IMG/VR virus record: IMGVR_UViG_3300019371_000265
Span: 32,001-96,000 of that record
DNA: 64,000 nt
Strand: one strand, 5' to 3'
Source of the DNA: a virus
Lineage: Duplodnaviria > Caudoviricetes
Part shown: positions 1 through 64,000 of the stretch, piece by piece
Layout of the letters: the number at the start of each line of letters is the position of its first letter
Position numbering within the stretch: position 1 is the stretch's first letter
Notes under the pieces: model-generated
What the model was told of the DNA's origin: nothing
Seen by the model: the letters and a program-made list of their open reading frames with translations, nothing else
Database searches by the model: none
Position numbers and translations under genes: made by a program

Positions 1-170
1 AATTCCGAAACTAGATTGTCTTTGTCTAATGCATTCTCGTAATCCATTAATCTATTTGCGAGTCTAGCAACCAGTCCGATCTCATTTTTATAAACACGAT
101 AAATTGAATATCCGTAATCGTCCAAGACATCAATAGATCCATCGTCATTTCGTTCTAATATCTTGTTCAT
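1..170 (-). CDS. Hypothetical protein, truncated by window edge
   Basis: ATG at 170 overlapping upstream stop; open frame to position 1. Confidence 0.55.
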   Translation of the reverse strand, partial: MNKILERNDDGSIDVLDDYGYSIYRVYKNEIGLVARLANRLMDYENALDKDNLVSE

Positions 171-388
171 CACTGTTCTCCTTTATTTTCATTAATTCTC
201 AATATAAGCGAATCCTTTTGCTGGAATACTCTAGTCCAACCACCATGGCAATCAGCAAAGTTTCCCTTGAATGCTTCTACTTTTATAAAATCATTTTTAT
301 ACTTTGATATAATGTCTTCTTCAAATTTCGTCTCAGGAGTTAAAATTAGTTGCATATTACCCTCCTGAGACAACACCGATGTTTTCAT
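170..388 (-). CDS. Hypothetical protein (likely start ATG 355)
   Basis: ORF track; AGGAGG before 355. Confidence 0.6.
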   Translation of the reverse strand: MKTSVLSQEGNMQLILTPETKFEEDIISKYKNDFIKVEAFKGNFADCHGGWTRVFQQKDSLILRINENKGEQ

Positions 389-397
389 ACTTTCACC

Positions 398-958
398 TCA
401 CATTTTACTTGGCTTACACATATCAATTTCTTCGCTCAATATATATTTTTCGTTCTTGTAGTCAATGATGAATTTATATTCTTTCCAAGTATCCTCATTA
501 CTTATTACAACATTAAAATATGCAAGATTATCTTTTACATCAACAGAACAATTATTGTTATCAGTTTCCATTCCAGCAATTTCAGCTAAGTTTATTTTGT
601 ACTCCTCTTTATCAATATAAAGATATAAATCACATAACTTTTCCTCATATCTATAATTAATGTATCGCGACTTAATTCTTTGAACTAAATTAAAAGCAGG
701 TTTGTCATCTCTTAAATATTTAATAATTCTTTCTAATTTTTCGAGTCTTTTAAATTTATTATCAATTTCCTCATAGACATCTTCAAGTCTTCTGTTTAAA
801 TCTAATTCATATAGTTCCTTGTAGCATTTTGTTTTTTCTTCAAAATACGCATTTCCAGTTTTCATTTCTTCACAATAGTTAGCCCACTCTTTACGAAATA
901 AATCATCAATATGATTATCTAGTCTTGTGTTAATTTTATTTTCATTCCAAAATAACAT
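398..958 (-). CDS. Hypothetical protein, paralog of 959-1408
   Basis: Shared MLFWN, KLERIIKY, LYxxKEEYKI, WxxYxFxIDY motifs. Confidence 0.75.
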   Translation of the reverse strand: MLFWNENKINTRLDNHIDDLFRKEWANYCEEMKTGNAYFEEKTKCYKELYELDLNRRLEDVYEEIDNKFKRLEKLERIIKYLRDDKPAFNLVQRIKSRYINYRYEEKLCDLYLYIDKEEYKINLAEIAGMETDNNNCSVDVKDNLAYFNVVISNEDTWKEYKFIIDYKNEKYILSEEIDMCKPSKM

Positions 959-1408
959 TTATTCGTTCTCCTTTTTATCATGTTCTACGTCTACTTTTTT
1001 GATAAGCACATATCTACCATTAAAATAGTCTATAACAAAACTATATTTCCTCCATTTTGATTCAGACTTTGATCCATCATCAATTAAAGCGTCAAAATAT
1101 ACCGCATCATCCATAAACTTCAAAGAACAACCATTCGGGTCTGCATATCGAAAGTCTACACCCGCAACTTCAATCTTATATTCCTCTTTATTCACATATA
1201 GAAATATTACATTTGACCAATGATGCCAATCAATAAGACATCCAAGATGAAATGAAACATCTCCATCTATCGAATATTTGATTATTCTTTCGAGTTTCTT
1301 AATTTTCTTAATTAAATCGGAATTATTACACTCAATGTTCTCTTTAATTTTATCAACATCTGTTTTTAGTTTTTCAAATTCAATGTTTTTCCTATTCCAA
1401 AACAGCAT
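959..1408 (-). CDS. Hypothetical protein, paralog of 398-958
   Basis: Same shared motifs; RBS present. Confidence 0.75.
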   Translation of the reverse strand: MLFWNRKNIEFEKLKTDVDKIKENIECNNSDLIKKIKKLERIIKYSIDGDVSFHLGCLIDWHHWSNVIFLYVNKEEYKIEVAGVDFRYADPNGCSLKFMDDAVYFDALIDDGSKSESKWRKYSFVIDYFNGRYVLIKKVDVEHDKKENE

Positions 1409-1442
1409 TTATCTACCCCTCTTTCTCTATAAAATTCCGATT

Positions 1443-1889
1443 CTATTCTGATATTCTATCGTACAAAAATATTGTGATAGTGTAATTACCTGAGAAAATA
1501 TTAGGGGTTATCATTACACTGTTATTAATATTAAACATACCCATTATAGTATCCTCTATAATTTTAAGTGAACAACTTGTTTTTGGCACAGATAAAGCTA
1601 CGGAATATTTGGGATCACTAACATCAATTTTCAATAAATGTTGCTCACCTTTATAGTATTTGGTGATATAATTTGCAACTTTCTCTCCAATTTGCTTTGT
1701 TATAGGATACAAAATATCCATCCATACTGTGTAATCGCTAAGACTTTCAGAATTTTCTATGTAAAATTTCAATCTATCAATATCGTCATTTTTATTATGA
1801 TGATACACATCATACTTATTTGGAACCTTAAAAACGTTAGTTATTTCATTTGTTACCCTCTGATCATAAACTTTTGATGTATTAAACAT
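1443..1889 (-). CDS. Hypothetical protein
   Basis: ORF with AAGGAG RBS; stop inside repeat site 1429-1446. Confidence 0.7.
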   Translation of the reverse strand: MFNTSKVYDQRVTNEITNVFKVPNKYDVYHHNKNDDIDRLKFYIENSESLSDYTVWMDILYPITKQIGEKVANYITKYYKGEQHLLKIDVSDPKYSVALSVPKTSCSLKIIEDTIMGMFNINNSVMITPNIFSGNYTITIFLYDRISE

Positions 1890-1932
1890 TTTTGCTCCTT
1901 TCTATTAAATATTTCACTGTCAAATATCGGTT

Positions 1933-2259
1933 TTACTCACTACAAATTCCAAATGAAGTAATAGTCATGTTATTAACGATTTTGTCTAAAAGATCAACAC
2001 TTTCACATGTTCCGCCATGCCAAACGTATCCATCAACCCAAACCACGTTTTCGTCTTCTAAAAATTTGATGCTGTCACATGTACCTATTACCGTAGATGC
2101 ACCATCTTTATCTACATACTCAAGTGGTCTACTGGTAAAGTTCTCGCATGCCTTTTTAATCGCATCAATGTTAAACATAATGCCGTTCCCATCTGGTTTA
2201 TCCACTGGGACTGGAATCTTAAATGTTACGCCTATGTATTCACTTCTAATATCTATCAC
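1933..2259 (-). CDS. Hypothetical protein
   Basis: ORF bounded by two repeat sites. Confidence 0.65.
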   Translation of the reverse strand: MIDIRSEYIGVTFKIPVPVDKPDGNGIMFNIDAIKKACENFTSRPLEYVDKDGASTVIGTCDSIKFLEDENVVWVDGYVWHGGTCESVDLLDKIVNNMTITSFGICSE

Positions 2260-2289
2260 CTTCTCTCATTTCTGAGTCAACTCCACATT

Positions 2290-2775
2290 TTACCGTGAAT
2301 TTAATAATTCAATTGCCTTCTTTACGTTCTTTTCTTTTAGCCCATATTTAAACGAAGTCTGTACCAATCTGTCCATATGTGGTTTCATATCATTGTCATC
2401 GTCAATAATTATGAACGACCCAACGTTCTCTCCGTTCCATTTCCTTAACCACGAATCAATTTCTTCTCCTCTGTATCCACCGGATAATATTGGTGTACGA
2501 GACATAAATTTTATTCCAAACTCGTTCATCTTTTCTTCTAATTTTGTGAAATGTTCTGCGTTTAACGACTGGTGATTATAGTCTCTGTCAAACCAACCCA
2601 TTCTCCATGTTGAAGATAAAACGATCTTGGAATCTGTGGCATCTACAATTTCTTTTAATAATTTAATCTTGTTATCGTTTACGAAGTAAATGCTTCCTAT
2701 TTTACTTCTACAACCATTAAAATTTAACACTCCATCTATATCTAAGAATATTACCTTAATGCTTATCCACCTCAC
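2290..2775 (-). CDS. HAD-superfamily domain protein (RNA-repair-associated type)
   Basis: IFLDIDGVLN motif I, IVLSSTWR, IIDD. Confidence 0.8.
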   Translation of the reverse strand: MRWISIKVIFLDIDGVLNFNGCRSKIGSIYFVNDNKIKLLKEIVDATDSKIVLSSTWRMGWFDRDYNHQSLNAEHFTKLEEKMNEFGIKFMSRTPILSGGYRGEEIDSWLRKWNGENVGSFIIIDDDNDMKPHMDRLVQTSFKYGLKEKNVKKAIELLNSR

Positions 2776-2836
2776 TTTTAATCACGGCATAATGCTCTTT
2801 GACATACTATTTTGTTTGGAAATTTTATAAGATTCA

Positions 2837-2862
2837 AAGTCTTGTTTTCCTGCGCCAACAGG
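2837..2862 (-). promoter_or_regulatory. UUGGCG hairpin + AAACAAGACUU motif
   Basis: Minus strand cctg-ttggcg-cagg-a-aaacaagactt. Confidence 0.7.
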
Positions 2863-3168
2863 TTAAATCACTACTGCTTCATCGAAAATATCTGCTACTA
2901 AATCCAACGCATCAAACTGCGCTCTATCGTTCTGGTATATGTATTCAGATCCGCATGTTACCGCCGATTCATGTTTCTTGGCGTACGTTTCGATTAGTTT
3001 AATGACCTTTTCTTTATCAATAACCATATCATGCCTCCAAATTATCGAGTATGTCTTCTTTAAACGCCTTTGCGCTCCCGTACATTTCATCACACTAGGC
3101 ATGACCATGTTCAAAATCTGCATATTCATCTGCACAATCATCTTTAAATTTACAACCATAACAAGCAA
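2863..3168 (-). CDS. Hypothetical protein (true start probably ~3027, MVIDKEK)
   Basis: ORF track; GGAGG upstream of internal ATG. Confidence 0.5.
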   Translation of the reverse strand: MLVMVVNLKMIVQMNMQILNMVMPSVMKCTGAQRRLKKTYSIIWRHDMVIDKEKVIKLIETYAKKHESAVTCGSEYIYQNDRAQFDALDLVADIFDEAVVI

Positions 3169-3213
3169 GTGCCTGAAGTAATTCTACTTCGTTCATATAA
3201 ATATACCTCCATA

Positions 3214-3600
3214 TTAATATCTGTGTTCATCTTCATTTACCTCCAACCGAGCATCACCATTGCACAATGCCCATGTGAGAATACTAATTACCTTTCTGAC
3301 TTCATTTTTAGTAAATACTGCGAATAAAGTATTATCATCAAAATCAACATCACTAGTATCTATTGTAGAAAAATCAGCATGATAGTTTGTAATATTATTT
3401 GGAATATCGTTATATCCACAATCTGTCCCGTATTCAATACATGGACACAAGTACGTTACTCCGTTAAAACCAAACTTACCTTCTCTTTCATAGTATCCGG
3501 TTTTAACCATAATGTTATCATCTAACACATTTGGCTCATATACAGTAAATACCGTACCATCTGGTTCTCTGAGGAACTGTTCTTTATTCATAATTCTCAT
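3214..3600 (-). CDS. Hypothetical phage protein
   Basis: ORF with GAGG RBS. Confidence 0.7.
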   Translation of the reverse strand: MRIMNKEQFLREPDGTVFTVYEPNVLDDNIMVKTGYYEREGKFGFNGVTYLCPCIEYGTDCGYNDIPNNITNYHADFSTIDTSDVDFDDNTLFAVFTKNEVRKVISILTWALCNGDARLEVNEDEHRY

Positions 3601-3647
3601 ATTTAACCTCTAAATTCACTGTAGAATTTCCCTTTTACTGACTCACT

Positions 3648-3887
3648 TTAACAATCCAGTTCATCAATACCCATAAATTCACTTGCAAGGAATCCGTCAA
3701 AAGCATCATATACCTTTTCGACGATCTCTTCACAAATTCCATCTTGTTCCATCTGGTCGGCAAAATCATCATCGCAGTTCTTAGAACCAAAATCTGTTTT
3801 TATATGCTTCTTTGTATACGTACTCCCATCTTCCAAGATTATGGTTTCAATACAACCACCTTTCGCTCTTTCAATCGTATATTTCAT
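3648..3887 (-). CDS. Small acidic hypothetical protein
   Basis: ORF with RBS. Confidence 0.65.
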   Translation of the reverse strand: MKYTIERAKGGCIETIILEDGSTYTKKHIKTDFGSKNCDDDFADQMEQDGICEEIVEKVYDAFDGFLASEFMGIDELDC

Positions 3888-4059
3888 TATCCTATTTTCC
3901 TTTCTTAAAAAATTTGCGAATCTTCATTTTAATTGATCTGAATAAATAGCCTATGCCGTACACTAAGACCACAATCAAGAATAATCCAAGTGCAATTAAT
4001 CCAACAATATCTTCTAATCTAAGAATTAACATTTCAACCTCCTGTTTTTTATTGACTCG

Positions 4060-4839
4060 CTAGTTTGCTACTAAATCTGTCTGATTTGCATTGATTATCA
4101 TTTCGACAACCTTTAACTGCCCTTTGCCTGTTACGAGTGTTTTAGGCTTCACCATGATTTTATCACCTTGCTCAAAGGTAACTTCAATTACTTTAAACCA
4201 ACCTCGTTCTATGTATGTTTGATATGGTGTGTTGTCAGACATAAGAATTTTCTTATCCTTCAACATCTGGAATAGCCTATTTCTACCAATATCAATATTG
4301 TTTTTCTCATGTAACATTTTCGCCATACTACCCATATCAATAGAGTTGTCAGCTTTAGTTACAGTTGTTGCAAAATTTACAAGTGGCTCATTTTCTTCAA
4401 TTACCTTCTTCAATGGCTCCGTAATAACCTCTTCGAATCTTCTAACTGCCACAGCTCTTTCTATATCACCTTCCGCATTTACGATTGCTAAGATGGCAGC
4501 ATCTTTATTCGTCAACGAGTGTCTGATGGTTTCTTCCATTTTGTTAAACGCCTTGATATATTTAAGTTTCCATTCAAGTGCCTTGCTCCCGGTAAATCCC
4601 ATCACCAACAAGGAGAAGCCATCTCTGTTCATCAAGTATTCTGGATATTCACGCCCTCTGTCTGTTTTGTACGTGGACGAAAAGAGCATATTTTTCACGG
4701 CGGAATTTTCCGCTATGAGATTTCTCACCGTTTCAAGCACATCTTTATGCTGTTTTTCGAACCTTTCAGCAACCTCTCTACTACTCACGACGGGTTCCCC
4801 ATTATATAAAACTAAATTAATATCGCTTATTTTAATCAC
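4060..4839 (-). CDS. Rha-domain + ANT/KilAC antirepressor
   Basis: VSSREVAERFEKQHKDVL...YLMNRDGFSLLVMGFTG (Rha); IGRNRLF...PYQxYI...TLVTGKGQ (KilAC). Confidence 0.9.
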   Translation of the reverse strand: MIKISDINLVLYNGEPVVSSREVAERFEKQHKDVLETVRNLIAENSAVKNMLFSSTYKTDRGREYPEYLMNRDGFSLLVMGFTGSKALEWKLKYIKAFNKMEETIRHSLTNKDAAILAIVNAEGDIERAVAVRRFEEVITEPLKKVIEENEPLVNFATTVTKADNSIDMGSMAKMLHEKNNIDIGRNRLFQMLKDKKILMSDNTPYQTYIERGWFKVIEVTFEQGDKIMVKPKTLVTGKGQLKVVEMIINANQTDLVAN

Positions 4840-4896
4840 TCTCCTTTTAATTTTTCTCCGTCAAATCTTGCATTTACTGGTAATTTAAATATAAGC

Positions 4897-5091
4897 CTAA
4901 TTTCCCAATATCCAATCAAGCCACATACAATAGCAATTACTGGCTGATTTCGTTCCTGTGTAGATCTTATCGCAATCCTCTTTTAATCCACATAGTTCAC
5001 AGGTTGCACAATCGCTCACCATATCCGCTATTTCTTCAGGAGATTTAATATTTTTCATACAATTTACCTCACTTAATTTAAATTCCATCAA
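4897..5091 (-). CDS. Small Cys-rich hypothetical protein
   Basis: CxxCxxC cluster; bounded by repeat sites. Confidence 0.55.
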   Translation of the reverse strand: MMEFKLSEVNCMKNIKSPEEIADMVSDCATCELCGLKEDCDKIYTGTKSASNCYCMWLDWILGN

Positions 5092-5205
5092 TCAACAATT
5101 TTACTTATTATTTAATAACAATGTCCTGTGCTCCCACCACCATCACAATGACCTGCCATCTGCCTACTCAGCCTAACTACCATTCTTAAAAAATTAGTAT
5201 ACATT

Positions 5206-6060
5206 TTATACCCATCCTTTCATCAATTCACCATTCTCATAAACTACACCATACTTATTTTTCGGTTTTCTCAGAGCATTACCAATTACTTTAGCCCCAT
5301 CTCCCAAGGAAGCCTGTAATGTTTCCTCACACATAAAGCACGATCTTTTTAATAAAACAGGAGTCTTAAATCCATCTAATATTTCATTCATATTCAGATA
5401 AGTTTGGCAACCACATGAATACGGTGATCCTAACGTTATTCCGAATACCTTTTCAAATGATACAAATACATCTTTTCCATGTTGAATCTCAGATAGCTTA
5501 ATACTATTGAATCCCATTTCATCATAATGTATCAGGCAATTAGAAATGTCGTCTTTTGTATAGAGAAACGGTTTAACAATATTTAAATTTATTCTGATTT
5601 TCTCCTTGTATGGAAGCGATGCGTAAAACTTTTGCCTATCATATTTAGATTTAGTTCTTCTAATTTCATCGGCAACGTCTTCCTGATAGTGCTGCACCGA
5701 CAAATTAATTCCGTCAAGGTGCTCGACCAGCTCCATGAATTTGTCGTATTCGTCGTAGCATATTTTCGGAACCGATGTGGTTACGTAAAGTTTTAGCGAT
5801 GTGTTATCTTTAATTCTCTTAACGCAATCTAATAGTTCATCGAGATATAAACATGGCTCTCCTCCAAGAAACAACACATCATCTAATCCATCTTGATTAT
5901 CAATTATCGTTTGCGCTATTGCATTAACATCTGGCTTCGATATGCTCATTCCTTCATAACATTTATCAATGCAGTGTGCGCAATTATTATCACAGGCACT
6001 TGTAAAATGTACATCAAACGAATTATATATCCCGTCACAGCAATTACATTTAAGTTTCAT
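5206..6060 (-). CDS. Radical SAM protein
   Basis: CDNNCAHC (CxxxCxxC) and GGEP motifs. Confidence 0.9.
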   Translation of the reverse strand: MKLKCNCCDGIYNSFDVHFTSACDNNCAHCIDKCYEGMSISKPDVNAIAQTIIDNQDGLDDVLFLGGEPCLYLDELLDCVKRIKDNTSLKLYVTTSVPKICYDEYDKFMELVEHLDGINLSVQHYQEDVADEIRRTKSKYDRQKFYASLPYKEKIRINLNIVKPFLYTKDDISNCLIHYDEMGFNSIKLSEIQHGKDVFVSFEKVFGITLGSPYSCGCQTYLNMNEILDGFKTPVLLKRSCFMCEETLQASLGDGAKVIGNALRKPKNKYGVVYENGELMKGWV

Positions 6061-6114
6061 TTTCTCTCCTTCTCCATCAAATTTTGGATTGACTTACTTA
6101 TTTGGACTTTTGGT

Positions 6115-6306
6115 TTAAAGTCTAAAGAATTCCCGTTTAAACCCGTTTGGATTTTTTGTTCCAAATACTTTTTCTCCATCAACCAGTACCTCATCTACGG
6201 AATAAAACATATCTCCAAATTCCCTTAATGCAACAAGGATTAAATCTTCTACGTCTCCTTTTGTATCATTTGTAGTAAGTGGTATTTTAATAACCATTTC
6301 TTTCAT
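6115..6306 (-). CDS. Hypothetical protein
   Basis: ORF downstream of operator-flanked promoter. Confidence 0.6.
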   Translation of the reverse strand: MKEMVIKIPLTTNDTKGDVEDLILVALREFGDMFYSVDEVLVDGEKVFGTKNPNGFKREFFRL

Positions 6307-6345
6307 ATTATACCTTCTTTCTCAAAGTAATTTCTAATTTGATAA

Positions 6346-6414
6346 ATTTTATTTCAATCTATATTTATATATTACTCCTCTTAAATAGCAATGTCAAGCA
6401 TTTTATTTCAATCT
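6346..6414 (-). promoter_or_regulatory. SigA promoter flanked by two AGATTGAAATAAAAT boxes
   Basis: TTGACA(6397-6392)-17-TAATAT; boxes 6346-6360 and 6400-6414. Confidence 0.75.
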
Positions 6415-6993
6415 ATTAAGCAACTCATCTAAGCGACTCTGACTGGCGGATATAGATGCATGCAGCGACTCAATCTCTTTCAATCTCTCACGTTCTTCCT
6501 TCTCTTTTAAGAGTTCTTCGTTGACTCTATAGAAGTCATCTTCATAATCCCAGTATGAATGTTCGTCTCCTTGCCACCTATAATCCATCAATAAGCATGT
6601 CTTACTTAGCCTGAGAGCTGGAGCTTGCCAATCGCAATCATGACCACAGCAGTCTTTGTCTTCTCTGTAATCTTCGTCTCCTAGTTTACACCAACAATAG
6701 CCGTCACCAGGTCTTAAATCAATAAAAATTTCAAACTCATATGTACAATTTGATAAACTAACCAAAATTTTTCCAAGTGATAGATAATCTTTTTCGTCAT
6801 TTACAATATACCTAATGTCATAAAATTCAGACCCGCATAAATCGCTTAAGAATTCACTATCTGGATTTTTTTCCAATGATTGTTGTAGTGTTGCCAATAT
6901 AAAAGGAATATCTATTTCATCATCGTGTTTATCGTGTTCATAAGTTAATTCTTTTATAACCTTGTTAATAAAATTGCTTACATTATTTTCCAC
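6403..6993 (-). CDS. Acidic Cys-containing hypothetical protein
   Basis: ORF with GGGGA RBS. Confidence 0.7.
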   Translation of the reverse strand: MENNVSNFINKVIKELTYEHDKHDDEIDIPFILATLQQSLEKNPDSEFLSDLCGSEFYDIRYIVNDEKDYLSLGKILVSLSNCTYEFEIFIDLRPGDGYCWCKLGDEDYREDKDCCGHDCDWQAPALRLSKTCLLMDYRWQGDEHSYWDYEDDFYRVNEELLKEKEERERLKEIESLHASISASQSRLDELLNRLK

Positions 6994-7306
6994 AATTAAT
7001 TCCCCTTCTCAGTCAAATTTTCGATTGACTTACTTATTCAAATTTCAATCTTGTTTATTACATTTAAAATGCTCACTGTCCAAAATAGTATCTAATAATT
7101 CTTCAAAAAAACTCATCTCCATCACCTCGATAATATTCGAAATCACAATTATGATTACTACATTTTAGGCTAGTAGACGTATCAATGACTCCCCAATGTC
7201 TTATTTTAACTTTTTTTGTGGTATTCCAGTTTCTGGGTTTATATACTGTTCTTTGTCAAACCCATGTTCTTGCGTTACCAGTAATTTTTCTTTACATACA
7301 GGACAA

Positions 7307-7504
7307 TTATAATTTCTTTCGCCCATTCTCCACCTCCACTACAGTAAGACCATCTACTGCATAGCCGCCACGATATCCCTCCAGCAGTACGCATTCTGTA
7401 CCACATAAGTTCCATGATTCACTACGGACTTCAAATATTTTCCCTTTATTACTCTCTGCAACCCTGTATTTATCATTCATAACAACTCTATCTCCAATTT
7501 TCAT
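7307..7504 (-). CDS. Small hypothetical protein (KOW/SH3-like N-terminus)
   Basis: MKIGDRV start; RBS. Confidence 0.6.
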   Translation of the reverse strand: MKIGDRVVMNDKYRVAESNKGKIFEVRSESWNLCGTECVLLEGYRGGYAVDGLTVVEVENGRKKL

Positions 7505-7565
7505 AATTCCACCTTTCTCCCGATTCTCCGGGAAATTTTAGTATCAAATATTTGTTTTACGGTAT

Positions 7566-7991
7566 TTATTTTGATTTAACATACATATTGATTATTGGCA
7601 CTGCGTTGCGCGAAGAAATAAAAGAATGATTTCTGTCTCCCTCTGGCAATTCAAAAGAATCTATATATGCTTGCGAAGCTTCTAAATTATCAAAGTCATA
7701 TTCTTCACAGTTAAAACCGAGCCACACTGGAGAACCAAATAGCCACCCATCAGCACCAACATGATATTTTCCACCAATCATCGAGTTATATCTAATACCT
7801 TCCCACGGCTTCTTCTCGCAGACCGAATATTCCCATTTGTCAACCATTTTCTTTGCCATTACAAAATAATTTTTAGTGATAGCAATTACCTTTAATGGTT
7901 TCTTCCAATCATTGATCTTTATCAGATCTCCAACTTTTACAGAGTCCAGAAGTTCTCTAGTGATTTCCGTAAAACATTCATAATCTCCCAT
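7566..7991 (-). CDS. Hypothetical protein
   Basis: ORF with AAGGAG RBS. Confidence 0.7.
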   Translation of the reverse strand: MGDYECFTEITRELLDSVKVGDLIKINDWKKPLKVIAITKNYFVMAKKMVDKWEYSVCEKKPWEGIRYNSMIGGKYHVGADGWLFGSPVWLGFNCEEYDFDNLEASQAYIDSFELPEGDRNHSFISSRNAVPIINMYVKSK

Positions 7992-8433
7992 TTAATCTTT
8001 CTCCTTATAAATTTTCTTAACTTCTACTCGTCAATATTCTTATCATACAAATATTCTAAAATCTGAAATTGGTCTGGAACATTTGTAACGCATAAATTCG
8101 AACATCTTACGAGATCAATATCGTTGTATCGCTTTTTGTATATTTCCCATCTTTCATCATCGCATAAAATTAATTGATCAAGTTCCAATCCTTTTTCGTT
8201 TGAGGAGAATGTATTGGAATCACTTTAGTTCCATCGTTAAATATTGCAAACGGATTCCAACTTCCAAATCTACATTCCACAATTTCTTCTTTGTTGTTAT
8301 TGCAGAACCACTCAAACAAATTATTTGTCAGTTTTGAATTATAACCCATAAATCCAATTACTAAAGATTTTGGCTCCGTTTCACATCCTATAATACACGT
8401 TGAAATACTATCACTACCCTTCTTTTATACTAA

Positions 8434-8721
8434 TTATTTGTCCTTACCTTCACTCCACTCAGCAGCTACATCCGCATGATATTCGTTCATAAACTCCCAA
8501 AATGTATCTTCGCTTAATCCGTCGTCTGTATTATAATAATCGTTTTCAAAGCATTCTGAAACATAATCTCCGCATCTATCACACGAATGCCAACTATATA
8601 TCGTTCCATCAAATTCGTGTTTTGAATAACGATACTTTTCTCCGCTTTCAATTATCTTCCCGCAGTAATCGCAGACATGTCGTTTTTTAGCCTTTACCCT
8701 CTTACTCTCTAAGGTATTCAT
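8434..8721 (-). CDS. Zinc-finger-like hypothetical protein
   Basis: HVCDYCG...CDRC. Confidence 0.7.
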   Translation of the reverse strand: MNTLESKRVKAKKRHVCDYCGKIIESGEKYRYSKHEFDGTIYSWHSCDRCGDYVSECFENDYYNTDDGLSEDTFWEFMNEYHADVAAEWSEGKDK

Positions 8722-8773
8722 TTATTTACCCCCCCACCTCCGTTTCTCCATCAATCTTTGATTCTACTGCGTA

Positions 8774-8983
8774 TTATCTATCTGAAAACATTAAGATCTT
8801 ACATATGTCATAAAAATTCCAACCAGAATAATGAATCAATCCTGTTTTAAACGTCACCTCATAATATTCAATGTCTCCATCTGAATCATATTCAATATCA
8901 CTAATTAAACCAATCTCCAAATAATGATCTTCTTGCTCGTCAATTATTAAAACATAATCATCCTTTCGAATTAATCTATTCAT
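8774..8983 (-). CDS. Hypothetical protein
   Basis: ORF with GGAGG RBS. Confidence 0.6.
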   Translation of the reverse strand: MNRLIRKDDYVLIIDEQEDHYLEIGLISDIEYDSDGDIEYYEVTFKTGLIHYSGWNFYDICKILMFSDR

Positions 8984-9184
8984 TTTCCCTCCACCATCTT
9001 TTCAATCTCGGTTTTAATAAAAACTAATTCTGCAAATCTCCCATCTCCATAGCCTAAATCATAAATTCCTTCTCCATCAAGATCGTCTGGTTCTTCTGAA
9101 TCTACGTTACCCATTTCTTCAATTCTCTTATTTAAAAACTCTAAAATCTTATCCATTTATCCTTCTCCTCATCAAATATAAATT

Positions 9185-9460
9185 CTACTTGGCTATATAT
9201 AGGCTTCCATCAGCATTGTACCTTGGACATATAGAAATACTCCTATGCCCTCCACCTAATTCTGTTCCAACTACAACATAGTTTACACCCGTATCATCAT
9301 CTACAATTTTAAGCGTTTGATAATTTCCATTCTCATTTTCAAACCAAATCTTTAGTGGGTTATCCTGTTTTGCATATGTATTTACCGATGCACAGCCAAT
9401 CAAAATTCCAGATATCATAAATGATACAGCTATTAAAATATTTCTAATTTTTGTTTTCAT
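9185..9460 (-). CDS. Secreted/membrane DUF6440-like protein
   Basis: N-terminal signal/TM; IVDxxTGVNY...PRYNADG. Confidence 0.65.
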   Translation of the reverse strand: MKTKIRNILIAVSFMISGILIGCASVNTYAKQDNPLKIWFENENGNYQTLKIVDDDTGVNYVVVGTELGGGHRSISICPRYNADGSLYIAK

Positions 9461-9470
9461 TATTTCTTCC

Positions 9471-9842
9471 TCAACTTTCGCATTCTTTTACAAATGTTAA
9501 TCCATAATCTTCTTCGTCTTTCTGCATTGCGTCTCCTAGACTTTTTGCTTCTGTAATATCGCAAACACATCTCACGTCTTCAGATCTACGACTTAATTCA
9601 CTAATTAAATTATCTGCACACCATGTTCCATCATTGTAATGAAAATTAACTTGTTCATTATCCCAATGCTCTGGAACCGACAACACAGTTCTAACAGTAA
9701 AATTGACCACTACGGTTTTAGATCTTATTACGCAATCATCTTTATGTTGTTCTCCTAATAATCTACCACAATAAAAACACCTATCCGGTTCACCAGCTGG
9801 TCTCGTGGAAGATTCTGTTACTGTCCAATCATTTCTAATCAT
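9471..9842 (-). CDS. Hypothetical phage protein (Cys/His motif)
   Basis: CFYC...HxxxC. Confidence 0.65.
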   Translation of the reverse strand: MIRNDWTVTESSTRPAGEPDRCFYCGRLLGEQHKDDCVIRSKTVVVNFTVRTVLSVPEHWDNEQVNFHYNDGTWCADNLISELSRRSEDVRCVCDITEAKSLGDAMQKDEEDYGLTFVKECES

Positions 9843-9880
9843 TGCTCATTCTCCTTTCATATCTCCGTCAAATTGGGAAT

Positions 9881-10036
9881 TTATAGCACCACAACTCCAT
9901 TTTCCACTTCTATATCTAATTCGCTTAAATCTCTTGTTCCGTAATAATATCCACCGCCATCGGCATATTGAATTTCACATTCCAGCTTTTCATAATTACG
10001 TTTCTTTGCCCATTCATATAATTCTTCTATTGTCAT
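9881..10036 (-). CDS. 51-aa hypothetical protein (not in ORF track)
   Basis: GGAGG + ATG; MTIEELYEWAKK...; stop inside repeat site 9867-9884. Confidence 0.6.
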   Translation of the reverse strand: MTIEELYEWAKKRNYEKLECEIQYADGGGYYYGTRDLSELDIEVENGVVVL

Positions 10037-10054
10037 CGTTATTACCTCCAATTT

Positions 10055-10282
10055 TTATTCCAATTCACATAAAGCATCAATTGCATCATTCTTTCCTTTA
10101 TTAATCTTTTTGATTGCAGAAAGACTTGCCAGACACTCCTGATTCTCTGAGCATAAAGAGTCATAATCTCCCATCACCGCCGAATGAAGAGTCATATATA
10201 CTTTCTTCTGTAAGTTCTGGCTATATATTTCTTTTAATATTTCTTCAAATGTCATATCGTATACCCCTTTTCTCTCTGTCAA
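10055..10282 (-). CDS. Hypothetical protein
   Basis: ORF track; likely start MTFEE. Confidence 0.6.
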   Translation of the reverse strand: MTERKGVYDMTFEEILKEIYSQNLQKKVYMTLHSAVMGDYDSLCSENQECLASLSAIKKINKGKNDAIDALCELE

Positions 10283-10298
10283 ATAAGAGATTGGCTGA

Positions 10299-11084
10299 CT
10301 ATGCAGCCATGTACTCTTTTCTTAATTTTTCTGTTATCCAAATCTGTCCTTTGCCCGTGACAAGTGTCTTAGTAAATACTTTCGTCCCGTATGCAGTATC
10401 TTTCGTTGTTTCTATAACGTCAAAATAGTTACTTTCTATGTATTTCTGATAAGGAGTGTTATTACTCATCAAAATCTTGTTATTACGCAACCATTCGAAT
10501 AATTTATTTCTCCCTATATTAATGTGTTCATTATGTAATACCTTCGCAAGTTCACCAATGTCAATCGTATCAGACGATTCTGTAACATGTGCCGCAAACT
10601 CAACCAATGGTTTCTGTTCTTCTAGCTGCCGGTTCTGTATAGCTATAATCTCATCTTTTTTCTTTAGCGTTTCTGAAGCAATGATAAACGCTCTTGCTAG
10701 AAACTCTTCATTAGATTCGTTTTCCTTTACGGGAATGTAACCTCCGGTCTTCCTGATCTGTGGAAGCACCTCATCAAAAAGCCATGTTTCAAACTTTTCA
10801 GCTGAAGGCAATTTACTGTGAGTAATCAATCGGTAAACATTTCCTTCATTAATAAATTTAGCATCCTGTTTTCTTCCCACAGAATCTATGACTGGGTAAA
10901 ACGCCCACCCATCTTTTTTACAGTGTGTTTTAATTGCTTTGGGTGAATCGGCATAACCAAGTGCTTTTGCAACATCAGTTCCACAAAATAAAATCTTTCC
11001 ATCGTCTTCAACTGTTCTTACCTTTCCAAATTCCTCATTCTCAAAAATCTTCAAATCCATACTTATAACAATCCTTCCTCTCAC
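10299..11084 (-). CDS. BRO-N + ANT/KilAC antirepressor
   Basis: FENEEFGKVR...DVAKALGY...SKLPSAEKFETWLFDEVLPQIRKTGGY; TLVTGKGQ. Confidence 0.92.
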   Translation of the reverse strand: MRGRIVISMDLKIFENEEFGKVRTVEDDGKILFCGTDVAKALGYADSPKAIKTHCKKDGWAFYPVIDSVGRKQDAKFINEGNVYRLITHSKLPSAEKFETWLFDEVLPQIRKTGGYIPVKENESNEEFLARAFIIASETLKKKDEIIAIQNRQLEEQKPLVEFAAHVTESSDTIDIGELAKVLHNEHINIGRNKLFEWLRNNKILMSNNTPYQKYIESNYFDVIETTKDTAYGTKVFTKTLVTGKGQIWITEKLRKEYMAA

Positions 11085-11137
11085 TTATATGTTTTTATTT
11101 TTAATTCACCGTCAAACCAGACTTCGACAGTGTCATT

Positions 11138-11359
11138 TCAACCAATCTTTTCAACTGTTACTTTGAATTGTTCTCCAAGTTCAACTTTTCTGCCTAAAAT
11201 TTCACATATCATTCCTTCTGCGTAATATGATGATTCTCCATCACTCAAGTAAAATATTTTTTCATAACAATCATAATCATAATCTGAAGATCTTTTCCAA
11301 CATAACTTGCCTTCAACTGTTTTCTTTTCCATTAATTTCACCTCCTGCAAAATCAGCAA
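11138..11359 (-). CDS. Hypothetical protein (likely start MEKK)
   Basis: ORF bounded by repeat sites. Confidence 0.6.
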   Translation of the reverse strand: MLILQEVKLMEKKTVEGKLCWKRSSDYDYDCYEKIFYLSDGESSYYAEGMICEILGRKVELGEQFKVTVEKIG

Positions 11360-11368
11360 TCGACTGTT

Positions 11369-11557
11369 TTATTTTCTGAAATCTTTGTTTTCTTCACAAA
11401 CAAACCTAACTGTTCCGCATATTGGACATATCTTAAATTTCTTGTGCACCGCAGAATTGTACCACTCTTTTTCTTCTCCCATATGTCCACACGCAGCGCA
11501 TTGAATTTTTTGTTTTGGTGGATTAAATACTGATATAATATCGTCGCCCATTTTCAT
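11369..11557 (-). CDS. Zn-ribbon small protein
   Basis: CAACG...CPICG. Confidence 0.65.
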   Translation of the reverse strand: MKMGDDIISVFNPPKQKIQCAACGHMGEEKEWYNSAVHKKFKICPICGTVRFVCEENKDFRK

Positions 11558-11595
11558 TCTCCTTTCACGGTAAAATCCGAGATTGACTTACAAAT

Positions 11596-11943
11596 TTAAC
11601 CCACAACTCTTTCTCCGCACTTGTTTAAACCATAATCCACATATGCCTGTTTTAACTTTGGGATCAGCTCCTTGCTTGATTTTGAAAAATGAGACTCATT
11701 GCACCATCTGATTCCTGAAATCTTATTGTCTTTGACGCTTATGATACAGGAGAAGATTCCAGCTTCGAAATCATCATCACTGAAATAATAAACATCTTTC
11801 GAAATGTTGATCATTGCATTTATCCTGCGTTCAATAATTTCTCGTTTAAACTTCATTCTCTTGCATCTCTTAGATGATTCTCTATATTGTTGCTCTGCTT
11901 CATCTGATAAGGTATAGTATTTCATTACGTTATTCCCCCTCAT
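11596..11943 (-). CDS. Hypothetical protein
   Basis: ORF track. Confidence 0.6.
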   Translation of the reverse strand: MRGNNVMKYYTLSDEAEQQYRESSKRCKRMKFKREIIERRINAMINISKDVYYFSDDDFEAGIFSCIISVKDNKISGIRWCNESHFSKSSKELIPKLKQAYVDYGLNKCGERVVG

Positions 11944-12181
11944 TACAAATTAATTTATTTACCAATGTTAAGACAATACAGAATAAAATAAATAGAGAAA
12001 ATCCCAATAAACTAAAAACTGAAACCCCAAAATTGTCACACACAAGATTAATAAATACGCCAGACAATATACACACCATGTCTCTGCTAAGCTCAATAAG
12101 CTCAATCTTCCTCTTGCGAAAAACTATTTTGTACAATACTGCCGCTGTTAAAAAACAAAATACTGCATTAATTCCATTCAT
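11930..12181 (-). CDS. Small membrane protein
   Basis: 2-3 hydrophobic segments. Confidence 0.55.
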   Translation of the reverse strand: MNGINAVFCFLTAAVLYKIVFRKRKIELIELSRDMVCILSGVFINLVCDNFGVSVFSLLGFSLFILFCIVLTLVNKLICNEGE

Positions 12182-12295
12182 ACCTATTACCTATCCCTTC
12201 TCCATCAAATACGAATTTTACATCATCTGTTAACGTGCTACATCTTTCGCATTATCTCTCCTTTTAGTTTGCAACATTTTATTTCAAATTATCAG

Positions 12296-12367
12296 CAGGG
12301 CTAGTTGGATTTGAACCAACGAATGCAGGAGTCAAAGTCCTGTGCCTTACCGCTTGGCGATAGCCCT
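12296..12367 (-). tRNA. tRNA-Gln (TTG)
   Basis: Cloverleaf: acceptor agggcta/tagccct, anticodon arm cagga-ctTTGac-tcctg, T-arm gttgg-ttcaaat-ccaac. Confidence 0.95.
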
Positions 12368-12400
12368 ATATTTACTTATCTTTTTATTGGGAATTCTACA

Positions 12401-12429
12401 TTGACTAATGCTACGAAATTTGCTATAAT
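12401..12429 (+). promoter_or_regulatory. Strong SigA promoter, antisense to the early operon
   Basis: TTGACT-17-TATAAT with TGn extended -10. Confidence 0.8.
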
Positions 12430-12435
12430 TTAATG

Positions 12436-12575
12436 GCAGTATTCCTTACTGCGGTCTTAAGCATTTCTAAATGCGGAGCCTCCTTTAATGGGTGACACCT
12501 ATGTTTATTCTTTATTGCTTAAGTCTTGTTTAAATCCCCAGGAGTGCGCCAACACGTTTGTACTGGGGATTATTT
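12436..12575 (+). ncRNA. Putative ~135-nt regulatory sRNA
   Basis: Own promoter; stems gcagta/tactgc, cttaagca/tgcttaag, atccccag/ctggggat + T-rich tail; no ORF. Confidence 0.6.
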
Positions 12576-12872
12576 TATAATCTCTAATTCTATGTATTTG
12601 TCTGGATATGTAATTGCATAATGAATAGTATTAATATCTTCTGTAAATAACACCTCCAATATTCCACTTTTAGGTATGTCGTCTAACGTTTCTACATATC
12701 TCCTGATCCTCCTTCCTTGTTTGAACAAACATTTAAATGAAATATCTGTTATAATATAATCTCCAATTTCACGAACCATCTCGTCATAGTTACACTCCCT
12801 CATCGCCGCCTCCGTTTTCGAACGTTTGTTCTTTATTAATCTTATTATAGCGCCATTTTTATCCAGTGTCAA
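12570..12872 (-). CDS. Hypothetical protein
   Basis: ORF track; start uncertain. Confidence 0.5.
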   Translation of the reverse strand: MTLDKNGAIIRLIKNKRSKTEAAMRECNYDEMVREIGDYIITDISFKCLFKQGRRIRRYVETLDDIPKSGILEVLFTEDINTIHYAITYPDKYIELEIIK

Positions 12873-12932
12873 TGTATTTTTTCGAACACTGTAAATTTTA
12901 TTTCAAACTATTAAGATGGCAACAGGAGTTGC

Positions 12933-13979
12933 CTATTTATAATAGATGCTGCTCATGATATATGGTCTATAAATTTTTCTAACATCAGTGCCTTTCAATT
13001 TATCTCCAAATTTTTCAGATATTTCTTGTAAAATCTTACACCATTCATCATTTTTATAATCATCGTATTCTACAAATATTTTGCAGAAATTAGTATCACT
13101 ATAATTGTACAATTGTCTTCGCGCAAAGTTTACGAATCCGGATTTATGAAGTAAATCTATGTTTATGTCATCATATTTAGATCCGTATGTTCCATTAATC
13201 GAAAGTAAATGTGGAATTATATCCCGAACATCTTTTGAAATAATTTTTTGTAGAACCACCTTCTTATCTTCATTGAAAGTTTCTATATACTTTTGTAAGT
13301 CCATAGTTTCATTGATTTTGCTTTTAATTAATAATCCATGAACTGACATTAATCTTAATTGATCCAAGAGAACCTTATCTTTTGATACCCTTACTTTAAT
13401 ATATACATTGTCATTAATATATCCATTTATATATGAAAAAAGTAGTTCAGATCCATGAAAGACCCTATTTTTAAATCGAATTGTATTCTCGTCAAAATTC
13501 ACATCGGTTAATTTTATATTCGCAAATTCTTTTGCGTTCCGTATACCCTCAAAAAATCCATACACCAGCATACCATAATAATTTTTATTGTATTCAATGT
13601 CTTTAATAATGTTACGTATGTCTTCCTTGTACAGTATCTTAATATCCTTCTTCTCAATTAGCGTGTTAATCAACATCTTTTGCGATAAGGCATCAAATTC
13701 AGCGAATGGATTTATAAAAGTGTATCCATTATTCACACACCATTCAAAAAATTGGTTCAGGTAACTGATGTTTTCCATGAGATATTGCATGCTCTTAGTT
13801 TTACCACACATATCTTCGATGATTAAATCAACATATTCTTTCACCTTTAAATTAAACAAATCCTTCTCATAAATATATGGCTTCATTAAAAAGGCCTTCT
13901 GTTTATCAGTATATTTCTTGTAATTACAAAAATCTTCTATCATTTTCTTATAGTCTTCTACCGTATATTTAGTACTCAT
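12933..13979 (-). CDS. MrpR/YopR-like lytic repressor (tyrosine-recombinase fold, catalytic motifs degenerate)
   Basis: FFEGIRxxxEFxNIKLTDVNFDENTI; LHKSG in place of HxxR; own promoter with operator box. Confidence 0.65.
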   Translation of the reverse strand: MSTKYTVEDYKKMIEDFCNYKKYTDKQKAFLMKPYIYEKDLFNLKVKEYVDLIIEDMCGKTKSMQYLMENISYLNQFFEWCVNNGYTFINPFAEFDALSQKMLINTLIEKKDIKILYKEDIRNIIKDIEYNKNYYGMLVYGFFEGIRNAKEFANIKLTDVNFDENTIRFKNRVFHGSELLFSYINGYINDNVYIKVRVSKDKVLLDQLRLMSVHGLLIKSKINETMDLQKYIETFNEDKKVVLQKIISKDVRDIIPHLLSINGTYGSKYDDINIDLLHKSGFVNFARRQLYNYSDTNFCKIFVEYDDYKNDEWCKILQEISEKFGDKLKGTDVRKIYRPYIMSSIYYK

Positions 13980-14008
13980 ATTTAACCTCCTATTGTCTTA
14001 TGTACTAT

Positions 14009-14051
14009 ATCATATCACAATAATAGGAAAAGGTCAATTTTATTTCAATCT
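14009..14051 (-). promoter_or_regulatory. Promoter of MrpR-like gene with operator abutting -35
   Basis: TTGACC-17-TATGAT; box 14037-14051. Confidence 0.7.
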
Positions 14052-14475
14052 ACATTGCATAAGAAAATGCAAATGAAAACTGTAGTTTAATCGCGTCGCA
14101 TATACGATTTATAACATTTCCATCTTTAATTTCTCCAATCTTACGATATAGACATTCCTTGGGTATAGAATCTGGGCTTTCAATGAGTAAAATACTATCG
14201 CTTTTCAATCCATTACAATCATCTGATGGCATATACACATGAACTGGCGACATCTTGTTTATTTTGGATGAAATCGGATAAATATTTACTTGTGAAGAAA
14301 ATTTATTAAACGTATCGTTAGACATTACCAAAACCGGTCTTCTTCCATACTGCTTGCTGCTCTTGATCCTGTCTTCTGTTTTAGGAATATAGGCATCCCA
14401 AATTTCCCCTCCTAATGGAGTAGGTATCCTCCTATAATTGTCGTCAATTCTATTTTCATTGTGCATATTTCTCAC
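14050..14475 (-). CDS. PemK/MazF-family endoribonuclease toxin (no adjacent MazE)
   Basis: GEIW...QYGRRPVLVMSNDTFNK...PISSK...GLKSDS. Confidence 0.85.
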   Translation of the reverse strand: MRNMHNENRIDDNYRRIPTPLGGEIWDAYIPKTEDRIKSSKQYGRRPVLVMSNDTFNKFSSQVNIYPISSKINKMSPVHVYMPSDDCNGLKSDSILLIESPDSIPKECLYRKIGEIKDGNVINRICDAIKLQFSFAFSYAM

Positions 14476-14549
14476 CTTATGACCTACTTATATCGGTCAC
14501 TACTCCTCTCACTATTTTTTGTTAGGGATTGTTGGTATAAATAATATCC

Positions 14550-14575
14550 AAGTCCTGTTTGCTCCGCCAAGAGCA
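14550..14575 (-). promoter_or_regulatory. UUGGCG hairpin + AAACAGGACUU motif in mazF leader
   Basis: tgctc-ttggcg-gagca-aacaggactt. Confidence 0.7.
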
Positions 14576-14598
14576 TTAGTAATTACTAACTTAATGAG

Positions 14599-14644
14599 AG
14601 TATAGCACATAAAAATATTAATGTCAACAATTTTATTTCAATCT
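14599..14644 (-). promoter_or_regulatory. mazF promoter with operator box
   Basis: TTGACA-17-TATACT, extended -10; box 14630-14644. Confidence 0.8.
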
Positions 14645-14645
14645 A

Positions 14646-15581
14646 TTACTTTATTTTTTCTTCGATGGATTTCATGATGTCATTGATAAAATCAATATGG
14701 GATTCTGCATCACAATCGGCGTTTTTAAGTCCAAATTTATATGCGTCTGCGAGTGCATTGCGTAAGTCATTCATGTCAAGTGATACTACATTGCTGTTTG
14801 AACTATTTACGATTTCATTATCTCCCTCTGCATATTCTACGAAGAATTTTCCCATATCTTCCAAGTATTCGTTCACTCTTTCACGAGTAATTCCAACATA
14901 CGCCATTGTTTGTTCGAGAGTACCATGCCCGAACATTGCGCTTACAATCATAAGTGCTCTTGGATCATTTGGGTGTAAATCAATTAAAGTTTTGCCAAGA
15001 AATTTTCGTGTACTATGCGTGTTTACGTTATAGGTTACTCCAACGCTTTTTGCAGCTTTCTTCATGTTCTGTCCACATTGTTTGAGAGTAAATAAGTCAC
15101 CTGGATGAGTATTGCCTCTATTTAGAAAAACATATTGATCATATTCTTCCATTGGCTTGATATCAAACGCCGAGCAATATAACCTTATTGCATTTCTCAC
15201 AGCTTCATTGATGTATGGACTTGCAAATTTATCCGTCTTTTCTTCTTTTATTGTAAGAATTTCCTTTCTAAAGTGACCATTTGGAAGGAAAAATCTTCTC
15301 CAAGTAAAAAGTCTAGTATCTCCGGCTCTTCGTCCCATATTGCAACCAATTACAAACCATAGATAATTTTGCCACATTTTGTGTTCTTTAAAAAATTTAA
15401 GTATATTTCTTGCATCTTCAATAGTAAATGCATAAACTTCAGCTTGTTTGCCTGGCTGCTTATTTAGTACTTTTCCATTTTTAGCATATAACATTTGATT
15501 ATCCACTACAATATAATCATATCCCATTTCTTCATCAAATTTCACATCGTACTCTTTTTTCTTATATGTTATCTTGCTCAT
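14646..15581 (-). CDS. Tyrosine recombinase/integrase (catalytic set intact)
   Basis: GRRAGD (R), KEEKT (K), HSTRK (HxxR), FGH...TMAY (H, Y); start MSKIT after AAGGAG. Confidence 0.88.
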   Translation of the reverse strand: MSKITYKKKEYDVKFDEEMGYDYIVVDNQMLYAKNGKVLNKQPGKQAEVYAFTIEDARNILKFFKEHKMWQNYLWFVIGCNMGRRAGDTRLFTWRRFFLPNGHFRKEILTIKEEKTDKFASPYINEAVRNAIRLYCSAFDIKPMEEYDQYVFLNRGNTHPGDLFTLKQCGQNMKKAAKSVGVTYNVNTHSTRKFLGKTLIDLHPNDPRALMIVSAMFGHGTLEQTMAYVGITRERVNEYLEDMGKFFVEYAEGDNEIVNSSNSNVVSLDMNDLRNALADAYKFGLKNADCDAESHIDFINDIMKSIEEKIK

Positions 15582-15621
15582 GACTGCTCCTTTCTGCGTC
15601 AAATGTCACATTGACTGACTG

Positions 15622-16158
15622 TTAATTATTGTCTAATTCTGATACCATTTTTCTAACTCGTTCTATCTCGCTGCTCGCATGAGGTGTCCCACCTGCATTC
15701 ATATCTATATACCACTGTAGAACTTCTTTTTCGGTTTTAAGATCATTTATGTTTATTTTCATGGTATATCTCAATTTCGGTCTATCTTCAAATTCTGAAA
15801 AATACGTATTAAATATTCGGATTTCATTATTCACAAAACGTTGAAAGGCTGTTATGCGCTGTAGTCCATCAACGCATACATAGTCATTGTATTCATAATT
15901 TTCAACTCTTAAATGCCAATCTGGCTTATTAAAATAGATAATTGTCCCAGATTTACCTCCTTTGAAGAAGTATTCTAAGTATGAGATTTGTTGTTGTTCT
16001 GTCCACACATGCCCTCTCTGGAAATCAGGGTTAAGCTGTAAACCAGATTCCTCTATCTGCTCATTTATCCATTTAACTAAATACTCAATGTCAAAATCGC
16101 ATTGCCAGTTTCCATCTCTGGTGAATTGTGGAATATCTTTAAATCTATTTATTTTCAT
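15622..16158 (-). CDS. DUF262 (ParB-like) domain protein
   Basis: LNPDFQRGHVW...VDGLQR...MNAGG. Confidence 0.85.
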   Translation of the reverse strand: MKINRFKDIPQFTRDGNWQCDFDIEYLVKWINEQIEESGLQLNPDFQRGHVWTEQQQISYLEYFFKGGKSGTIIYFNKPDWHLRVENYEYNDYVCVDGLQRITAFQRFVNNEIRIFNTYFSEFEDRPKLRYTMKININDLKTEKEVLQWYIDMNAGGTPHASSEIERVRKMVSELDNN

Positions 16159-16189
16159 TTAAAACTCCTTTCTCCGTCAAAGTTATCTT

Positions 16190-16432
16190 CTATGCGATTG
16201 CATAACATTCTTTGCATCTTGCTAATATTTCATTATTATCCATGCTTCTATAATCATCGTTAAAAACACAGATATAATATGGGGTTTTACCTATCGCATT
16301 TGCTATATTTAAAAGTCTTTTATAAACCTTTGTATCTTTTAATTCATCGATATCTATGTTGCCATAAACAAGACCACAAAGACAATGTGTAAAGGTGTTA
16401 GTGTCCGGGTAATATAATACTAAACTAATCAC
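16190..16432 (-). CDS. Hypothetical protein
   Basis: GGAGG RBS; stop inside repeat site. Confidence 0.6.
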   Translation of the reverse strand: MISLVLYYPDTNTFTHCLCGLVYGNIDIDELKDTKVYKRLLNIANAIGKTPYYICVFNDDYRSMDNNEILARCKECYAIA

Positions 16433-16453
16433 AAATTCACCTCCTCATCAATC

Positions 16454-16663
16454 TTATATTTTATGTGCTTCAATATAATTCCAATCTACCTGCGTTCTCT
16501 GCGACAAATTCTCAAACGCCACAACATCTCGGAACAAATTTGCCTTCATATAACTGGCTATTTCGATGGCTCGTTGTTTATTTTCCACCACAACAACCTG
16601 CGGACATGTCTTTTTTCTATACACCTTCCCATCTATTGAAAATGCCACTCCATATTTCTCCAT
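16454..16663 (-). CDS. Hypothetical protein
   Basis: AGGAGG RBS. Confidence 0.65.
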   Translation of the reverse strand: MEKYGVAFSIDGKVYRKKTCPQVVVVENKQRAIEIASYMKANLFRDVVAFENLSQRTQVDWNYIEAHKI

Positions 16664-16681
16664 AAATATTCCTCCTATATT

Positions 16682-16939
16682 TTACAGTGTAAATATACAA
16701 TATATCTTGTTCTCTAACCTCAATCCATCTGGAGCCCGTTGTGGTACTACATATAATTCATGGTCATATCCTTGTTTCATAAACTCATAAATAATCTTTA
16801 CTGATTCAGTACAAGTTGTGTCGGTGTACAATACATTCAAGTTATGATTAACCGCATATTCTAAACAATCACCATAAAACGAATGGTCTAGTAATAATGT
16901 ATTATTGTTTCCTTCTTCAAATTTCGGATAATATGTCAT
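16682..16939 (-). CDS. Hypothetical protein
   Basis: AGGAGG RBS. Confidence 0.65.
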   Translation of the reverse strand: MTYYPKFEEGNNNTLLLDHSFYGDCLEYAVNHNLNVLYTDTTCTESVKIIYEFMKQGYDHELYVVPQRAPDGLRLENKIYCIFTL

Positions 16940-16952
16940 ATATCCTCCTCAC

Positions 16953-17141
16953 TTATTCAAATATTTTTCTGCTGTCAAATATTTCAATGGCTTCATTGAT
17001 AATAAATCCACACGGATATAATTCCTTTCCTTCTATAATAAAATTATGTAGTTCTTCTTCTGATTCAAACCATTTATAAGTCTCAATTCTTCCAAACCCA
17101 TTCGGATCTGGAACTGAAAATGTTAGTAGAAAGTTGTTCAA
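16953..17141 (-). CDS. Hypothetical protein
   Basis: AGGAGG RBS. Confidence 0.55.
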   Translation of the reverse strand: MNNFLLTFSVPDPNGFGRIETYKWFESEEELHNFIIEGKELYPCGFIINEAIEIFDSRKIFE

Positions 17142-17169
17142 AATTAATTCCTCCTTATATTCTATGTGC

Positions 17170-17382
17170 CTATATAGGCATTATATCTATCACTTTGTTA
17201 CAATAAATTTTAACAGATTCATCACCACAATCAAGTCTAAAATATTCTCCATCAGGTTCTACACTTGTCAATGTTCCTTGTATTATTTCATCATTTGTTT
17301 TTACTTTCAAACTGTCTCCTTCAGAAAAGCGACATACTGAGCCGCCAAGTTTAAATTTATATTCTTTTATGATTTCCAGCAT
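17170..17382 (-). CDS. Hypothetical protein (possible Sm/SH3-like fold)
   Basis: ORF with RBS. Confidence 0.6.
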   Translation of the reverse strand: MLEIIKEYKFKLGGSVCRFSEGDSLKVKTNDEIIQGTLTSVEPDGEYFRLDCGDESVKIYCNKVIDIMPI

Positions 17383-17403
17383 AATATCTCTCCTATTATT
17401 ATT

Positions 17404-17607
17404 TTATTCCTCTTCCTCTTTATTTAATTGATCTGACCAATTACTGTTTAGGATTCTATTAATTTTTACCCTTTCTGGAGTGAGTATATCAATTAATAAT
17501 TTAACAATGTTGCGCAGTTCATTTCTATTAAGGTTATTAGTGATGTCGTCTATTTCCTGTGGAGTTTGTGCTTTCAATATAGTCTTTTCAATTTCAAATA
17601 TATTCAT
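17404..17607 (-). CDS. Hypothetical protein
   Basis: GGAGG RBS after repeat site. Confidence 0.6.
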   Translation of the reverse strand: MNIFEIEKTILKAQTPQEIDDITNNLNRNELRNIVKLLIDILTPERVKINRILNSNWSDQLNKEEEE

Positions 17608-17840
17608 ATAAACCTCCCTGCCAAATAATCCTTTTACTTACGCCTACATATTTTAATCTGATCTCTGGTGAAAATCGGAATACTATTCGTTCCGTTTGCA
17701 ATAGCAACATAATAATACGTGCCATCAAAATTATTTATTATTCCCCACTCATTATAGTAGATACTGTCTTTATCTTTAATGAAGCATTTTAAACCAATAC
17801 ACTTATTAATTTAGAACACCTCCGTTTCATCATCAAAGAA

Positions 17841-18083
17841 TCATTTTATGCACCTATTTGTGTATTCATTTTCTCCTAATTCTTCATCTTCCAATGTCAT
17901 ATACAATCCCTCAACTATTCTGTCCATTATTGTGGTTAATCTTGTTTCGTCATGAGTACTATATTCGTCCGGGTGATATAAACTATATCCAATTCCAAAT
18001 AAAGGGTTTTCTCCTTTGAATTCTTCGGTTAAACATTTTATAATATTTTTCTTTGCTATTTTAACATCTTGTTTTGTAAGCAT
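17841..18083 (-). CDS. Hypothetical protein
   Basis: GGAGG RBS. Confidence 0.6.
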   Translation of the reverse strand: MLTKQDVKIAKKNIIKCLTEEFKGENPLFGIGYSLYHPDEYSTHDETRLTTIMDRIVEGLYMTLEDEELGENEYTNRCIK

Positions 18084-18117
18084 TTATTAATCCTCCATTT
18101 TTCAACATATATAACTT

Positions 18118-18900
18118 TTATTTTAAATACCTCAAAAACGTTCTGGTTTTCTTTTTAACCAATGCGTCACAAATTTTTTTCACATTTTCATATTGATATT
18201 CATATGGTCTGTCGTCATATACATTTAATACTCTAACTCTCGAATCGTCTGCTTTAAAACATAACTTTAAAGAGTAGAATAAAATTCCATCACAAAGAAT
18301 GCAGAAAATTTTGATAGGTTTTGAATTACTGCCTCCTAAAAGACTGCTAAGCATTTCGACCTCAGCATATTTTATTCCCCTTATCTTTTTGGCTTCAGGC
18401 ATAAGTATCTTTTTTAAATACATATCGTACAGTAAATCAAGATTGTAGTTACTTATTAGATTTTTTATTATTTCTTTCCCATAGAATTTCGTATAGTTAT
18501 TTGCAGCCGAAGTATGATGCCTTTCTGAAAATTTTACACAATTCTTATCTATCAGCCATTTAAAAAATTCTAATGAATAATTAAAGCCATAATCTTTTAA
18601 TTCCTGTATGGATATATTTGATTTTGGTTTCAATCCTCTTTGATGTGCGTCTTTTGCGTTAACACTCATCGATCTCCCAATATATCCTTTACCTTTTTTA
18701 ATTTGAGAACCGTAATTCTTGATATTTTTTACTTCACTTTCTAAAATTTCAATTGCTTCGAGATAAGAAATAATATGTTCTTCTTTGTGAAGCGATAACT
18801 TACACTTGTCGTTGTCCAACCATGTAACCCAAGTTTTCTCTTTTGATTTCCAGTTGTACTCTTTTACTAATTCAAGAATTCTATACTTCATAGTGTACAT
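18118..18900 (-). CDS. Basic hypothetical protein
   Basis: 260-aa ORF; SMSxNA...HHTS motif. Confidence 0.7.
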   Translation of the reverse strand: MYTMKYRILELVKEYNWKSKEKTWVTWLDNDKCKLSLHKEEHIISYLEAIEILESEVKNIKNYGSQIKKGKGYIGRSMSVNAKDAHQRGLKPKSNISIQELKDYGFNYSLEFFKWLIDKNCVKFSERHHTSAANNYTKFYGKEIIKNLISNYNLDLLYDMYLKKILMPEAKKIRGIKYAEVEMLSSLLGGSNSKPIKIFCILCDGILFYSLKLCFKADDSRVRVLNVYDDRPYEYQYENVKKICDALVKKKTRTFLRYLK

Positions 18901-18971
18901 ATTCTAAAACTCCTTAAATACTGTAATATTTTAAACAATCATATCTTCTAGTTCTATATAAAATATAGTTT

Positions 18972-19193
18972 TTATCGTATCAATACTATGTGCCTATTTA
19001 CGTAGTCCCAGGTATAGTTTTCTAATTCGTCCTTAATTTCAAATGGAGTTAACTGTCCGCACCCATCTTTTATTAGAATGTCTAAAACTGCTTTACAATC
19101 ATTCAATGTTTCTCCCGCATCTTCGATATATGGTTCGATATCTGAAAATGTACTTCCATTTTACCCACAATATGCTACTGCGTATTTTGCCAT
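18972..19193 (-). pseudogene. Small gene with internal TAA at codon 11; resembles 16454-16663
   Basis: MAKYAVAYCG*NGSTFSD...WDYVNRHIVLIR; RBS present; final stop inside repeat site 18958-18975. Confidence 0.55.
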
Positions 19194-19445
19194 AGTATTC
19201 CTCTCTTTCTGCCTTACAAGGCTATCAAATCTAACATTTACGGTGTATAACAGTTTAGTTGGTGTTGAGAAAAAATGTTTTTTCGCACTTTTCACACCTC
19301 ATTTTATTACCATATCCAGAATCCTTTTGCTCACAACTACAATAAGGGCATCTGATGTTAGCTTCATAATCTCCGTCAATACTGCATTGTCCTGTTCCTA
19401 GATAAATAGCTTTTTTCAATGTTATCCCCTCCTAAAAATCCTAAT

Positions 19446-19595
19446 TTATTTAATCCACATATCTGGATTGTTCTTGTGCAGCTCATTGTGAAACTTGACG
19501 AAATCACGATTTCTCTTTGATGATTTCCGGTTCCTCTGGTCTTCGTCCCAGATTATATAAATGATAGAACAAATAATTACTAAAAATCCTGGCAT
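19446..19595 (-). CDS. 49-aa protein with hydrophobic N-terminus and charged tail (not in track)
   Basis: MPGFLVIICSIIYIIWDEDQRNRK...; TGnTATAAT at ~19626-19634. Confidence 0.5.
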   Translation of the reverse strand: MPGFLVIICSIIYIIWDEDQRNRKSSKRNRDFVKFHNELHKNNPDMWIK

Positions 19596-19953
19596 GTTGT
19601 GTACCGTCCTTTTCGTTTTCTTCTTATTATATCATGCTGCATTAAAGCTGTGCCACTAATTATTACACTTTTCTCTGATTTACGGTGATACATGCTCCGT
19701 GATCTGTTCTGCAAAATTGATCATGTGTTTTACCTCCTGTCCGTCGAATACAACTTTTACTTACTATCCGCTTCTTCAATCTCTGAATCAACCCTAAAAT
19801 TCATCGTTAATTCCATTTGCTTTTGATTCTCCATTTTTATCAGAGCATATACCTCTGCTACCTCCTGACATGTAGTGCAATCTGCATATGCATCTTGGAT
19901 TTTTACTATTAAATCTTCCACCTGATTATCCTCCTTTTAATTAAATCTCATTT

Positions 19954-20322
19954 TTATTTATTCATATCTTCAATTACTTTCCAGTTGATCTGTTTAAAAA
20001 TTTCATCGGTAAACTCTTCTGCTTCTTCTTTCCAAACACAATAATTTGACTCGCAATGTTCATCAAGGTCATCTCCCCAATCTGAATACCAGTCATTCCA
20101 TTCGCCAGTCTCTTCATCATATTCTTGTAATCCTCCTGCATTAGTATAATCTGGCTTCACTCTGTGTTGCAGTTGAAAGGCATCGTATGCTGCCAATGTG
20201 TCAAGAACTTTCTTTCCTTCTAATACAGAACTAACAGGTACATAAAAAGATTCCATTGGTACCTGTGGAATCCACCATACTCTTAATTTACTCATAATAT
20301 TTATTCTCCTTTTCACTGTCAA
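19954..20322 (-). CDS. Gp17-like superinfection exclusion protein (likely start MSKLR)
   Basis: KLRVWWIPQVPM..F.VPV.S..EG....DTLAAYD.FQ....KPDY.N.GGL. Confidence 0.7.
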   Translation of the reverse strand: MTVKRRINIMSKLRVWWIPQVPMESFYVPVSSVLEGKKVLDTLAAYDAFQLQHRVKPDYTNAGGLQEYDEETGEWNDWYSDWGDDLDEHCESNYCVWKEEAEEFTDEIFKQINWKVIEDMNK

Positions 20323-20507
20323 ATGTGAGTTCTCTTGACTTTACTCAAAGTCTATTACGAAAGTAATTTTCGCGTTCTCTGGGATATGATTAACAATATC
20401 ATCTAACCATGTACCCATTGGATCACCATTTTCATCTTTTTCTGTTTCAATGAATATTAATCGTTCGCCTTTATGTAACCTACCTTCTACAACGTATCTA
20501 CCTTTAC

Positions 20508-20939
20508 TCATATTATACAACCCTCCACTCCCAATACTGCTTTCTCAATCCGTTCCCACTCTTCCGCAGGTATACCACCACAATCATACTTTTCCTGTAA
20601 ATTGTAATAACACTGACGTAAATATCTATCATTATACCAACCCTCGAATAGTTCGTCATGCGGGACTGTTCTGTGATTATCGCATAGCCGATAGACTTTA
20701 TCTAATACGCTTTCAGATGTTCTCATTCCCCTTTTCTTACGTTCTGTATAGATTAACTCTGCGTATGTAGTTAAGTGGTCATATGGGTATAATATGGACT
20801 TATTAACCAGTAAATGATTTGGAGTTCCATTTAATAATATACTTCCTGCAATAGCTGATACTTCGCTCCACTGTCCTTTCAATTGCTGTGTTGGTAACGC
20901 TGGAATTAAATCCTTGTGCCATAATCGCATTGATAACAC
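20508..20939 (-). CDS. Pyrimidine-dimer DNA glycosylase / endonuclease V family
   Basis: MRLWHKDLIPALPxQQLxGQWxE signature. Confidence 0.8.
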   Translation of the reverse strand: MLSMRLWHKDLIPALPTQQLKGQWSEVSAIAGSILLNGTPNHLLVNKSILYPYDHLTTYAELIYTERKKRGMRTSESVLDKVYRLCDNHRTVPHDELFEGWYNDRYLRQCYYNLQEKYDCGGIPAEEWERIEKAVLGVEGCII

Positions 20940-20945
20940 CTCCGT

Positions 20946-21320
20946 TTATTTACTGTTGATAGATTCCAATTTCCTAGTCAATTCTTTTTCGGTATAGTCA
21001 AGAATCGTCCTTGCCTGTCTAATTCTTGATAATTGAAACTCTACGTCTCTTTGTAATTCAATGCCGTAAGTTTTGCTCAAGTCTGACATTAAATTCTGAC
21101 CACATAAATATAATTTGGATTCGTCTGCGTGATAAGATGGTGCTAGTTGAACATTATTTCCTGCATTACCCACATAGTAAGTATAGATTCCGCATCTATC
21201 ACTTGATCCATTATGGCAACCGCACATCGCATCTCTAATTGATTCAACGAATTTTTTCGGATTCTCTTCTATGCCATGAAATCCATCATTCAGTATAGTA
21301 ACTGTTGTCATATATCCCAT
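20946..21320 (-). CDS. Hypothetical phage protein
   Basis: MGYMTTVTILND; RBS. Confidence 0.7.
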   Translation of the reverse strand: MGYMTTVTILNDGFHGIEENPKKFVESIRDAMCGCHNGSSDRCGIYTYYVGNAGNNVQLAPSYHADESKLYLCGQNLMSDLSKTYGIELQRDVEFQLSRIRQARTILDYTEKELTRKLESINSK

Positions 21321-21355
21321 TATTTCACCCCTTCATTCACTGTAAAATATCTCTT

Positions 21356-21574
21356 TTAATCACACATTTCGTCAACTTTAGTTTTTATATCGTTTCTATA
21401 TTTTTCCCAGAAATTAATTTCACAATTAGAGCAATCGTCACAATTGTGTGCTTCTCTTGATTCTCCTTCAATATAAAAATATGCATATGGACAATGCCCT
21501 TGCGGTACTTTTAATTTTGCATTTAATACATGTAAATTCAATATGATTTCTTTTAATTCTTCTCTGGTTTTCAT
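21356..21574 (-). CDS. Small Cys-rich protein
   Basis: Bounded by repeat sites. Confidence 0.65.
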   Translation of the reverse strand: MKTREELKEIILNLHVLNAKLKVPQGHCPYAYFYIEGESREAHNCDDCSNCEINFWEKYRNDIKTKVDEMCD

Positions 21575-21599
21575 TTATCCTCCTTATCAAATCACGCTT

Positions 21600-21788
21600 T
21601 TATGCACAAAAATTCGCCAATTTAATATCTGACATATATCGAGTTTCTCTTGTATTCTCTACGTCATACGTGTATCCCTTTTTAATCATGACTGCCTGTG
21701 CGAGAATGTTTGCTTCCTTTTCGTTGAACGCAACGGTGAATACAGTCAGTTCATTTGTAAATGTAACGATATAATATTTTTTAATCAT
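21600..21788 (-). CDS. Hypothetical protein
   Basis: Bounded by repeat sites. Confidence 0.65.
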   Translation of the reverse strand: MIKKYYIVTFTNELTVFTVAFNEKEANILAQAVMIKKGYTYDVENTRETRYMSDIKLANFCA

Positions 21789-21826
21789 GATGTTTTATCC
21801 ATTCCTTTCCCTGTCAAATCCTACAT

Positions 21827-22060
21827 TTACGCTATTAATTCACACATAAATAAATCGAAATCATCAAACATAATCTGTTCTTCTAATGCGCATTCATAGT
21901 ATAAGTCATATAAAATCCTGTCGCATTCTGCCGTATCGACATCTATATTGCAAACGAAACACAAAGTAGTGAATAAAGCCCTTGTTTGTTCTGGTATTTT
22001 GTAATCCCAACTATTTTCGATTAAGAAATCATGTAAATATATCATAAGTTTTTCTTTCAT
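21827..22060 (-). CDS. Hypothetical protein
   Basis: Bounded by repeat sites. Confidence 0.65.
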   Translation of the reverse strand: MKEKLMIYLHDFLIENSWDYKIPEQTRALFTTLCFVCNIDVDTAECDRILYDLYYECALEEQIMFDDFDLFMCELIA

Positions 22061-22307
22061 TTATTATTTCCTCTCTTCTCTATCCAATTTTGTATTGACA
22101 ATTTTATAATTCATTTAATCCATCTATATATTTTTCACAATCCTCTTTTGAACCTCTGTAATAAACCGCGTCACTATCTGGATTATATTCATCTTTTCTA
22201 ACAGGGAACGCATATATTCCGTCATATCCACATCTTGCAACTACAAGATAAATTTCATGCTCCATATTGTTTTCTCTCCTTCTCTATAAAAGACTTCTTT
22301 GACTGTT

Positions 22308-22523
22308 CTATTGATTATTACACATCTCTATAAACTGTTCTGTACTCATGGAATTTTCCCACCACTCAACCACCGGAGGATAGCTGTTCTTTCTTTTTCG
22401 GCTGTTTAAATATTTTGTTAGCTGCTTATCGAAATCTCGTAGCTGCTCCGATAAAAATGATGCCCGGATTAATTCAAAATCCTTACATTGTTCTAACTCT
22501 GGATACCGATCCATATGACGCAC
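22308..22523 (-). CDS. Hypothetical protein
   Basis: ORF track. Confidence 0.55.
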   Translation of the reverse strand: MRHMDRYPELEQCKDFELIRASFLSEQLRDFDKQLTKYLNSRKRKNSYPPVVEWWENSMSTEQFIEMCNNQ

Positions 22524-22828
22524 CCCCGTGTTAAGCTGTTTTAGCTACCAAGCACTCTCCAAACATTTCCATATACTCTACTTCCGTCATGATGCAAGCT
22601 GCCAATTCTGTTCTATAAATTACGTATCTGATTCCTCTTGAAATAAATGTTTCTGGTTTTGTATTCTTCATGTCTGATCTCTCCCATTCTGATTGTTTAA
22701 ATCTTGTTTTTACTCTGCCATGAGTTTATAAATAGTTTCGTTTAATTCATTAAATCCGCAGAATACCATTTCACCTGTAGTAGTATTAGTAAGACAATAT
22801 CCGTATGTATATGTAGTAATTGAGAATC

Positions 22829-23152
22829 TCATAGAAACAATTTCCTCCATTCTATCTGTTTGAATAGAACCACACTCACAACCCACGTAATAGCCGTTAT
22901 ACCGCCGTTACCGTCCCGATATGATATAAAGTATGGTATAAAAAAAGAAAGCCCAATTAAGGCGCTTCCTACGGTTAAACGGAGTTTGTTAAGTTGCTTT
23001 GTTTTGCCGTTATGTGTTTCTGATCCGTAATTGTACGTATCATCATAAGTCCTTACTACATTAATCATTTTTTTACCTCCCGATTGCACAATAAATTTTA
23101 AAATTGCAGGTACACCAGATAACACAGGCGGTAATATAAATCGTGAATCCAA
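22829..23152 (-). CDS. Small membrane protein (likely start MINVV)
   Basis: Two TM segments; GGAGG before internal ATG. Confidence 0.55.
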   Translation of the reverse strand: MDSRFILPPVLSGVPAILKFIVQSGGKKMINVVRTYDDTYNYGSETHNGKTKQLNKLRLTVGSALIGLSFFIPYFISYRDGNGGITAITWVVSVVLFKQIEWRKLFL

Positions 23153-23297
23153 TTAGTGAAAACAGTCCGCTTAAACATGTACCAATTCCCATCATCAACA
23201 ATATTAAAAGTGCAATAATATTTGTTACTATAAATAATTTTCTCGACATAAGACTTCCTCCTATTCACCGTAAAATGTGCTTTTTATCCGGTTGTAA

Positions 23298-23621
23298 TTA
23301 ACCCAGCATTACCATTGCAACCTCTCCAGTATAAGCTAAATTATTTGGATAAAACACCCTTGCTGTTTTATCGTTCTCCCATATAACTCCAAGATTATTT
23401 TCTTGAATTAATTTTTTGCGTTCCTCTTTTGTTAATTCATAAGAATATGCTTCACAATTTCTTTTTTCAATTAATCCACTTTCAAGTAACTCCGTTATAG
23501 ACTCTTTTAAAAATCCTAATTCTTTTATATATGAATATTCTATACTACCACTATACATATATCCATTATTTATATATTCATTTTTAAATATTTCATACAA
23601 CTTAGTTGCATCAATGCTCAT
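23298..23621 (-). CDS. Hypothetical protein (possible winged helix)
   Basis: Bounded by repeat sites. Confidence 0.65.
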   Translation of the reverse strand: MSIDATKLYEIFKNEYINNGYMYSGSIEYSYIKELGFLKESITELLESGLIEKRNCEAYSYELTKEERKKLIQENNLGVIWENDKTARVFYPNNLAYTGEVAMVMLG

Positions 23622-23672
23622 AAATATCCTCTCTTTCTGCTATACAAAAGCTATAAAATCTATTCTTTATCG

Positions 23673-23879
23673 TCATATTGTTCTATAAAACTGTCTCGCA
23701 TCTCTACTATAACCGAACCTTTTTGATTCCGTCCATGAATTACTATACTTATCAAAATACGAAACATACCAACTAATAGGATTAAAATGCGTTCCAAATC
23801 TATCTGTTACAATCTCGTAAATTTGATACAGTGTTTTGGTTTTACATTGCATTAATGTTTTTGTTCCTAAATTCATCAT
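23673..23879 (-). CDS. Hypothetical protein
   Basis: Bounded by repeat sites. Confidence 0.6.
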   Translation of the reverse strand: MMNLGTKTLMQCKTKTLYQIYEIVTDRFGTHFNPISWYVSYFDKYSNSWTESKRFGYSRDARQFYRTI

Positions 23880-23914
23880 AATAACCTCCTTAATAAGTCT
23901 TTAAAATTACAATT

Positions 23915-24124
23915 TCACAGTGTATCAATATAGTTGTGCATACGTTCCTTCACTTCATCTATTTGATCGCTTAATTCTTTAAGTGGCTGTTGTTTTGCCT
24001 CTTCTGAAATTTCCATTCTTTTAATAATATTGATATCAGTTTTAATAGTGTCATACTCAAACTTTAATGATTCGAATGTATTTCTCTTTTGATTATCGTA
24101 ATTACAAAGGCATTTTGGATTCAT
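23915..24124 (-). CDS. Small coiled-coil protein
   Basis: Bounded by repeat sites. Confidence 0.6.
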   Translation of the reverse strand: MNPKCLCNYDNQKRNTFESLKFEYDTIKTDINIIKRMEISEEAKQQPLKELSDQIDEVKERMHNYIDTL

Positions 24125-24195
24125 ATTATATTCCTCTCTGACTTAAAAGTCCGTAAAACTTACTATTGAGTGTGTTTTATCATTTTTACGGTTCC

Positions 24196-24786
24196 TTAAA
24201 CTAATAGCAATGCTTCTCTTCTGTTTGTGTCTTTGAGATTGTGAAAATTCGGCTTCATATTGCCTATATAAGTTGAACCAATCGGAGCAGTACAATAACC
24301 TAAATTAATCCAGCCTTCTGGCATTTCCGTCATAACTTCGATTTTTCTTTTTTCTGCAAATTCCCTAACTTTTCTAACCTTTTCTTCTGTAGCTGTTTCA
24401 CCTACGGCACTGGAGAATAATCTAAATGTTTCATCAATTAATTTTTCCTTGTTTTCTTCAGTTGCTTCATACATCCAGTCAAAATTTATAACTGCTCTTT
24501 TGCCATCATCGGAACGCTTACTTTGAGGATTGTACATAATCCAACATCTTCCTTCTGTATCTGTTACATAGGTTGAAATACACCAATATGTTTCTAATAC
24601 TTTGTCGGTCATTCCAGATTTATACCATAATACAGGGAGTGCGTGACTTCCTCCACAATTGGTACACAATGATAGTTCAATTGTAAGTGTTTCACCTTTA
24701 GCGTTTGGTTCTGCAAATTTATACCACCATACTTTTTCCGCTGACTGTTCAACCGTGTATTCTTTTCTCATGATAATTACCTCCAT
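24196..24786 (-). CDS. Hypothetical protein
   Basis: ORF; GGAGG RBS before MRKE. Confidence 0.7.
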   Translation of the reverse strand: MEVIIMRKEYTVEQSAEKVWWYKFAEPNAKGETLTIELSLCTNCGGSHALPVLWYKSGMTDKVLETYWCISTYVTDTEGRCWIMYNPQSKRSDDGKRAVINFDWMYEATEENKEKLIDETFRLFSSAVGETATEEKVRKVREFAEKRKIEVMTEMPEGWINLGYCTAPIGSTYIGNMKPNFHNLKDTNRREALLLV

Positions 24787-24882
24787 TTAATTTAATTGGT
24801 TTATTCCCACTATAAAAGCCACTAGAAACTTGTTCTAATGGCTTCAAACTGTTAATCAAAGTACTATTTGACCGTAATTATG

Positions 24883-25158
24883 TTATATTACGCAGACACC
24901 ATATAAACGAAGCTGAATTCCGTTTATTTTGATATCGATGTCTAATAAATCATCTTCTGTTTTAGAAATATAATTTATTAAATATTCAAATTGATTCCTA
25001 TAAATATCTGCTATATCTTCTTGATCCTGAGTAATGTGTTTCCGGTAAGAGTCTCCAACAATTCGGTCAATACAATCTCTCTTTTTAATTGCCAGATTTA
25101 TTTTTCTTGCTAACTTATTGTGCTGTGTAATAAGTGTTCTCAATTCTTTTTCGTTCAT
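24883..25158 (-). CDS. Hypothetical protein
   Basis: AAGGAGG RBS. Confidence 0.65.
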   Translation of the reverse strand: MNEKELRTLITQHNKLARKINLAIKKRDCIDRIVGDSYRKHITQDQEDIADIYRNQFEYLINYISKTEDDLLDIDIKINGIQLRLYGVCVI

Positions 25159-25224
25159 TGCTTAACGCCTCCTTGTTTTTAATATAAAAGGCTCACACCC
25201 TATGAAAAGTATAAGCCCTGTTTA

Positions 25225-26013
25225 TTATTCACTATATGACCATTTCTGGACGTATTTCACCGCACCATCATATGCCGCTGGATTTAAGTCTTGCCAATGA
25301 CTACCACACTCAAAACGTGCTTTTAAGCCGTTCCATAAGTTAATGAAGTACATTCTTGAATTGTCTTTGTATTCCTGTGAATGTGCACCACCCAAAAGGA
25401 ATCCGACTCTATCTTTTGCAAGACGGTGAATTTTGTTCTGCTGAACCGTTGTGAGCGTCATGTTTGACATTACTTTGTCAAGCCGTGTTTTCGTCTGTTC
25501 GAATATTTCAAGCTGTTTTTCAATCATGGATTCCATGTTATTGATTTGAACGCCTTGTACTTTTACAATATCCTGCAATTTTGCAATCTGTCCGGATATT
25601 CCCATTTTGTCATAAAATTCTTGTTTCTTCTCTTCTGTTCCCATGAAATGCTCATGTAGAACCTTTTGTGCTTCCATTTGATAACGAATCAGTTTATTAT
25701 AAGCCTCTGGCTGTTCTTCTTCCATTCTATCTGTTAGCGTGATTTTAGCTAGCCATAAAGTAACAACCTGTTCTTTAATGAAAATCTGATCTCGACTTAC
25801 ATCTCTGTTTCCTTCTTTTTGAACAATCGCCAATGAGCGACAGTTGGATTTCAAAAGTTTTTCCTTTTGAATATTTTCGACCTGCTTTCTTGCCTGACCT
25901 TCAGATAATCCTAAGTCTAAACAAGTTTTCTTTACCGCAAGCCACACCTGACCATCTTCGTCCATCACTCCAAGTAATGTGTCTTCATAAAATTGGATTT
26001 CTTTTACTTCCAT
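25225..26013 (-). CDS. Antirepressor (P22 Ant N-terminal-like + ORF6C C-terminal domain)
   Basis: FYEDTL...WLAVKKTCLDLGL...LWLAKI; LTTVQQ..I...V...LGG...LW..LK.RF. Confidence 0.75.
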   Translation of the reverse strand: MEVKEIQFYEDTLLGVMDEDGQVWLAVKKTCLDLGLSEGQARKQVENIQKEKLLKSNCRSLAIVQKEGNRDVSRDQIFIKEQVVTLWLAKITLTDRMEEEQPEAYNKLIRYQMEAQKVLHEHFMGTEEKKQEFYDKMGISGQIAKLQDIVKVQGVQINNMESMIEKQLEIFEQTKTRLDKVMSNMTLTTVQQNKIHRLAKDRVGFLLGGAHSQEYKDNSRMYFINLWNGLKARFECGSHWQDLNPAAYDGAVKYVQKWSYSE

Positions 26014-26180
26014 TCTTACAATCTCCTTTTAAATTTTATTTGTCAATGGCATTATATATGGGTTTTATCACCATATCTGCACGCATACCATCAAGAGCAT
26101 TTCAGCCCATCACGTCAACCGTTTCGGTGTGTCAACCTTTTATGTGATTTTCAGTGTGCAATTTTGTAAGGGATTTCCGA

Positions 26181-26287
26181 TTGACTTAATTCAGAGAATT
26201 GATATAATAGAAGTAAGTCAACGTGTTAAACGTTTGGCGGCGTGGATAGCGGTTTCTGTTCTTGGTCGGATGGAACCGCTATTTTTA
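26181..26287 (+). ncRNA. Putative short antisense RNA with promoter and terminator upstream of antirepressor
   Basis: TTGACT-16-TATAAT (TGn); hairpin acgt-ttggcg-gcgt; terminator atagcggtttc...gaaccgctat-ttttt. Confidence 0.5.
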
Positions 26288-26470
26288 ATCCTTATCCTGC
26301 TGAGATATTTTGTAAGAAATTTCTTTCTTAATTTGAATGTCTCCACTTGAAAAACCTTCCATCAATGTTTCCAATGCTTCATTGATTTTAAAGCCTTGTT
26401 CCTTACAAGCGGTTTTAAATTCTTCTTGTATTGTTTCTTCAACAGGAGTTGCAAAAGTTTTTCTCGCCAT
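26285..26470 (-). CDS. Ribbon-helix-helix DNA-binding protein
   Basis: MARKTFATPVEETIQEEFKxACKxQGxKINExLE; perfect TTGACA-17-TATAAT promoter at 26523-26495. Confidence 0.7.
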   Translation of the reverse strand: MARKTFATPVEETIQEEFKTACKEQGFKINEALETLMEGFSSGDIQIKKEISYKISQQDKD

Positions 26471-26572
26471 TGCTATATCTCCTTTACATTTACTATTATA
26501 TATCATATATACTAATTTGTCAATTAGCTTTTTGCATTTTTTATAATTATTTTTCTATGTAAAATATTGATT

Positions 26573-26857
26573 TTACTTGCTTAATTCTAATATATTTCTT
26601 TGTTGCAAAAAGTACTGTTTTTCTTCTTCTGATATCTTATAAGATCCACTGTATCCGTCTGTTATTACATCGTAATATTGAATAGGATCAAATAGATTTG
26701 TATTAGTATTCCTACTTTGTTTTTGTTTAATGTAAAAGTCGCTTGTTGCAACAAAATAATCAAGTGCATACTTCACAGTAACACCTTCTATAAACCATTT
26801 TGAGTGTACAAAACGTTTATCTAAAAAACACTTTTTCATTGTCATTTTACCTCCCAT
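26573..26857 (-). CDS. Hypothetical protein
   Basis: Stop inside repeat site. Confidence 0.6.
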   Translation of the reverse strand: MGGKMTMKKCFLDKRFVHSKWFIEGVTVKYALDYFVATSDFYIKQKQSRNTNTNLFDPIQYYDVITDGYSGSYKISEEEKQYFLQQRNILELSK

Positions 26858-27087
26858 TTCTCGAAAACATAACCGTTATCTTCCAAAAATTTTTCTGCAT
26901 CGGATTTTTTATTGAACGATTTGCTAAATGTAAATGGTTTATCAGATGCTAGATAGCCTACGACTTTTTCGTTCTCATTTAAAAAATATACACTATACGA
27001 AACATTGTACAGTGCTTTGTGAGTTATGTTTGATTTACCAGAATATACCTTCCCTTTTCTTGTTGCTATTATCCTTCCAAATATCAC
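26842..27087 (-). CDS. Hypothetical protein
   Basis: GGAGG RBS. Confidence 0.6.
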   Translation of the reverse strand: MIFGRIIATRKGKVYSGKSNITHKALYNVSYSVYFLNENEKVVGYLASDKPFTFSKSFNKKSDAEKFLEDNGYVFEKWEVK

Positions 27088-27177
27088 TTTGAAAACCCTC
27101 CATTAAAAATACGGTGAAATTGATAGATTAATTATATGCTCATAAAATATAACGGTCAAAGAATAGTTCTACTGCCA

Positions 27178-27396
27178 TTATCCAAAAGTGTAATTTTTCT
27201 CAAAATCAATTGTAAAATTTAATGTAATATCATTTCTTTCAATTTGGTGTTCTTTTACTTCACTGATAAAAGTTATTTCCGTTTCAGGATTCATACTGTT
27301 TTTAAAAATCTCCATAGCTTCCTGTTTTGTGATTGCTTTAATATATAGCCAACGGTTTCTATCATTGTATATATAGTAAACCCTATATATATTCAT
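27178..27396 (-). CDS. Hypothetical protein
   Basis: GGAGG RBS. Confidence 0.6.
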   Translation of the reverse strand: MNIYRVYYIYNDRNRWLYIKAITKQEAMEIFKNSMNPETEITFISEVKEHQIERNDITLNFTIDFEKNYTFG

Positions 27397-27398
27397 AT

Positions 27399-27683
27399 TT
27401 AGTCCTCCATAACTTTAATTAATTTATAGGTGCAATTAATAAATGTGAAACCATTATCAAAATATTTTATGCTATTTTCGTTCTGTTCTGATATGTCTAA
27501 GGTTGCCGTTTGTGTTCCGTCAAAGAATACAATATTATGTGTATTTACTTTGTGTAACACTCTTGAAAACGTTCCGTCATTCAGGCTGTTTGTGCGGGTT
27601 AATTCAAATATTGCCTTACCTTGTAACTGTCTTAACTGCTTTTTTAATTCTTTAAAATTAGTTGCATTTATGAATACCTTCAT
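27399..27683 (-). CDS. Hypothetical protein
   Basis: RBS after repeat site. Confidence 0.65.
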   Translation of the reverse strand: MKVFINATNFKELKKQLRQLQGKAIFELTRTNSLNDGTFSRVLHKVNTHNIVFFDGTQTATLDISEQNENSIKYFDNGFTFINCTYKLIKVMED

Positions 27684-27771
27684 TGTTTCTCCCCCTCCGT
27701 CAAATAATCGATTGATAGTGTTCTATAATGCTAAATCAGTCTACAGCCTGTGACAGCCATAGACCGAAAAT

Positions 27772-28431
27772 CTAAGCTACATTCTCACATTGACTTCTTA
27801 TTACTTTTTTCCCATTACCGTTTGACTCCATTCTTACTGGGAGAATGCAACAAATCCCAATTGATGTTTGAATGAAAATAGGACTTGTTTCTTTTCCGGA
27901 GTAATAGATTTCAGCTTCTTCCCCATCATTGATAATACTAAAAGCCTGTTCTAAAATTCCAAACTTAAAATATGCGTTTTCAAAATACCACACATATGAA
28001 AAATCATTTCCAGATCCGACTTCCTTCTTATTGAATTTATAGCCTTGGCTTTTTGCTTCTGCTAAAACTGTATTGAGATTTATCATTTTATTTTTATATC
28101 CAGAATAAGAAAGAAGTTTGTCAACTTTGTAATAGTTGTCATTCGAATTATCATACTCGGCAATTTCCCCGATAGATTCTTTTGTTAAGGCGATAGAATA
28201 TCCATCAATAAATGAGTAATAATCCTCGCCTTGATAATTTATCTTACAAGGTTTCTGTAAAGATTCGTTGGTATTTTCTTGAAACTTGAAATATTTCTTC
28301 ATGGCTGCATAGCGCTTTTTTGCATCAGGAATAGTTTTTATTCCATCTTGAAATATTTCATCCTGAAGCATGGTTTTTAGTTCTTCCGTTTTACCACTGT
28401 TTAGCATTTCTAATATTTTTGTGTTCTGCAT
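27772..28431 (-). CDS. Hypothetical protein, C-terminus reminiscent of a sliding-clamp domain
   Basis: FIDGYSIAL...SPIFI...ILPVR. Confidence 0.55.
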   Translation of the reverse strand: MQNTKILEMLNSGKTEELKTMLQDEIFQDGIKTIPDAKKRYAAMKKYFKFQENTNESLQKPCKINYQGEDYYSFIDGYSIALTKESIGEIAEYDNSNDNYYKVDKLLSYSGYKNKMINLNTVLAEAKSQGYKFNKKEVGSGNDFSYVWYFENAYFKFGILEQAFSIINDGEEAEIYYSGKETSPIFIQTSIGICCILPVRMESNGNGKKVIRSQCENVA

Positions 28432-28513
28432 TTATATATCCTCCATAATTTAATTTGTTTTACTAAAATAGGCTTATATCCTGTGACGGATACAAGCCCG
28501 TAAAATTCGGTTT

Positions 28514-28747
28514 TTATCTGATATTCACCGATACCCATCTTTTTGCAGAAGCTAATGATTTGCAAGTTTTTACAATTATTATTGAACTATCATTTTCTCC
28601 TTTGTCATATTCTATTTCAAATCCATCATTCGATTCTGATATCCAGACGTATTTACCATATCTTTCACTATTAATTTCTTTTACCCAACTAGTAGGTGTT
28701 CCCCATTCAGTATCACAATCGTGAACTATTTCCCATGTTTTTTTCAT
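28514..28747 (-). CDS. Hypothetical phage protein
   Basis: Bounded by repeat sites. Confidence 0.65.
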   Translation of the reverse strand: MKKTWEIVHDCDTEWGTPTSWVKEINSERYGKYVWISESNDGFEIEYDKGENDSSIIIVKTCKSLASAKRWVSVNIR

Positions 28748-28775
28748 TCTGATTCCTCCTCATAAAATGGATATT

Positions 28776-29048
28776 TTAAGCCACGTTTTTTATCATGTTG
28801 GAATATTCCGTATTATCCCATGTAAACGTACAATTTTTATACACGTCTTCCATGTCGATTTTCATTGCATCAAAACTTGTATAGCGTATGCATTTTCTAA
28901 TACCATAAGCAGTTATATAATCCATTGTACCGCCCTGAACGCTGTATAACTCTTTACTATAAATATAACCAAAGCAGTCACGATCCACTTTAAAGCTTGC
29001 GTAATGTGGCTTTCCGTTAACTGTTCCAATTTTTATTAATTTTTCCAT
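28776..29048 (-). CDS. Hypothetical protein
   Basis: AGGAGG RBS; stop inside repeat site. Confidence 0.65.
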   Translation of the reverse strand: MEKLIKIGTVNGKPHYASFKVDRDCFGYIYSKELYSVQGGTMDYITAYGIRKCIRYTSFDAMKIDMEDVYKNCTFTWDNTEYSNMIKNVA

Positions 29049-29062
29049 GTTTTAAATCCTCC

Positions 29063-29245
29063 TTACCTTTCCCAATAATATCCAGATCCGTCCAATAAAG
29101 TAATTTGTACACCCTCTGTGTCTGCCTGAATATCTGCAACCTGATTCATGTCAACCATGTCTCTGTTACCAAATCTACCAAATAAAAAAGCACTTATAAC
29201 AAGTGCGGTTGTAATGATCGCATATTTGATTTTTCTCATTGCCAT
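29063..29245 (-). CDS. Small membrane-anchored protein
   Basis: N-terminal TM segment. Confidence 0.6.
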   Translation of the reverse strand: MAMRKIKYAIITTALVISAFLFGRFGNRDMVDMNQVADIQADTEGVQITLLDGSGYYWER

Positions 29246-29254
29246 ATCCTCCGT

Positions 29255-29521
29255 TTAAAAGTTAAGAATCGTACCGCTTCTGTGTAACTCCTGCAAACCC
29301 GTATAACCCGTTTCTGCGTTCTCAAATACCAATGTTTTAGAACTGATTTTAAAGTTTGGCGATATGCTGTTTAATACTTTACTACAAGTCTTCGCTGACA
29401 ACGTAGGCATGTTGCGGAAGTAGAAACTTGACTCGTATGTATCCCTTGCGTTGTACGTGCCGATTAACTGCTTCTTACCTATTGTGTAGATATTTACCTT
29501 CATAACTGCACCTTCTTTCAT
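29255..29521 (-). CDS. Hypothetical protein
   Basis: ORF track. Confidence 0.6.
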   Translation of the reverse strand: MKEGAVMKVNIYTIGKKQLIGTYNARDTYESSFYFRNMPTLSAKTCSKVLNSISPNFKISSKTLVFENAETGYTGLQELHRSGTILNF

Positions 29522-29536
29522 GGATATTTATACGTT

Positions 29537-29743
29537 TTATTGAATATTTACACTTGTAAGTATGTCATACATCAAATTATAATCTTTCATGCTTATATAT
29601 CCTTTATCTAAAGCCATTTCAATTTCACAGAAAAGAACGTTAAAATCCTCTTTTCTTGCATTGTTTACCGCCTTAACAAGTTCATTTTTGTATCCTGCTA
29701 TCACCATTTCAATTCTTTTTTCTACACATCTTGCCTTTATCAT
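29537..29743 (-). CDS. Hypothetical protein
   Basis: AAGGAGG RBS. Confidence 0.65.
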   Translation of the reverse strand: MIKARCVEKRIEMVIAGYKNELVKAVNNARKEDFNVLFCEIEMALDKGYISMKDYNLMYDILTSVNIQ

Positions 29744-29769
29744 TGTAAAATCCTCCTTGCTTTATTAAG

Positions 29770-30476
29770 TACTCATACGAACAATAAACCAATGATTCCA
29801 AAAATAAGAAATTCACTACATATTAAAGATTGTGTAGCAGAGCCTCTCCTGATGAGTAGTTGCCAAGAGCCTTAATCATTGTTCCTTCCATACGTCTTAG
29901 ATATGTTTGGTCTATATATTTTCTCGCATGATAAATAATAAAATCGTGTTACTGTCTGCCGTTTTATATTGGTTGCCTATGACTCATAGGACTGTTACGG
30001 TTGTTCGTTCTGTTTTGGAATTACCCATAGACTGTATGGGATTTTAGAAGTGTTTCGTTCAGGAATGTGCTAGCACCTTCACTAGAAGTGTTTTATATAT
30101 TTGTATCCCGCTTTGTCGCTACCTCTTCAGTCTGTCAGTCTGAAGCCTTATAGCGGTTTTGACTATGTAAGTATAGTCCGTCTGACATTTTACCCGTCCA
30201 TTTTCCGTTATGAGTAAGGTGTGTCAACCTACAACTTTTTCTGGCAAGTTGCCTGACTCCTATTTTGTTCAACTGCCCCATATGGACACACGTTGAACTT
30301 TAGGAAGTCAACCTTTATGATACACATACTTTTTAGGATTTATTTATCTGACCTCATATCCCTCTGCCCTTGCGTAGCTATTGTTAGGGTAATGGCTGAT
30401 ATTACACCAATAAACCTGTAACATAGGTAACACTACTCCAATTACTCCAGATAATACCGTTATTACATATGTGTAT
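29770..30476 (-). ncRNA. Candidate large structured ncRNA (~700 nt)
   Basis: No ORF >=60 aa; at least 10 nested helices including long-range pairs (see findings); strand tentative. Confidence 0.6.
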
Positions 30477-30640
30477 TGTCATTGTGCTTGTCGTGCCGTT
30501 CAATCAGGGATTACATGTGGGAACAAATGTTTCGGATTGAGTTTCCGGTGAAATGTGATAGAATGATTTTGACGTTATCTATACGCTTCACATTTGTTCT
30601 GGGAGTGGCAGGAAGTTTGAGGCTTCCCGCCGTTTGGTGA

Positions 30641-30742
30641 TTAACTTATGTATTCCAGATACTCGGATTCCGTTGCAAATAGTTGGTAGCTGTTATTGAC
30701 GTAACCCATGTAACCGGAAGCAACATAGTAGCCTTTAGGCAT
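30641..30742 (-). CDS. 33-aa peptide MPKGYYVASGYMGYVNNSYQLFATESEYLEYIS (not in track)
   Basis: GGGAGGTGA RBS, ATG, clean stop. Confidence 0.65.
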   Translation of the reverse strand: MPKGYYVASGYMGYVNNSYQLFATESEYLEYIS

Positions 30743-30890
30743 TCATATCACCTCCCATATGTAATTTTGGTTGAGTCTGACAGTTGGTAGCTGTTGGACT
30801 CTTTTCCGTTCTATGGTGGAAACAAGCGTTTCACTTGTTGATTGGTCTATTTGCTTTGATGCTACAGGCTCGCCCTGATAGACCGTTATT

Positions 30891-31049
30891 TCATTCTTCC
30901 CAAATACCGCTTATACTGTCTATGGTGTAGCCTTTCTTTTTGAAATGAGATTGCACCTTCTTTTGCGTACACTCTTGGCTACAGTAAAACCTATGATACG
31001 TTGGCTCACCTTCTGAAACAGTTGTCACTGTGTAATAATATCTTGTCAT
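30891..31049 (-). CDS. 52-aa hypothetical protein (not in track)
   Basis: AAGGAGG RBS; MTRYYYTV... Confidence 0.55.
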   Translation of the reverse strand: MTRYYYTVTTVSEGEPTYHRFYCSQECTQKKVQSHFKKKGYTIDSISGIWEE

Positions 31050-31132
31050 TTTAAATCCCTCCTTATTTAATTTGTAATAGCCTGTGTGGGAATTGCACCC
31101 ACCCCCATGATGTTCTACGGGTAAGACTTGAG

Positions 31133-31321
31133 TTAAGGCTTAATGTTTAGGTATGGCTTAATGTTGATTGTGTCGGAAATGTCGGACAGTTTGGAACAAA
31201 GAACGTTTTCTATTTCCTCATTGATGTTTACAGGAAATGCGAGTGATTTGAATACCTTCTTGCACTTCTTTACAATCTCGTCTTGGATTGCTTGCGGTAG
31301 CTGACATACGTATACTGCCAT
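31133..31321 (-). CDS. Hypothetical protein
   Basis: AAGGAGG RBS. Confidence 0.65.
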   Translation of the reverse strand: MAVYVCQLPQAIQDEIVKKCKKVFKSLAFPVNINEEIENVLCSKLSDISDTINIKPYLNIKP

Positions 31322-31334
31322 GATGGAAACCTCC

Positions 31335-31628
31335 TTAACATGTTTTTAAAAACACTCTTTCGGAAAATTTGTATTTTCCTGTTTCGTCGTTTAAAGGATA
31401 GTAAAACACTTGACATTCCCCGTCTGTTTCAATTAATCGCTTACGTGCAATTTTCTTAATCTCATTAAGGCTGTCGGCATAACCTAGAGTTTCTTTCCCG
31501 TCATATAAATCTACGACCTTAAATTTCTTATTTTCCATATGCAATCCTCCTTTAATAAGTGATTGTGAAAATAAATAATCAACACCTATGTAGCAATCGC
31601 CACCTTTTAGCCTCAACCTAAATGACAC
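31335..31628 (-). CDS. Hypothetical protein (likely start MENKK)
   Basis: AGGAGG before internal ATG. Confidence 0.6.
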   Translation of the reverse strand: MSFRLRLKGGDCYIGVDYLFSQSLIKGGLHMENKKFKVVDLYDGKETLGYADSLNEIKKIARKRLIETDGECQVFYYPLNDETGKYKFSERVFLKTC

Positions 31629-31789
31629 AATGATTTAGGAATGCAAATTTTAAATACAAGATTTTGTATTTACGTCCTAGCAGTTTATAAGGCTTCACCG
31701 TCCGCAAGTTTCATATTGATTATTTAATTTTGAAATGCCTAGTCAGGACTTGACACCTGACTGAACGTTTGGCGTTTAGGCTTGTAGTT

Positions 31790-32017
31790 CTATTCAACAA
31801 TTTCTGTAAAATAATTTTCCAGTACAACTTTATCGCCTATTTGTAATTGGTCTTTGCTTACTGTTGAAATACCTCTAACAGAATTATCTTTCTTGCTGAA
31901 TGTATTAGATTCCATTTCCATAATTTCATTAATAGTAATTGTCCTCATATGATTACCGCCTTTCGATTGACTTGTTTGTGTGTATTTGTATCTCTTAACT
32001 TGATATAAGTATACCAT
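31790..32017 (-). CDS. First gene of leftward early operon (likely start MRTIT)
   Basis: Downstream of promoter at 32008-32036. Confidence 0.55.
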   Translation of the reverse strand: MVYLYQVKRYKYTQTSQSKGGNHMRTITINEIMEMESNTFSKKDNSVRGISTVSKDQLQIGDKVVLENYFTEIVE

Positions 32018-32036
32018 ATTGCTTTACTTTAGTCAA
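32008..32036 (-). promoter_or_regulatory. Major leftward SigA promoter
   Basis: TTGACT-17-TATACT, extended -10; divergent from XRE gene; repeated TACTTT boxes nearby. Confidence 0.75.
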
Positions 32037-32123
32037 TACTTTTATTGTACTTTATAAAAACAATTTACTTTTGTATTCTGATATGATATACTGAAAGACT
32101 ACCAACGAAAGGAGTAATATACC

Positions 32124-32330
32124 ATGAATGAATTAGCATGTATTGTGAGTGACTATATTGACCGTAAAGGCATTAAGAAGCAACACATAGCGGATAGTAT
32201 TGGATTGACCAAACAAGGCTTATATGGCTTAATGAGGAAGAAACAATTCGGAGTGGCTGAAGCTAATCGGATATTGAATGCTATTGACTGTCAATTGATG
32301 ATTGGCATAGTACCAATGGACAAAGAGTAA
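32124..32330 (+). CDS. XRE-family HTH regulator (Cro/CI-like)
   Basis: KGIKKQHIADSIGLTKQGLY HTH; AAGGAG RBS. Confidence 0.8.
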   Translation: MNELACIVSDYIDRKGIKKQHIADSIGLTKQGLYGLMRKKQFGVAEANRILNAIDCQLMIGIVPMDKE

Positions 32331-32371
32331 TGTTTGACTTATATGGCTGTCATATGGTGCGTCTGACGAAC

Positions 32372-32424
32372 AGAACATTTGTTTGTCTGGGATAATAATA
32401 TCATAGTGGAAATGTGATTGTCAA
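32372..32424 (-). promoter_or_regulatory. LexA(DinR)-like box with leftward promoter
   Basis: AGAACATTTGTTTG 32372-32385; TTGACA-18-TATTAT 32424-32395. Confidence 0.55.
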
Positions 32425-32758
32425 TAGAGGGAAATAAAACGCTTAATATCTATAAATGGATATTATTTATTGATGAATGAAACTATAATATGTGGTTATA
32501 GATTGATGTATCTATATAAGATATGGTTATGAGTTGGGATTGAGCGTGGAATGGTGATGGTGAAATGGATCTGAATGAATATATAAGATGTATTTATGTG
32601 TGACTGGATTATTATAAGTTATGATTATGATTAGATTACGTTGTGATTACAACGGAAATGGTGATTCATAGTGATGTAATATAGATATGACTAGTGGAAT
32701 ATAGTTCACAATTGAACTATTATGGTGCAGATGTGTCATACTATATTACATATAGCAT

Positions 32759-32864
32759 TGTGGATATCTTTGTGGATTATTTGTTGATATGTGGATAAGT
32801 ATGTGGATAAGTATATATTATACAGCGTATAGTATTGTGGATAGCTAGGAATAATTGTGGATAA
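32759..32864. repeat. DnaA-box cluster
   Basis: Perfect TGTGGATAA at 32790, 32802, 32856; near matches at 32759, 32771, 32782, 32836; all co-oriented. Confidence 0.75.
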
Positions 32865-33856
32865 CTTTAATTCAGTTGTACACAACCAAATATATCCGAA
32901 CGATTTTATATGTCTGACAACTCGCTCCATTATCAATCCACCTGACACAATATTTTGACCACTATATCAGGAATTACTACCAATATTATCACCTGATTTA
33001 AGCCATTCACAACGTTCTTTTATGATGGAAAACCACGTTACCATGAAACAATGCCCATAGGTGGGGGATATTTTACATTTGAACCGGACTAATACCAGGT
33101 CAAAAGTCGTCTATCTATTCCACGCACACCTCACCTATAATTTTCCATTATTGTCAGATAACTCACCATCAAATTTACCCAAATACTTCGGATATACCTT
33201 CGAGCAGTACCCATATTTAAGCCAAAAAATGAATTGTGTCTCACCTCACACAATTTAAAATGACCACTCAAACACCCAACAAATCCCATAGATAAGCCAG
33301 ATTCTCGAACCCGACCACTTTTTACATTATCCACCAGATCTGCTAAATAATTAATTCAGAAATATTACTTCTCATACACCCAACAAACGTAACTACAACA
33401 AGCGTTTCTTCCATGTTTTAGATCATAATTTCAACCTCTCTCCCGAACCCTGGCTATTTTAATTTTAATACAACTCACTTCACCAAGTTAAACTAAATTG
33501 TACACAAAATGATACACAATATTACTGAATCATGCCTCCAGCATCAAGCACTTCCTATATATAAGCCAAAAATAAATGTGTTAAAATTTATACATCTACA
33601 GACACCTCTCAGCAGCTATATATATCACCCATATAAATCTAATATCCCATCTAATTACCACTCTCTCATTACCATAATACTCACAAAGCGTTATATGACA
33701 CGTAAATCGTCTTAACCTCTCATTGGCACATTTATCCACTGAATCTATTTTGAACGGAATATGAGTATCATATGACGGTCAAACAACTATATTCTTCTTA
33801 TGTCTATATAACGCCAGTTCAGCAGCAAGAATATAGGTGTAAAAATTAATTTTAAT

Positions 33857-33929
33857 AGTTTGAAATAAAATGTTGACATGGTGATATATGGGTGCTATAC
33901 TATGGATAGGTAATAGATGGAAATAAAAT
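33857..33929 (+). promoter_or_regulatory. Major rightward SigA promoter flanked by two operator boxes
   Basis: AGTTTGAAATAAAAT 33857; TTGACA-17-TATACT 33873-33901; AGATGGAAATAAAAT 33915. Confidence 0.8.
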
Positions 33930-34019
33930 TTAGCAAGGAGGTATGGGTATGATTACATTCATAGATAACAGCATCTACAGACAGGTACTCTACTGAAAAA
34001 TATTCAACTATACATATAA

Positions 34020-34051
34020 GGTATTTGGCGATACCAGTTAAAACAGGACTT
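34020..34051 (+). promoter_or_regulatory. UUGGCG hairpin + AAACAGGACUU motif
   Basis: ggtat-ttggcg-atacc-agtta-aaacaggactt. Confidence 0.7.
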
Positions 34052-34225
34052 GAAGTTTGTATCAGATTAATAATCCAGATAAAATGTAACAGAAAATTAT
34101 GTAAGGAAAATATAGATGATAAAGGTGTTTTTCTGCGAAGATTTAACGTGAGTTAAGTCGAAGCAATAAGTACTCTTTTTATATATATTCTTTCTTTACA
34201 GGGGACTGTAAAAATTAATGGTGAA

Positions 34226-34268
34226 AATGTCACTGTCTAACACCAAAATTACCTCAGACAGTGACATT
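34226..34268. repeat. 13-bp perfect inverted repeat upstream of putative initiator
   Basis: aatgtcactgtct...agacagtgacatt. Confidence 0.7.
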
Positions 34269-34440
34269 AAAACGTACTATGGAAATTTTATAAGGCAAAG
34301 GAGATGGAATTTTTATTGAAGAAAAAAGTAAGGACAAAGGATAATCTAGTTTCAGTCCTAGATATTTGTAGCTATGAGTGGAAGTTTAAATTATTACAAA
34401 AGGAATACACGTCTCCTATTAATGGGAAGGTGAATGAGCC

Positions 34441-35244
34441 TTGCAGTTCGTAAAAGTACCAAGGGAACTAATTTATGCAAGCACAGTTAGTGAGAAGCGA
34501 GCTTCATGTTTCTCCTACCTGATATTTAATTCTACTCTTCAAGACACGGTTGCTTACAGCGCAAAACAAATAATAACGTGGTGTGGATTTAAGCCAAACT
34601 GGAATCGCAGTAAAACCAAAGCAAACATATACGATAAATTCTTAGACTGTATGACCTGGATATACCAAAATGGATACATCTTAAATTTTGAAGATACTGA
34701 ATTTACCGGAAACAACTACTGTTACTCACTTCTCAATACAGATAAAATGTTTCCATCAGATAATTTTGGAATAATTTATGATTTTGAAATTGAGAAAATA
34801 AAGAATTACAAATCAAAATACAGGACTCTCACTCAAAGCACTATATTGCTTATACTCTCATACATAAGAGTTAATCTATGGAAGCGGAGCGCTAATTTAG
34901 AATTTCAGGAAGAAAAGTTAAAAAAAGAAAAGCCTGAAATATGCAATAAACAAATATTGGAAATATCAAATGACATTGGGATTTCAGAAAGATTAATTTC
35001 TCGCTCCATAGATATTTTGGTCGAGTTAGACATTATTGACATGTCACCTATGCCACGATTCCAAGACGAACTGGGGAACTGGCACACTGAAGATAGCATA
35101 TTTGTGAATAAATATAAGTTCATAAGAAACGAACATGGAGTAATTATAAAAGATAACTCCTATGATTATGAAAGTGAATTAAGTAATGGAATCGATTTTA
35201 TTAGAAAACGAAAATATGTTAGTAGAAAATTTTATCAAAAATAA
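34441..35244 (+). CDS. Putative replication initiator / winged-helix DNA-binding protein
   Basis: ISNDIGISERLISRSIDILVELDII wHTH; near DnaA boxes and inverted repeat. Confidence 0.55.
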   Translation: MQFVKVPRELIYASTVSEKRASCFSYLIFNSTLQDTVAYSAKQIITWCGFKPNWNRSKTKANIYDKFLDCMTWIYQNGYILNFEDTEFTGNNYCYSLLNTDKMFPSDNFGIIYDFEIEKIKNYKSKYRTLTQSTILLILSYIRVNLWKRSANLEFQEEKLKKEKPEICNKQILEISNDIGISERLISRSIDILVELDIIDMSPMPRFQDELGNWHTEDSIFVNKYKFIRNEHGVIIKDNSYDYESELSNGIDFIRKRKYVSRKFYQK

Positions 35245-35263
35245 TAAGGAGAAAATACATACA

Positions 35264-35464
35264 ATGACAAAAACTAAGAAGACCACACCAAGCCCAGTTC
35301 CATCAAGAGAGGAATTTCACAGAGAATTTGCAGGATTTGTATCAGAAAGAGACTTTGAATCAGACGAGCGTTATGGATATCGTACATATGGATACTCTTA
35401 TCCAACACTAACAGAGTATAAAAACCGTAAATCACGCAACAAATCACAGGGAGGAAATAAATAA
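35264..35464 (+). CDS. Hypothetical protein
   Basis: AAGGAG RBS before MTKTKK. Confidence 0.55.
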   Translation: MTKTKKTTPSPVPSREEFHREFAGFVSERDFESDERYGYRTYGYSYPTLTEYKNRKSRNKSQGGNK

Positions 35465-35465
35465 T

Positions 35466-35771
35466 ATGACTACTATTGAACACAACCAGGACAACAATAA
35501 TGAAAACTGTATTGAATTTCTTACAAACATGCGTAAAATTTCATTCACATTCACAGCTCGTAAGTGGATCAACAAGGTAAAGAAGTTAAAAGAGGAACAT
35601 CCAGATGACATTGACTATGTGGAGAATCCTGATGGCAGTATCTTCGGTCACGCACCTATAAAATATTTTAAGTTGTCGGCTCCACGAAAAGTTGAATTAT
35701 CTGAAGAACAGAAAATTGAGCGTGCTGCCAGAATGAGAACTATTGCAAAAAATAGAATTGATAACAAATAA
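35466..35771 (+). CDS. Conserved-looking phage hypothetical protein
   Basis: ENCIEF...KWINKVKKL...ENPDGSI..H.P. Confidence 0.7.
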   Translation: MTTIEHNQDNNNENCIEFLTNMRKISFTFTARKWINKVKKLKEEHPDDIDYVENPDGSIFGHAPIKYFKLSAPRKVELSEEQKIERAARMRTIAKNRIDNK

Positions 35772-35915
35772 CATTGGCATGTTGAAAACTACAAGATGAG
35801 TATTCAAATCAAGCATCAATTTCGGCTCAAACATATGAGCATGAACATTTTATCACTAACTACTTAAAACCGTAAATCGGTACAAATTTTATGAGAATAT
35901 AAAGGAGAATATGAA

Positions 35916-36236
35916 ATGCCAAATTATAAGAAATTAACAAGTGTAGAGGTATCTGTAAATGAGAATTATGCAATTATCGCAGAAGTAAATAATGATGAAG
36001 TAGATACAAATAAATTCCACTGTGATTTATGGATTCAGGATACGGAAGCTGGTTTAAGAATCCTGATCAAAGAAAATGTAATCGTAAACTCATCTCCCGC
36101 TTCTATGTGCGACAAGGTTGCAGGATATCTTGAAACTCTGATTAACAATGGATATTTCAGCGATGATGTCAAGACTATGGAAAACTTTATCAGCTACGTC
36201 GAAAAATTAAAAGACACTGTTAATAGTTTGAAATAA
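35916..36236 (+). CDS. Hypothetical protein
   Basis: AAGGAG RBS; stop inside operator-like box 36225-36239. Confidence 0.7.
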   Translation: MPNYKKLTSVEVSVNENYAIIAEVNNDEVDTNKFHCDLWIQDTEAGLRILIKENVIVNSSPASMCDKVAGYLETLINNGYFSDDVKTMENFISYVEKLKDTVNSLK

Positions 36237-36255
36237 AATTGATCGATTACATAAA

Positions 36256-36285
36256 AGGCATTGGCGTGCCTGTAGAACAAGACTT
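36256..36285 (+). promoter_or_regulatory. UUGGCG hairpin + GAACAAGACUU motif upstream of RNAP gene
   Basis: aggca-ttggcg-tgcct-gta-gaacaagactt. Confidence 0.7.
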
Positions 36286-36341
36286 TGATGCAGAAATAAA
36301 ATCCATTATAAAATAAAAATAACTAGATAAGGGAGCATTTA

Positions 36342-39335
36342 ATGAACAATATAAATAGAGATGTTCGTTCAAAATACTCTACATATGGGAACGGGAAATC
36401 CATAATTGAAATTTTGAACATAGGATTTGAGCCACTATTAACAAAAAGGGAATACAGGATATACAAAGAAATCGGTGAGATTAAGTATAGAATCAATCCA
36501 TATAAAAAATCGCTTGCATTTATTGAATCAAAATTAGAAGATCCAAGTAACTCAAGTTATTATAATAAATGGCTTGAAGGATGGATTCCAGCATTAAAAG
36601 GCAAACTTAAAATTCTAAAAGACATTGAAAAGAAAAAAGATGATCAATTCAGAACTTTGCTTGCCAAAAACATTAACAAATGCCGCACATTATATACAAA
36701 GAGAGAATTCAAAAACGAGGATCAATTTCGTAATATCAAGATTTTTGAAAGTGACTTAACACGGTGTTTTGGTTGTAAAGACATAGAGCACAGCGATGAT
36801 ATTATAAGTGTGGTTACATACTATACTGAAATTTTTGATTCAATTATACATAATGGATTTTATTACAAGGGTAAAAAGTTCGTATTCTTCACAGCTGGAG
36901 CAGGACAGACACGTTGTAAAAAAAGCACATTCGTTTCAGAAGACAAACTAAACGAAAACTTTAACCGTCTTTTCTGTGGACTCACCAGAGAAGAAATAAA
37001 CAGACAAGGGGGTATGAATACAAATAAATACTTGGCATACACCAGTCTGTGTCAAACTAATAGTGAGATTTGGTCAGATTTCAATATTGATAGAGCAATT
37101 GTTGTTGATGATATAGAATATCAGGTTCCAGATCAGCAAGTTAGATATATTTATACTGAAAGTCCAGAAGACAAAGAAAAAGTAAGATTGCTACAAGACA
37201 AAATTGACGACATAGACAATAGGCTAAGTCTGATAAGAGAAAATAGAAAATCTCGCCCAAGGGGGTGTAGACGTAAGAAAGACGAGATTTTGTTGGAGAA
37301 ACAAGAGGTATGTCAAAATACAAATCAGAAAGTGTTTTTGATTGGTGAGATAAACAAGATAAAGTCAAAATATCACAAGTCTGAGATTAAAAATATGCCA
37401 ATCACCATTCCATTTACCGATGGATTTGGCATTTCTCTTAAAAAAACGGATTCATCAATGATAAGGTTGCCATTTATCAAAGGATTAATTGCTTACTGTC
37501 CTCGCAGAGTATTTATGAATTGGTGTTCAGAAAATAATATTCCAATACACCAAATTGTAGATATTTATGGTAAAAAGCATTCGATAACTGATGTGGATTA
37601 TATTCTAACTAAATCACAATTTAAGATGTGGAAGTATTATAACAACATAGAAGATGTTGATGGCAATGTGATTCAAACTGGATGGGAGGTTTACAAGGAG
37701 AATTTCAAAAAATATAAATGTGATGCTTGTCGTTGCAACGTAGAAAGACATGTGAAATTAAACGCCAAGACAAATTATCAAACGCTACTTACTCTCACCA
37801 CAGAAATGACTGATGATGATATTCTTGAATTATCAAAATATGATATAACTAACTTAAACAGCATTGGTCGTAATGTGAACTCAATGTTAAATGTACTGGG
37901 AGCCGACGAAAAGAAAAATGACAATCTCACATGGTTGCAGAAATCATTGATTATTTATCCTGAGATGTTAAAGGATTTTTATGTTAGAACTCTATTGAAA
38001 AACACCAAAGATAGTATGATCAAAAAAATGAGAAGCGGAAAATTTAATATAAATGGTGCCTATACATTCGCTATACCAGACACATTAGCATGCTTGCAGT
38101 GGTGGTTTACTGATACGGACAAATCGAATTTAGATAATTTTGGTTTTGTAAAAGAAGGTAACGTTTCTTGTGGATTATTTGATGACGAGGAAGAAGTTGA
38201 CTGTCTCAGATCACCACATCTTGACCACGCCCACTGTATTAGAAAAAATCAAACTGATGAAAATTCTAAAAAGTGGATTAAGTCATCTGGCGTATATATC
38301 GCTATGAAAGATATAATGAGCAAACTTCTTATGTACGATAATGACGGAGACAAATTGCTCTTACATAATAACAAAACTATAATCAATTGTGCTAAATCGT
38401 TCCAAAAAAAATACGGTATGATCCCAAACTATTATGATATGCCAAAGGCCAATCCACAATTATTAACGAATAATTCTTTATTTGAAGGTATTGTTATGGC
38501 TTATCATCATGGCAATATTGGAACCCCCAGTAATGAAATAACAAAAGTTTTTATGACTTTAAATCCTAATAGTACAAGAGATGAAATTATGGAAGCTATC
38601 GATGTTGTTGCGCTGCGGTGCGCGGATGTGAACTATACAATTGACTTCGCAAAGACCTTATACAAACCAACTATTCCAGACGATGTAATTGCAAGATATA
38701 AAAAATATAGTGGCAGGAAAGTACCTCATTTTTTTATTCATGCGAAGAATAAAAAAGCAGATCAAGTTGAAAAAATTGGAGAATGCAATATTGATAGAAT
38801 TTCAAATGTCGTAAAAAGTAATCGGATTGTTTTCAAGGATTTACTAGGATCTTATTCTTATAAAATGCTCACAAGTGATCCAGAAAATGTTGTTGATATT
38901 AACGAAGGTAAAGCGGTTGAAATCTTAAATTTATATAATGAACTAAACGGCGTTAATATTAGGAAATTGTCGCATTTAGATGTGGATTCTATGGAGATTG
39001 ATGAAAAGAAAAAAACTCAGCTTAACTTGGAATATGATTCAAAGAAACAAAGAGATTTATTTTTAGAAATAGTAAACGAGTCGGTAGAATACATAACAGA
39101 TGTGCTTGTCAAAGGGTTACAAAATGATGTAAATAAAGACACGCTGTGGAGATTATTTGGAGACGTTATTTATAGTAATCTGGAAAGGAATTTAAAGGGT
39201 ACAAAAATATGCTGTAAATGCAATAATAGATTTAATTCCAATAATAATAAAATGAAATATTGTATGAACTGTGCATATGAAAATCAATTGAATTTAACAA
39301 AGAAATATAAAGAAAAGATCAAATCTTGCATCTAA
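36342..39335 (+). CDS. yonO: YonO-like single-subunit DNA-dependent RNA polymerase
   Basis: YDNDGD catalytic motif, TAGAGQTR, TDGFG, RLPFIKG, LRSPH; C-terminal CxxC..CxxC. Confidence 0.88.
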   Translation: MNNINRDVRSKYSTYGNGKSIIEILNIGFEPLLTKREYRIYKEIGEIKYRINPYKKSLAFIESKLEDPSNSSYYNKWLEGWIPALKGKLKILKDIEKKKDDQFRTLLAKNINKCRTLYTKREFKNEDQFRNIKIFESDLTRCFGCKDIEHSDDIISVVTYYTEIFDSIIHNGFYYKGKKFVFFTAGAGQTRCKKSTFVSEDKLNENFNRLFCGLTREEINRQGGMNTNKYLAYTSLCQTNSEIWSDFNIDRAIVVDDIEYQVPDQQVRYIYTESPEDKEKVRLLQDKIDDIDNRLSLIRENRKSRPRGCRRKKDEILLEKQEVCQNTNQKVFLIGEINKIKSKYHKSEIKNMPITIPFTDGFGISLKKTDSSMIRLPFIKGLIAYCPRRVFMNWCSENNIPIHQIVDIYGKKHSITDVDYILTKSQFKMWKYYNNIEDVDGNVIQTGWEVYKENFKKYKCDACRCNVERHVKLNAKTNYQTLLTLTTEMTDDDILELSKYDITNLNSIGRNVNSMLNVLGADEKKNDNLTWLQKSLIIYPEMLKDFYVRTLLKNTKDSMIKKMRSGKFNINGAYTFAIPDTLACLQWWFTDTDKSNLDNFGFVKEGNVSCGLFDDEEEVDCLRSPHLDHAHCIRKNQTDENSKKWIKSSGVYIAMKDIMSKLLMYDNDGDKLLLHNNKTIINCAKSFQKKYGMIPNYYDMPKANPQLLTNNSLFEGIVMAYHHGNIGTPSNEITKVFMTLNPNSTRDEIMEAIDVVALRCADVNYTIDFAKTLYKPTIPDDVIARYKKYSGRKVPHFFIHAKNKKADQVEKIGECNIDRISNVVKSNRIVFKDLLGSYSYKMLTSDPENVVDINEGKAVEILNLYNELNGVNIRKLSHLDVDSMEIDEKKKTQLNLEYDSKKQRDLFLEIVNESVEYITDVLVKGLQNDVNKDTLWRLFGDVIYSNLERNLKGTKICCKCNNRFNSNNNKMKYCMNCAYENQLNLTKKYKEKIKSCI

Positions 39336-39660
39336 ATGTTCTATTTATATCCATATTATTTGCAAAATAATAATAAAACCTAGTAAAATCAAGGGTTTAA
39401 GAGGTTTTTTATCATTCTCTTAAAATTGAGATAATTACATAAAGGGGGAGTGTAAAAATGTAATTAAAATGTCAGAACGTGGTTGCATTCCCCTCTCTAC
39501 ACAAAAGATATCTTATACTTCATTCTTCATATGCTCTGCGCTTGGCTTTATATTCTGAGTTGAGCGCAGACGCTCTCCTTAGTCGGCAGAATTGTCGGCT
39601 ATTTTTAATTAAACTACTCTCCCATCGGGAGAAATATAAAATGAAAGCGAGTGAATTCTT

Positions 39661-39837
39661 CTGAAATCAATTTCTAAAACAGACGTAGAAAAACTTATTA
39701 AAAATGGTTATTTGAGAAACACATGTAATGGCTATATGAATCGTAAAGGTGAGCCGGTAGGTGTTTATCGTACTAAATCAAGTGCAAAGCGTAGATATAT
39801 TGAGGATTGGTATGCTGATAAGGCAAAGACCTTGTAA
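39661..39837 (+). CDS. 58-aa hypothetical protein, CTG start (not in track)
   Basis: Open frame (L)KSISKTDVEKL...KAKTL. Confidence 0.45.
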   Translation: MKSISKTDVEKLIKNGYLRNTCNGYMNRKGEPVGVYRTKSSAKRRYIEDWYADKAKTL

Positions 39838-39855
39838 TACTATATTTCAGGAAAG

Positions 39856-41298
39856 GTGGTTTTGACCATCGCAAAGAAAAAAGACAAAATTACGGTATCA
39901 TTTGTTGATGAACCTGCCAGTGAAGACGTAACGGGTAGCTGTGTTTATGTTGAAACTCCAAATCATAAGTTATTGTTGGATTTTGGTTTACATCAGTCAA
40001 ATTGTAAATATGATGATTTCTTAGTAAACAATAGAAAACCTGCGAAATTCAAAGCAAAAGATATTGATTTGGTGTTTATATCACATTTGCACGGCGATCA
40101 CTGTCTCGCGGTTCCAAAGTTATACAGAGATGGATTTAGAGGAGCTACGGTGCTTCCCATGAACTCTAAAAGCGTATTTAAGACTATGGAAAGTGATTCG
40201 GCATATATTGCAGAACGGGATATAGTCGTTATAAACACTCAAAATAATAAAAATTATAGTCCACTTTATGATATATCAGACGTAAATACAATGCTTGAAT
40301 ACACGATTGAACGACCAATTAATAAGAAAATCATGATAGATGACGAATTATCATTCATGTTTGTTCCAAGCGGTCATTTGCTTAATAGCTGCCAGATTGT
40401 TTTATATATTACGGTTGATGGATTAACCAAAACAATCGTATATACGGGTGATATCGGAAATAAAAACATAGATAATTATTTTGTTGGAAAGTTTGAATCA
40501 GTGCCATCATGCGATTTACTAATTGGTGAATCTACATACGGCGATAGACCTGACTTAAAAACTGGCAAAAAAGAACGTGAAAATGATTTAAATAAGTTGA
40601 AGTCAATCATTGATACTCAGATTAAAGAAATGAACGGGCGTGTACTCATTCCTTCATTTGCTCAATCTAGGATTCAACAGTTAGCATTAATGGTATATGA
40701 ACTTTACAAAGATGAGCCATGGCAGCCAAAGGTATACATTGATTCTCCTCTTGCAATTTCAATATTTAAAGATTATGCGGAAATATTGGAAGGTGAGGAC
40801 AAGAAGAAATTCGATGAAATGCTTAAATGGGATAATTTAGTGTTCGTAAAAGAACCAGAATCCAGTAAAGCACTGGTATCTTCCCCTGAACCTTGCTGCA
40901 TCATGAGCACAGCGGGAATGTGCCAGGTTGGAAGGGTACGTCATCATTTAAAGGCTTTAGTTGGAAATCCTAACGCTACTATCCTGTTCGTTGGATTTAG
41001 TACTGAAGGTAGTCTTGCGAGCATGTTAAAGGATAATAAGAGAAAAACAATCACCATCGACACGAAAGAATATAATTGTAGATGCAGTTCTTATAGTTTA
41101 AAAAGCATGTCTGGTCATGCTCCATTTGACCAATTAGTGAATATTTATTCATCTGTGAATTGTAATAAGATTGTGCTGCATCATGGAAGTAAACAAGCAA
41201 AAGAGACGTTGGCTACTGCATTGAAAAAAGAATTAGAAAATAAATGCAAATCTACAAGAGTAGTCGTTGCTAATTCAAGTTTGAAATTCTCATTATAA
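39856..41298 (+). CDS. MBL-fold beta-CASP nuclease
   Basis: TGSC, DFG, SHLHGDH, GH, YTGD, ESTYG, SGHA. Confidence 0.9.
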   Translation: MVLTIAKKKDKITVSFVDEPASEDVTGSCVYVETPNHKLLLDFGLHQSNCKYDDFLVNNRKPAKFKAKDIDLVFISHLHGDHCLAVPKLYRDGFRGATVLPMNSKSVFKTMESDSAYIAERDIVVINTQNNKNYSPLYDISDVNTMLEYTIERPINKKIMIDDELSFMFVPSGHLLNSCQIVLYITVDGLTKTIVYTGDIGNKNIDNYFVGKFESVPSCDLLIGESTYGDRPDLKTGKKERENDLNKLKSIIDTQIKEMNGRVLIPSFAQSRIQQLALMVYELYKDEPWQPKVYIDSPLAISIFKDYAEILEGEDKKKFDEMLKWDNLVFVKEPESSKALVSSPEPCCIMSTAGMCQVGRVRHHLKALVGNPNATILFVGFSTEGSLASMLKDNKRKTITIDTKEYNCRCSSYSLKSMSGHAPFDQLVNIYSSVNCNKIVLHHGSKQAKETLATALKKELENKCKSTRVVVANSSLKFSL

Positions 41299-41325
41299 AA
41301 TAAACTACAGGAAGAAGGTTTTATT

Positions 41326-41940
41326 ATAGACGAATTATTATTAACACTCCCAGCAAACTTAGAAAACATGCAGTTACCATCTCCAGAAATGGTGAATTAT
41401 TGGAGATTAGCTGAAAATCGCACATTTTATATTGATTACGAGATTGATGAAGGTGTATTAGAAGTTCAGAGATCTATTATAAATATCAATCGTGAAGATA
41501 AAGGTAAACCAATTGAAGAAAGAATTCCGATTAAAATTTTTATTCAGTCTCCTGGCGGTTGTTTATATAGCACATATAGCTTAGCTGATACAATGCTTGC
41601 GTCCACTACTCCAATTGTTACCGTAAATATGGGGATTGCGCTTTCCGGTGGATTTCTGTTATTTCTTGCGGGTACTCACAGATATTGCCTCTCTCGTTCT
41701 CAGGCTATGTTACATACCGGGTCTACTGGTGTTCAGGGAACGTTTGAGCAGGTAGAGGAATCACAGAAGACATACCGCAAACAAATTCAACAGATGTGTG
41801 ACTATGTATTATCACGTACAAAAATTGATCAGAAAACTTTCAACAAGAATAAGAGTAAAGATTGGTACTTTGATGCAGATGAGCAGGTTGAATATGGAAT
41901 TGCTCATAGTATTCTCAAAAGTATTGATGAAATCATTTAA
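41326..41940 (+). CDS. clpP: ClpP protease subunit (probable ATA start; first ATG 41368)
   Basis: QSPGG, ALSGG (Ser), MLH (His), DWY (Asp). Confidence 0.88.
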   Translation: MDELLLTLPANLENMQLPSPEMVNYWRLAENRTFYIDYEIDEGVLEVQRSIININREDKGKPIEERIPIKIFIQSPGGCLYSTYSLADTMLASTTPIVTVNMGIALSGGFLLFLAGTHRYCLSRSQAMLHTGSTGVQGTFEQVEESQKTYRKQIQQMCDYVLSRTKIDQKTFNKNKSKDWYFDADEQVEYGIAHSILKSIDEII

Positions 41941-42057
41941 TTTTTTATACCGATTTTTTCGCCTATTCTCACATATATAACACTAACATACATTTTGTAA
42001 ATAGTATATGGTAATGTTTCACAAAAAATACAATGAACAATTGGAGGATTTATATAA

Positions 42058-42219
42058 ATGATTGAGAACCACATTTGTAAAAACTGTAATCATCACTCTG
42101 TCTGTAAGAATAATACGGTACTCGTAAACTTTGATTCAGATTCAAAGAAATTTATCGGAGTAGATATTACTATTAAAAATTGCGATGCCTACTCTCCTAT
42201 TGAAGAAAATGAAGAATAA
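42058..42219 (+). CDS. 53-aa Cys-rich protein (not in track)
   Basis: GGAGG RBS; CxxCxHxxVC. Confidence 0.55.
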   Translation: MIENHICKNCNHHSVCKNNTVLVNFDSDSKKFIGVDITIKNCDAYSPIEENEE

Positions 42220-42232
42220 GGTGGTGTGAACG

Positions 42233-43207
42233 ATAGAGACTATTAGATTAAATAATGAAACAGATTTTGAATATAAGTTGCGATTATGCAAGATGAAATT
42301 AAATAGAGAGATTGATTTGGATTGGCAGGAAATTGTTGATGTTCTGAATTTAGGCGTATCGGCAGATCACCTCAGAAAAACCGCTTATGGACTACTGGAA
42401 TACGATGAATATATTCATGGATTTGAAGGGGTGGCTACTACCATTCTATCAATTTCTGATTTACATGTCCCGTTCCAATTACCAATAACTACATTTTCTG
42501 ATTATGCAGGTAAAGTGGATATATTGCAGATAAACGGAGACGTGGTGGATTGCCAAGCTCTTTCGAAGTTCCCAAAGCAGTATCGTATTTCGCCAAAAGA
42601 AGAAATAATTACGGCAAGACAATATTTAATTGATCTTTTTGAGTATATAAATCCTAAAAAGGTTGTTATAAATTGGGGAAATCATGACAAGAGATTTGCA
42701 AATTATCTTGCCAAGAATTTAGATACAGATATGTTGGAACTTTTACCAGATACATCACTTGATCTCATTATTGATGATGGAATTAGACATTATAATAAGG
42801 TTTCAAAATCAAAAGTTTTTTATGAGCCATTGAAAAATGTATTCAAGGACACTATTGATATTGAATTCGTAGATGATTGGAAGTCTAAAATCGGAAAGAC
42901 GTGGTTTGTGCATCCTCTTGCATATAAGAGTGGAACACTCGCTACAGCTGAACAGGCTAAGAATTATCTACAGGATACATATAAAGAATCTTTCGATACG
43001 GTAGTTATGGCTCATACACACGCAATAGGAGACACGAAGAAAGGCTTTATTAGATTGTTTGAACAAGGTGCATGTTGCGATGTGACAAAACTTAATTACA
43101 TGGACGGACGGCTCTCGAAGCCACAAAAAGAAGGATTCTGTATTATCTGCCAGGATAATGATGGAAATTTAATTGAAGGCAAATCAAAAGTTGTAACGCT
43201 AAATTAA
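42233..43207 (+). CDS. Calcineurin-like metallophosphoesterase (probable ATA start)
   Basis: SDLH, NGDVVD, GNHD, AHTH. Confidence 0.88.
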   Translation: METIRLNNETDFEYKLRLCKMKLNREIDLDWQEIVDVLNLGVSADHLRKTAYGLLEYDEYIHGFEGVATTILSISDLHVPFQLPITTFSDYAGKVDILQINGDVVDCQALSKFPKQYRISPKEEIITARQYLIDLFEYINPKKVVINWGNHDKRFANYLAKNLDTDMLELLPDTSLDLIIDDGIRHYNKVSKSKVFYEPLKNVFKDTIDIEFVDDWKSKIGKTWFVHPLAYKSGTLATAEQAKNYLQDTYKESFDTVVMAHTHAIGDTKKGFIRLFEQGACCDVTKLNYMDGRLSKPQKEGFCIICQDNDGNLIEGKSKVVTLN

Positions 43208-43230
43208 TCACACCAAAGGAGGTATTAAGT

Positions 43231-43455
43231 ATGTACAGGATTTTAGACTTAGCCGACAAACGTGATAACTACGCTAGTCTCTACAAATATATGATAAAGA
43301 CCAATGAAGCGAATCAGGTTTTACCTGTTGAGTTTGCAACCGATACAGAACTTGATACTTTCGTTGATGACTTGTTAAATAATAAGGGTTACGCAAAATC
43401 AGATTTCATGATTATCACAATCAAAGATTACGGAGTGAGTGCTGATATCGTCTAG
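43231..43455 (+). CDS. Hypothetical protein
   Basis: AGGAGG RBS. Confidence 0.7.
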   Translation: MYRILDLADKRDNYASLYKYMIKTNEANQVLPVEFATDTELDTFVDDLLNNKGYAKSDFMIITIKDYGVSADIV

Positions 43456-43518
43456 TATATATCTGACTACTACTCTTCTATTAAAAAAAATAAAAGGATA
43501 AAAGGAGATTTACATAAT

Positions 43519-43800
43519 ATGAACAAACCACAGGTTTTAGAAGAAATTGTATTAAAAACAGGCGAGAGTAAGAAAGCTTCAGATGCAGTTATTTCTGCGC
43601 TTTTCGAAGTAATTTCAGAAACACTCGCAAAAGGTGAAGATGTACAGTTTGTTGGATTTGGCACATTTAAGGCATCAGAAGTGGGCGAAAAGGTTGGAAC
43701 TATTCAGTTTGGCCAAAAAGCCGGACAGTCTTATACTACTCCTGCACATAAAAAAGTTTCATTTAAAGTGGGCAGCAAGTTAAAAGAGGCGGTGAAGTAG
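43519..43800 (+). CDS. hup: HU-family DNA-binding protein
   Basis: MNK...VQFVGFGTF...PAHKKVSFKVGSKLKEAVK. Confidence 0.92.
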   Translation: MNKPQVLEEIVLKTGESKKASDAVISALFEVISETLAKGEDVQFVGFGTFKASEVGEKVGTIQFGQKAGQSYTTPAHKKVSFKVGSKLKEAVK

Positions 43801-44061
43801 CGTGTATGATGAAATTATAAAGTCGGTTGATTTGTCGTCCGATGAGATTGAGTTATTAATTACTCTGCTCGAACCGGAGATTGATAATTGTATTTCGGTT
43901 GGCGCGGAATTAACAGTTAGAGGATTATTAGATAAGTTGATTTAATTTAGAGGAGCAGATGTCACAGTCTGCTCTTTTATTATGCCATTTTGGCGACAGA
44001 GAAAACTGGTAGATGGATGAGAAGATTCTGCTATTGCAATGAACGAAAGGAAGTGATTTAT

Positions 44062-45105
44062 ATGGCTGCAAGAGAAACATATTTTAAGAAAATTACAAGT
44101 CCAGAATTAATAGAAAAAATCAATCCAGTAAACAAGAAGTTTGTTGATAAATATTTACGCAACTTTGCAACTAAGCGTTCTCCTAGAAGCGTAAAGGCAT
44201 ATAAATCAAACTTCAATATATTCTTCTGCTGGAATATTCTTTATAACGATAACGCTGATTTTACTGATGTGAGAAAAATGGAAATGCAGGATTTCTTTGA
44301 TTTTGGACTAACTGAGTTAAAATGGAGTCCAAATAGATATGCACAAGTACATAGTAGTTTGTCTGAGCTTTCGAAATTTATTGAGAAATTCTACGATGAA
44401 CAGTATCCGACATATAGGAACTTGATGATTTATATTGAGAAATTACCAAAGAAGGCTGTACGTAAAAAGTCAGTGTTTAAGAAAGAAGAACTGGATCATT
44501 TGATGGAATGTTTAGAAGGAAGACCTAACGAACAGTGTCTTTTGGCTTTAATTATGAGTTCTGGAACAAGAATTAGTGAACTTGTACGATTTACTACAGA
44601 CTTAATTGACTATGACAATATTGCTTTTGACGGATTGTTCTTGGAAACTACAGAAGAAATCCAAGTTAAAGGTCATGGAGTTGATGGAAATCATATAAAG
44701 AGATATTTGATAAAAGACTTATTTGTTCCGTGGTATGAGCAATATTTGCCAGTTAGAAAAGAAATTATGGATAAAAATGGGGAAGAGCATAACTATATTT
44801 TCGTAAAAAGAGATGGAAAGCCCGCTACGGTTCATACAATAAGCGCATGGATGGAAAAATGGGACAATTATTTATCTCAGCATTGGTATGCTCATGCAGG
44901 AAGACATTTCTGGTGCAGTTACCTTATTGGTATTGGCTTAGAAAAACAGTTGGTGCAAGAACTTCAGTCATGGTCTAGCGATTCTCTCGTAGATCTATAC
45001 AATGACAACACCGCCAAAGATGTAAAATGGAAAGGTCTTGAAAAATTAAAAGTACAATTGGAAAAAGAAAAACAATCTCTGATTGAAGAAACTGACTCCG
45101 ATTAA
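44062..45105 (+). CDS. Tyrosine recombinase (second; catalytic set intact)
   Basis: SSGTRISE, VKG, HAGRH, W...LY; RBS before MAARE. Confidence 0.85.
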   Translation: MAARETYFKKITSPELIEKINPVNKKFVDKYLRNFATKRSPRSVKAYKSNFNIFFCWNILYNDNADFTDVRKMEMQDFFDFGLTELKWSPNRYAQVHSSLSELSKFIEKFYDEQYPTYRNLMIYIEKLPKKAVRKKSVFKKEELDHLMECLEGRPNEQCLLALIMSSGTRISELVRFTTDLIDYDNIAFDGLFLETTEEIQVKGHGVDGNHIKRYLIKDLFVPWYEQYLPVRKEIMDKNGEEHNYIFVKRDGKPATVHTISAWMEKWDNYLSQHWYAHAGRHFWCSYLIGIGLEKQLVQELQSWSSDSLVDLYNDNTAKDVKWKGLEKLKVQLEKEKQSLIEETDSD

Positions 45106-45119
45106 CAAGAAGATTCCTA

Positions 45120-45137
45120 ATCAATCTACTGTTTTAC
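45120..45137. repeat. Isolated copy of the 18-bp cassette-boundary site, inverted relative to left-arm copies
   Basis: atcaa-tctactgt-tttac followed by ag (reverse complement ctgtaaaa...). Confidence 0.55.
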
Positions 45138-45171
45138 AGACAAAATAAAGAGGAGAATATTTCATCTCCTC

Positions 45172-45594
45172 TTACTCTTCCCACTCTACTTTTACATCGA
45201 TCTCAATATTACAAAGTTCTAACATAATAAATATCATTGTTCTAGTAAATAAAACGCTTCCTAAAATAATCCACATTAAATCGCCTGTTAACAGGACAGT
45301 ATGTTTTGGTTCGCTAAGATAAAATCCGAGAAATATAATTCCAATACATATAAGCATCTTGGTAATTCTTGTAGATTGCCTTTTATGATCTTTGGTAAGA
45401 TCTTTATATTTCCCTGTTTTTATGTTTTCGAAAACTATGGTGGATATTATAAGCAAAGTAATAACTATGCATATCACACCGTAGGTTAAATTTGTTTGTG
45501 CTTTATGGCTTAATAATCCAATCGCGATAATGCCTACACTTCTCGGTATATTGGTAATTAATTCCTTTTGCACGAGTGTTAGTTTTTTATTCAA
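45172..45594 (-). CDS. 4-TM membrane protein (moron)
   Basis: Hydrophobic segments; similar to 45905-46327. Confidence 0.7.
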   Translation of the reverse strand: MNKKLTLVQKELITNIPRSVGIIAIGLLSHKAQTNLTYGVICIVITLLIISTIVFENIKTGKYKDLTKDHKRQSTRITKMLICIGIIFLGFYLSEPKHTVLLTGDLMWIILGSVLFTRTMIFIMLELCNIEIDVKVEWEE

Positions 45595-45697
45595 AATACA
45601 TTAACCTCCAATATAAAGTATTCACAATATACAATACAGTATATCCATGTTGTGATCAATATATTCCATAAATTATATGTGGTAATTTAGGATAGCA

Positions 45698-45901
45698 CTA
45701 CTCATCATATCGGAACAATTCTTCCACGGCAACATTAAACACTTTTGCAATATCCATGGCAAGTTTTAATGATGGATTATATTGCCCTTTCTCCAATCTA
45801 ACAATGGTTTCTCTCCTGACATTAACCATATAAGCAAGTTCAGCCTGACTTAAATTTAGCTGTTCTCTCTTGGATTTGATTTGGGTTATTAATTTGGGCA
45901 T
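45698..45901 (-). CDS. XRE HTH regulator (moron)
   Basis: LSQAELA...RETIVRLEKGQYNPSLKLA. Confidence 0.9.
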   Translation of the reverse strand: MPKLITQIKSKREQLNLSQAELAYMVNVRRETIVRLEKGQYNPSLKLAMDIAKVFNVAVEELFRYDE

Positions 45902-45904
45902 AAT

Positions 45905-46327
45905 CTATTCCTCCGTCAGGTTGGAATTTTTGCGCTCAATCCAAACATATGCAAATGTCTGAAACAAACCAATAAAACCAGCAATAATAAGAATGGTGCT
46001 CGATGTAATTGTGATTCCGTTTCTAGTTATACCCAAAATCAAGCCAAGTACCACAATCATAAGATAAATAAGATTCATTGTAATTTTTCTTGCTTCATTA
46101 TAATACTCTTTGGTCATTTCGTCCCACGGTTCAGTTTTAACTTTTCTGAATAAAAAACTTATAGCGGTGATCACAAGTATAATCGTTCCAATTATAACTG
46201 TCCATAATTGTGGTTCCTTAACCGTACATAGTATACCCATTAATATCGTCCCACTATATGCAATGCCATCTGTAATTAATGTTTTTTGAACAATACCGTA
46301 TTTTTTGTCCATTATACCTACCTCCAA
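45905..46327 (-). CDS. 4-TM membrane protein (moron)
   Basis: Hydrophobic segments; own TTGACA-17-TATATT promoter at 46381-46353. Confidence 0.75.
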   Translation of the reverse strand: MEVGIMDKKYGIVQKTLITDGIAYSGTILMGILCTVKEPQLWTVIIGTIILVITAISFLFRKVKTEPWDEMTKEYYNEARKITMNLIYLMIVVLGLILGITRNGITITSSTILIIAGFIGLFQTFAYVWIERKNSNLTEE

Positions 46328-46590
46328 TGTGATGTATTTGTATCATGTGATAAATATATCACTGTGTTGGTAATGTGTCAATAGATAATTTAATAAATTT
46401 TCAAGTTGGAATTCGGAGACTTTAAACCTATGCCATCGGAACAGAAAATTCTAAATCAGTGTGGTACTACTTAGTGTACGATTCAAAATTTGGTGTTTCG
46501 CAGCCATTAAGTGAGAAACGTTAAATCTTTAATTAGTGAATGACTGCTGTGCGGTCAAATTAGGGAGAGTTCGATACTCTCCTATTTTAT

Positions 46591-46664
46591 TGGAATGTAG
46601 TTCAGTTTGGTGGAGCGCCTGATTTGGGATCAGGAGGTCGCAGGTTCGAATCCTGTCATTCCAA
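46591..46664 (+). tRNA. tRNA-Pro (TGG)
   Basis: Acceptor tggaatg/cattcca; cctga-ttTGGga-tcagg; T-arm gcagg-ttcgaat-cctgt. Confidence 0.95.
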
Positions 46665-46844
46665 TTGTCAGACAGTCACTATATGGCTGTCTTTTTTATT
46701 ATGCAAATATGAATAGAATCTTGGACTTCATTAGTCGGTATTTGCTTCGTGGAAGAACATGTGACTTTGCAAATCATATGGGTATGGAACTCCAACATAC
46801 TCTTCCCCTATTACTAATTTGGAGTATTATTTAGGAGGATAATA

Positions 46845-47621
46845 ATGAGGCGAATTGGAAACGCGAAAAAAGATACCGCGGAAGATGTTTTTATGTCAAT
46901 GATGGATAATATTGATGGAATGGTAAAATTTATAATAGAAATCGAAGAATTAGAAAAAAGAGAATTTGAATGTGAAGATGTATATAATTATGTAATGAAA
47001 AATGAGAATGGATTAGTCAAGATTGGTATAAGTAAAGATATAGACACTAGGCAGAATACGTTGGAGCATACTAGCGGATATAAAATTATTGATATATTTT
47101 ATACTAAGCCAAAGAGAAAAGCTTTGATTGTAGAGGCGGAATTACATAGATACTTTTCAAATTACAGAAAACTTGGAGAATGGTTTTATTTGGAGTTCGA
47201 TGACGCAGTTGAAAAGACTAAAGAATTATCAAGCATAGATTGTGAAATCGAAGATGAGAAAAATAAATCATATGAAGATCATATCTTAGATGTACTGATA
47301 CTTATCGGCAAATTGGGTAAAAGTGATGAAGACATATTAGATTATCTTGTTGTATCAAAAACTTTAAAATGTGGAGACATAAATAGAATACAAAAATTAG
47401 CAAAACTTTACGCTGAAAAATATATAGAAACGGGTGAAGAAGTATTTAACTTGTTTACGTTATATTTATTATTAAAGATTAAAACTGATTATAAAATGGA
47501 CGTTGTAAAATTTGAAAATGGTGACGAATTATTCATTTCAGGATATACCGCTTGTTTCTATGAAAAGAAAACTGATTTTTGTGAATGTTTAGATTTCTAT
47601 AGCTCAATATATGGAAAATAG
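46845..47621 (+). CDS. T5orf172/GIY-YIG domain protein
   Basis: YVM...VKIGIS...R...E..LH..F...R..GEWF. Confidence 0.75.
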   Translation: MRRIGNAKKDTAEDVFMSMMDNIDGMVKFIIEIEELEKREFECEDVYNYVMKNENGLVKIGISKDIDTRQNTLEHTSGYKIIDIFYTKPKRKALIVEAELHRYFSNYRKLGEWFYLEFDDAVEKTKELSSIDCEIEDEKNKSYEDHILDVLILIGKLGKSDEDILDYLVVSKTLKCGDINRIQKLAKLYAEKYIETGEEVFNLFTLYLLLKIKTDYKMDVVKFENGDELFISGYTACFYEKKTDFCECLDFYSSIYGK

Positions 47622-47650
47622 CAATGTAAATATTTTATATAAGAAGGTAC

Positions 47651-47679
47651 AGAACGTGGCTTAACCGCCACGTTCTTTT
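47651..47679 (+). terminator. Intrinsic terminator
   Basis: agaacgtggc-ttaacc-gccacgttct-ttt. Confidence 0.65.
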
Positions 47680-47697
47680 GTTCAGGAAGGAGACTCT

Positions 47698-48477
47698 ATG
47701 AGAGATATAACATTGTGTCACCCTAGATTGCAGAAATTAGCATCACAATTAACCTCAGAATGTGGTAAGCAAGGATTAAAAATTGCCATAGGTGAAACTT
47801 TTCGTACTGTGTCAGAGCAGGACGCTCTTTACGCGCAAGGCAGAACTGCTCCAGGCAACAAAGTAACCAATGCTCCAGGTAGTACATATAGTTCCTATCA
47901 TCAATGGGGAACAGCTTTCGATTTTTACCGGAATGATGGACAGGGTGCTTATAACGAAGCTGGGGACTTCTTCGGGAAAGTTGGCGCAATAGGCGTGAGT
48001 ATTGGATTGGAATGGGGAGGAAACTGGAAGTCTCCCGTTGATAAACCGCATTTTCAACTTCCAGACTGGGGAAGTTCAACGAGTGGTATTAAAAAAGTGT
48101 ACGCAAACCCAGATGAGTTTAAGAAGACATGGAGTAAAGAAGTCCCAGAGGAAAAGAAATCTGGTTGGATTCAGACTTCAGATGGTTGGTCATATTACAA
48201 CGGCGACACCGGATTACCTGTATGTAATGATTGGGTTGAGTATAAAGGTAAATGGTATTGGTTCAACGCCGCAGGAATCATGGTTACAAACGTATGGTAT
48301 CAGTATAATAACGCATGGTATTTCCTCGGAGCAGACGGCGCAATGTGTCAGTCACAGTTAGTTGCTGATTCTGGTAAGATTTATGCCGTAGATGCTGACG
48401 GGAAAATGATTACTGGCGAAGTATTGGTTTCAACGTTAAGTGACGGATCATTACAATATGAAGGATTAGCTAATTAA
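47698..48477 (+). CDS. Endolysin: M15 (L-Ala-D-Glu) peptidase + cell-wall-binding repeats
   Basis: FRTVSEQDALYAQGR, SYHQWGTAFD, WGG.W...DKPHFQ; WYWF/WYFL repeats. Confidence 0.9.
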   Translation: MRDITLCHPRLQKLASQLTSECGKQGLKIAIGETFRTVSEQDALYAQGRTAPGNKVTNAPGSTYSSYHQWGTAFDFYRNDGQGAYNEAGDFFGKVGAIGVSIGLEWGGNWKSPVDKPHFQLPDWGSSTSGIKKVYANPDEFKKTWSKEVPEEKKSGWIQTSDGWSYYNGDTGLPVCNDWVEYKGKWYWFNAAGIMVTNVWYQYNNAWYFLGADGAMCQSQLVADSGKIYAVDADGKMITGEVLVSTLSDGSLQYEGLAN

Positions 48478-48548
48478 ATAATTATACATACAAAGACAGT
48501 CGTTAATTCGGCTGTCTTATTTTAATGGAATAAAAGGAAGGTGATTTT

Positions 48549-49568
48549 TTGGCTCAAGGTGGCAGACCAAAGGGAAGTATCAAACCAAAGGAAAGTTTAT
48601 TGGTAATTGCAACAGCAAATAAAGATGCAGTTACTAAACCAACAATAATCTCTCCTAAAAAAACAGAAGTTGAAGAAAGCTTAATTAAAAAACCACACAA
48701 ATGCGTAACATGTGGAACTAGGTATGCGAAACAAGAAGGTAATTTTTCGTTCAGTCAGTCTCCGTTCTTTAAGGGGAATAATTCATATTTGCCGATTTGT
48801 AATGATTGCATTGATTCACTGGTTAAACAATATCAAGAAATACTTGGAGATCAAGATGCAGCAATTAAAAGAGTTTGCCTACACTGGGATATTTATCAGA
48901 ATGATAGTATTTTATCTGCAAGCAAAAAAAGCGGTGCTCAACGTTCACGTATAAAAGAATATGTTCGCCAGTGTAATTTAAATCAGAATTCAGGTAAAAC
49001 ATATGATGATTATTTATATGAACAGAACAATAACCTTATACTGTCAGAATCAGATATTGAGAATATGGAAGAGCCAGACGCTAAAAAATTACAAAAAAAT
49101 ATGAAGAGATGGGGAATCGGTTATTCTGAAGCAGAATATGACATGCTTAATGAGCATTATAAGCTTTATAAAGATAGTATTGATGAGGAAAATGCAACAC
49201 AGGCTACATTGTTAAACGATCTATGTGAACAATATGTGCTTAAAGCAAGAGCCAGGCAAGATAAAGATATGGATAGATACGACAAAGTATCTAAACTATA
49301 CCAACAAACACTTGGAAACGCAAATTTAAAACCAAAAACAAATGGTGATACAGCGATAAACAATCCAGATGAGTGTTGGGGTAATTTCACTAAAATTATA
49401 GAAACTATGTCTCCTGCCGAATATTTTAAGGATAAGTCAATATTCAAAGATTATGATGAACAAGATGAATATTATAGGCGTTTTGTAGAAAGACCAACAA
49501 ACAATTTAATAAATGGTACTTCAGCAATGGATGAAGAATATTCCATCAAGGTAACGGAAGATGAATAA
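48549..49568 (+). CDS. Putative terminase small subunit / packaging protein
   Basis: GGRPK N-terminus, CxxC pairs; directly precedes large terminase. Confidence 0.55.
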   Translation: MAQGGRPKGSIKPKESLLVIATANKDAVTKPTIISPKKTEVEESLIKKPHKCVTCGTRYAKQEGNFSFSQSPFFKGNNSYLPICNDCIDSLVKQYQEILGDQDAAIKRVCLHWDIYQNDSILSASKKSGAQRSRIKEYVRQCNLNQNSGKTYDDYLYEQNNNLILSESDIENMEEPDAKKLQKNMKRWGIGYSEAEYDMLNEHYKLYKDSIDEENATQATLLNDLCEQYVLKARARQDKDMDRYDKVSKLYQQTLGNANLKPKTNGDTAINNPDECWGNFTKIIETMSPAEYFKDKSIFKDYDEQDEYYRRFVERPTNNLINGTSAMDEEYSIKVTEDE

Positions 49569-51363
49569 CGAAAGTTTATTAGATGAACGTCAATTAAATG
49601 CCCATAAGAATGTTACAGAGGGACATTGGTTATCAAACAAAAATAATTTAATGCATTTTTACGAATGGAATACGTTTTTTAAAAGAAATATAAATCGTTA
49701 TGCTGAAATGTATTTTGGTTTTAATTTATATCCATACCAACACTTGGAATTATATGAAATGAACACCAATTCTTCAAATGTAATAGTTGGTTCACGAGCA
49801 GTTGCCAAATCATATGTTGTTGCGATTTTTGGTTGTAGCAAAGCATCTCTGTATCCAAACAGCAAAATTGTAATAGCAAGCGCAACTAAAGGACAATCTA
49901 AACTTATTGTTACTGAAAAAATAAAAAATGAACTTATGAGTCAATCTCCTAATCTCCGGAGGGAAATACTTAGCATTAAAGATAATCAAAACGATACAGT
50001 TGTAAATTTTAGAAATGGAAGCACGATTAAGGTTGTTCCTGCGAATGATAATGCCAGAGGTAACAGAAGTACGTGTATTATATATGAAGAGTTTCGTATG
50101 ATAGATAAGTTTGTTGTAGACTCAGTTCTGTCGCCATTCCAAATTATAAGACCAGTCCCATATTTGAAATTCGACGAGTATTCAGCTCTGGCGGAAGAAC
50201 CAACGGATATTTATATAAGTTCGGCGTGGTACTCATCTCACTGGATGGGGAAACTATTAGAAGATACCATGGTAGAAGTACGTAATGGAAAAGATCAGTG
50301 TGTCCTTGGATTTGATTACAGTTTAACCTTGAAACATAATATAAAAACACGAAATCAGATATATAAGGATATGAAGAAGTTTGACCCCATTACATTTGCT
50401 ATTGAATACAAGAATCAAATGATAAAAGAAAATACTACGGCTTATTTCAAATACAAAATGTTTACTGATAATCAAAGATTAAGAAAACCATTTTATCCAA
50501 GATTAACATTAGATGTTCTGAATAGAAAAAAGAACCCACACGCTATACCAAAACAAGATGGAGAAATAAGAATAATATCTTGTGATATGGCTTTTGTTGA
50601 AAATAAAAATAATGATAATTCAATTTTCAGCTGCATTAGGCTTATTCCAGAAAGTATTACCTATACATCTCAAAGTATAGAGGGATCTGGCAAGGAAATT
50701 AAACAAGGATATCGCAGAATGCTATGTTATCTTGAAGCAATACAAGGCGGAGATACTACAAAGCAAGCCATTCGTATAAAACAGCTTTTTGAGGACTTTG
50801 ATGCGGACTATTGTGTTCTTGATATGCGTAATGGTGGTATAGCTGTTTATGACTTATTGGCAAAAGTAATGTACGACGAAGAGAGAGATAAAGAATATAG
50901 ACCGTGGGTTTGTTTCAATGATGAAAAAATAGCGAATCGTATTAAGAGTGCGGGGGCAACCCCAGTACTCTTTTCTATTGTGGCATCTCAAAAACTCAAC
51001 AGCGATATAGCACAAGAATTTAGGTTAAGTCTGGTTGAGAATAAAATAGATTTTCTTGTTGGATATAATGATGCTGTGGAAAATATTTTACCAAAGATAC
51101 CAGAATATATGGAGAATTTTGATTTAGATAGTCAGTTATTCTATGAAGCTCCATTCCTTGACACTCAAGAATTAATTTCAGAAAGTGTTGAGTTGGTATA
51201 TGAGAAGAAACCACAAACAGATATCGTAGTTATTAGCGAGCAAGGTTCTAACAGAAAGGATAGGTATACATCGGTTTCTTATGGAAATTATTTTGCCAGT
51301 TTACTTGAGCAAGATTTACTGTCTGATTCTTCAGACTATGATTTTCTACCACTATATAATTAA
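49561..51363 (+). CDS. Terminase large subunit
   Basis: SRAVAKS Walker-A variant, ARGNR, IIYEEFR Walker-B, ISSA, nuclease D motifs (SCDMA, KDRY). Confidence 0.88.
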   Translation: MNNESLLDERQLNAHKNVTEGHWLSNKNNLMHFYEWNTFFKRNINRYAEMYFGFNLYPYQHLELYEMNTNSSNVIVGSRAVAKSYVVAIFGCSKASLYPNSKIVIASATKGQSKLIVTEKIKNELMSQSPNLRREILSIKDNQNDTVVNFRNGSTIKVVPANDNARGNRSTCIIYEEFRMIDKFVVDSVLSPFQIIRPVPYLKFDEYSALAEEPTDIYISSAWYSSHWMGKLLEDTMVEVRNGKDQCVLGFDYSLTLKHNIKTRNQIYKDMKKFDPITFAIEYKNQMIKENTTAYFKYKMFTDNQRLRKPFYPRLTLDVLNRKKNPHAIPKQDGEIRIISCDMAFVENKNNDNSIFSCIRLIPESITYTSQSIEGSGKEIKQGYRRMLCYLEAIQGGDTTKQAIRIKQLFEDFDADYCVLDMRNGGIAVYDLLAKVMYDEERDKEYRPWVCFNDEKIANRIKSAGATPVLFSIVASQKLNSDIAQEFRLSLVENKIDFLVGYNDAVENILPKIPEYMENFDLDSQLFYEAPFLDTQELISESVELVYEKKPQTDIVVISEQGSNRKDRYTSVSYGNYFASLLEQDLLSDSSDYDFLPLYN

Positions 51364-51378
51364 GGAGGTGATACTTAA

Positions 51379-53067
51379 ATGCCAGAAACAACAAATGAAC
51401 CCAGGAAAAGAGGTAGACCAAAAGGTTCGAAAAGTAAAAACAGCGTCAATGACATTAATACTACAGCAGAAATTAATCAAGGAAGCATCACATTGGACGA
51501 CAAATTCTCACATGAATTTAACTCGGCAATTCCAGTATCACTCTCCGTTGGCGATACAGTAATAGATTGTCCAGTAGACTTAGATATGATATCGGAGTAT
51601 AAAGCAAATCCAATGATCTATAATCAGCAGTTACGTAGATTATCTTGGTGGGCTTATCGTACAAATGGAACCATCTCTAGCGGTCTTGACTATATGAGGT
51701 CAATGCATACTCTGGATAAAGTTGTTTATACAACGGTTCCTAACACATCTGATTCATTTAAGAAACGCAGAATGTCAAATAAAAAGAAATTCGAATCTGC
51801 TCTCGATGCAATTAAATATAAGAAATTTATTCGTGATGCCTTATTAAAAGATTTTAATGATGGCATTATTTTTTATTATCTTGAAACTACAAAACCAGTA
51901 GCAGAAAATAAGAAATTTCTTTCAGACGAAGAAGTCTTGAATATATTCGAGATTAATGAATTGGGCATAAATGCATCAATTATAGCGTTGCCAGTTGATT
52001 ATTGCAAAATTATAAGTAGGAAGAATGGTTCTCCGCTAGTAGCATTTGATTTAAGGTACTTCTCTCAATATTGTGGAGACAGATTAAAAAGAAAACTTAG
52101 ATCATTCCCAAAAGAAATCAGAGATGGTTGGGTCAAATATGATGCTGGAAAACAGATTCAACCGTGGTTGCTCTTGAATAATGATAATACAATTTGTCAC
52201 AAGATTAAGTCTGCTGATAGTGAACCATGGGGAATACCTATGCCGATTGCTTCTCTTGATGACATTTTATATGCCAATCATTTTATCAATACGAAAAGAA
52301 GTGTCTTAGACGATTTAAATAACCAAATTTTCTATGAGACTTATCCAGAAGGTGAAAGGAAAGGCAGTTCTTCTCTCTCTCAGCCTCAACAGACAGCGCA
52401 GCATAATATGATTAAAGGCGCTTTATTTAACAATAACAATCGTTATGGTAAAGCATTTTTCTCTTTAGCTACTGGTACTAAACTTGACCAAATAAAAGTT
52501 GATACCACTATTTTTGATGAAAAAAATGAGGTAAATGTAAAAAATAATATATCTCAAGACCTCGGTATCGAAGCGGCTATTGTTGGTGGAAAATCAAGTG
52601 CTAACTTTGCTACGGCTACGCTTAATATTGAATGTATCTCCTCTTCTATTTATTCGTACATTACAGAAATTGTAGACGAATTAAATAAGGTGATAAACGC
52701 CAATATCATAAATGATAATTCATGCCCGACCAAGATGTCAATATTACCGACTACTTTTGTAAATAGAGACAAAATGGTTAAGTATATGAGTGATTTATAT
52801 GCAAGGGGTAAAGGTAGTTTACAGGCGTGGATTTCGAGTACAGGAGTTGACCCAGAATGCTATTTAGCTCTCATGGAAGAAGAATTAGAACAGGACGTTG
52901 AGAATCGCTTTCCCGTACATAAAATTAGTTATAATTTGTCTAGCAAAGATTCTGCTCCAAGTGATATTGATAAAAGCGCTGGGAGACCTGAAGATACAAG
53001 TAATTCAAACGAAAATACAATTGTATCAAAATCAAATGACGCTAATGGAATGCCAAAAACAAAATAG
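51379..53067 (+). CDS. Portal protein
   Basis: Position after terminase; size; WGIP motif; C-terminal GRP. Confidence 0.75.
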   Translation: MPETTNEPRKRGRPKGSKSKNSVNDINTTAEINQGSITLDDKFSHEFNSAIPVSLSVGDTVIDCPVDLDMISEYKANPMIYNQQLRRLSWWAYRTNGTISSGLDYMRSMHTLDKVVYTTVPNTSDSFKKRRMSNKKKFESALDAIKYKKFIRDALLKDFNDGIIFYYLETTKPVAENKKFLSDEEVLNIFEINELGINASIIALPVDYCKIISRKNGSPLVAFDLRYFSQYCGDRLKRKLRSFPKEIRDGWVKYDAGKQIQPWLLLNNDNTICHKIKSADSEPWGIPMPIASLDDILYANHFINTKRSVLDDLNNQIFYETYPEGERKGSSSLSQPQQTAQHNMIKGALFNNNNRYGKAFFSLATGTKLDQIKVDTTIFDEKNEVNVKNNISQDLGIEAAIVGGKSSANFATATLNIECISSSIYSYITEIVDELNKVINANIINDNSCPTKMSILPTTFVNRDKMVKYMSDLYARGKGSLQAWISSTGVDPECYLALMEEELEQDVENRFPVHKISYNLSSKDSAPSDIDKSAGRPEDTSNSNENTIVSKSNDANGMPKTK

Positions 53068-53080
53068 GGAGTTGATAAAT

Positions 53081-53239
53081 ATTAAATACAAACTAATTTT
53101 TGAGCCAAGAGTTGCTAGGTATTTATTGAAATGCGGACACGTAATTTACGATATAAAACCAAATAAAAATAATTCCGAAAGGACAATATTTGTATTTAAA
53201 TTAACAGAAAAACTTAAAGATGATTTAGCTAGTGTTTAA
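53081..53239 (+). CDS. Small DUF5659-like protein (probable ATT start)
   Basis: LIF..RVARYLL..G..I.DIKPNK.N..RTIFVF. Confidence 0.55.
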   Translation: MKYKLIFEPRVARYLLKCGHVIYDIKPNKNNSERTIFVFKLTEKLKDDLASV

Positions 53240-53284
53240 AACACTAGCTTTTTTATTTAAAAAAATTCATTAGAAAGGTCAAAA

Positions 53285-54397
53285 ATGAAAAAGACTCATG
53301 AAAAATATGAAAGCGAACTTTCAATTAAAAATCCAAATTTAAAATTACTAAATAAATATTCTGGGGGACACAAAAAAGTTAAATACATATGCTTAAAATG
53401 TGGAAACGAGAACGAAGCAGATGCTTCCGGTTTACTTGCGGGTCATGGCTGCCCTACTTGCGGAATTGAAAAAATGAAATTATCACAAAGACGTACTAAC
53501 TCAGAATTCATAAATGAAATGAAGAAAACTCAACCTACATTAGAAATTTTGAGTGAATATGTGAATTCAAATACAAGGATAAAGGTAAGATGTATTATTT
53601 GTGGGAATGAATATACCACGATTGCATCAAACTTATTAAGCGGTTATTCATGTAGAAGTTGTTATGATAAAAATAGAACGCGTTCTCACGAAGAATACGT
53701 AGATATAATGAAAGATAAAAAACCAAATATATTAGTATTAGGAAAATATGTTACAAATGATACAAGAATTAAAGTAAAGTGCAAAGTTTGTGGACATGTT
53801 TGGAACCCACTTGCTGGTGCAGTATTAAACCAACATGGCTGCCCCATATGTGCTGGAGTAAAAATAATGCCAACTTCCATGTTTAAAAATAAAATGAAAA
53901 ATATAAACAATAATATAGAATTATTTGGTGACTATCTGGGGTGTAAAGAACCTATGTTGTGTAAGTGTAAAAAGTGCGGGAATGAATGGTATGATACTCC
54001 AGATAAAATGTTAAACTTTGCCTTCAAGTGCCCTATATGTGAAAGAATAAAATCTAATATGGAAGCATATATAGAAGACTTTCTAATTTCTAACAATATA
54101 AAATATGAAACACAGAAGAAATACTTAGGATTAATTGGCGTTGGAGGCAGACAACTTTCGTATGATTTTTATTTACCTGATTTCAATATATTGATAGAAG
54201 CGCAAGGGAAGCAACACGAAAAACCAATAAAATTTTTTGGTGGAGTTAAAGGTCATAAAATACAGAAGGAACATGATAAAAGAAAAATGGATTACGCGAG
54301 AAATCATAACATTAGACTTATTGAGATCTGGTATTACGACATTGATGACATAAATAACATTTTAGATAATCTATTGTTATCTCGATTAGTAATTTAA
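53285..54397 (+). CDS. Zn-ribbon-repeat endonuclease (free-standing homing-endonuclease-like)
   Basis: Four CxxC...CxxC repeats; C-terminal YDFYL...IEAQGKQH...D..K..YA...LIEIWY. Confidence 0.8.
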   Translation: MKKTHEKYESELSIKNPNLKLLNKYSGGHKKVKYICLKCGNENEADASGLLAGHGCPTCGIEKMKLSQRRTNSEFINEMKKTQPTLEILSEYVNSNTRIKVRCIICGNEYTTIASNLLSGYSCRSCYDKNRTRSHEEYVDIMKDKKPNILVLGKYVTNDTRIKVKCKVCGHVWNPLAGAVLNQHGCPICAGVKIMPTSMFKNKMKNINNNIELFGDYLGCKEPMLCKCKKCGNEWYDTPDKMLNFAFKCPICERIKSNMEAYIEDFLISNNIKYETQKKYLGLIGVGGRQLSYDFYLPDFNILIEAQGKQHEKPIKFFGGVKGHKIQKEHDKRKMDYARNHNIRLIEIWYYDIDDINNILDNLLLSRLVI

Positions 54398-54421
54398 ATA
54401 AGTTAGAGGAGGTGATTACAT

Positions 54422-55594
54422 TTGGATCTGAATTTAATAGAAATATCTCAACAGGTGTCTCCTGATGGTAGACGTAGAGCAAGGTTTGCATTACACGAAG
54501 TTTACCCAGATGAAACTCAATGTAATTTGAATGGAATTACATATTTAGAAGAACCAACGAGAATAAATGCGAACAGTGTTATTGGTATGCCAATATGCGC
54601 AACGTTTTTGGACGAGAACAAAGATATTCCATATGATCATGGATTAACCGGACAAGAAGAAAATATGCCAGTATTTGAAGATTCTGTGCAAGTTGGAACT
54701 GCTGATGGTTGGAGTATTGAAAACATCACTGTCGATGGAGAAGAAAAACGAGCATTGGTTTGCGACTGCTACATTAATCAGCAAAGATATCCGCTGTTCG
54801 TAGAGTGGTTAGAAGCTTGCAGACAAAACGGAGTAACGGTACATGGAAGTGTTGAGTTCGTAGGAACCAAAGAAAACGGTCGTATCATTTATAAAGATGG
54901 TAAGACGCAAGATGATAAATATCGAGTACCTATAGAATACGTTTATAGTGCATTCTGTGTAATCACTGTAAAGGCGAGTGATTCTACTGCTATTATGGTT
55001 GAATTAAATCAACTTAATAATAAAGAAATAAATCAAAATAACAAGGAGGAAAATTTAATGGATGAGAAACAGATTGAACAGCTCATTTCAAATGTAAAAA
55101 GTGCTGTCGCTGAAACTAATTCTAAGAATTCCGAATATGAAGCAAAAATTGCTGAATTAAATTCTATGCTTGAAACAAAGGACACTGAAATTGCAGAATT
55201 AAATGCAAAAAATGTGTCCCTCGAAGAAGGTGCAAACGAGAAGGATAAGGAAGTCGCAGAATTAAATGCAATGGTTGAAAAGATTACAAAGGAATTAAAT
55301 GCGTGCATGAAAGATAATGCTATCAATGAATTAAATTCCGCACTAAAAGATTTTACTGATGAGGAAAAGAAGGCTGCTGAAGCTGAAATCAACTCTTTCA
55401 ATGAGGATTTCACCAAGGTTCCAGTTGAGAAAATTGTTGACAAGATTAATGCCGCTATTGGCGCAAAAGTAAAAGAGAGACAGATTGCTGAAATTAATTC
55501 TGCAAAAGAAAAGAAAGCTGATGACATCTTTGGATACATGGATGATGCGGATTCTGATGCAAATAATTCAGATCTTGATGAAATTTTTGAATAA
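54422..55594 (+). CDS. Prohead protease/scaffold protein
   Basis: N-terminal globular domain + C-terminal coiled coil with ELN repeats; precedes head genes. Confidence 0.65.
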   Translation: MDLNLIEISQQVSPDGRRRARFALHEVYPDETQCNLNGITYLEEPTRINANSVIGMPICATFLDENKDIPYDHGLTGQEENMPVFEDSVQVGTADGWSIENITVDGEEKRALVCDCYINQQRYPLFVEWLEACRQNGVTVHGSVEFVGTKENGRIIYKDGKTQDDKYRVPIEYVYSAFCVITVKASDSTAIMVELNQLNNKEINQNNKEENLMDEKQIEQLISNVKSAVAETNSKNSEYEAKIAELNSMLETKDTEIAELNAKNVSLEEGANEKDKEVAELNAMVEKITKELNACMKDNAINELNSALKDFTDEEKKAAEAEINSFNEDFTKVPVEKIVDKINAAIGAKVKERQIAEINSAKEKKADDIFGYMDDADSDANNSDLDEIFE

Positions 55595-55612
55595 TAAGGA
55601 GGAAATTAAATT

Positions 55613-56071
55613 ATGTTAAAATTTAGAGAATTAGGAACCTACAAAGTAGCCCAGAATAACGGTTACTGCACTTGCGCTTCTGTTTTAAAGAATGGATATG
55701 GCGTTACTGTAGATGAAGCAACTAAAGTTGCAGCACTTCCAACATCAACTACTACAAAAGGAGATGTCTGGATCGTATTAAACAGAATTGATAAACCGGA
55801 AACTCATGAACCAAACGATTACAAAATTGAGATCGGAGAGTATCCAAGATTGTTTAGAGTAAAATCTTTAGATGGTCGTATTATCGACATGGATATGGAT
55901 GCTGTTACTACTGCATACGCAGATGTTGCAGTAGGTGATAAATTAACTTTTGGAACAGATGGTAAATTAGTCGAAACCGCAGATGTAACCGGATATGATA
56001 CATATTTTGAAGTTACTGAGAAGACGGTTTTTGGTGGGGCAGGTTTAGCGGTAAAGGTTGTAGTAGCTTAA
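55613..56071 (+). CDS. Head decoration/cement protein
   Basis: Position and size before capsid. Confidence 0.6.
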   Translation: MLKFRELGTYKVAQNNGYCTCASVLKNGYGVTVDEATKVAALPTSTTTKGDVWIVLNRIDKPETHEPNDYKIEIGEYPRLFRVKSLDGRIIDMDMDAVTTAYADVAVGDKLTFGTDGKLVETADVTGYDTYFEVTEKTVFGGAGLAVKVVVA

Positions 56072-56147
56072 ATAAAAAATATCAATTAGCATGGAACACC
56101 CCTCATGGGTGTCTTTTTTATGCGCAAAAATAAGGAGGAAATTTTTA

Positions 56148-57242
56148 ATGAATACATCTTTTGAATTAAATAATGCAAGAAAAGACGACATTCAGGTCAA
56201 AGACCAGAAGAAATTAAATAGAGTGGTTGAGATTTGTTCAGCCATTTTTCACGGAGATGATTTAGCAAAATATGGTAAAGAAGTTGATGCCGTAGTAACA
56301 AGACTTAAAGATCTTGGCAACAGAGCAGACAACGGTGATTGGAGAGCTAGAGCTGAAATAAACTCATATGTAAAGTTTATGATTCAGCCAAAATTACTTG
56401 AGTCCATGAAGGTATTTTCCTTCCTTGGTAACTATAAAGAAATTGGATATGATCAGCAAGCAATGGTGAAAACATACAATTACGAAGGACTCGATGCAAA
56501 GATGCAGGCTTCTGGTTCTGACGTAAGTTTTGCAGGAAAGAACTGGATTGAATATCCAATTACCACAAAGACAATCTCTAGTGGTATGGCAATTGATTAT
56601 AGAGAATTGGCAAGTGGAAACTTTGGTGGAACTATCGCCGAAGAAACTGCACAGGTTCAGATCGACATGAACAACAAGGCAGTTGCCTACGTATTAGAAG
56701 TACTTAGCAAGGCTATTAAAGAAAATACAAAATATGTAAAATTCTATTCTGAATATGATACCGTTCCCACTCAGAGTGGCGTAAATGCAATGATCGCAAA
56801 TATGAGAAAAATGGGTAAAGTGGGCATCGCAGGTGATTTCTCTGTTCTTTCTACTATTTGTGATTGGAATGGATATAAGACCGTAGGAGACGCTAGCATA
56901 CCGTTCTACACACCAGAGCAGGTAAATGAAATTGCGAAGGCGGGATTAAATGGTTTCTATAAGGGAGCTTCTCTTGTTGAGCTTGAGAATCCATATAACT
57001 TTACAAAACCGCTGGCTGATAAAACTTCTTTTGAGACGTATTATGATTCTGATAAACTGTATTTCACAGCACAGGGCAATACCTCTCCACTCAACATCTT
57101 TAGACGTGGTGGAATTATGACTATGAGTGGAAATGATGTTGAAACTGGTGTCGTTAAGACACGCTTCGATATTGAGGTTGGAGCAGATGTTGTTAGGGGT
57201 AGAGAATTTGAGATTGGTATGATTGCTAAAAAGGTAGTTTAA
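56148..57242 (+). CDS. Major capsid protein
   Basis: AAGGAGG RBS before MNTSF; ~364 aa; synteny; terminator follows. Confidence 0.75.
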   Translation: MNTSFELNNARKDDIQVKDQKKLNRVVEICSAIFHGDDLAKYGKEVDAVVTRLKDLGNRADNGDWRARAEINSYVKFMIQPKLLESMKVFSFLGNYKEIGYDQQAMVKTYNYEGLDAKMQASGSDVSFAGKNWIEYPITTKTISSGMAIDYRELASGNFGGTIAEETAQVQIDMNNKAVAYVLEVLSKAIKENTKYVKFYSEYDTVPTQSGVNAMIANMRKMGKVGIAGDFSVLSTICDWNGYKTVGDASIPFYTPEQVNEIAKAGLNGFYKGASLVELENPYNFTKPLADKTSFETYYDSDKLYFTAQGNTSPLNIFRRGGIMTMSGNDVETGVVKTRFDIEVGADVVRGREFEIGMIAKKVV

Positions 57243-57254
57243 TTTATTTACCAT

Positions 57255-57280
57255 AGGAGGGGCATTTGCCTCTCCTTTTT
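57255..57280 (+). terminator. Intrinsic terminator after capsid gene
   Basis: aggaggggc-attt-gcctctcct-tttt. Confidence 0.7.
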
Positions 57281-57314
57281 ATAAAAATAATAATCATTTA
57301 AAGGAGAGAGTTAA

Positions 57315-57800
57315 ATGGCTCAAGTTAAATTAACTGATAGAGTTAGTATTGATAATTTAAGGAGTTGGAATCTTGATTTTAGAGCAACTGAATCTAATAG
57401 AGATATTACAATTCCTGCAAATGTGAAAGGCTATAAACAGCTTACTGTAGCTGAGATTGATGGACAAGTAAAAATGGGGAATTTATTCTTTGTTGGTAAA
57501 GATGGTTTTGGAAATAATGCAGATATCAGAATCAATGACAAAGCAGTTGTAGCATTTGTATTTGGAGAAGGTTCAGAGGAAGATGAATCTCCTGCTTCTA
57601 CTTTACTCACAAAGGAAAGCGTATCAGTGCTTTTGAATGCATCTCCAAAAGCTAAATTCCAAGAACAACTTGAAAAGTTAGTGGCTACAGAAGCAGAAAA
57701 GAAAACTATTATTCCAATGGCAAAAGAAGTTGGAATTGATAACGTTGAAGCATATAAAATTGCTGCAATTGAAAAGATTTCAGGATATAAATTCGACTAA
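57315..57800 (+). CDS. Virion morphogenesis protein (unknown)
   Basis: Synteny. Confidence 0.6.
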   Translation: MAQVKLTDRVSIDNLRSWNLDFRATESNRDITIPANVKGYKQLTVAEIDGQVKMGNLFFVGKDGFGNNADIRINDKAVVAFVFGEGSEEDESPASTLLTKESVSVLLNASPKAKFQEQLEKLVATEAEKKTIIPMAKEVGIDNVEAYKIAAIEKISGYKFD

Positions 57801-57811
57801 TACAAGGAGGG

Positions 57812-58207
57812 TTGAGTATGAATACAACCTATCAAGATGTATTGTCTTCGTTTCATTCCAACCCGATGTCAAAATATATTCTTGCTGATGAATTGGTTTA
57901 TCAATGGTTTATAGATGCTCTTGGTGTTTATGAATTAGAAATTGATGCGTTGGAATTTGACGAAGTTGAACAAAAATTTACCACAAGGTTAAAGCAATAC
58001 CAGGTTAAAACTCTTGGATTGATAATGTACACTTTTTACTTAACCAGAGAATTGAGTCGTGTTGAAAAGTTGCAAGGAATTTCAAGCAAAGGCATTAGCA
58101 TTACTGGTAATGATGAATCTAAAAGAATCACTTACAAAGATTTGGAATTAGAATTAAAAAGAGTTGACGAGATGCTACATAAACAAAAAAATAACTGTAA
58201 TTATTAG
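57812..58207 (+). CDS. Head-tail adaptor (putative)
   Basis: Synteny; helical. Confidence 0.55.
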   Translation: MSMNTTYQDVLSSFHSNPMSKYILADELVYQWFIDALGVYELEIDALEFDEVEQKFTTRLKQYQVKTLGLIMYTFYLTRELSRVEKLQGISSKGISITGNDESKRITYKDLELELKRVDEMLHKQKNNCNY

Positions 58208-58217
58208 GTGGTGAATT

Positions 58218-59273
58218 ATGGCTGTAGAATGGTATTTAATGAATAATCCACCTAATAGATATAGTGGATTTGAAAATGATGATTTTGAAAACTTTGCACA
58301 AGAAGGGTTTAATGAACTCTTAGATTCTCCTATTGCAGAAGAAATTGAAATTTTTAATTATGATTTGTCAGTGTCATCAACTATAAAAGCAATTATCCAT
58401 GGCAAAGAAGCCAATACAGATCTGAAGTCTCACGAAAGAGAAGTCTATGTAAACGTCGGCACTCTAAAAGCGGGCATGTATATTAAGTACCGCAATATGT
58501 ACTGGCTCGTAACTGGATTTGTAGACAATGATAAAATGTGCTCTAAGGCGTTGGTTTCATTATGTCAATACTTATTAAAATGGCAAAATGCTAATGGAAC
58601 TATAATCGAAAGATGGGTTCATGCTGCCAGTGCTAGTAAATATGATGTTGGTGAAGATGGCAATAAAACAATTGTTGTGTCTTCAAATACATTTGCTATT
58701 ATGATTCCAAATGATGATGAGTCTATGAATCTTGAAGAAAAAAGAGTGTTTATTGATAAGCGTAAAACTAACCCTACGAAGATATTCAAGATAACCAGGA
58801 ACGATGATGTCTTGAGTGATTATGAACATGGTGATGGTGGAGGCATATTAAATCTCATCGCTGATAAAAATTCATTCAACAAAGATACTGATAATCAGGA
58901 ACTGAGAATCTGTGACTACATCTCTCCCACTACTCCACCCGACCCAGGCGAACCAAGTCAATCGGGCATTTTATGTACAATTACATATAAGGGTGATGCA
59001 AGTATAATCGTTGGTGGAAATGCTAAGACGTTTACTGCTGTCTATAAAGATGCTGATGGAAATGATGTTAGTAGTAATTATGTGACTGTGTGGAGTATTG
59101 TCGGTAATCCGATAAGCGAGTTATCTCTCGCTCCCACTATAAATTCCGTGAAGATAAAATGTGCGGAGAATGATAAATTGATTAACACTACGTTTACATT
59201 AAAAGCAACTGGAAATCACAACGCAGAAACCATTGAAACTATGACAATCATTAAACTTTCAAGTATATATTAG
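58218..59273 (+). CDS. Head closure/neck protein with C-terminal Ig-like domain (putative)
   Basis: Synteny; Pro-rich linker then beta-rich domain. Confidence 0.55.
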   Translation: MAVEWYLMNNPPNRYSGFENDDFENFAQEGFNELLDSPIAEEIEIFNYDLSVSSTIKAIIHGKEANTDLKSHEREVYVNVGTLKAGMYIKYRNMYWLVTGFVDNDKMCSKALVSLCQYLLKWQNANGTIIERWVHAASASKYDVGEDGNKTIVVSSNTFAIMIPNDDESMNLEEKRVFIDKRKTNPTKIFKITRNDDVLSDYEHGDGGGILNLIADKNSFNKDTDNQELRICDYISPTTPPDPGEPSQSGILCTITYKGDASIIVGGNAKTFTAVYKDADGNDVSSNYVTVWSIVGNPISELSLAPTINSVKIKCAENDKLINTTFTLKATGNHNAETIETMTIIKLSSIY

Positions 59274-59285
59274 GGGGGTGCAAAT

Positions 59286-59900
59286 TTGGACATAGATTCG
59301 AGAAACTTAAATTTCGTAGGAACTTACAAAAACAAAATTATTACTCGTCTGACATCAGATGAATTGGTAGTAAAATTGTTGAATCCAGCGGAACACCCTT
59401 ATCTTGAAACATATGATGTTTTACTTGGCGGTAAATTTTATTTTGACGAATATGGACATTCTGTTATCCCAGGGCAAGGTAAAGAACAAATACTACAACC
59501 TTATGTGTTTGACTATATGTTTGTAACAGGCACGACTTCTGATCAAAAAACCTTTATTACAGTAGATGTGGTCGTAGATACAGTAGAATATAACATGTTT
59601 AACAGGTTTAAATTGATATTAAACATATTTGCACACAAAGATTTAGTCTCTTTAAATAAATACAGTGTTCCAACAAAACAGGAAATGGAACAATTGGGGC
59701 ATATGGGAAATCGTATAGACCAATTATGTGGGATAGTTGATATTTCTATAAATGGCGCAGATGTTAAAGCATTGGGGAAAATAAGTCCAAACGAAAGAGG
59801 ATATTACAGTATTTATTGTCCAAATGATAATTACTATGGAAAACAATTAGTATATACGGTGACTGGATATAACGAAAGTGGTGATGATTGTGGAAATTAA
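59286..59900 (+). CDS. Tail completion/terminator protein (putative)
   Basis: Synteny. Confidence 0.5.
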   Translation: MDIDSRNLNFVGTYKNKIITRLTSDELVVKLLNPAEHPYLETYDVLLGGKFYFDEYGHSVIPGQGKEQILQPYVFDYMFVTGTTSDQKTFITVDVVVDTVEYNMFNRFKLILNIFAHKDLVSLNKYSVPTKQEMEQLGHMGNRIDQLCGIVDISINGADVKALGKISPNERGYYSIYCPNDNYYGKQLVYTVTGYNESGDDCGN

Positions 59901-60663
59901 GAAGGAATTGTTATATCCATTTCTTATATTCGATAAACCAATCAGATACAAAGAGAACATCACATTTAATCCAGTAAAGATGAAAAACATTATTGAATTC
60001 CAACAAAGTTCTCTCTCAATCACATTTCCAAAAGATAGTATAGTGACGGAAAAACAACTGATAAAAATGTCATATTTTGATTTCATAAAATATGCTCACG
60101 AAAACAAAGAACTTGCTGAAAAATATGATTCTCCACTTCTTCCATATTATTGGACTTGGGCTTTATCTTTAATTAGATTGACGCTTGATGAAAATATAGA
60201 ATTAAAATACAATCAGCAGAATCTTTCAATATTCATAAATGATGAAGAGATATCATCTGAAATATTTGACGATATAAGAAAGATAATTATTTTACAAAAT
60301 GATATTGATTACGATGTTGATGAATTTATGAACAAAGATACAATTCAAGCTCTTGAAAAAGCAAGAGAATTTGAAATGAAAAAAAGAAAAGAAAAGTCCG
60401 ATATTGAAGACTACATTGACTCTATGGTTGTTGGGCTAAAAGTCACAGAAGAATACATATCTAATTTGAGCATTAGAAAATTTTGGAGATACATAAAAAG
60501 ATTGAATAAGCACGAAGACTATCTGGCATGTAGAAGTGGTGAGATGAGTGGAATGGTTACGTTCAAAGAGCCATATTCGCATTGGATGTCTACAATTAGT
60601 ACTGACGACAAATATGAAAACTTAAAAGCAGATGAAGGTGAATTAAGAGGTAAGGTTGGTTAA
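59878..60663 (+). CDS. Tail assembly protein (putative)
   Basis: Synteny. Confidence 0.5.
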   Translation: MVMIVEIKKELLYPFLIFDKPIRYKENITFNPVKMKNIIEFQQSSLSITFPKDSIVTEKQLIKMSYFDFIKYAHENKELAEKYDSPLLPYYWTWALSLIRLTLDENIELKYNQQNLSIFINDEEISSEIFDDIRKIIILQNDIDYDVDEFMNKDTIQALEKAREFEMKKRKEKSDIEDYIDSMVVGLKVTEEYISNLSIRKFWRYIKRLNKHEDYLACRSGEMSGMVTFKEPYSHWMSTISTDDKYENLKADEGELRGKVG

Positions 60664-60716
60664 CGACTTTACTTCTTTTTATTTTAAATCAAAAATAAGA
60701 AAGTGAGGAAATAAAA

Positions 60717-61697
60717 ATGGCAAAAGATTTTTTAGTGTCAACGGCTGACGTTGCATTTATGCACAACAATATGCTTGCATTTACTGGAACTACCTCTATT
60801 ACTACAAGCCTTTCCGTATCTATGGAAGACCAGGAGGTTACTGGTGGCAAGGGTCAGAAAACTTTATACAAATTTAAGTATGGCAGAAAACTTACCGCAT
60901 CCATTGAAATGGCTGAATGGAACCTGGCTTACATTGCTGCAAATGCTGGATCTACTATTTCAGAAAGCCTTAAAGATGTATATAAGGTAGCAGAATGTGT
61001 CACTCTCACAAATGGTGTGGGCACCCTTGCAAAAACTCCGGTTGGGCATGTATTTGTTGAAAAAGAAGATGGTACTATTTCAGAAGTAACTCCATCTAGT
61101 TCTACCATCACCGTTGGAACAATTAATGGAAAAGTAAAAGTTACATACAAATTTAATACCACAGCAAAGAGAGTTACCATTGATGCAGACTCTACCCCAT
61201 TGGTCGGCAAACTTATTTTAAGTGCAGACAAACACAACAATGGTGTTGGCAAGGTTGCAGAGATTCAGGTGGAAGTTCCTTCATTCCAGTTGAATGGTAC
61301 TTTTGATATTTCAATGGAATCAGGTGGTGTTTCTACAACAAAATTAGATGGAGATGCGCTTGCGGTTGAAGGCGATAGCTGTGTAGATGGTTATGTATAT
61401 GCATACATCACAGAAATTCCATCTGTTGCATCTAGTGTTGCTGTAGCTGATATTGCGGCTACTCCCTCTGTAGTTTCTCTGACAGTAGGCGGAACTCAGG
61501 CAATCACCGTAATTGGACTTAAAGGTGGTATGTATAGTAATGTAAGTGTCGATGTAGCTGATTGTACTATTACTTCTGGTACACCTGCCATTGCTACTGT
61601 TGCAGGTGGCGTGATTACTGGCGTATCCGCGGGTACAGCATTAATTAACATTACTTACAATGGACTCAAAGATGTAATTAGTGTTACCGTAGCGTAA
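60717..61697 (+). CDS. Major tail tube protein with C-terminal Big_2 Ig domain
   Basis: EVTGGKG motif; IATVAGGVITGVSAGTALINITY. Confidence 0.75.
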   Translation: MAKDFLVSTADVAFMHNNMLAFTGTTSITTSLSVSMEDQEVTGGKGQKTLYKFKYGRKLTASIEMAEWNLAYIAANAGSTISESLKDVYKVAECVTLTNGVGTLAKTPVGHVFVEKEDGTISEVTPSSSTITVGTINGKVKVTYKFNTTAKRVTIDADSTPLVGKLILSADKHNNGVGKVAEIQVEVPSFQLNGTFDISMESGGVSTTKLDGDALAVEGDSCVDGYVYAYITEIPSVASSVAVADIAATPSVVSLTVGGTQAITVIGLKGGMYSNVSVDVADCTITSGTPAIATVAGGVITGVSAGTALINITYNGLKDVISVTVA

Positions 61698-61745
61698 GAC
61701 TATGGGTAGAAGGGTTTATCGCTCTTCTACCCTAATCACACTAAA

Positions 61746-62009
61746 ATGGAGGTGGCATTAATGGATAACAGAGAAGAAGTTAAAGCGAAAGAATTACCAA
61801 AAAAACAAAGAGATTTATTTAAAGTAGAAAAATGTAAAGTTTTAAAGTATGACAGCTTAACAAATGCTTTGGATTTTGATTTTTTAGGATATGGTTTGAG
61901 ATTATATGATGTTGAAAATTTCAGTGGAGATACTGTTGATATAAAGTATAAAGGCACAATTGGGAAACCGGATTTCGTGTGTAAATTATGGAATAGCGAC
62001 AATGTGTAA
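61746..62009 (+). CDS. Hypothetical protein
   Basis: ORF with GGAGG. Confidence 0.6.
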   Translation: MEVALMDNREEVKAKELPKKQRDLFKVEKCKVLKYDSLTNALDFDFLGYGLRLYDVENFSGDTVDIKYKGTIGKPDFVCKLWNSDNV

Positions 62010-62193
62010 ATATGCTTATGAGGATTTCTCTGATAGAGCTAAAAAGATAATGATATTCTGTCATCTGAAAGATAATGAAAATTCAGAAATGCTCAAACTA
62101 TGTACATCTCAAAGGTATTGTAATAATGAAGATAAATATATTCCATACAAGCAAAAGGAAAATTGTAAATATTGTGAGCGAAAAATAGATTAG
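62002..62193 (+). CDS. Small Cys-rich protein
   Basis: MCKYAY...C...C..QRYC...C..C. Confidence 0.6.
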   Translation: MCKYAYEDFSDRAKKIMIFCHLKDNENSEMLKLCTSQRYCNNEDKYIPYKQKENCKYCERKID

Positions 62194-62282
62194 TGAATAT
62201 ATAGGCAAGTTATATTCTAATCTATTCACAGATTATTATTGTAACTTGCCTATTTTTTACGATAATGAAAGGGGTTGAGTGA

Positions 62283-62462
62283 TTGAAAATAGACCCGGAG
62301 TATTCTTGCAATTGGGCGGCAGAAATGCAATATCTATTAAACAATGGAATCAGGTATACGTTTGTCAAAACTGAAAATGGCATTACTATTTGGAAGTATA
62401 AAAAGAACATGGAATTATTTAGTAGTTTAAGTGATTTTTACAAAGAGGTATATAGTAAATAA
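62283..62462 (+). CDS. 59-aa hypothetical protein (not in track)
   Basis: TTG start; EM.YL...GIRYTFVK...WKYKK. Confidence 0.55.
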   Translation: MKIDPEYSCNWAAEMQYLLNNGIRYTFVKTENGITIWKYKKNMELFSSLSDFYKEVYSK

Positions 62463-62530
62463 AACTCAAATTTGATAGACAGTCGTAGTCACTACTACGG
62501 CTTATTTTTATGTAAAAGGGGCGATAAATC

Positions 62531-63070
62531 ATAGCACAAAATGTAGGAAAAGTTTTCGAAAATAACTGGAAAAATAGTTGTCCAGACTGGCTACTCGTAC
62601 ACCGTCCACCAGACGCAGCACAATCATTTGATAAGGGAGACGAATCAGCCGAGCCTAAAAAGCACTCACCTCTCCGATTCTCGGCACACAGCCCATGCGA
62701 CTACATAATGTTTAACGGATACTCTTCTACTTTCTATGCAACCGAACTTAAAACGAGTGCAGGAGCATTTTCATTTGAGCGCACCAAAGAAGACAAAGGA
62801 ATGATCCACCTGCACCAGATTGAGAGCTTGAAAAAATTCGCTACATATAAAAATGTAGTAAGCGGATTCATTCTCGACTTTCGCAAATCAAATAATACAT
62901 ATTTCATATATATAGAAGATTTTCTGCGAATGATTGGACACGTCGACAAGAAAAGTTTCAATGAAACAGATTTATTAACCTATGGAAATCCTGTGTTAAT
63001 CAGCAAAACAAAGCTACGAGTAAACTACAGGTATGATGTTGAAAAATTCCTAAATGATGTAAAAGCATAA
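62531..63070 (+). CDS. RecU-like Holliday junction resolvase (probable ATA start)
   Basis: GKVFE...CDY...ELK...HQIESL; frame open 59 codons upstream of track ATG. Confidence 0.75.
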   Translation: MAQNVGKVFENNWKNSCPDWLLVHRPPDAAQSFDKGDESAEPKKHSPLRFSAHSPCDYIMFNGYSSTFYATELKTSAGAFSFERTKEDKGMIHLHQIESLKKFATYKNVVSGFILDFRKSNNTYFIYIEDFLRMIGHVDKKSFNETDLLTYGNPVLISKTKLRVNYRYDVEKFLNDVKA

Positions 63071-63192
63071 AACACTACTGCTCTACCAAGACAATGGTAG
63101 CTAAGTTTATACGCAGTCGTAATTGTGAGCCGAGCGACAGGAAGTAAGGCAATAGACAATCAAGACGGTATAGAAGCAGAATCGAGGTAAAA

Positions 63193-63378
63193 ATGACAGA
63201 TCCAGAAATCGAGCAATATGTAGAAAATCGCAATGGCGAATTGTGTCAGAGTGAAATATTGGAATTATTGGATATATCTAAAAATCCGCAAATTGATCAT
63301 TTTGCGTATGAGAATTTTCGGTACGCCATGTGGAGTAAATACGGAAACTCGTTCACATTTACAAAGAGAAATTGGTAG
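63193..63378 (+). CDS. Hypothetical protein
   Basis: GAGG RBS. Confidence 0.6.
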   Translation: MTDPEIEQYVENRNGELCQSEILELLDISKNPQIDHFAYENFRYAMWSKYGNSFTFTKRNW

Positions 63379-63390
63379 GAGGATAAAATC

Positions 63391-63573
63391 ATGAAAGAAA
63401 AATTAGCAAAATTAATAGATGTTAAGTCGCTTGTAACCTTATTCTTAACGATTGGATTTCTTGCGCTGGCGGGGCTAAACAGAATTACTGGTGAACAATT
63501 TCTTAGCATTTTCACGGTAATTATAGCTTTTTATTTTGGAACGCAGTCACAGAAATCGAATAAACAAGATTAA
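63391..63573 (+). CDS. Holin (2 TM)
   Basis: KLIDVKSLVT...IIAFYFGTQ. Confidence 0.8.
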   Translation: MKEKLAKLIDVKSLVTLFLTIGFLALAGLNRITGEQFLSIFTVIIAFYFGTQSQKSNKQD

Positions 63574-63605
63574 GATAAGATCCTACAGAAACGGGGTATA
63601 AACAT

Positions 63606-63965
63606 GTGAGTATAACAGATAAAGATTTTACAGAGCTATCAGTAAAGGTTGAAAGTATAAATAAACGTTCAGAGTCAAATGGACATAGGATTAATGACCT
63701 AGAGAACGAAGTAAAAGATGTTAAGGACATACAGATAACATTGGTTAAAATGGCAAACGGAATCGAAAACATGGGTAACGAGATAAAAGAAGTAAGGCTT
63801 GGGCAGGAAAAGTTGTCAGAGAAGGTAAATGAAATTGAAAATCGTCCTGCTAATGAAGCCAAGGCGTTTCTCGACACAATTACCGGAAAAATTATTTCAG
63901 TAGTTGCGGGAGGTTTGATATTTTATATTCTTGGGACTATGTTCCCTATGATACCATGGAGGTAA
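63606..63965 (+). CDS. XhlA/hemolysin-like holin accessory protein
   Basis: Coiled coil (RSESNGHRI) + C-terminal TM. Confidence 0.65.
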   Translation: MSITDKDFTELSVKVESINKRSESNGHRINDLENEVKDVKDIQITLVKMANGIENMGNEIKEVRLGQEKLSEKVNEIENRPANEAKAFLDTITGKIISVVAGGLIFYILGTMFPMIPWR

Positions 63966-64000
63966 TGAATGATCAAATATTTTAAATTGAAATTTAGAAA

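Follow-up and report, generated by a model that had tools for sequence, protein, structure and literature searches.

The gene junctions in the early arm of this phage carry a repeated 28-bp palindrome, and the new result is that the 6-bp centre of each palindrome is specific to its position. Diverged relatives keep these sites in the same order and with the same centres, and the sites flank genes that have been replaced. The palindromes may represent addressed junction sites for gene exchange between related phages by a phage tyrosine recombinase; we give this reading a probability of about 0.4. The window (the whole 64,000-nt stretch analyzed, positions 32,001–96,000 of IMGVR_UViG_3300019371_000265) is part of a provirus record that is an estimated 86% complete. 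The phage, distantly related to SPbeta, encodes a YonO RNA polymerase and a repressor of the SroF/MrpR fold. A literature search found no paper describing the element.

The palindrome is a dyad of GTMAAA-N6-TTTKAC with a 5-nt flank on each side, i.e., 11-6-11, and is longer than the 18 bp given in the initial annotation. The strict pattern GTMAA-N8-TTKAC has 8 matches against 0.46 expected, and none of 100 shuffles reaches 8. A 28-bp weight matrix derived from this pattern was used with a main cut-off of 12 bits and a looser one of 8 bits. In the genome (126,319 bp) it finds 61 palindromes above 12 bits, compared with 2.5 in dinucleotide shuffles. Window positions 1,400–28,800 have 36 palindromes at 12 bits and 38 at 8 bits, and the remaining 35 kb (28,801–64,000) have 4 and 6, respectively. 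The repeated junction palindrome reported by the initial annotation is real, and the weight matrix comparison proposed there shows the enrichment. Upstream of the window the array continues, and the minus-strand arm at genome positions 500–60,500 holds 52 sites. Dyads in the rest of the window include positions 36267–36294 (22.1 bits), 48 nt 5' of the YonO gene, and 62454–62481 (20.1 bits) in the late arm, both with the same centre in the related phage G001. Another, at 45115–45142 (19.0 bits), directly follows the second recombinase gene and is identical in G001.

The palindrome occupies the space from a stop codon to the ribosome-binding site that follows. Along the gene (minus) strand, the distance from the end of the site to the following start codon is 11–29 nt for most early-arm sites, which touch the Shine-Dalgarno sequence. 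This tight spacing suggests a role in expression. A stop codon (TAA, TAG or TGA) is present at arm positions 2–4 in all 17 cases where this had been claimed, 13 of them strong sites and four weaker dyads of the ATAAAA...TTTTAT type. The palindrome is always co-transcribed with the downstream gene and adjoins its ribosome-binding site, which would suit a short RNA hairpin ahead of each cistron, a signal for processing, stability or translation. This is unlikely in that the stems are weak and AU-rich, and an RNA signal gives no reason for a loop that stays the same in different phages when the gene after it is replaced. The paired M and K positions show no covariation, with A often facing G and C often facing T, so the palindrome looks like a site in DNA rather than an RNA stem. 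The shared 11-6-11 dyad is most likely a docking place for a dimeric phage protein. Its dif-like layout is the core-site architecture of tyrosine recombinases.

All 61 centres are distinct within the genome and none is palindromic. The spacer had been described as free; it does vary between sites, but at a given site it is near-invariant across related phages. At 33 of the 36 window sites the centre is kept, with the site order unchanged, in one or more of the relatives G001, L004, L005 and L015. The early-arm sites are all on the minus strand and are given here with matrix scores in bits. The centre is the same in G001 at 1424–1451 (19.2, collinear), 2271–2298 (19.4), 3616–3643 (23.1), 4855–4882 (21.9), 24148–24175 (13.2), 24850–24877 (17.7), 26554–26581 (19.4), 27150–27177 (16.8) and 27694–27721 (19.4). 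The right arm of 27150–27177 is also a -35 box (TTGACC, 17 nt, TATAAT). Sites with the same centre in both G001 and L004 are 7007–7034 (22.6), 7538–7565 (15.6), 9166–9193 (15.6), 9862–9889 (17.9), where homology begins at the site, 11565–11592 (20.9), where the flanks are unrelated on both sides, 12199–12226 (19.6), 16171–16198 (20.2), 20313–20340 (16.9) and 23265–23292 (17.0). The centre is shared with G001, L004 and L015 at 8745–8772 (20.4), 10273–10300 (20.8), 11106–11133 (26.1), 16442–16469 (15.3) and 17827–17854 (15.1), and with G001, L004 and L005 at 17615–17642 (16.1), 19219–19246 (19.6) and 23896–23923 (16.6). Conservation of the centre in L004 is seen at 6071–6098 (21.6), 21337–21364 (18.2), 21581–21608 (18.4, in a 25-nt island of 100% identity), 21808–21835 (20.2), 22281–22308 (18.4) and 19738–19765 (22.3), the last with one mismatch in G001. 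The site directly upstream of the recombinase gene, 15593–15620 (24.2), is in a 36-nt island that is 100% identical in L004. An extra gene follows the matching island in L004.

The three other sites are 28495–28522 (13.6), with one centre mismatch in G001, the weak site 5082–5109 (13.4), for which a partner was not found, and 1914–1941 (23.4). The last has no same-centre partner, and a site with another centre precedes the homologous gene in G001. Four weak dyads have a stop codon in the arm: 18953–18980 (10.7), 28757–28784 (7.7) and, under the matrix threshold, 19427–19454 (ATAAAT...TTTTAG type) and 19935–19962.

Comparison of G000 and G001 shows 44 sites with a collinear partner, 42 with no centre mismatch and two with one. 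Across 37 early-arm pairs the centres are 0.9% diverged, the left arms 17.6% and the right arms 9.9%, and the flanks are unrelated. The shared recombinase gene is 54% diverged at 4-fold sites between the same two genomes, and synonymous sites of the relatives are saturated. The site junctions fall in variable DNA: 2 of 50 have homology on both sides, compared with 16 of 81 site-free junctions. Of 34 intervals between conserved sites, 17 are unequal in length and without tblastx similarity, and only two are fully homologous.

Conservation decays gradually away from the centre and is biased to the downstream side, where it reaches into the flank. This pattern could also come from selection for uninterrupted identity in homologous recombination or from a 5'-leader function. 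It is in keeping with a different and quite possible, though tentative, explanation in which a protein with a regulatory or architectural function docks on the dyad and affects expression of the downstream gene, for instance as a transcription roadblock, an insulator or a bender of the HU/IHF type. As the sole well-conserved stretch of a diverged arm, the dyad would also be the place where homologous recombination, ordinary or relaxed, passively crosses over. The constant placement next to the Shine-Dalgarno sequence and the numerous exchange boundaries away from sites agree with this, and SPbeta encodes a Sak4-like annealing protein. In addition, homologous recombination produces phi3Ts x SPbeta laboratory hybrids, with crossovers within long homologous regions (bioRxiv 10.1101/2020.05.06.055103). 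However, two unrelated constraints are needed, one that keeps the arms common for binding and another that keeps the centres unique and near-invariant for homology. A regulatory role leaves unexplained why the centres are about 10-fold better conserved than the arms, and homologous recombination works poorly on islands of ~25 bp.

The exchange boundaries themselves bear on addressed exchange in both directions. SPbeta and phi3T have about 40 junction palindromes (~41 in SPbeta) in addition to their mapped operators, and five sharp block boundaries between these phages are inside or at the edge of equivalent palindromes. The yorT interval is replaced between two sites with matching centres, and the discriminating mismatch is directly beside the centre. 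The predicted coincidence of breakpoints with sites is seen at these five boundaries but is not general, as site-free junctions also carry exchange boundaries (14 of the 21 blastn HSP ends that lie at junctions). Homology transitions occur at 9 of 11 site junctions and 20 of 36 site-free junctions, and the excess is not significant.

The initial annotation interpreted the array as an integron-like platform on which single genes are captured, excised as circles and reordered. The genes are small, co-oriented and mostly promoterless, and they lie between recombinase-type sites with stop codons sometimes inside, as in integron arrays. The platform is nevertheless highly unlikely. Sites and shared genes follow a strictly collinear order in every relative, no cassette is seen to have moved, and nothing resembling a folded attC site, attI or Pc is present. 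Since all centres are distinct within the genome, site-to-site excision by a spacer-dependent recombinase would be blocked. What survives of the cassette idea is that the sites delimit units exchanged among related phages, though with only one site per ~2.7 genes. Integron attC sites are long, folded, single-stranded and variable in sequence, and their cassettes, which move as circles, occur in varying order; the phage sites keep a fixed order and are 28-bp duplex dyads.

A repressor homologue of the SroF/MrpR/YopR fold (12933–13979, minus strand, 348 aa) is encoded in the arm. Its structural model has a pLDDT of 93 with the phi3T SroF-DNA complex, YopR and MrpR as top fold matches, and relatives carry Pfam MrpR_N_CB. 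The palindromes could be its operators, keeping the entire arm silent during lysogeny, similar to SPBRE or the mycobacteriophage stoperators. The repressor fold is that of a tyrosine recombinase, and stop codons overlap the sites in a stoperator-like manner. Cluster A mycobacteriophage stoperators, bound by the immunity repressor (L5 gp71), are 13 bp long and asymmetric and share one consensus. Dozens of them likewise occupy narrow gaps between co-oriented genes, often over stop codons, but the sites here are dyads with individually conserved centres. A dispersed operator, also raised by the initial annotation, is quite unlikely because a different 17-bp box is located at the promoters. This box has ~13 copies, paired around sigma-A promoters, and its locations include the repressor operon's own promoter and the region upstream of YonO. 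Two copies surround a sigma-A promoter at 6346–6416 (minus strand), and another at 14630–14646 (minus strand) adjoins the -35 of the PemK/repressor promoter. The 17-bp box is a better candidate than the palindrome for the operator of the SroF/MrpR-like repressor, judging from its positions. SPBRE in SPbeta and the SroF box in phi3T are operators of the recombinase-fold master repressor, which binds many dispersed sites (PMC10516654; bioRxiv 10.1101/2025.11.27.690993). They belong to the same lineage, but they are few (~10), located at promoters, read by a monomer and without the form of a dyad with a free centre. The box bound by SroF is 26 bp long and non-palindromic, and all of the ~10 MrpR ChAP-seq peaks are at SPBRE. 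Their role here fits the 17-bp box, the junction palindrome being an additional element in SPbeta and phi3T. L015 retains the palindrome and centres even though its repressor is 33% identical. The repressor is probably context and not the reader of the palindromes.

Both recombinase genes named in the initial annotation are present. The first (14646–15581, minus strand, 311 aa, SPbeta yopP position) has a Pfam Phage_integrase match of 27.9 bits and the catalytic residues R, K, HxxR, H and Y, which are conserved across its family. It is kept next to PemK and the repressor in L003–L005, L015 and L017, and is a candidate reader of the sites. The second (43990–45105, plus strand, 371 aa, yomM-like position), identified by Pfam Phage_integrase (58.7 bits) and phrog_1 integrase matches only, is the alternative candidate. 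No serine integrase was found in the provirus record, itself an estimated 86% complete, so either tyrosine recombinase may just serve the prophage as its integrase.

Known exchange systems provide partial parallels. In engineered Cre and Flp systems, heterospecific lox and FRT sites have common inverted arms and a short central spacer that decides pairing; sites with unlike spacers coexist without deletion, and two matching pairs permit replacement of the DNA between them. The same shared arms, proposed centre-specific pairing and replacement between two matching pairs apply here, but this is a natural array of about 50 different centres in one genome, with arms of 11 and not 13 bp, a spacer of 6 and not 8 bp, and a putative enzyme. 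The pdif sites of Acinetobacter plasmids are 28-bp 11-6-11 Xer-type sites that bound accessory modules (PMC6449649, PMC13141974). These modules too are discrete and differ between related replicons, and the pdif mechanism is likewise mostly deduced from comparisons. However, pdif sites have dissimilar XerC and XerD arms, alternate in orientation and use host XerCD, whereas the phage sites have symmetric arms, collinear order, position-specific centres and phage-encoded candidates. In T4-type phages, promoter/stem-loop (PeSL) motifs flank single variable genes (PMC2839356, PMC4122927) and similarly mark insertion, deletion and replacement boundaries between related phages. Those are one-consensus promoter-terminator composites driven by homology, unlike a promoterless recombinase-type dyad with a unique conserved centre per site.

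For addressed exchange, we infer both the identity of the binding protein and catalysis by a recombinase rather than exchange driven by homology. Each unique 6-bp centre would identify its junction across the phage family. When two related phages are in one cell, a phage tyrosine recombinase, possibly the yopP-like or the yomM-like enzyme, would pair sites with the same centre and exchange strands. Unlike centres would stop deletions within one genome, and a pair of crossovers, one at each of two neighbouring addresses, would swap out whatever gene or genes lie in between.

The window covers bases 32,001-96,000 of a single provirus record of 126,319 bp (86% complete by CheckV). Gene orientation switches at about 31 kb of the window, from the minus strand to the plus strand. 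The strict junction pattern GTMAA-N8-TTKAC, read in the initial annotation as the mark of an integron-like cassette array, has 8 matches compared with 0.46 expected. A weight matrix grown from this pattern gives a 28-bp dyad in which GTMAAA and TTTKAC stand on either side of six variable bases, with 5 nt of flank outside each. This 11-6-11 form has the two inverted arms and 6-8 bp central region of a simple tyrosine-recombinase core site of the dif, lox or FRT type. In the whole genome there are 61 sites above 12 bits (2.5 in shuffles), 52 of them in the minus-strand arm. The concentration in the early region is confirmed by the matrix, which places 36 sites at positions 1,400-28,800 and 4 in the other 35 kb, and all 17 stop codons previously placed inside an arm are found there.

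On the gene strand, the upstream stop codon is often inside the left arm, a Shine-Dalgarno sequence follows immediately after the site, and the start codon is 11-29 nt past the right arm. The palindromes adjoin ribosome-binding sites within operons, not operon promoters. Promoter-like matches are not above shuffles (103 vs 106), and at one site only does an arm double as a -35 element. An RNA hairpin would have stems that are AU-rich with no T run. The arm positions M and K, which would pair in it, show no covariation, as expected if a symmetric protein reads the site as DNA and not if it folds as an RNA stem; the hairpin reading was rejected on this ground and is given very little probability.

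The centres were compared between the studied phage and a relative represented by a 120-kb IMG/VR contig (G001), together with the partial contigs L003/L004, L005 and L015 from other relatives. The arms of the genome are strongly mosaic between the studied phage and these relatives. Collinear partners in G001 are present for 44 sites (37 pairs in the early arm), and of these 42 have an identical 6-bp centre and two differ by one mismatch, where about one centre match would be expected by chance among all site pairs. Centre mismatches are bimodal, either zero or unrelated, and the identity is therefore not a selection artefact. Identity of the central region between partners is a property of recombinase core sites; here it holds for sites at the same position, whereas inside one genome no centre is shared, every centre being different and none palindromic. 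Over the 37 early-arm pairs the centre has diverged by 0.9% per position, the left arm by 17.6% and the right arm by 9.9%; the right flank stands at 19%, and farther out divergence is essentially random. In the recombinase gene that the two phages share, 4-fold degenerate sites have diverged by 54%. Of the 36 window sites, 33 have the same centre in one or more of the relatives, and the order is always unchanged. This includes L015, whose repressor has only 33% identity to that of the studied phage, yet the centres are kept. From these alignments, the centres appear to act as position-specific addresses.

Other contigs show further features of the junctions. L014, from a relative with a repressor 40% identical, contains little early arm and zero sites. 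The more distant L017 gives poor matrix scores, but ATAAAA...TTTTAT-type dyads are seen by eye, as is an A-tract word like ATAAAAATAAT right before the ribosome-binding site of many genes, which resembles the phi3T SroF box core. In L004, positions 4593-4640 carry two sites with different centres, 20 nt apart and with no intervening gene, which looks like an empty slot.

A mechanism that might produce this pattern is one in which a recombinase would pair sites of the same address on two co-resident phage genomes. Crossovers at neighbouring addresses would replace the DNA between them, and the unlike centres would guard the genome against internal deletions. One such mechanism would explain why the arms are common to all sites and also why each centre is nearly invariant. 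Recombinase-driven exchange at addressed sites is given a probability of about 40% from the sequence comparisons. In the main rival, also tentative and slightly less probable, a protein with a regulatory or architectural role binds the palindrome, which is passively a hotspot for homologous recombination. Such a passive joint would account for the fixed spacing to the ribosome-binding site and for the graded, downstream-skewed conservation, but it requires two separate constraints and does not predict centres that change about 10 times more slowly than the arms.

The DNA between sites is frequently replaced. Consecutive conserved sites delimit 34 intervals, of which 17 have no tblastx similarity and are of different length, and two are homologous throughout. 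Homology on both flanks is found at 2 of 50 site-bearing junctions compared with 16 of 81 site-free junctions, i.e., the site-bearing junctions sit within variable DNA. In L003/L004 a TnpB/Cas12f-like gene (Pfam Cas12f1-like_TNB; positions 14148-15497) lies between two conserved sites where the studied phage has other genes.

Boundaries are sharp between SPbeta and phi3T because the two have near-identical blocks in common. There, 5 of 24 block ends fall within a junction palindrome or at its edge. One replaced segment is the yorT interval, and the palindrome on each side of it has a centre common to SPbeta and phi3T; in another case a discriminating mismatch is directly beside the centre. Between the studied phage and G001, the ends of blastn HSPs are not enriched at site junctions over others (7 of 21 compared with a 37% background), a crude measure because the two genomes are far diverged; short blastn islands were uninformative. 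Three observations weigh against recombinase-driven exchange. Exchange boundaries also occur at site-free junctions, the excess of homology transitions at sites is not significant, and laboratory hybrids of SPbeta and phi3Ts arose by crossovers in long homology (bioRxiv 10.1101/2020.05.06.055103). The hybrid crossovers cannot be placed, since the parents are 99.7% identical across shared regions (58% query cover).

The middle of the array contains a gene set resembling the SPbeta 'sro' operon. It consists of a ParB/GmrSD_N-like gene (15622-16158), a tyrosine recombinase of 311 aa (14646-15581), a PemK/MazF-like toxin gene (14050-14475, minus strand) and a 348-aa protein (12933-13979). The toxin gene is between the recombinase and the repressor in every relative examined. 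A MazF carried by the phage is noteworthy because the phi3T arbitrium system works via host MazF (PMC10769878). A second tyrosine recombinase (43990-45105) is at the position of SPbeta yomM. These two genes with Pfam integrase matches are the candidate enzymes for arm binding and for cleavage at the centre edges. The catalytic residues R, K, HxxR, H and Y are kept across the family of the 311-aa protein, to which this check was confined. As to the specific extra domain of IntI, the integrase that integrons carry beside attI and Pc, both recombinases match Pfam only as generic Phage_integrase, and an AlphaFold model of the 311-aa protein from 7 sequences has a pLDDT of 56, too poor for a fold search.

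Other genes include a YonO-type single-subunit RNA polymerase of 997 aa (36342-39335, plus strand) that has the DNDGD motif and 37% identity to SPbeta YonO across 80% of its length. The 120 nt upstream of it contain an operator-like box, a GC hairpin and a dyad. Three antirepressor-type genes are present in the one early arm, at 4060-4839, 10299-11084 and 25225-26013 on the minus strand (Rha/ANT, Bro-N/ANT, P22_AR_N/ORF6C). An HNH/homing-endonuclease gene (53285-54397, plus strand) is directly downstream of the portal gene and precedes the next late gene. There are two phage tRNA genes, tRNA-Gln (12295-12367, minus strand) and tRNA-Pro (46590-46665, plus strand), the latter with 91% identity to the tRNA-Pro of rV5-like coliphages. 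A megablast search of a phage collection gave tRNA matches only and no near relative.

Direct Pfam and BLAST searches with the 348-aa protein gave no match. However, 6 of 50 aligned sequences (the query and 49 of 54 phmmer relatives) carry Pfam MrpR_N_CB, and the structures closest to its predicted model (pLDDT 93) are phi3T SroF bound to DNA, followed by YopR and MrpR. By profile and modelled fold only, it is thus identified as a master-repressor homologue of the SroF/MrpR type. Neither recombinase-fold protein had a match when its sequence was searched against solved structures or compared by BLASTP with SPbeta YopR and YopP.

A second dispersed element is a 17-bp box (ATAGATKGAAATAAAAT) with about 13 good copies in the genome, and it is conserved in G001. 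The boxes are paired around near-consensus sigma-A promoters (-35/-10) on both arms. Minus-strand positions are 6346-6416, 12276-12292, 12895-12911, 14037-14053 and 14630-14646, the last at the toxin/repressor operon promoter; plus-strand positions are 33855-33871, 33913-33929 and 36223-36239, the last upstream of YonO. SPBRE in SPbeta occupies corresponding positions, at promoters and upstream of YonO (PMC10516654). The 17-bp box is likely the operator of the SroF/MrpR-like repressor, judging from its placement.

That the palindrome itself is a repressor operator or stoperator was the initial working reading. TAAAW-N6-WTTTA occurs 41 times in SPbeta (7.5 expected), for the most part at junctions of early genes, and 36 times in phi3T (6 for the reversed control). 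The palindrome thus accompanies mapped operators in these phages and a separate 17-bp promoter box here, and for this reason the reading was dropped; it is now considered quite improbable. Operators are found at promoters of regulated operons, where the 17-bp box flanks the -35/-10 elements and the palindrome does not. In SPbeta, no more than about 10 peaks were seen by MrpR ChAP-seq, every one of them at SPBRE (PMC10516654), and the junction palindromes are absent from the reported peaks. SroF binds as a monomer to a non-palindromic 26-bp box (bioRxiv 10.1101/2025.11.27.690993), which also argues against a palindromic operator.

Several known systems resemble the array in part. Integron attC sites are imperfect inverted repeats, about 57-141 nt long, that fold in single-stranded form and have R and L boxes, whereas the dyads here are 28 bp, have a 6-bp centre and are not flanked by any longer repeat. 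Integron cassettes are excised and reinserted, and their order varies between relatives. Here the sites and shared genes are strictly collinear in G001, L004, L005 and L015, contrary to the cassette reordering first proposed, and an integron-like system is highly improbable. Engineered heterospecific lox/FRT exchange follows the same logic, with common inverted arms and centres that match between partners yet differ by position. The pdif/dif modules of Acinetobacter plasmids (PMC6449649, PMC13141974) have unlike XerC/XerD half-sites that alternate in orientation; no such polarity is present here, because the arms are symmetric in the consensus. PeSL cassettes of T4-type phages (PMC2839356, PMC4122927) have an early promoter and a terminator stem-loop in the motif, which the junction dyads lack. 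These systems and the SPBRE/SroF boxes are the nearest known, and each shares features with the palindromes but differs in at least one defining feature. The palindromes would belong with gene modules bounded by recombination sites. Neither the junction palindrome nor its conserved centres turned up in literature searches.

Mosaicism in phages is usually attributed to rare illegitimate or relaxed homologous recombination followed by selection. In the 60-kb arm studied here no sequence is better conserved than the junctions; their centres are about 99% identical despite saturated synonymous sites, and the genes between them are replaced. A fuller account, possible but somewhat doubtful, is that SPbeta-like phages have a natural cassette-exchange system of about 50 ordered heterospecific sites with conserved 6-bp addresses. 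A phage tyrosine recombinase would swap single accessory genes between co-resident relatives, deletions within a genome would be forbidden, and the SroF/MrpR repressor would be a disarmed paralogue of that enzyme. Exchange of this type would explain what the conserved tyrosine recombinases yopP and yomM do, for which no role is reported in the literature examined, and if true would represent a natural set of orthogonal recombination sites. The idea is directly testable because SPbeta and phi3T, both of which are genetically tractable, carry this element too. The conservation speaks for a dedicated and addressable mechanism by which large temperate Firmicute phages exchange accessory genes, probably including anti-defence genes.

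Follow-up and report, generated by a model that had tools for sequence, protein, structure and literature searches.

In lambda-type phages, the nut site joins a single-stranded box (boxA) to a small hairpin recognized through its loop (boxB), and is read by N together with NusA, NusB, S10 and NusG. Gene control in SPbeta-type phages is, to our knowledge, known only for Bacillus, where it involves the MrpR repressor with its SPBRE operators, arbitrium and the late polymerase YonO. We know of no nut/N-type system in the Clostridia, the host group of the phage considered here, and of no description of such a layer for SPbeta-type phages or for phages of Clostridia. The SPBRE, the operator of MrpR (YopR) in Bacillus phage SPbeta, is a double-stranded DNA site without a hairpin requirement (PMC10516654).

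The provirus analyzed here (126 kb) is a gut-bacterial prophage, uncultured and of the SPbeta/YonO type; the window denotes the whole stretch of 64,000 nucleotides that was analyzed. It carries a repeated hairpin-plus-box element, which is a genuine and previously undescribed control signal and probably acts through RNA. Two parts are kept, a UUGGCG loop and the 10-letter box AACARGACUU, while the 3-5 bp stem is unlike in each copy yet paired. The loop may be drawn with 6 nt or, alternatively, as a tetraloop with a U.G closing pair, and the spacer between hairpin and box measures 0-7 nt (13 nt in the nested c2). There are eight copies (Table 1). Five exact ones and a degenerate sixth lie in the window, all where a preliminary description had placed them, and the stems that it gave (cctg/cagg, gtg/cac, tgctc/gagca, ggtat/atacc, aggca/tgcct) are correct; two more lie beyond the window. 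The latter two and the degenerate copy were retrieved by a relaxed descriptor applied to the entire provirus.

Table 1. Copies of the element and associated features (window coordinates unless marked as provirus)
Feature	Position	Strand	Structure	Context
c1	2837..2862	-	4-bp hairpin, exact loop, 2-nt spacer, exact box	Hairpin abuts stop codon of small ORF; HAD (RNA-repair type) gene 61 nt downstream
c2	12521..12568	-	3-bp inner hairpin with exact loop inside 6-bp outer helix, then box	Perfect sigma-A promoter ~270 nt before; tRNA-Gln gene 150 nt after
c3	14550..14575	-	5-bp hairpin directly touching box	~18 nt past predicted start of mazF-like transcript
c6 (degenerate)	22699..22725	-	4-bp hairpin; loop altered at first and last base; box with 1 change	Hairpin overlaps stop codon of small ORF
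c4	34020..34051	+	5-bp hairpin, 7-nt spacer, box	~110 nt past strong rightward promoter start; 23 nt past leader ORF of 15-17 codons
c5	36256..36285	+	5-bp hairpin, 4-nt spacer, box	Operator-like repeat 17 nt before; YonO-type RNA polymerase gene 56 nt after
c7	provirus 24188-24213	-		Beyond window; relaxed descriptor
c8	provirus 9524-9554	-		Beyond window; within ligase ORF; relaxed descriptor
Operator-like repeat pair (not part of element)	33854..33929	+	Two 18-bp repeats	Flank promoter of c4 transcript
c4-transcript promoter	within 33854..33929	+	TTGACA-17-TGnTATACT	
Similar 18-bp operator-like sites	6346-6417, 12276-12293, 12895-12912, 14037-14054, 14630-14647	-		
Similar 18-bp operator-like site	36222-36239	+		
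101-aa ORF (speculative candidate reader)	35466..35771	+	No Pfam family	Between c4 and c5
Intrinsic terminator	39580..39609	+		After polymerase gene, before beta-CASP gene; only clear terminator downstream of any copy (c4, c5)

The bipartite pattern (loop, 3-25 nt, box) is matched exactly five times, as against no match in 100 shuffles, and 9 of the 45 occurrences of the loop hexamer in the provirus fall inside a stem of at least 4 bp, a significant enrichment (P=6e-7). Across nine distinct copies, 84% of the stem cells pair (47% in shuffles), the three inner pairs are formed in every copy and the loop-closing pair shows all four Watson-Crick types. The covariation score of 1.03, compared with 0.25 in shuffles, was equalled by none of 500 of them, which bears out the earlier claim of covariation within a single genome, the stems varying yet pairing. 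As had also been claimed, the element always occupies the transcribed strand (8 of 8 copies), although this bias cannot separate transcription from replication, since gene orientation and GC skew both switch near position 33000. Two independent C-to-U changes in orthologs from related phages, in c6 of one (G001) and c4 of the other (L339), give a G.U pair on the sense strand and would give A.C on the opposite strand. A hairpin under selection for pairing, accompanied by a conserved box and confined to the sense strand, is thus fully supported. Because the stems co-vary around a fixed asymmetric center, the element is unlike a double-stranded DNA dimer site, which would keep its arms.

The copies have a characteristic setting. 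An 18-bp repeat, distinct from the element and paired around sigma-A promoters, is likely a repressor operator, and four of the eight copies lie 17-327 nt downstream of such a repeat, an arrangement matched by 0.1% of 20000 random intergenic placements. Three further copies lie 1.4-3.5 kb downstream of promoters of this kind, giving roughly one copy per transcription unit. The placements noted before, in the mazF leader (c3), in the leader of the rightward promoter (c4) and ahead of the RNA polymerase gene (c5), are right. Like the SPBRE (PMC10516654), the element recurs across the early region of an SPbeta-type phage, and one of its copies precedes the polymerase operon; however, the arms of the present element vary and only its asymmetric center is kept, and it is the 18-bp repeat that fills the operator position, with the element downstream of it. 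The SPbeta sequence is also unrelated, and identity with the SPBRE was dropped.

Orthologous copies were found in only two related uncultured phages. In G001, the c1 ortholog is identical, that of c2 has both helices and a box shorter by 1 nt, and c3, c4, c5 and c6 are also present, the last with the stem C to U change noted above; the L339 locus (13 kb) contains orthologs of c4, with its G.U pair, and c5. An exact-pattern scan of IMG/VR was flooded by chance single matches, from which a stem filter extracted one true relative. The descriptor gave 16 weak matches in 2.7 Mb of related phage DNA, none with an exact loop and at most one box mismatch, and descriptor and covariance model together found no copies in loci around YonO homologs, including four whole relative contigs. 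In IMG/VR and a metagenome collection, multiple copies of the operator pattern occur in G001 only. Among the public sequencing runs carrying the sequence, one DNA run, possibly the source sample, and no RNA run are listed. With three related uncultured phages, the present reach of the element is narrow, and its importance is for the time being limited accordingly.

Several identities were tried and dropped. The Rfam search suggested in the preliminary description returned no family that matches the element: at the gathering threshold, the window yields two tRNAs only, and a permissive scan around the copies gave chance-level matches only. An antisense target of the P4 CI or P1 C4 type was rejected, and with it the trans-acting sRNA target that had been put forward; allowing G.U pairs, and leaving aside the opposite strand of the box copies themselves, the only exact complement of the box in the provirus or the relative is at provirus position 113053, where it is antisense in the late arm and not kept in G001. 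The box and the bases after it agree with the anticodon arm of the phage tRNA-Gln in 11 of 12 positions, and positions 9-14 of that tRNA are complementary to the loop. Mimicry of tRNA-Gln was discarded, as the elements persist in G001 although no tRNA-Gln gene was seen there, either near c2 or in the further stretches scanned. A T-box leader, in which a large scaffold separates the specifier codon from a UGGN bulge and a terminator/antiterminator switch follows, was discarded for its geometry: the loop of the element could pair with a GCCA 3' end and the box does hold a Gln codon, but the two are only 6-13 nt apart and there are no switch helices. A likeness of the box to the rrn leader of a Lachnospiraceae genome amounts to a 7-nt identity outside its boxA-like stretch, specific to that genome and not conserved in the family. 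A third conserved patch (AATCC) downstream of the box reaches the same count in 55% of random intergenic sets, minimum free energy folds reveal no consistent second helix downstream (they differ between copies), and a coding reading meets no constant frame among the copies. Termination on the reverse strand was likewise dismissed, the stems lacking the strength for it and a simple scan accepting c5 alone.

What would such a signal do? Our best single guess, to which we give a probability of about 0.35, is a cis-acting sense-strand signal, likely RNA in early transcripts of the host polymerase, that works like a nut site or an rrn leader. The guess is favored by the location of the copies in early operator-controlled transcription units, by the hairpin-then-box order shared with rrn leaders and by the G.U substitutions on the sense strand. 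The short hairpin would display its fixed 6-nt loop, with the single-stranded 10-nt box following, and loop and box together would bind a factor specific for both sequence and structure. This factor could be loaded onto the transcribing host RNA polymerase, or the polymerase could be modified, so that transcription would run on across untranslated regions and past terminators, among them the one that follows the polymerase gene. The copies are real, their stems are selected for pairing, and they lie on the sense strand near operator-controlled promoters; we infer that they act as RNA rather than as single-stranded DNA, that a protein reads them and that antitermination is the outcome.

The comparison with lambda extends from the bipartite plan to the position in early transcripts, downstream of repressor-controlled promoters at a variable distance and with about one copy per unit. 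In contrast to lambda, the hairpin comes first, and the box 3' of it is unrelated to the boxA consensus. The boxB hairpin has a 5-bp stem and a purine-rich, GNRA-like pentaloop, whereas here the stem has 3-5 bp and the loop 6 nt or a U.G-closed tetraloop; there are also eight copies instead of two, and no N-like protein was found among the 26 window proteins scanned. In rrn leaders, as in the element, a short 4-bp hairpin precedes the box, and the presumed role is the protection of long untranslated RNA from termination. In one Lachnospiraceae genome, the leader has its 4-bp hairpin ~17 nt before a boxA-like stretch, which we take to be boxA from the Firmicute consensus. The element's box matches neither that consensus nor this stretch, which comes from a genome that may not be the host's.

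The case for antitermination as such is thin: only one clear terminator lies downstream of any copy, and the partner protein is at most a speculative candidate. In its favor, the terminator at 39580 lies downstream of c4 and c5, and untranslated stretches of 252-370 nt begin at c4, c2 and c7. Against it, the box resembles no boxA consensus known to us and c8 lies within a coding region. The sense-strand terminators that follow c1, c2 and c3 in the left arm are weak and close to chance level, and no element precedes the strongest leftward ones (25219, 28499, 27015). Members of the N, Q, NusG/LoaP-like, ANTAR and CAT-RBD antiterminator families were not detected in the 26 scanned proteins (Pfam and/or PHROGs), a minority of the window ORFs composed mainly of those adjoining copies and those common to G001; most have no family, and there are small basic ORFs to which no assignment could be given. 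The nut-like antitermination signal proposed in the preliminary description is supported in part, chiefly as regards structure and strand. The fullest version, a new processive antitermination or anti-polarity system of SPbeta-type Clostridia phages, is unlikely: with one site per early unit, recognized by host Nus factors or by a small protein of the phage (the 101-aa one is a candidate), it would let the host RNA polymerase complete the early program, including the YonO-type polymerase.

Alternatively, the element may be a signal for RNA processing or stability, a reading that we consider somewhat unlikely. A nuclease would cut in or near the box, the hairpin either remaining as the 3' terminus of the preceding message or serving as a recognition handle, and cleavage would uncouple the fates of adjacent cistrons, as RNase III sites do between T7 early genes; the enzyme could be the phage MazF-like toxin, its beta-CASP RNase or a host RNase. 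In c1, c2 and c7, the hairpin begins 0-1 nt past the stop codon that ends the preceding ORF, and in c6 it overlaps that codon, so that four copies lie within 1 nt of a stop codon, and two more lie 19-23 nt past one. Structured, repeated on the sense strand and placed between early cistrons as well as ahead of the polymerase gene, the copies recall the T7 R sites; the latter, however, are long irregular hairpins of ~50-60 nt, as opposed to a stem of 3-5 bp whose loop is conserved and which a single-stranded box accompanies. Sense-strand G.U pairs would suit RNA, and the phage does encode both a beta-CASP RNase and a MazF/PemK endoribonuclease, the leader of the latter containing c3. But so short a stem is a poor exonuclease barrier, MazF enzymes require a short single-stranded word only and no hairpin, the L339 locus with c4 and c5 has no beta-CASP among its called genes, and another phage (G004) has a beta-CASP 68% identical and no element. 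Distinctly unlikely, in our view, is a site for a phage RNA-binding regulator that would set translation or mRNA fate of the early regulon while leaving RNA polymerase untouched. Speculatively, the 101-aa protein is one candidate for this regulator: its ORF is 98% identical in G001 (flanking DNA ~88%) and 91% in L339, tblastn found no homolog in the four element-free contigs of YonO phages, and in a structural model a beta-alpha-beta-beta-alpha core is combined with a basic helix at the C terminus. The joint occurrence in three close relatives could be mere common descent, though; more distant homologs (56-63% identity) occur in contigs without the box, the two same-loop hairpins in those contigs are doubtful (one apparently inside a small reverse-strand ORF), and a fold search with the model found no significant structural neighbor (nothing with E < 0.1). 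Since anything from 27 to 370 nt separates the box from the start codon that follows it, simple occlusion of the ribosome site is unlikely.

Less probable still is a single-stranded DNA signal, in which hairpin and box would be exposed on the lagging-strand template for priming, recombination or packaging-type functions. If forks leave from about 33000, where GC skew and gene direction switch, all copies would indeed be on that template; the phage has three tyrosine-recombinase-like genes, and at c1, c2, c4 and c5, homology between the provirus and G001 ends 0-50 nt past the box. These breakpoints have no fixed position, however, which argues that the element is not a crossover site, and attC features are absent, an integron attC-like site, which would show a long imperfect inverted repeat, core sites conserved at the cassette ends and a fixed point of crossover, having been rejected for the 3-5 bp stem, the missing core sites and the same variable breakpoints. 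The tight association with promoters and operators is unexpected for replication signals, and G.T in DNA is less favorable than G.U in RNA. It is very improbable that the YonO-type polymerase encoded by the phage uses the element as a promoter or other recognition site, much as the virion polymerase of phage N4 uses hairpin promoters. The promoter recognized by YonO was still undefined in 2017 (PMC5467207), and one copy (c5) does lie right before the polymerase gene. Yet G001 keeps near-identical elements despite a split and distant YonO-type enzyme (its matches to phrog_25339 and phrog_8308 fall in a 554-aa protein, and a tblastn search of G001 with this provirus's YonO gave nothing at 1e-5), and phages with a YonO 67-79% identical lack the element. 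There is also no copy in the late-gene arm, the part that YonO transcribes in SPbeta, and the hairpin-box spacing varies, which is tolerable in flexible RNA but odd for a promoter. Since the element is not tied to the type of phage polymerase, its reader would be the host polymerase or a shared small phage protein.

The candidate is compact (~30 nt) and sits between repressor-controlled promoters and early genes, among them the polymerase gene, and it comes with built-in compensatory-mutation tests. Should it prove to be a processing or single-stranded DNA signal instead, it would still be a new and well-defined motif. If it modifies transcription or the fate of the transcript, it would offer a small portable RNA tag for synthetic biology in Firmicutes, and would represent a second layer of control for this type of phage.

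The element, a hairpin of 3-5 bp with a UUGGCG loop followed by the box AACARGACUU, is a real, undescribed and lineage-restricted motif, and the functions proposed for it below are putative. The six sites of the preliminary description are all present as described, and the strict bipartite pattern has five matches in the sequence versus none in 100 shuffles. With the criteria relaxed to any NUGGCN loop, a stem of at least 3 bp and a box with at most two changes, a scan of the entire provirus recovers the sixth copy and finds two extra copies outside the window, c7 and c8. Applied to 2.7 Mb of DNA from related phages, this relaxed descriptor yields just 16 weak matches, and in none is the exact loop joined to a box with fewer than two changes. 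All eight copies lie on the sense strand.

The stem is selected for pairing. As had been claimed, stems vary yet stay paired: in a set of nine distinct copies every one has its three inner pairs formed, all four Watson-Crick types occur at the loop-closing pair, paired cells reach 84% versus 47% in shuffles, and the covariation score (1.03 versus 0.25) is reached by none of 500 shuffles. Shifting the 3' partners along abolishes the pairing signal.

Outside the provirus the element is present in only two records: the 120-kb IMG/VR contig G001 (3300048929_000179), with ~80-92% identity across ~34 kb and orthologs for seven of the eight copies, and L339, a 42-kb Logan contig (13.3 kb of it fetched) with c4 and c5. 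Loop and stems are nearly invariant between the three; in the orthologs the box tolerates change at positions seven and nine, and likewise a one-base deletion. C-to-U changes in the stems of G001 c6 and L339 c4 turn G-C into G.U on the sense strand; read on the opposite strand, they are A.C mismatches. The covariance model and Rfam search proposed earlier were run, with a model from 14 copies run on 0.8 Mb of fetched loci. Each training copy scores at least 32.9 bits and the top other match 20.2 bits; the next in rank, at 18.4 bits, is G001's own degenerate ortholog of c2. There is no matching Rfam family, and the model finds no copies in four YonO phage contigs (polymerase 67-79% identical) or other relatives scanned.

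Coordinates of the element copies and of associated features (window numbering unless marked provirus)
Feature	Position	Strand	Remark
c1	2837-2862	-	
c2	12521-12568	-	
c3	14550-14575	-	
c4	34020-34051	+	
c5	36256-36285	+	
c6	22699-22725	-	degenerate
c7	provirus 24188-24213	-	immediately 3' of stop codon
c8	provirus 9524-9554	-	within ligase ORF
YonO-type single-chain RNA polymerase	36342-39335		997-aa ORF; 37% identity to SPbeta YonO; phrog_8308
Candidate reader	35466-35771		101-aa ORF between c4 and c5
18-bp repeat	6346-6417, 12276-12293, 12895-12912, 14037-14054, 14630-14647	-	
18-bp repeat	33854-33929, 36222-36239	+	
18-bp repeat	provirus 11275-11344, 25627-25698	-	
Leader ORF	33944-33997	+	15-17 codons, good ribosome-binding site
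Tyrosine-recombinase-like ORFs	12933-13979, 14646-15602		
TTTGAC-GG/AG-GA junctions (examples)	1905-1932, 4860-4896, 6075-6114, 9850-9880, 21826-21790		left arm
Late-gene terminators	46563-62503, on to provirus 122350	+	e.g. 47651, 48493, 53227, 57255, 60645

The window covers bases 32001-96000 of the provirus record, which is 126 kb long. In the window, genes run leftward from ~33000 and rightward from ~34000, and GC skew flips at the same spot. Sequence evidence makes the provirus an SPbeta-like prophage whose host is an uncultured gut bacterium of the Clostridia, because it encodes a YonO-type polymerase whose closest genome relatives are in MAGs of Lachnospiraceae and other Clostridia. Many strong intrinsic terminators (8-14 bp stems plus U-run) lie on the sense strand between the late genes, an arrangement that would fit late transcripts being made by a terminator-insensitive YonO-type polymerase, with the host polymerase excluded. 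A short word of the type TTTGAC-GG/AG-GA recurs directly 5' of the ribosome-binding site in many of the spacers between leftward genes. The word may serve as a standard module for gene junctions or translation initiation, separate from the hairpin-box element.

The provirus also holds a second repeat, unrelated to the element: AATAGWTKGAAATAAAAT, an AT-rich box of 18 bp that occurs 14 times when at most two mismatches are allowed. It is paired at four near-consensus sigma-A promoters, where one copy overlaps the -35 and its partner lies 52-58 bp downstream. MrpR of SPbeta recognises the SPBRE repeat, which lies in several promoters, those of yonP/yonO and aimR among them (PMC10516654). Since this paired placement is the position and form expected of an operator, the 18-bp repeat is likely that of an MrpR-like (dead tyrosine-recombinase-type) repressor, an analogue of SPBRE though unrelated in sequence. 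With the repeat in the operator's place, the hairpin-box element is not itself the operator; it lies downstream of the repeat, by 17 nt (c5), 55 nt (c3), 91 nt (c4) and 327 nt (c2). Four of eight sites fall this close to the repeat in 0.1% of 20000 random intergenic placements. Copies c7, c8 and c1 follow other operator-promoters at 1.4-3.5 kb without an intervening operator; c6 has none upstream. The stop codon of the upstream ORF lies within 1 nt of four copies (the hairpin starts 0-1 nt after it at c1, c2 and c7 and overlaps it at c6), 19 nt from c5 and 23 nt from c4, and the next start codon is 27-370 nt away. The main rightward promoter has a short leader ORF, placed between c4 and the operator copy on the downstream side and kept in G001 and L339.

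Several other readings were rejected. A site for the phage polymerase is contradicted by G001, which retains the elements despite a distant, split YonO-type enzyme, and also by closer YonO relatives without the element and by a late arm without copies. At L220:5913-11213(-), G001 has four ORFs of 467, 554, 380 and 256 aa in place of the 997-aa YonO; the 554-aa ORF matches phrog_25339 from end to end and, in the YonO family phrog_8308, the N-terminal two thirds, and the adjoining beta-CASP and ClpP genes are 95-96% identical to those of the provirus. The arrangement suggests that a YonO-type polymerase, split and very divergent, was exchanged into an otherwise kept module. An antisense-RNA target, including the trans-acting sRNA proposed earlier, was dropped, as no sequence complementary to the box was found. 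Nor is the element a crossover site of the attC type, as the point where G001 homology breaks off varies in its distance after it (c1, c2, c4 and c5). At these copies homology spans promoter, leader and element and stops 0-50 nt past the box, beyond which the cargo genes differ; the elements mark the promoter-side border of exchangeable modules. A T-box or tRNA mimic was rejected in any strict sense. The box and following bases of c1 and c5 match 11 of 12 positions of the anticodon-stem 5' strand and anticodon loop (12335-12346(-)) of tRNA-Gln (12295-12367), and the 6-nt loop is complementary to its positions 9-14; this is probably coincidence, since G001 retains the elements without a tRNA-Gln gene near its c2. 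The box also shares 7 nt with an 18-nt stretch ~50 nt 5' of the 16S gene in all five rrn leaders of the Mediterraneibacter-type Lachnospiraceae genome G006 (L367:401-418), a likeness taken as chance because the stretch is not kept in 60 other Lachnospiraceae genomes.

A variable paired stem, a fixed asymmetric loop and a fixed single-stranded box at flexible spacing characterise small RNA sites that a protein reads, such as lambda boxB/boxA and the hairpin-boxA leaders of rrn operons. The pattern also includes restriction to the sense strand, G.U pairs on that strand, and a location near promoters or between cistrons. On this pattern we favour, at roughly one chance in three, a nut-like signal that would act in early transcripts while the host polymerase transcribes. 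Weighing against the antitermination proposed earlier, the box is not boxA-like and no known antiterminator family was found among 26 window proteins scanned (mainly ORFs beside copies and ORFs that G001 also has). Of the intrinsic terminators, the type that can be read from sequence (Rho-dependent termination cannot), only that at 39580 clearly lies downstream of copies; those at 25219, 27015 and 28499, which are strong and leftward, have no copy upstream. Three alternatives are each less probable: the element may be a site where RNA is processed or stabilised, it may tag a regulon for an RNA-binding protein of the phage, or it may act as single-stranded DNA on the lagging-strand template. 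The candidate reader is a 101-aa protein of a family of ~40 unnamed metagenome proteins, 98% identical in G001 versus ~88% for the DNA around; no homolog was detected in four element-free relative contigs. Its predicted fold is a beta-alpha-beta-beta-alpha core with a basic C-terminal helix, for which a structural neighbour search of the model gave nothing significant. What links it to the element is its presence in the same closely related phages, which is no evidence of binding.

The known range of the motif is three related uncultured phages only, and it is testable with few reporter constructs.

Follow-up and report, generated by a model that had tools for sequence, protein, structure and literature searches.

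A candidate trans-acting antisense RNA with dispersed leader targets in an SPbeta-like temperate phage

Do positions 12,401 to 12,577 of this phage DNA encode a small RNA (sRNA), and does that RNA act in trans on the distant leaders that carry its complement? The window analyzed here is the whole 64,000-nt stretch, part of a 126-kb virus record (IMGVR_UViG_3300019371_000265) with a GC content of 34%. Its genome organization is like that of SPbeta-type temperate phages. The phage encodes a YonO-like RNA polymerase of 997 aa (phrog_8308 match, DxDGD motif), Yon-family neighbours were seen in one relative, and we infer a Clostridia-like gut bacterium as the host. Comparison among related phages suggests, with a probability of roughly 0.6, that this SPbeta-like temperate phage uses the locus to make an antisense RNA that acts in trans as a repressor and would silence its targets in the lysogen.

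The small RNA gene and its conservation

The sRNA was compared between the window phage and four homologous loci (G006, L230, L243, and L289), which were found through neighbour proteins at 43-76% identity; the comparison thus covers five sequences related by descent. The features of the locus are as follows.

12401-12429 (+), sigma-70-type promoter with extended -10, TTGACT-17-TG.TATAAT; the -35, spacing, TG, and -10 are kept in 5/5 phages
12436-12577 (+), predicted sRNA of ~140 nt with its own promoter and a U-tailed hairpin
12436-12452 (+), 5' hairpin of the sRNA
12455-12463/12516-12524 (+), helix 2, with a variable interior
12525-12532 (+), single-stranded linker
12533-12541/12563-12571 (+), terminal stem with an invariant internal loop, followed by a U-rich tail
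12516-12531 (+), second seed, formed by the linker and the 3' strand of helix 2, with 11-16 nt of predicted pairing to target boxes
12547-12552 (+), putative apical CGCCAA kissing loop, invariant in 5/5 phages

The near-consensus extended promoter had been reported in an initial annotation of this DNA made from the letters alone, and its conservation in all five phages bears out that report, a lone match of this kind not being significant (23 such matches in the sequence versus 18.4 in shuffles). All four homologues keep the TG-extended promoter, 5' hairpin, helix 2, linker, terminal stem with the invariant apical region, and U-rich tail; within the apical region, the 3-bp apical stem and the 4x5 internal loop are both invariant. 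The consensus fold of the plus strand reached -36.3 kcal/mol with a covariation term of -4.2, compared with -26.6 kcal/mol and a term of +1.5 for the minus strand. Both sides had changed in 11 of the 31 plus-strand pairs, and many of these pairs are G-U, which become A-C mismatches on the reverse strand (at least 11 stem positions). Because the covariation and the G-U pairs fit the plus strand and mismatch on the reverse strand, the folded molecule would be the plus-strand RNA, and on these comparisons it is almost certain that a real plus-strand sRNA exists at the locus.

Several details of the earlier description were refined. The positions given for AAGUCUUGUUU (12521-12531) and for the CGCCAA apical loop (12547-12552) are both correct; AAGUCUUGUUU, described as mostly linker, is single-stranded in its last 8 nt, and its first 3 nt belong to helix 2. 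The RNA had been called ORF-less, but a 30-codon ORF (12488-12580) exists in this phage, alone of the five, and a peptide-coding role was rejected for lack of conservation. The U-tail of the terminator-like hairpin is clearer in the homologues, although the terminator scan did not call this 3' hairpin because of its internal loop. The anti-SD-like CCUCCUU is present in the window phage, but it falls in the variable region and is missing from 4/4 homologues, and anti-SD pairing by this motif was therefore rejected.

No Rfam family matched the sRNA, including a pistol-ribozyme-like identity that was considered, and no homologue was found among GenBank phages. A covariance model detected no copy in more distant YonO phages, whose records are fragmentary, so that absence is not proven there. 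Exact-pattern scans of viral contigs returned almost only chance matches, and metagenome and genome scans with a MazF alignment yielded no further clade members. Literature searches with little coverage of subscription journals found no such RNA described in SPbeta-like phages and yielded no comparable RNA from other phages.

Target elements and compensatory changes

Four elements complementary to both halves of the sRNA had been noted at 2837, 14550, 34020, and 36256, and they were recovered at 2837-2858 (-), 14550-14570 (-), 34025-34051 (+), and 36261-36285 (+). This bipartite complement, a UUGGCG loop plus a box, occurs four times in the window versus 0.01 times expected, and none of 100 shuffles reached four. 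All four elements lie on the coding strand; UUGGCG forms the loop of a 4-5-bp stem, the stem sequences differ, and the target box (11-16 nt) lies just 3' of each UUGGCG hairpin. The targets had been taken as replication, RNA polymerase, and toxin transcripts, which holds except that one of the four precedes a HAD-domain gene instead. The target features, including those outside the window, are listed below.

2837-2862 (-), target element before the HAD-domain (PF18143) gene in the leftward early arm, 83 nt upstream
14545-14575 (-), target element in the mazF-like leader, ~20 nt after the promoter at 14627-14599; 13 contiguous linker pairs; kept in 6 phages
34020-34053 (+), rightward early operon, target element in the leader (promoter ~33874); a winged-helix initiator-like gene follows 416 nt downstream
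36256-36285 (+), target element before the YonO-like RNA polymerase gene, 81 nt upstream
22697-22725 (-), degenerate target upstream of a 46-aa ORF, with loop AUGGCA and a box that forms 13 contiguous pairs; G006 has it as well
G000:C1 24180-24213 (-), outside the window, sixth exact-loop target, 392 nt before the Sak, DnaB, primase, and DNA polymerase III operon
G000:C1 9524-9550 (-), outside the window, hairpin-plus-box match within the NAD ligase coding sequence, immediately ahead of the BRCT domain; shared with G006

The Sak-operon target has a box of the one-base-shifted type, and this site is absent in G006. The match in the NAD ligase ORF is strong and may be either a coding coincidence or an in-ORF target. 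When the 44 UUGGCG sites of the genome were ranked by linker pairing energy, the top six were all hairpin loops (hypergeometric P ~1e-5); linker-paired hairpin sites did not occur in 100 genome shuffles, and none of 300 shuffled linkers reached six.

Variation between the phages provided evidence on pairing. Three linker alleles were found among the five sRNA phages. Against its own sRNA, the mazF-leader box forms 13 contiguous pairs in the window phage, 16/16 in G006, L243, and L289, and 15/16 in L230, and swapping sRNA and box between allele groups introduced internal mismatches. The pair at box position 8 is A-U in three phages, U-G or C-G in G006, and U-A in L289. Two separate targets in G006 had changed this same position, one to U and one to C, each restoring pairing with the linker G. 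For the L289 clade, the altered box was seen first, and the matching linker was predicted before its sequence was read and then found (16/16 pairs). The rightward-operon site of G006 is also compensated, with 14 contiguous pairs and -16.5 kcal/mol versus -10.7 kcal/mol with the linker of the window phage, whereas the G006 RNA polymerase and HAD boxes retain the old sequence type, so that pairing requires a 1-nt bulge (-9.7 and -11.4 versus -12.1 kcal/mol). Three phages retain both the RNA polymerase site and the rightward-operon site. Of the 11 deviations in the 11-nt core, at sites that are related by descent and not independent, 10 were A>G or C>U; these are compatible with G-U pairing and are the only changes that a plus-strand partner tolerates, pointing to such a partner. 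The more distant phage L288, which has the same mazF-mrpR block, lacks both the sRNA and the element. The initial annotation had proposed trans pairing through the loop and the linker, and these compensatory changes lend that proposal comparative support: the sRNA very probably pairs in trans with the target leaders.

The elements could also be read as cis-acting protein-binding RNA sites, in the form of a nut-like hairpin plus box, with the minus strand of 12521-12552 as one more copy and the complementarity as a by-product. Such a copy would lie in the direction of the early operon and after a strong promoter, and loop and box are near-invariant within one genome. It would, however, be disrupted by the A-C mismatches of the minus strand, and conservation of the plus-strand promoter and U-tail would have no place in it. 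The target deviations are almost all of the kind predicted by plus-strand pairing alone, and the box shifts between phages in step with the linker. This reading is thus improbable, and trans pairing is retained below.

Several minor features were seen near these elements. A hairpin at window 35770-35800 (+), with loop UUGGCA and a weak box (-10.2 kcal/mol), lies upstream of ORF 35916; it is within chance range and not clearly kept in G006. Immediately 5' of the stem, several targets have the word UACAUA or another one likewise rich in A, which could pair with the invariant internal-loop strand of the sRNA as a possible third contact. Related phages without this sRNA (L025:7406, L286:7456, and L287:8388) have another conserved leader hairpin with a UGGCAG-type loop directly after the rightward early promoter; its stems covary, it was present in a single copy in the one record searched whole, and it is possibly a parallel system with another partner.

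The control block and a possible SOS link

The minus-strand control block contains, in order, an integrase-like gene, a promoter and leader, the mazF-like gene, the MrpR/SroF-like gene, the 77-aa ORF, an intergenic gap, and tRNA-Gln. Its features and the operator-like repeats of the window are as follows.

14050-14466 (-), MazF/PemK-like RNase gene, PF02452, 138 aa, without a protein antitoxin ORF
12933-13979 (-), MrpR/SroF-like integrase-fold repressor candidate, 348 aa, with its own promoter at 14037-14009
12872-12844 (-), consensus promoter of the 77-aa gene
12820-12831 (-), LexA box GAAC-N4-GTTC, kept in 5/5 sRNA phages
12570-12803 (-), Sar-like antirepressor candidate, 77 aa, whose stop codon overlaps the sRNA terminator stem in all homologues
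12295-12367 (-), tRNA-Gln(UUG)
6356, 6410, 12286, 12905, 14047, 14640, 33861, and 36229, copies of an operator-like repeat with core TGAAATAAAA

No MazE-like ORF was found beside the mazF-like gene, raising the question of whether the sRNA is chiefly an antitoxin or tuner for this orphan mazF, an RNA replacement for MazE, with the other sites secondary or decaying. All six loci seen have the mazF site, and its pairing with the cognate sRNA is complete in four of the five phages; in G006, the RNA polymerase and HAD sites lag behind the linker change, and the Sak-operon site is missing. Nevertheless, the rightward-operon site of G006 has been compensated as well, this site and that of the RNA polymerase persist in three phages, and five to six non-toxin sites with intact, sequence-different stems are unexpected under decay. 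Since L288 also has mazF without the sRNA or the element, we consider a role centred on mazF unlikely and prefer a repressor RNA acting on the whole target set.

The 348-aa repressor candidate matched phrog_1 (E 1e-6), with PF22823 weak or faint on homologues. Its best structural matches in the PDB were to phi3T SroF (9rd5 and 9rgl; E 2e-3 and 1e-2), which are weak and rest on a low-confidence model of pLDDT 62. The operator-like repeat abuts the -35 elements of several early promoters, among them the ones that drive the mazF and rightward leaders, and is a candidate binding site of the MrpR/SroF-like protein, resembling the SroF/MrpR operator in role (PMC10516654). Neither this repeat nor a LexA box was found at the sRNA promoter. 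Because the repeat precedes the early promoters and not that of the sRNA, repression of the early promoters should leave synthesis of the sRNA running.

The convergent LexA-controlled gene, which the initial annotation had missed, is a possible off-switch. SOS control through a LexA box has been described for Sar antirepressor genes (10.1101/2025.11.27.690993). The 77-aa product is a soluble alpha/beta protein for which a fold search gave no clear match, YopT not being among the listed matches. A modelled complex of this protein with the repressor candidate favours binding, with a score of 0.71 versus 0.00 for the best control; among reference pairs, 58 of 80 solved and 2 of 110 mismatched ones attain this mark. 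The partner pLDDT was at least 77, and the runs agreed on at least 0% of contacts. As a like complex (9rgl) has been solved, the score may reflect likeness only. Given the overlap of the stop codon with the terminator stem and the lack of a minus-strand U-tract at this place, transcription induced by SOS should traverse the entire sRNA gene in the direction of the tRNA; the downstream minus-strand tRNA-Gln(UUG) likewise makes such crossing plausible. The read-through transcript would be a perfect antisense and could remove the sRNA, an outcome that we find plausible and stop short of favouring.

The overlap of the sRNA 3' end with the stop codon of this LexA-controlled gene in all homologues would also suit an sRNA acting in cis only on the convergent antirepressor transcript, in the manner of P22 sar or a type I antisense. 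This would leave unexplained the four to six distant hairpins complementary to the sRNA and their compensatory changes, and a purely cis role is accordingly most improbable; a cis effect may exist alongside the trans action that we prefer.

The block is similar to the SroF(MrpR)-Sar switch of SPbeta and phi3T in its integrase-fold repressor, repeated operator-like element, LexA-boxed small gene just downstream, and MazF link (PMC10516654, 10.1101/2025.11.27.690993, PMC10769878). Unlike the phi3T switch, which involves host MazEF, MazF is here phage-encoded without MazE, and the Sar candidate abuts the repressor gene and overlaps the sRNA terminator. Neither such an sRNA nor a leader tag was found in these switch papers or in GenBank phages. 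The tRNA adjoining the sRNA promoter varies, being Gln in the window phage and L243, apparently degenerate in G006, a different tRNA in L230, and absent in L289.

Known antisense RNAs and a proposed mode of action

The sRNA loop resembles that of CopA (CopA/CopT of R1). Inc RNA/RNAI of the I-complex plasmids (ColIb-P9, IncB, and IncK) and CopA/CopT have in common a CGCCAA antisense loop against a UUGGCG target loop, and they are cis-encoded, fully complementary to one rep leader, and carried by enterobacterial plasmids. The phage sRNA differs in having at least five unlinked targets with unrelated stems that share only loop and box, and the strand opposite it carries the 3' end of a LexA-boxed small gene rather than a rep leader. 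UUGGCG is the known target motif of plasmid Inc RNA (PMC10724649). Within this family, kissing begins at the top loop, and strand exchange is helped by the interior loop (PMC10724649); the phage sRNA is similar in its internal loop just under the apical stem and in the predicted loop-loop contact followed by a single-stranded 5' segment (PMC10724649). Against Rfam PK-repBA (RF01089), the sRNA scored 21 bits, below the cut-off of 45, a weak resemblance.

The initial annotation had drawn an analogy to P4 CI and P1 C4. The two-seed design agrees with it, but the contact is closer to plasmid Inc/CopA loop kissing. Like the sRNA, P1/P7 C4 and P4 CI are phage-encoded RNAs with two short separated seeds against bipartite targets and are thought to maintain lysogeny. 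C4 and CI lie on the same strand and in the same operon as their targets and are processed from that transcript, whereas the sRNA has an independent opposite-strand promoter and a genome-wide target set, with targets 2-44 kb away. The Rfam C4 and IsrK covariance models gave no match to the sRNA at E up to 5. C4 sequence changes give specificity groups (heteroimmunity, PMC12197685). P22 sar RNA and lambda OOP RNA are similar as small antisense RNAs opposite an antirepressor or decision gene (PMC12197685), but each has a single target and no kissing-loop regulon. Type I toxin-antitoxin systems differ in that the gene opposite the sRNA encodes a soluble 77-aa alpha/beta protein and no small hydrophobic toxin; the toxin target here would be the 138-aa MazF 2 kb off, with whose leader the predicted pairing is conserved. 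By analogy, the sRNA works like a plasmid kissing-loop antisense RNA at the contact and like C4/CI in its apparent role, and it departs from a defining feature of each family.

We propose that the CGCCAA loop would first kiss UUGGCG-loop hairpins on nascent phage transcripts, after which the U-rich linker would pair with the box 3' of the hairpin and strand invasion into helix 2 would extend the duplex to 11-16 bp. This order is suggested because loop and linker are cheap to open (computed costs of 1.9 and 2.3-3.6 kcal/mol, respectively) and the Inc RNA-type features are invariant. The result would be less orphan MazF, YonO-like RNA polymerase, rightward early operon, and parts of the replication arm, with the sRNA as a second lock beside the MrpR/SroF-like repressor. 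Upon SOS induction, the LexA-controlled minus-strand transcript would make the Sar-like antirepressor and read on through the sRNA gene as a perfect complement, so that one transcript could lift both locks, repressor protein and sRNA.

All of the pairing evidence is silent on sign, and the sRNA might activate the same sites, for instance by antitermination in trans or by stabilising long early transcripts, or might mainly time lytic genes during infection instead of acting in the lysogen. In keeping with this, the elements lie near promoters or long-operon gene junctions, up to 416 nt from the start codon, in a nut site-like manner, and target folding showed no inhibitory change. However, an sRNA promoter without operator-like repeat or LexA box should be on in the lysogen, when expression of the RNA polymerase and replication genes has to be shut down; RNAs already known to use this loop pair are inhibitors (PMC10724649), and the SOS-induced antisense would remove the sRNA just when an activator is needed. 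Activation or lytic timing is therefore rather unlikely, and repression in the lysogen remains our preferred reading. In phi3T, MazF activity favours lysogeny (PMC10769878), and given that role, the sign of a lysogen RNA repressing mazF together with lytic genes is not obvious; the mazF tag is most simply read as a means of holding down, in the lysogen, an RNase that has no antitoxin.

To our knowledge, known phage immunity RNAs control one operon each, and known kissing-loop RNAs control one plasmid gene each. Here, plasmid loop chemistry is apparently shared by many unlinked transcripts of one large temperate phage, in which allele-specific compensation has occurred naturally. If true, the SPbeta-type lysis-lysogeny switch would gain a further layer made of RNA, the presence in a phage of MazF without its MazE would be explained, and orthogonal sRNA-tag pairs taken from nature would become available for controlling genes in Clostridia-like bacteria; the existing sRNA/box variants also make swapped rescue easy to design. 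New here is the convergent LexA-boxed Sar-like antirepressor candidate, whose read-through transcript could neutralise the sRNA on SOS induction. A wider version is tentative and, taken as a whole, doubtful. In it, one plasmid-type kissing-loop sRNA would command an RNA repressor regulon spanning the phage, keep the transcripts for toxin, RNA polymerase, and replication silent in the lysogen, replace MazE and the arbitrium link of SPbeta-like phages, define immunity groups through co-varying linker/box alleles, and be turned off by 3' read-through of the SOS-induced antirepressor mRNA.

We infer that the step after pairing would be termination, decay, or a standby-site block. Folds with loop and box held open revealed no shared terminator or SD switch in the target leaders, a cis pseudoknot partner was sought there and not found, and the target sites lie 50-416 nt from the next start codon. 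As a guess, Rho-dependent termination of the kind seen in P4 might act at the A- and C-rich unstructured stretches after several boxes. In the mazF leader, a strong SD with a hairpin downstream of it is conserved, and most copies also contain a short upstream ORF, an arrangement that would allow coupled-translation control as in repY or tap. In the window phage, this strong SD and a 7-codon upstream ORF within the conserved hairpin lie at 14462-14500 (-); the own SD of mazF is poor, and the 7-codon ORF is fused in frame to mazF in L230. The rightward leader likewise contains an SD-led ORF of ~17 codons (window 33927-33987, +) between the promoter and the target hairpin, which is kept in G006 and L285.

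Follow-up and report, generated by a model that had tools for sequence, protein, structure and literature searches.

The closest described systems are those of the Bacillus phages SPbeta and phi3T, in which the sro operon (sroA-F, that is yopM-R) encodes SroF, the protein also called MrpR or YopR, and works with SPBRE operators and the host MazEF (PMC10516654; PMC10769878; bioRxiv 10.1101/2025.11.27.690993). It has been reported that MrpR binds SPBRE (PMC10516654) and that host MazF promotes lysogeny in phi3T (PMC10769878). Here we describe a related locus in what we call the window, the whole 64,000-nucleotide stretch of viral DNA that was analysed. Its source record spans ~126 kb, is classed as an integrated provirus and is estimated to be 86% complete. 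The sequencing runs listed as carrying it comprise one DNA run, from a faeces metagenome and perhaps the source sample itself, and no RNA run.

The locus shares with sro of SPbeta and phi3T a repressor of integrase fold, closest in structure to SroF, YopR and MrpR; an operator-like repeat, long, asymmetric and with an A-tract, that is scattered over the ~126-kb phage and predicted to be bound; a recombinase-like gene immediately upstream within the operon; and a putative functional tie to MazF. In SPbeta, that upstream recombinase-like gene is presumably yopP, and the position occupied here by mazF is the one that we take to be yopQ's. Unlike in SPbeta and phi3T, MazF is encoded by the phage itself, within the module; no AimR was found; no sequence-level match to SPbeta proteins was found; and an sRNA with dispersed RNA targets is added. 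We see about an even chance that the module, its proposed regulation included, is the lysogeny control of a ~126-kb SPbeta-type temperate phage of a gut Firmicute host, made up of a recombinase, a MazF that has no cognate MazE gene, and a SroF/MrpR-type repressor of integrase fold. The relatives of the phage point to gut Clostridia-type hosts rather than Bacillus, and a megablast search with the locus found no match among phages.

Repressor-like and recombinase-like genes on either side of mazF

The module contains a conserved trio, in the order recombinase, MazF, repressor, with a small gene beyond it:

14646..15602, minus strand: tyrosine-recombinase-like gene, 311-318 aa, first of the trio (Pfam Phage_integrase 27.9 bits; PHROG integrase 4.4e-23)
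14050..14466, minus strand: MazF/PemK endoribonuclease gene, 138 aa (Pfam PemK_toxin, PHROG and PDB alignments)
12933..13979, minus strand: SroF/MrpR-fold repressor-like gene, 348 aa (predicted fold)
12570..12806, minus strand: gene of a 78-aa fast-evolving protein, candidate antirepressor or antitoxin (consensus promoter 12872-12844; repeat copy 12893-12910)

The AF2 model of the 348-aa protein (pLDDT 93.4) retrieved structures of SroF, YopR and MrpR as its top six Foldseek matches (9rd5, 9rgl, 8bpz, 8a0a and two chains of 8bj6), and it aligned with the SroF-DNA structure 9rd5 at TM-scores of 0.65/0.70. As modelled, the protein is SroF/MrpR-like, with a two-domain (CB + CAT) tyrosine-recombinase fold, and the MrpR-like gene recognised in an earlier, sequence-only reading of this DNA is thereby confirmed by fold. 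The window repressor itself matched neither Pfam MrpR_N_CB nor MrpR_C_cat. Six of 50 family representatives match the former (best 1.4e-25) and one of the 50 the latter, and precomputed MrpR-domain matches of the orthologues are weak or faint, the link of the family to these Pfam domains being transitive. Among relatives the Arg-I position varies (R, K or C), and the sequence alignment has no HxxR box. A tblastn search of phages with the 348-aa protein returned no match, and sequence therefore provides no direct link to SPbeta YopR; phmmer against the PDB gave no useful match, and a profile search of genome contigs with the repressor alignment found no relatives. In the 126-kb record (estimated 86% complete), neither AimR (NF038310) nor an RdRP/YonO was matched, and the earlier remark that no aimR is recognisable is accordingly borne out.

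The recombinase-like protein displays an R..HxxR..H..Y pattern, read by eye, and a conserved acidic tail of ~65 aa beyond the putative catalytic Tyr; identity among relatives is 57-76%, the C-terminal tail included. A phmmer search of the PDB with the 318-aa recombinase gave no useful match, and PADLOC matched none of MazF, recombinase and repressor.

MazF and the search for a protein antitoxin

The mazF ORF runs from 14050 to 14475 (minus strand), with its likely start at the ATG at 14466, which is preceded by AAGGTGA. Its product matches Pfam PemK_toxin (PF02452) with 58.7 bits (E 7.5e-16; curated cut-off 23.1) and the MazF-like PHROG at 3.7e-18, and its PDB sequence matches are the MazF proteins of B. 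subtilis and S. aureus (~5e-9). R46 and S69 align with the catalytic R25 and T48 of the B. subtilis protein; relatives all have the Arg, and either S or T at position 69. Judged by these retained residues, the phage-owned MazF is catalytically plausible. The sequence-only reading was thus right that the phage owns a real MazF/PemK gene, and right to place it directly upstream of the MrpR-like gene (14050-14466, then 12933-13979, both on the minus strand). UACAU, a candidate cleavage motif that may not be the one of the phage MazF, is not depleted in phage genes. In a metagenome scan with MazF, only relatives of at most 45% identity were found. Related lone MazF-like genes occur in 52 phage records, in varied contexts; such genes are common in phages, and we counted this against the proposed lysogeny-control module.

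No AbrB-type MazE (PF04014) was found across the 126-kb record, and the 170-nt gap upstream of mazF holds no conserved ORF. The claim that no antitoxin ORF lies beside mazF therefore stands, there being neither a conserved leader ORF nor a MazE-type neighbour. Short leader ORFs were considered as antitoxins and rejected: one of 30 codons is without an SD and not conserved, its ATG being lost and a stop gained in relative L007, and one of 9-11 codons likewise is without an SD and not conserved.

It is possible, if doubtful, that MazF is neutralised by a protein and not by an RNA, the candidates being a host MazE, a small phage protein akin to AimX or YosL, the 78-aa protein and the acidic tail of the recombinase. 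In phi3T, AimX and YosL bind MazF (PMC10769878). The recombinase is encoded directly upstream of mazF, in the canonical antitoxin position, and conservation of its ~65-aa tail beyond the Tyr extends to relatives with 57% overall identity; however, the two genes are separated by the 170-nt gap and by a separate promoter. Within the window lineage the 78-aa protein is found in synteny, and a weak similarity to it exists in lineage L049, where a 21-codon acidic ORF with an SD overlaps the mazF start; in a third lineage MazF is preceded by an RHH gene. Yet no candidate has a match to any known antitoxin family (Pfam, PHROG and PADLOC were all without a match for the 78-aa protein), and, as stated above, no MazE-type gene was found in the record and the AbrB-type search was negative.

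The mazF promoter, its leader and a dispersed repeat

Between the recombinase and repressor genes lie the following elements:

14628..14645, minus strand: copy of the operator-like repeat, the 18-mer TAGATTGAAATAAAATTG, abutting the mazF -35; one of 13 copies
14599..14627, minus strand: mazF promoter, TTGACA (14627-14622), 17 nt, TATACT (14604-14599), with a TG extension
14467..14592, minus strand: mazF 5' leader, ~125 nt, with a hairpin at 14589-14576, a dispersed element at 14574-14548, the invariant UGAGAGGAG at 14511-14503 and a hairpin at 14500-14479
14009..14052, minus strand: second perfect copy of the repeat (14035-14052), which overlaps both the mazF stop and the repressor-promoter -35

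The mazF promoter is of sigma-A type, both hexamers being invariant in four relatives and the spacer variable; with the repeat copy against its -35, it is indeed a separate, operator-associated promoter, as the first reading had it. When up to 3 mismatches were allowed, the repeat gave nine matches in the window against 0.70 expected. The 13 copies in the 126-kb record are all co-oriented with local transcription, and four promoters are each flanked by two of them. TTAA...AAATAAAATT is common to the repeat and to the 26-bp SroF box published for phi3T, the latter read as its reverse complement. The promoter of the repressor gene (TTGACC, 17 nt, TATGAT) is laid out similarly to that of mazF, with a single repeat copy overlapping its -35, and near the transcription start of this gene are GUACAUAA and, at 14004, UACAU.

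A structured leader of ~115 nt had been proposed for mazF. A leader with local hairpins is present, at ~125 nt, but the fold of the entire leader is no better than that of shuffled sequences (z = -1.0; 31 of 200 shuffles equally good). RNAalifold retains two small hairpins only, one of which, GCUC-UUGGCG-GAGC, is a member of a strongly covarying hairpin family. A comparison of the leader with Rfam returned noise only.

Linkage of MazF and repressor across lineages

The synteny of the trio is conserved, with MazF proteins 93%, 76% and 63% identical to that of the window; the trio occurs in L049 as well, where the repressor is 33% identical. Two diverged lineages have the order recombinase, MazF, repressor. 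A third lineage (L072) has a rearranged single operon of RHH gene, unrelated MazF, 115-aa gene, recombinase and repressor; its 115-aa and RHH proteins have no counterpart in the genome of the window phage. In three MazF-less lineages the repressor adjoins a YonO-like RdRP gene instead, and repressor lineages without MazF also are without the recombinase. MazF is tied to the SroF-like repressor module in three lineages, by two unrelated MazF subfamilies and in two gene orders. Because a repressor-module MazF recurs in at least two further lineages, with two unrelated subfamilies, this pattern of gene content argues that the link between MazF and the repressor is general and selected, and no peculiarity of B. 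subtilis.

The recurrence also bears on a reading that we consider unlikely, in which recombinase and MazF are cargo serving maintenance or defence, the one as a Xer-like dimer resolvase and the other as a toxin for addiction, abortive infection or superinfection exclusion, and have no part in lysis-lysogeny. PHROG files such MazFs under 'moron / host takeover', related lone genes are found in the varied contexts of the 52 phage records mentioned above, and a GmrSD_N/NsnA-like gene lies just upstream. Set against these are the linkage in three lineages, two subfamilies and two gene orders, with MazF-less repressor lineages also lacking the recombinase; the regulatory repeat and RNA element of the phage, which the mazF promoter and leader bear; and the classification of the record as an integrated provirus.

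A dispersed hairpin element and a complementary sRNA

The element in the mazF leader is a covarying hairpin with the loop UUGGCG, followed by AAACARGACUU (also AAACAGGACUU), and it occurs in six dispersed copies. Copies other than that of mazF are intergenic, at or ahead of other operons. A predicted sRNA gene complementary to the element lies 2 kb from mazF, on the opposite strand:

14548..14574, minus strand: element copy of mazF (the "14550 element"), stem GCUC/GAGC, loop UUGGCG at 14570-14565, then AAACAGGACUUGG at 14560-14548
34020..34053, plus strand: element copy in the rightward-operon leader, stem GGUAU/AUACC, loop UUGGCG, then AAACAGGACUUGA
36256..36288, plus strand: element copy ahead of a 997-aa gene, stem AGGCA/UGCCU
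2834..2862, minus strand: element copy ahead of a HAD_SAK_2 gene, stem CCUG/CAGG
12401..12578, plus strand: trans sRNA gene, ~140 nt (promoter TTGACT, 17 nt, TATAAT at 12401-12429; RNA ~12436-12578)
12295..12367, minus strand: tRNA-Gln(UUG), neighbour of the sRNA gene

In the element hairpin, 96.4% of cells are paired, compared to 52.8% in shuffles, and both sides have changed in four of the five pairs. A covariance model finds 6 copies in the window phage and 5 in the relative G001. Upstream of the rightward-operon copy is a promoter with two flanking copies of the repeat (33856, 33914). Viral sequences were scanned for the leader motif and also for the sRNA apex, and only one known relative was recovered, plus chance matches within coding sequence.

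The sRNA has a linear seed, AAGUCUUGUUU (12521-12531), and a terminator hairpin that shows CGCCAA (12547-12552) at its apex. Its fold is more stable than expected (z = -3.08), it is conserved in four relatives, and its terminator stem covaries around a nearly invariant apex; no Rfam family was matched, the hits being noise and tRNA. Both halves of the element are complementary to the sRNA, through a 6-nt loop-loop match and a 13-bp helix. For the mazF leader this complementarity is retained in four lineages, with one compensatory column, and in G000 as in G001 the mazF and rightward leaders each retain the full 13 bp. In a relative of 92% identity, the sRNA base opposite leader position 8 has changed from U to G, and the leaders from A to U (mazF) and from A to C (rightward), so that the pair is kept; the covariation of the pairing comes from one divergent relative and essentially one compensatory column. 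The other three changes in the sRNA are transitions, tolerated by wobble pairing.

Other observations temper this picture. The sRNA is antisense to a seventh copy of the element, in which the spacer is an atypical 12 nt, and its complementarity to the other copies therefore stems in part from family conservation. In a contiguous-run complementarity score the mazF leader falls outside the genomic top 30 for the sRNA, and the whole-molecule duplex energy of sRNA and leader is not significant against shuffled leaders (16/300). From the pairing site to the mazF RBS downstream is a distance of at least 40 nt, so that pairing may or may not affect translation. In two diverged lineages the sRNA is present and the MazF leader is without the element.

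These results divide the earlier claim that MazF is controlled at the RNA level via the 14550 element. In its favour, two sites of the leader element are complementary to a trans sRNA that is conserved, and one position shows a compensatory change in a relative; the element is not private to MazF, however, being one of six copies. As a private RNA antitoxin device of MazF the 14550 element was rejected, given the five copies at other operons and the sRNA in lineages whose leader has no element. What the comparisons leave as plausible is RNA-level control of MazF by a multi-target phage RNA, not by a dedicated antitoxin. It is improbable, in our judgement, that the UUGGCG hairpins are instead protein sites (for an antiterminator, a processing nuclease or an RNA chaperone) and the sRNA a mere antisense transcript or decoy with no functional mazF pairing: the loop and linear motif are conserved in sequence in all copies, as expected of a protein site, three G001 elements stay conserved although they no longer match the sRNA seed of that phage, and a hairpin plus linear box in operon leaders is a nut-like layout, but the sRNA has its own near-consensus promoter and a terminator with CGCCAA at the hairpin apex, its element copy has the atypical spacer, and at position 8 two separate targets carry changes that fit the altered sRNA base.

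Discussion

We propose that the SroF-like protein would bind the repeat and so set the transcription of mazF along with its own. The sRNA would pair with the mazF message through a kissing loop and the 13-bp linear helix, limiting its stability or translation, and would act likewise on the rightward-operon leader and on other operons; it would therefore be at once the functional antidote of MazF and a general immunity RNA of the phage, not a dedicated antitoxin. MazF itself may play for this phage the role of host MazF in Bacillus arbitrium phages, biasing lysis-lysogeny by cutting selected messages. The strongest form of this proposal, which we advance only tentatively, is that one sRNA reads a two-part code (UUGGCG kissing loop and AAACARGACUU seed) as an RNA immunity factor and the sole antidote of MazF, that is, a type I-style control of a type II-family toxin in an SPbeta-type switch without arbitrium.

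The arrangement is like that of type I toxin-antitoxin systems in that a small RNA with a promoter of its own is complementary to the 5' part of a toxin message, the combination of loop-loop contact and linear helix being typical. Unlike in those systems, the toxin is a type II-family RNase and not a small membrane or hydrophobic peptide, and the sRNA, encoded 2 kb off without overlap with the toxin gene, has five or more further targets, so that this is no dedicated one-locus pair. As in type III ToxIN, an RNA would antagonise an endoribonuclease toxin; unlike there, no tandem-repeat array lies upstream (none is visible in the mazF leader sequence), and the antagonism would be by pairing with mRNA and not by binding of the protein. 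The c4 immunity RNA of P1 and P7 and the sar RNA of P22 are phage small RNAs that serve immunity through short complementarity to phage messages. The targets described here differ in being dispersed copies of one two-part element at several operons, the toxin gene included, and there is no sequence relation to either RNA.

Phages of this kind are compact systems with toxin, repressor and regulators on one DNA, which makes the question of MazF directly testable. If the proposal is true, an RNase toxin would be restrained by an RNA instead of a protein antitoxin, and the UUGGCG elements with their sRNA would add a new case of RNA-based phage immunity that spans several operons.

The MazF gene and its neighbours

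The window covers bases 32001-96000 of a provirus record (IMG/VR; 126,319 bases, GC ~33%). Genes left of ~32 kb lie on the minus strand and genes right of ~32 kb on the plus strand. The genes around mazF are arranged as follows.

Gene layout around mazF (window positions)
15622-16158 (-), gene with a GmrSD_N domain
14646-15602 (-), tyrosine-recombinase-like gene
14050-14466 (-), MazF gene, with Pfam and PHROG matches
12933-13979 (-), 348-aa SroF/MrpR-like gene (putative repressor, called the repressor below)

The assignment of a MazF/PemK gene, proposed in the sequence-only reading, was confirmed by matches to PemK_toxin (Pfam, 58.7 bits) and to 'MazF-like growth inhibitor' (PHROG, 3.7e-18). 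R25 and T48 of B. subtilis MazF align with R46 and S69 of the phage protein, positions that are R and S/T in all aligned relatives. The start is likely the ATG at 14466, with AAGGTGA ahead of it. We also found the promoter that this reading had assigned to mazF alone (TTGACA, 17 nt, TATACT at 14627-14599); both hexamers are invariant across four relatives and the spacer drifts.

The downstream gene had been called MrpR-like, and structure prediction agrees. The best PDB matches of its AlphaFold model (pLDDT 93.4, pTM 0.89) are SroF, YopR and MrpR: the six best comprise 9rd5 (phi3T SroF with DNA, TM 0.65/0.70), the SroF-Sar complex, YopR and MrpR, and ordinary recombinases rank below them. The 348-aa protein itself had zero Pfam matches, and zero tblastn matches in 50,697 phage records. 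An exhaustive HMMER search recovered a family of 54 representatives of 305-365 aa; among the 50 that were aligned, Pfam detected MrpR_N_CB in 6 (best 1.4e-25), MrpR_C_cat in 1 and Phage_integrase in 7. At the start of the repressor mRNA, GUACAUAA is conserved in four lineages.

The recombinase-like protein (14646-15602, -) keeps an acidic extension of ~65 aa after its putative catalytic Tyr, which is unusual among tyrosine recombinases. In the deep-lineage locus L049 it is conserved more than the repressor (57% vs 33% identity).

An operator-like repeat at mazF, repressor and early promoters

With up to 3 mismatches allowed, the 18-mer TAGATTGAAATAAAATTG has 9 matches in the window vs 0.70 expected; the whole record holds 13 copies, all oriented along local transcription. 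Four promoters, the rightward early promoter among them, have a copy on each side, upstream of the -35 and downstream of the -10, with the two copies 52-58 bp apart.

Promoters flanked by two repeat copies
genome 11290/11342
genome 25642/25696
window 6361/6415, just upstream of ORF 5206-6060
window 33856/33914

The mazF and repressor promoters each have a single upstream copy. At mazF it abuts the -35; at the repressor gene a second exact copy overlaps both the -35 and the mazF stop codon. The repeat shares TTAA...AAATAAAATT with the reverse complement of the published phi3T SroF box, and we infer from this and from the predicted fold that it is the operator of the 348-aa SroF-like protein.

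The mazF leader and the question of an antitoxin

The mazF leader (~125 nt) had been described as structured and as lacking an antitoxin ORF. Over its full length it shows no unusual fold stability (z = -1.0), and only two small hairpins survive in the consensus fold. The second part held: the leader has no conserved SD-bearing ORF, and a 30-codon ORF has in L007 (an ENA/Logan contig) lost its ATG and gained a stop. The first 50 nt (5') are conserved far better than the coding sequence. A search of the entire record for AimR, YonO-type RdRP and AbrB-type MazE found none, extending to all 126,319 bases the earlier remark that no aimR is recognisable in the window. Neutralization by a protein antitoxin, with host MazE, a 78-aa neighbour or the conserved acidic recombinase tail as candidates, is in our judgement less likely than not.

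An SD-like UGAGAGGAG is invariant in the leader (14479-14511, -) of the window, L003, L005 and L007, and is followed after 2 nt by a start codon in every case (GTG, ATG, TTG, GTG). The resulting 7-codon ORF stops 10-15 nt short of the mazF ATG. Its start lies within a conserved hairpin stem, and the SD-start spacing is too short for normal initiation. A 1-nt insertion in L005 joins this ORF in frame with MazF, and mazF of L007 has no SD of its own. The ORF may serve to throttle translation or may work by termination and reinitiation.

A predicted small RNA complementary to dispersed elements

A predicted plus-strand sRNA (~140 nt, at about 12436-12578) is complementary to the element in the mazF leader. 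Its promoter agrees with the consensus at 11 of 12 positions, its terminator is strong and its fold gives z = -3.08. The sRNA is kept at the same place in the 92%-identical relative G001 and in L005 and L006; its terminator stem covaries and the apex GGAGUGCGCCAACAC is nearly invariant. When all TTGGCG sites of the genome were listed, the block in the mazF leader proved to belong to a two-part element with six copies, each on the transcribed strand: a 4-5-bp stem closing a UUGGCG loop, 0-6 nt, then AAACA(A/G)GAC(U/C)U.

sRNA parts and element copies
12521-12531 (+), sRNA linear seed AAGUCUUGUUU
12547-12552 (+), sRNA apical CGCCAA
14574-14548, element copy, mazF leader
34020-34053, element copy, rightward-operon leader
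36256-36288 and 2862-2834, element copies in the window
genome positions 9550 and 24209, element copies elsewhere in the record

The antisense strand of the sRNA gene forms a seventh copy. Element stems vary in sequence yet pair (96.4% of cells vs 52.8% in shuffles), with both-sided changes in 4 of 5 pairs; slid controls gave 34-46%. A covariance model recovered exactly the known copies here, and five in G001.

Another UUGGCG-loop hairpin, with an ACGU/GCGU stem and no AAACARGACUU tail, lies in the spacer of an RHH-antirepressor module (26224-26250, +) and might likewise form a kissing contact with the sRNA loop. The phage also has genes for a beta-CASP/RMMBL RNase-J-like protein (39856-41298, +) and a HAD_SAK_2 'RNA repair' domain protein (2290-2775, -; element copy ahead), and RNA metabolism seems to be a prominent feature of it.

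The proposal that mazF is controlled at the RNA level through its leader element is supported in part. The seed is identical in the window, L005 and L006 sRNAs and complementary to 12-13 contiguous leader positions. The G001 seed has four changes (GAGGUCUGUUU); at position 8 the mazF leader changes from A to U and the rightward leader from A to C, both restoring a pair with the new sRNA G. In both leaders 13/13 positions stay paired, and non-cognate combinations mismatch at position 8. This compensatory evidence (one relative, one column, two targets) is real but thin. The mazF element is one of six rather than private to MazF. Against the pairing, three further G001 elements have not followed the seed changes and mismatch the G001 sRNA, and simple complementarity scores fail to set the mazF leader apart. 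Much of the sRNA-element complementarity also follows from conservation within the element family, since the sRNA is itself antisense to one copy. A reading in which the elements serve as protein sites and the sRNA is incidental is improbable in our judgement. In L049 and the third-lineage locus L072, an sRNA-like terminator with the CGCCAA apex is kept, but the MazF leaders lack the element; these loci have instead a 21-codon ORF and an RHH gene, respectively. The sRNA is thus part of the module generally, and MazF control by it, if real, is specific to the lineage of the window.

At 12479-12486 (+) the sRNA has an anti-SD-like CCUCCUUU that could form a 7-nt pairing with the invariant AGAGGAG of the mazF leader. 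The sRNAs of relatives do not conserve this anti-SD-like stretch. The L049 ORF (2359-2424, +) is SD-bearing, overlaps the mazF start by 11 nt and has an acidic/aromatic C-terminus (EYGEMEYYDSG), making it a candidate mini-antitoxin or coupling ORF.

The module across lineages

Loci compared (MazF values give identity with the window protein, taken from a multiple alignment)
L003, relative G001: MazF 93%; recombinase-MazF-repressor
L005, NCBI MAG: MazF 76%; recombinase-MazF-repressor
L006-L009, ENA/Logan contigs: MazF 63%; recombinase-MazF-repressor
L049, deep lineage: repressor 33%; recombinase-MazF-repressor
L071/L072, third lineage: repressor 30%; one tight operon of RHH, unrelated MazF, 115-aa gene, recombinase and repressor
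L048, L070, L073, MazF-less lineages: repressor adjoins YonO-like RdRP gene; recombinase and MazF absent

Judging from these loci, MazF has joined SroF/MrpR-type repressor modules repeatedly. We found no published description of a phage-encoded MazF inside such a module.

In MazF-bearing lineages the sRNA locus is followed by a tRNA gene (window 12295-12367, -; L005 7166-7240; L006 2440-2513; L049 4462-4533; L072 5361-5435), which is tRNA-Gln(UUG) in three of them and, in the third lineage, tRNA-Met. The G001 locus L004 and the repressor loci of the three MazF-less lineages gave no tRNA gene. The D-loop of the tRNA-Gln contains CGCCAA and the anticodon arm contains ACAGGACUUUGA, which echo the loop of the sRNA and the seed of the element. 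Any connection with a possible tRNA target of MazF is speculative.

A proposed switch

The mechanism that we favour, and give about an even chance overall, starts from the observed gene identities, repeats, elements, complementarity and synteny; all of its binding events, and whether each effect is positive or negative, are inferred. The SroF-like protein would bind the repeat, shutting the two-copy-flanked promoters in the lysogen, and the mazF and repressor promoters would be co-regulated. A constitutive sRNA would pair with the mazF leader and other operon leaders and damp them, supplying the antidote otherwise expected from the missing MazE. Host MazF favours lysogeny in phi3T and SPbeta (PMC10769878), and the phage MazF would act likewise.

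Phage genes show no depletion of UACAU, the B. subtilis MazF motif. One UACAU lies where the repressor message is predicted to begin (14004) and another 57 nt past the repressor stop (12876); its absence from both coding sequences is not significant, since only ~2.3 sites are expected there.

Lone MazF-like genes are common in phages. We consider it improbable that this MazF is cargo for maintenance or defence that has nothing to do with the switch. The strongest argument that MazF is functionally part of the switch is its repeated joining to such repressor modules, and we read the module as what may be an SPbeta-type switch to which RNA control in the style of type I systems or of c4 has been added.
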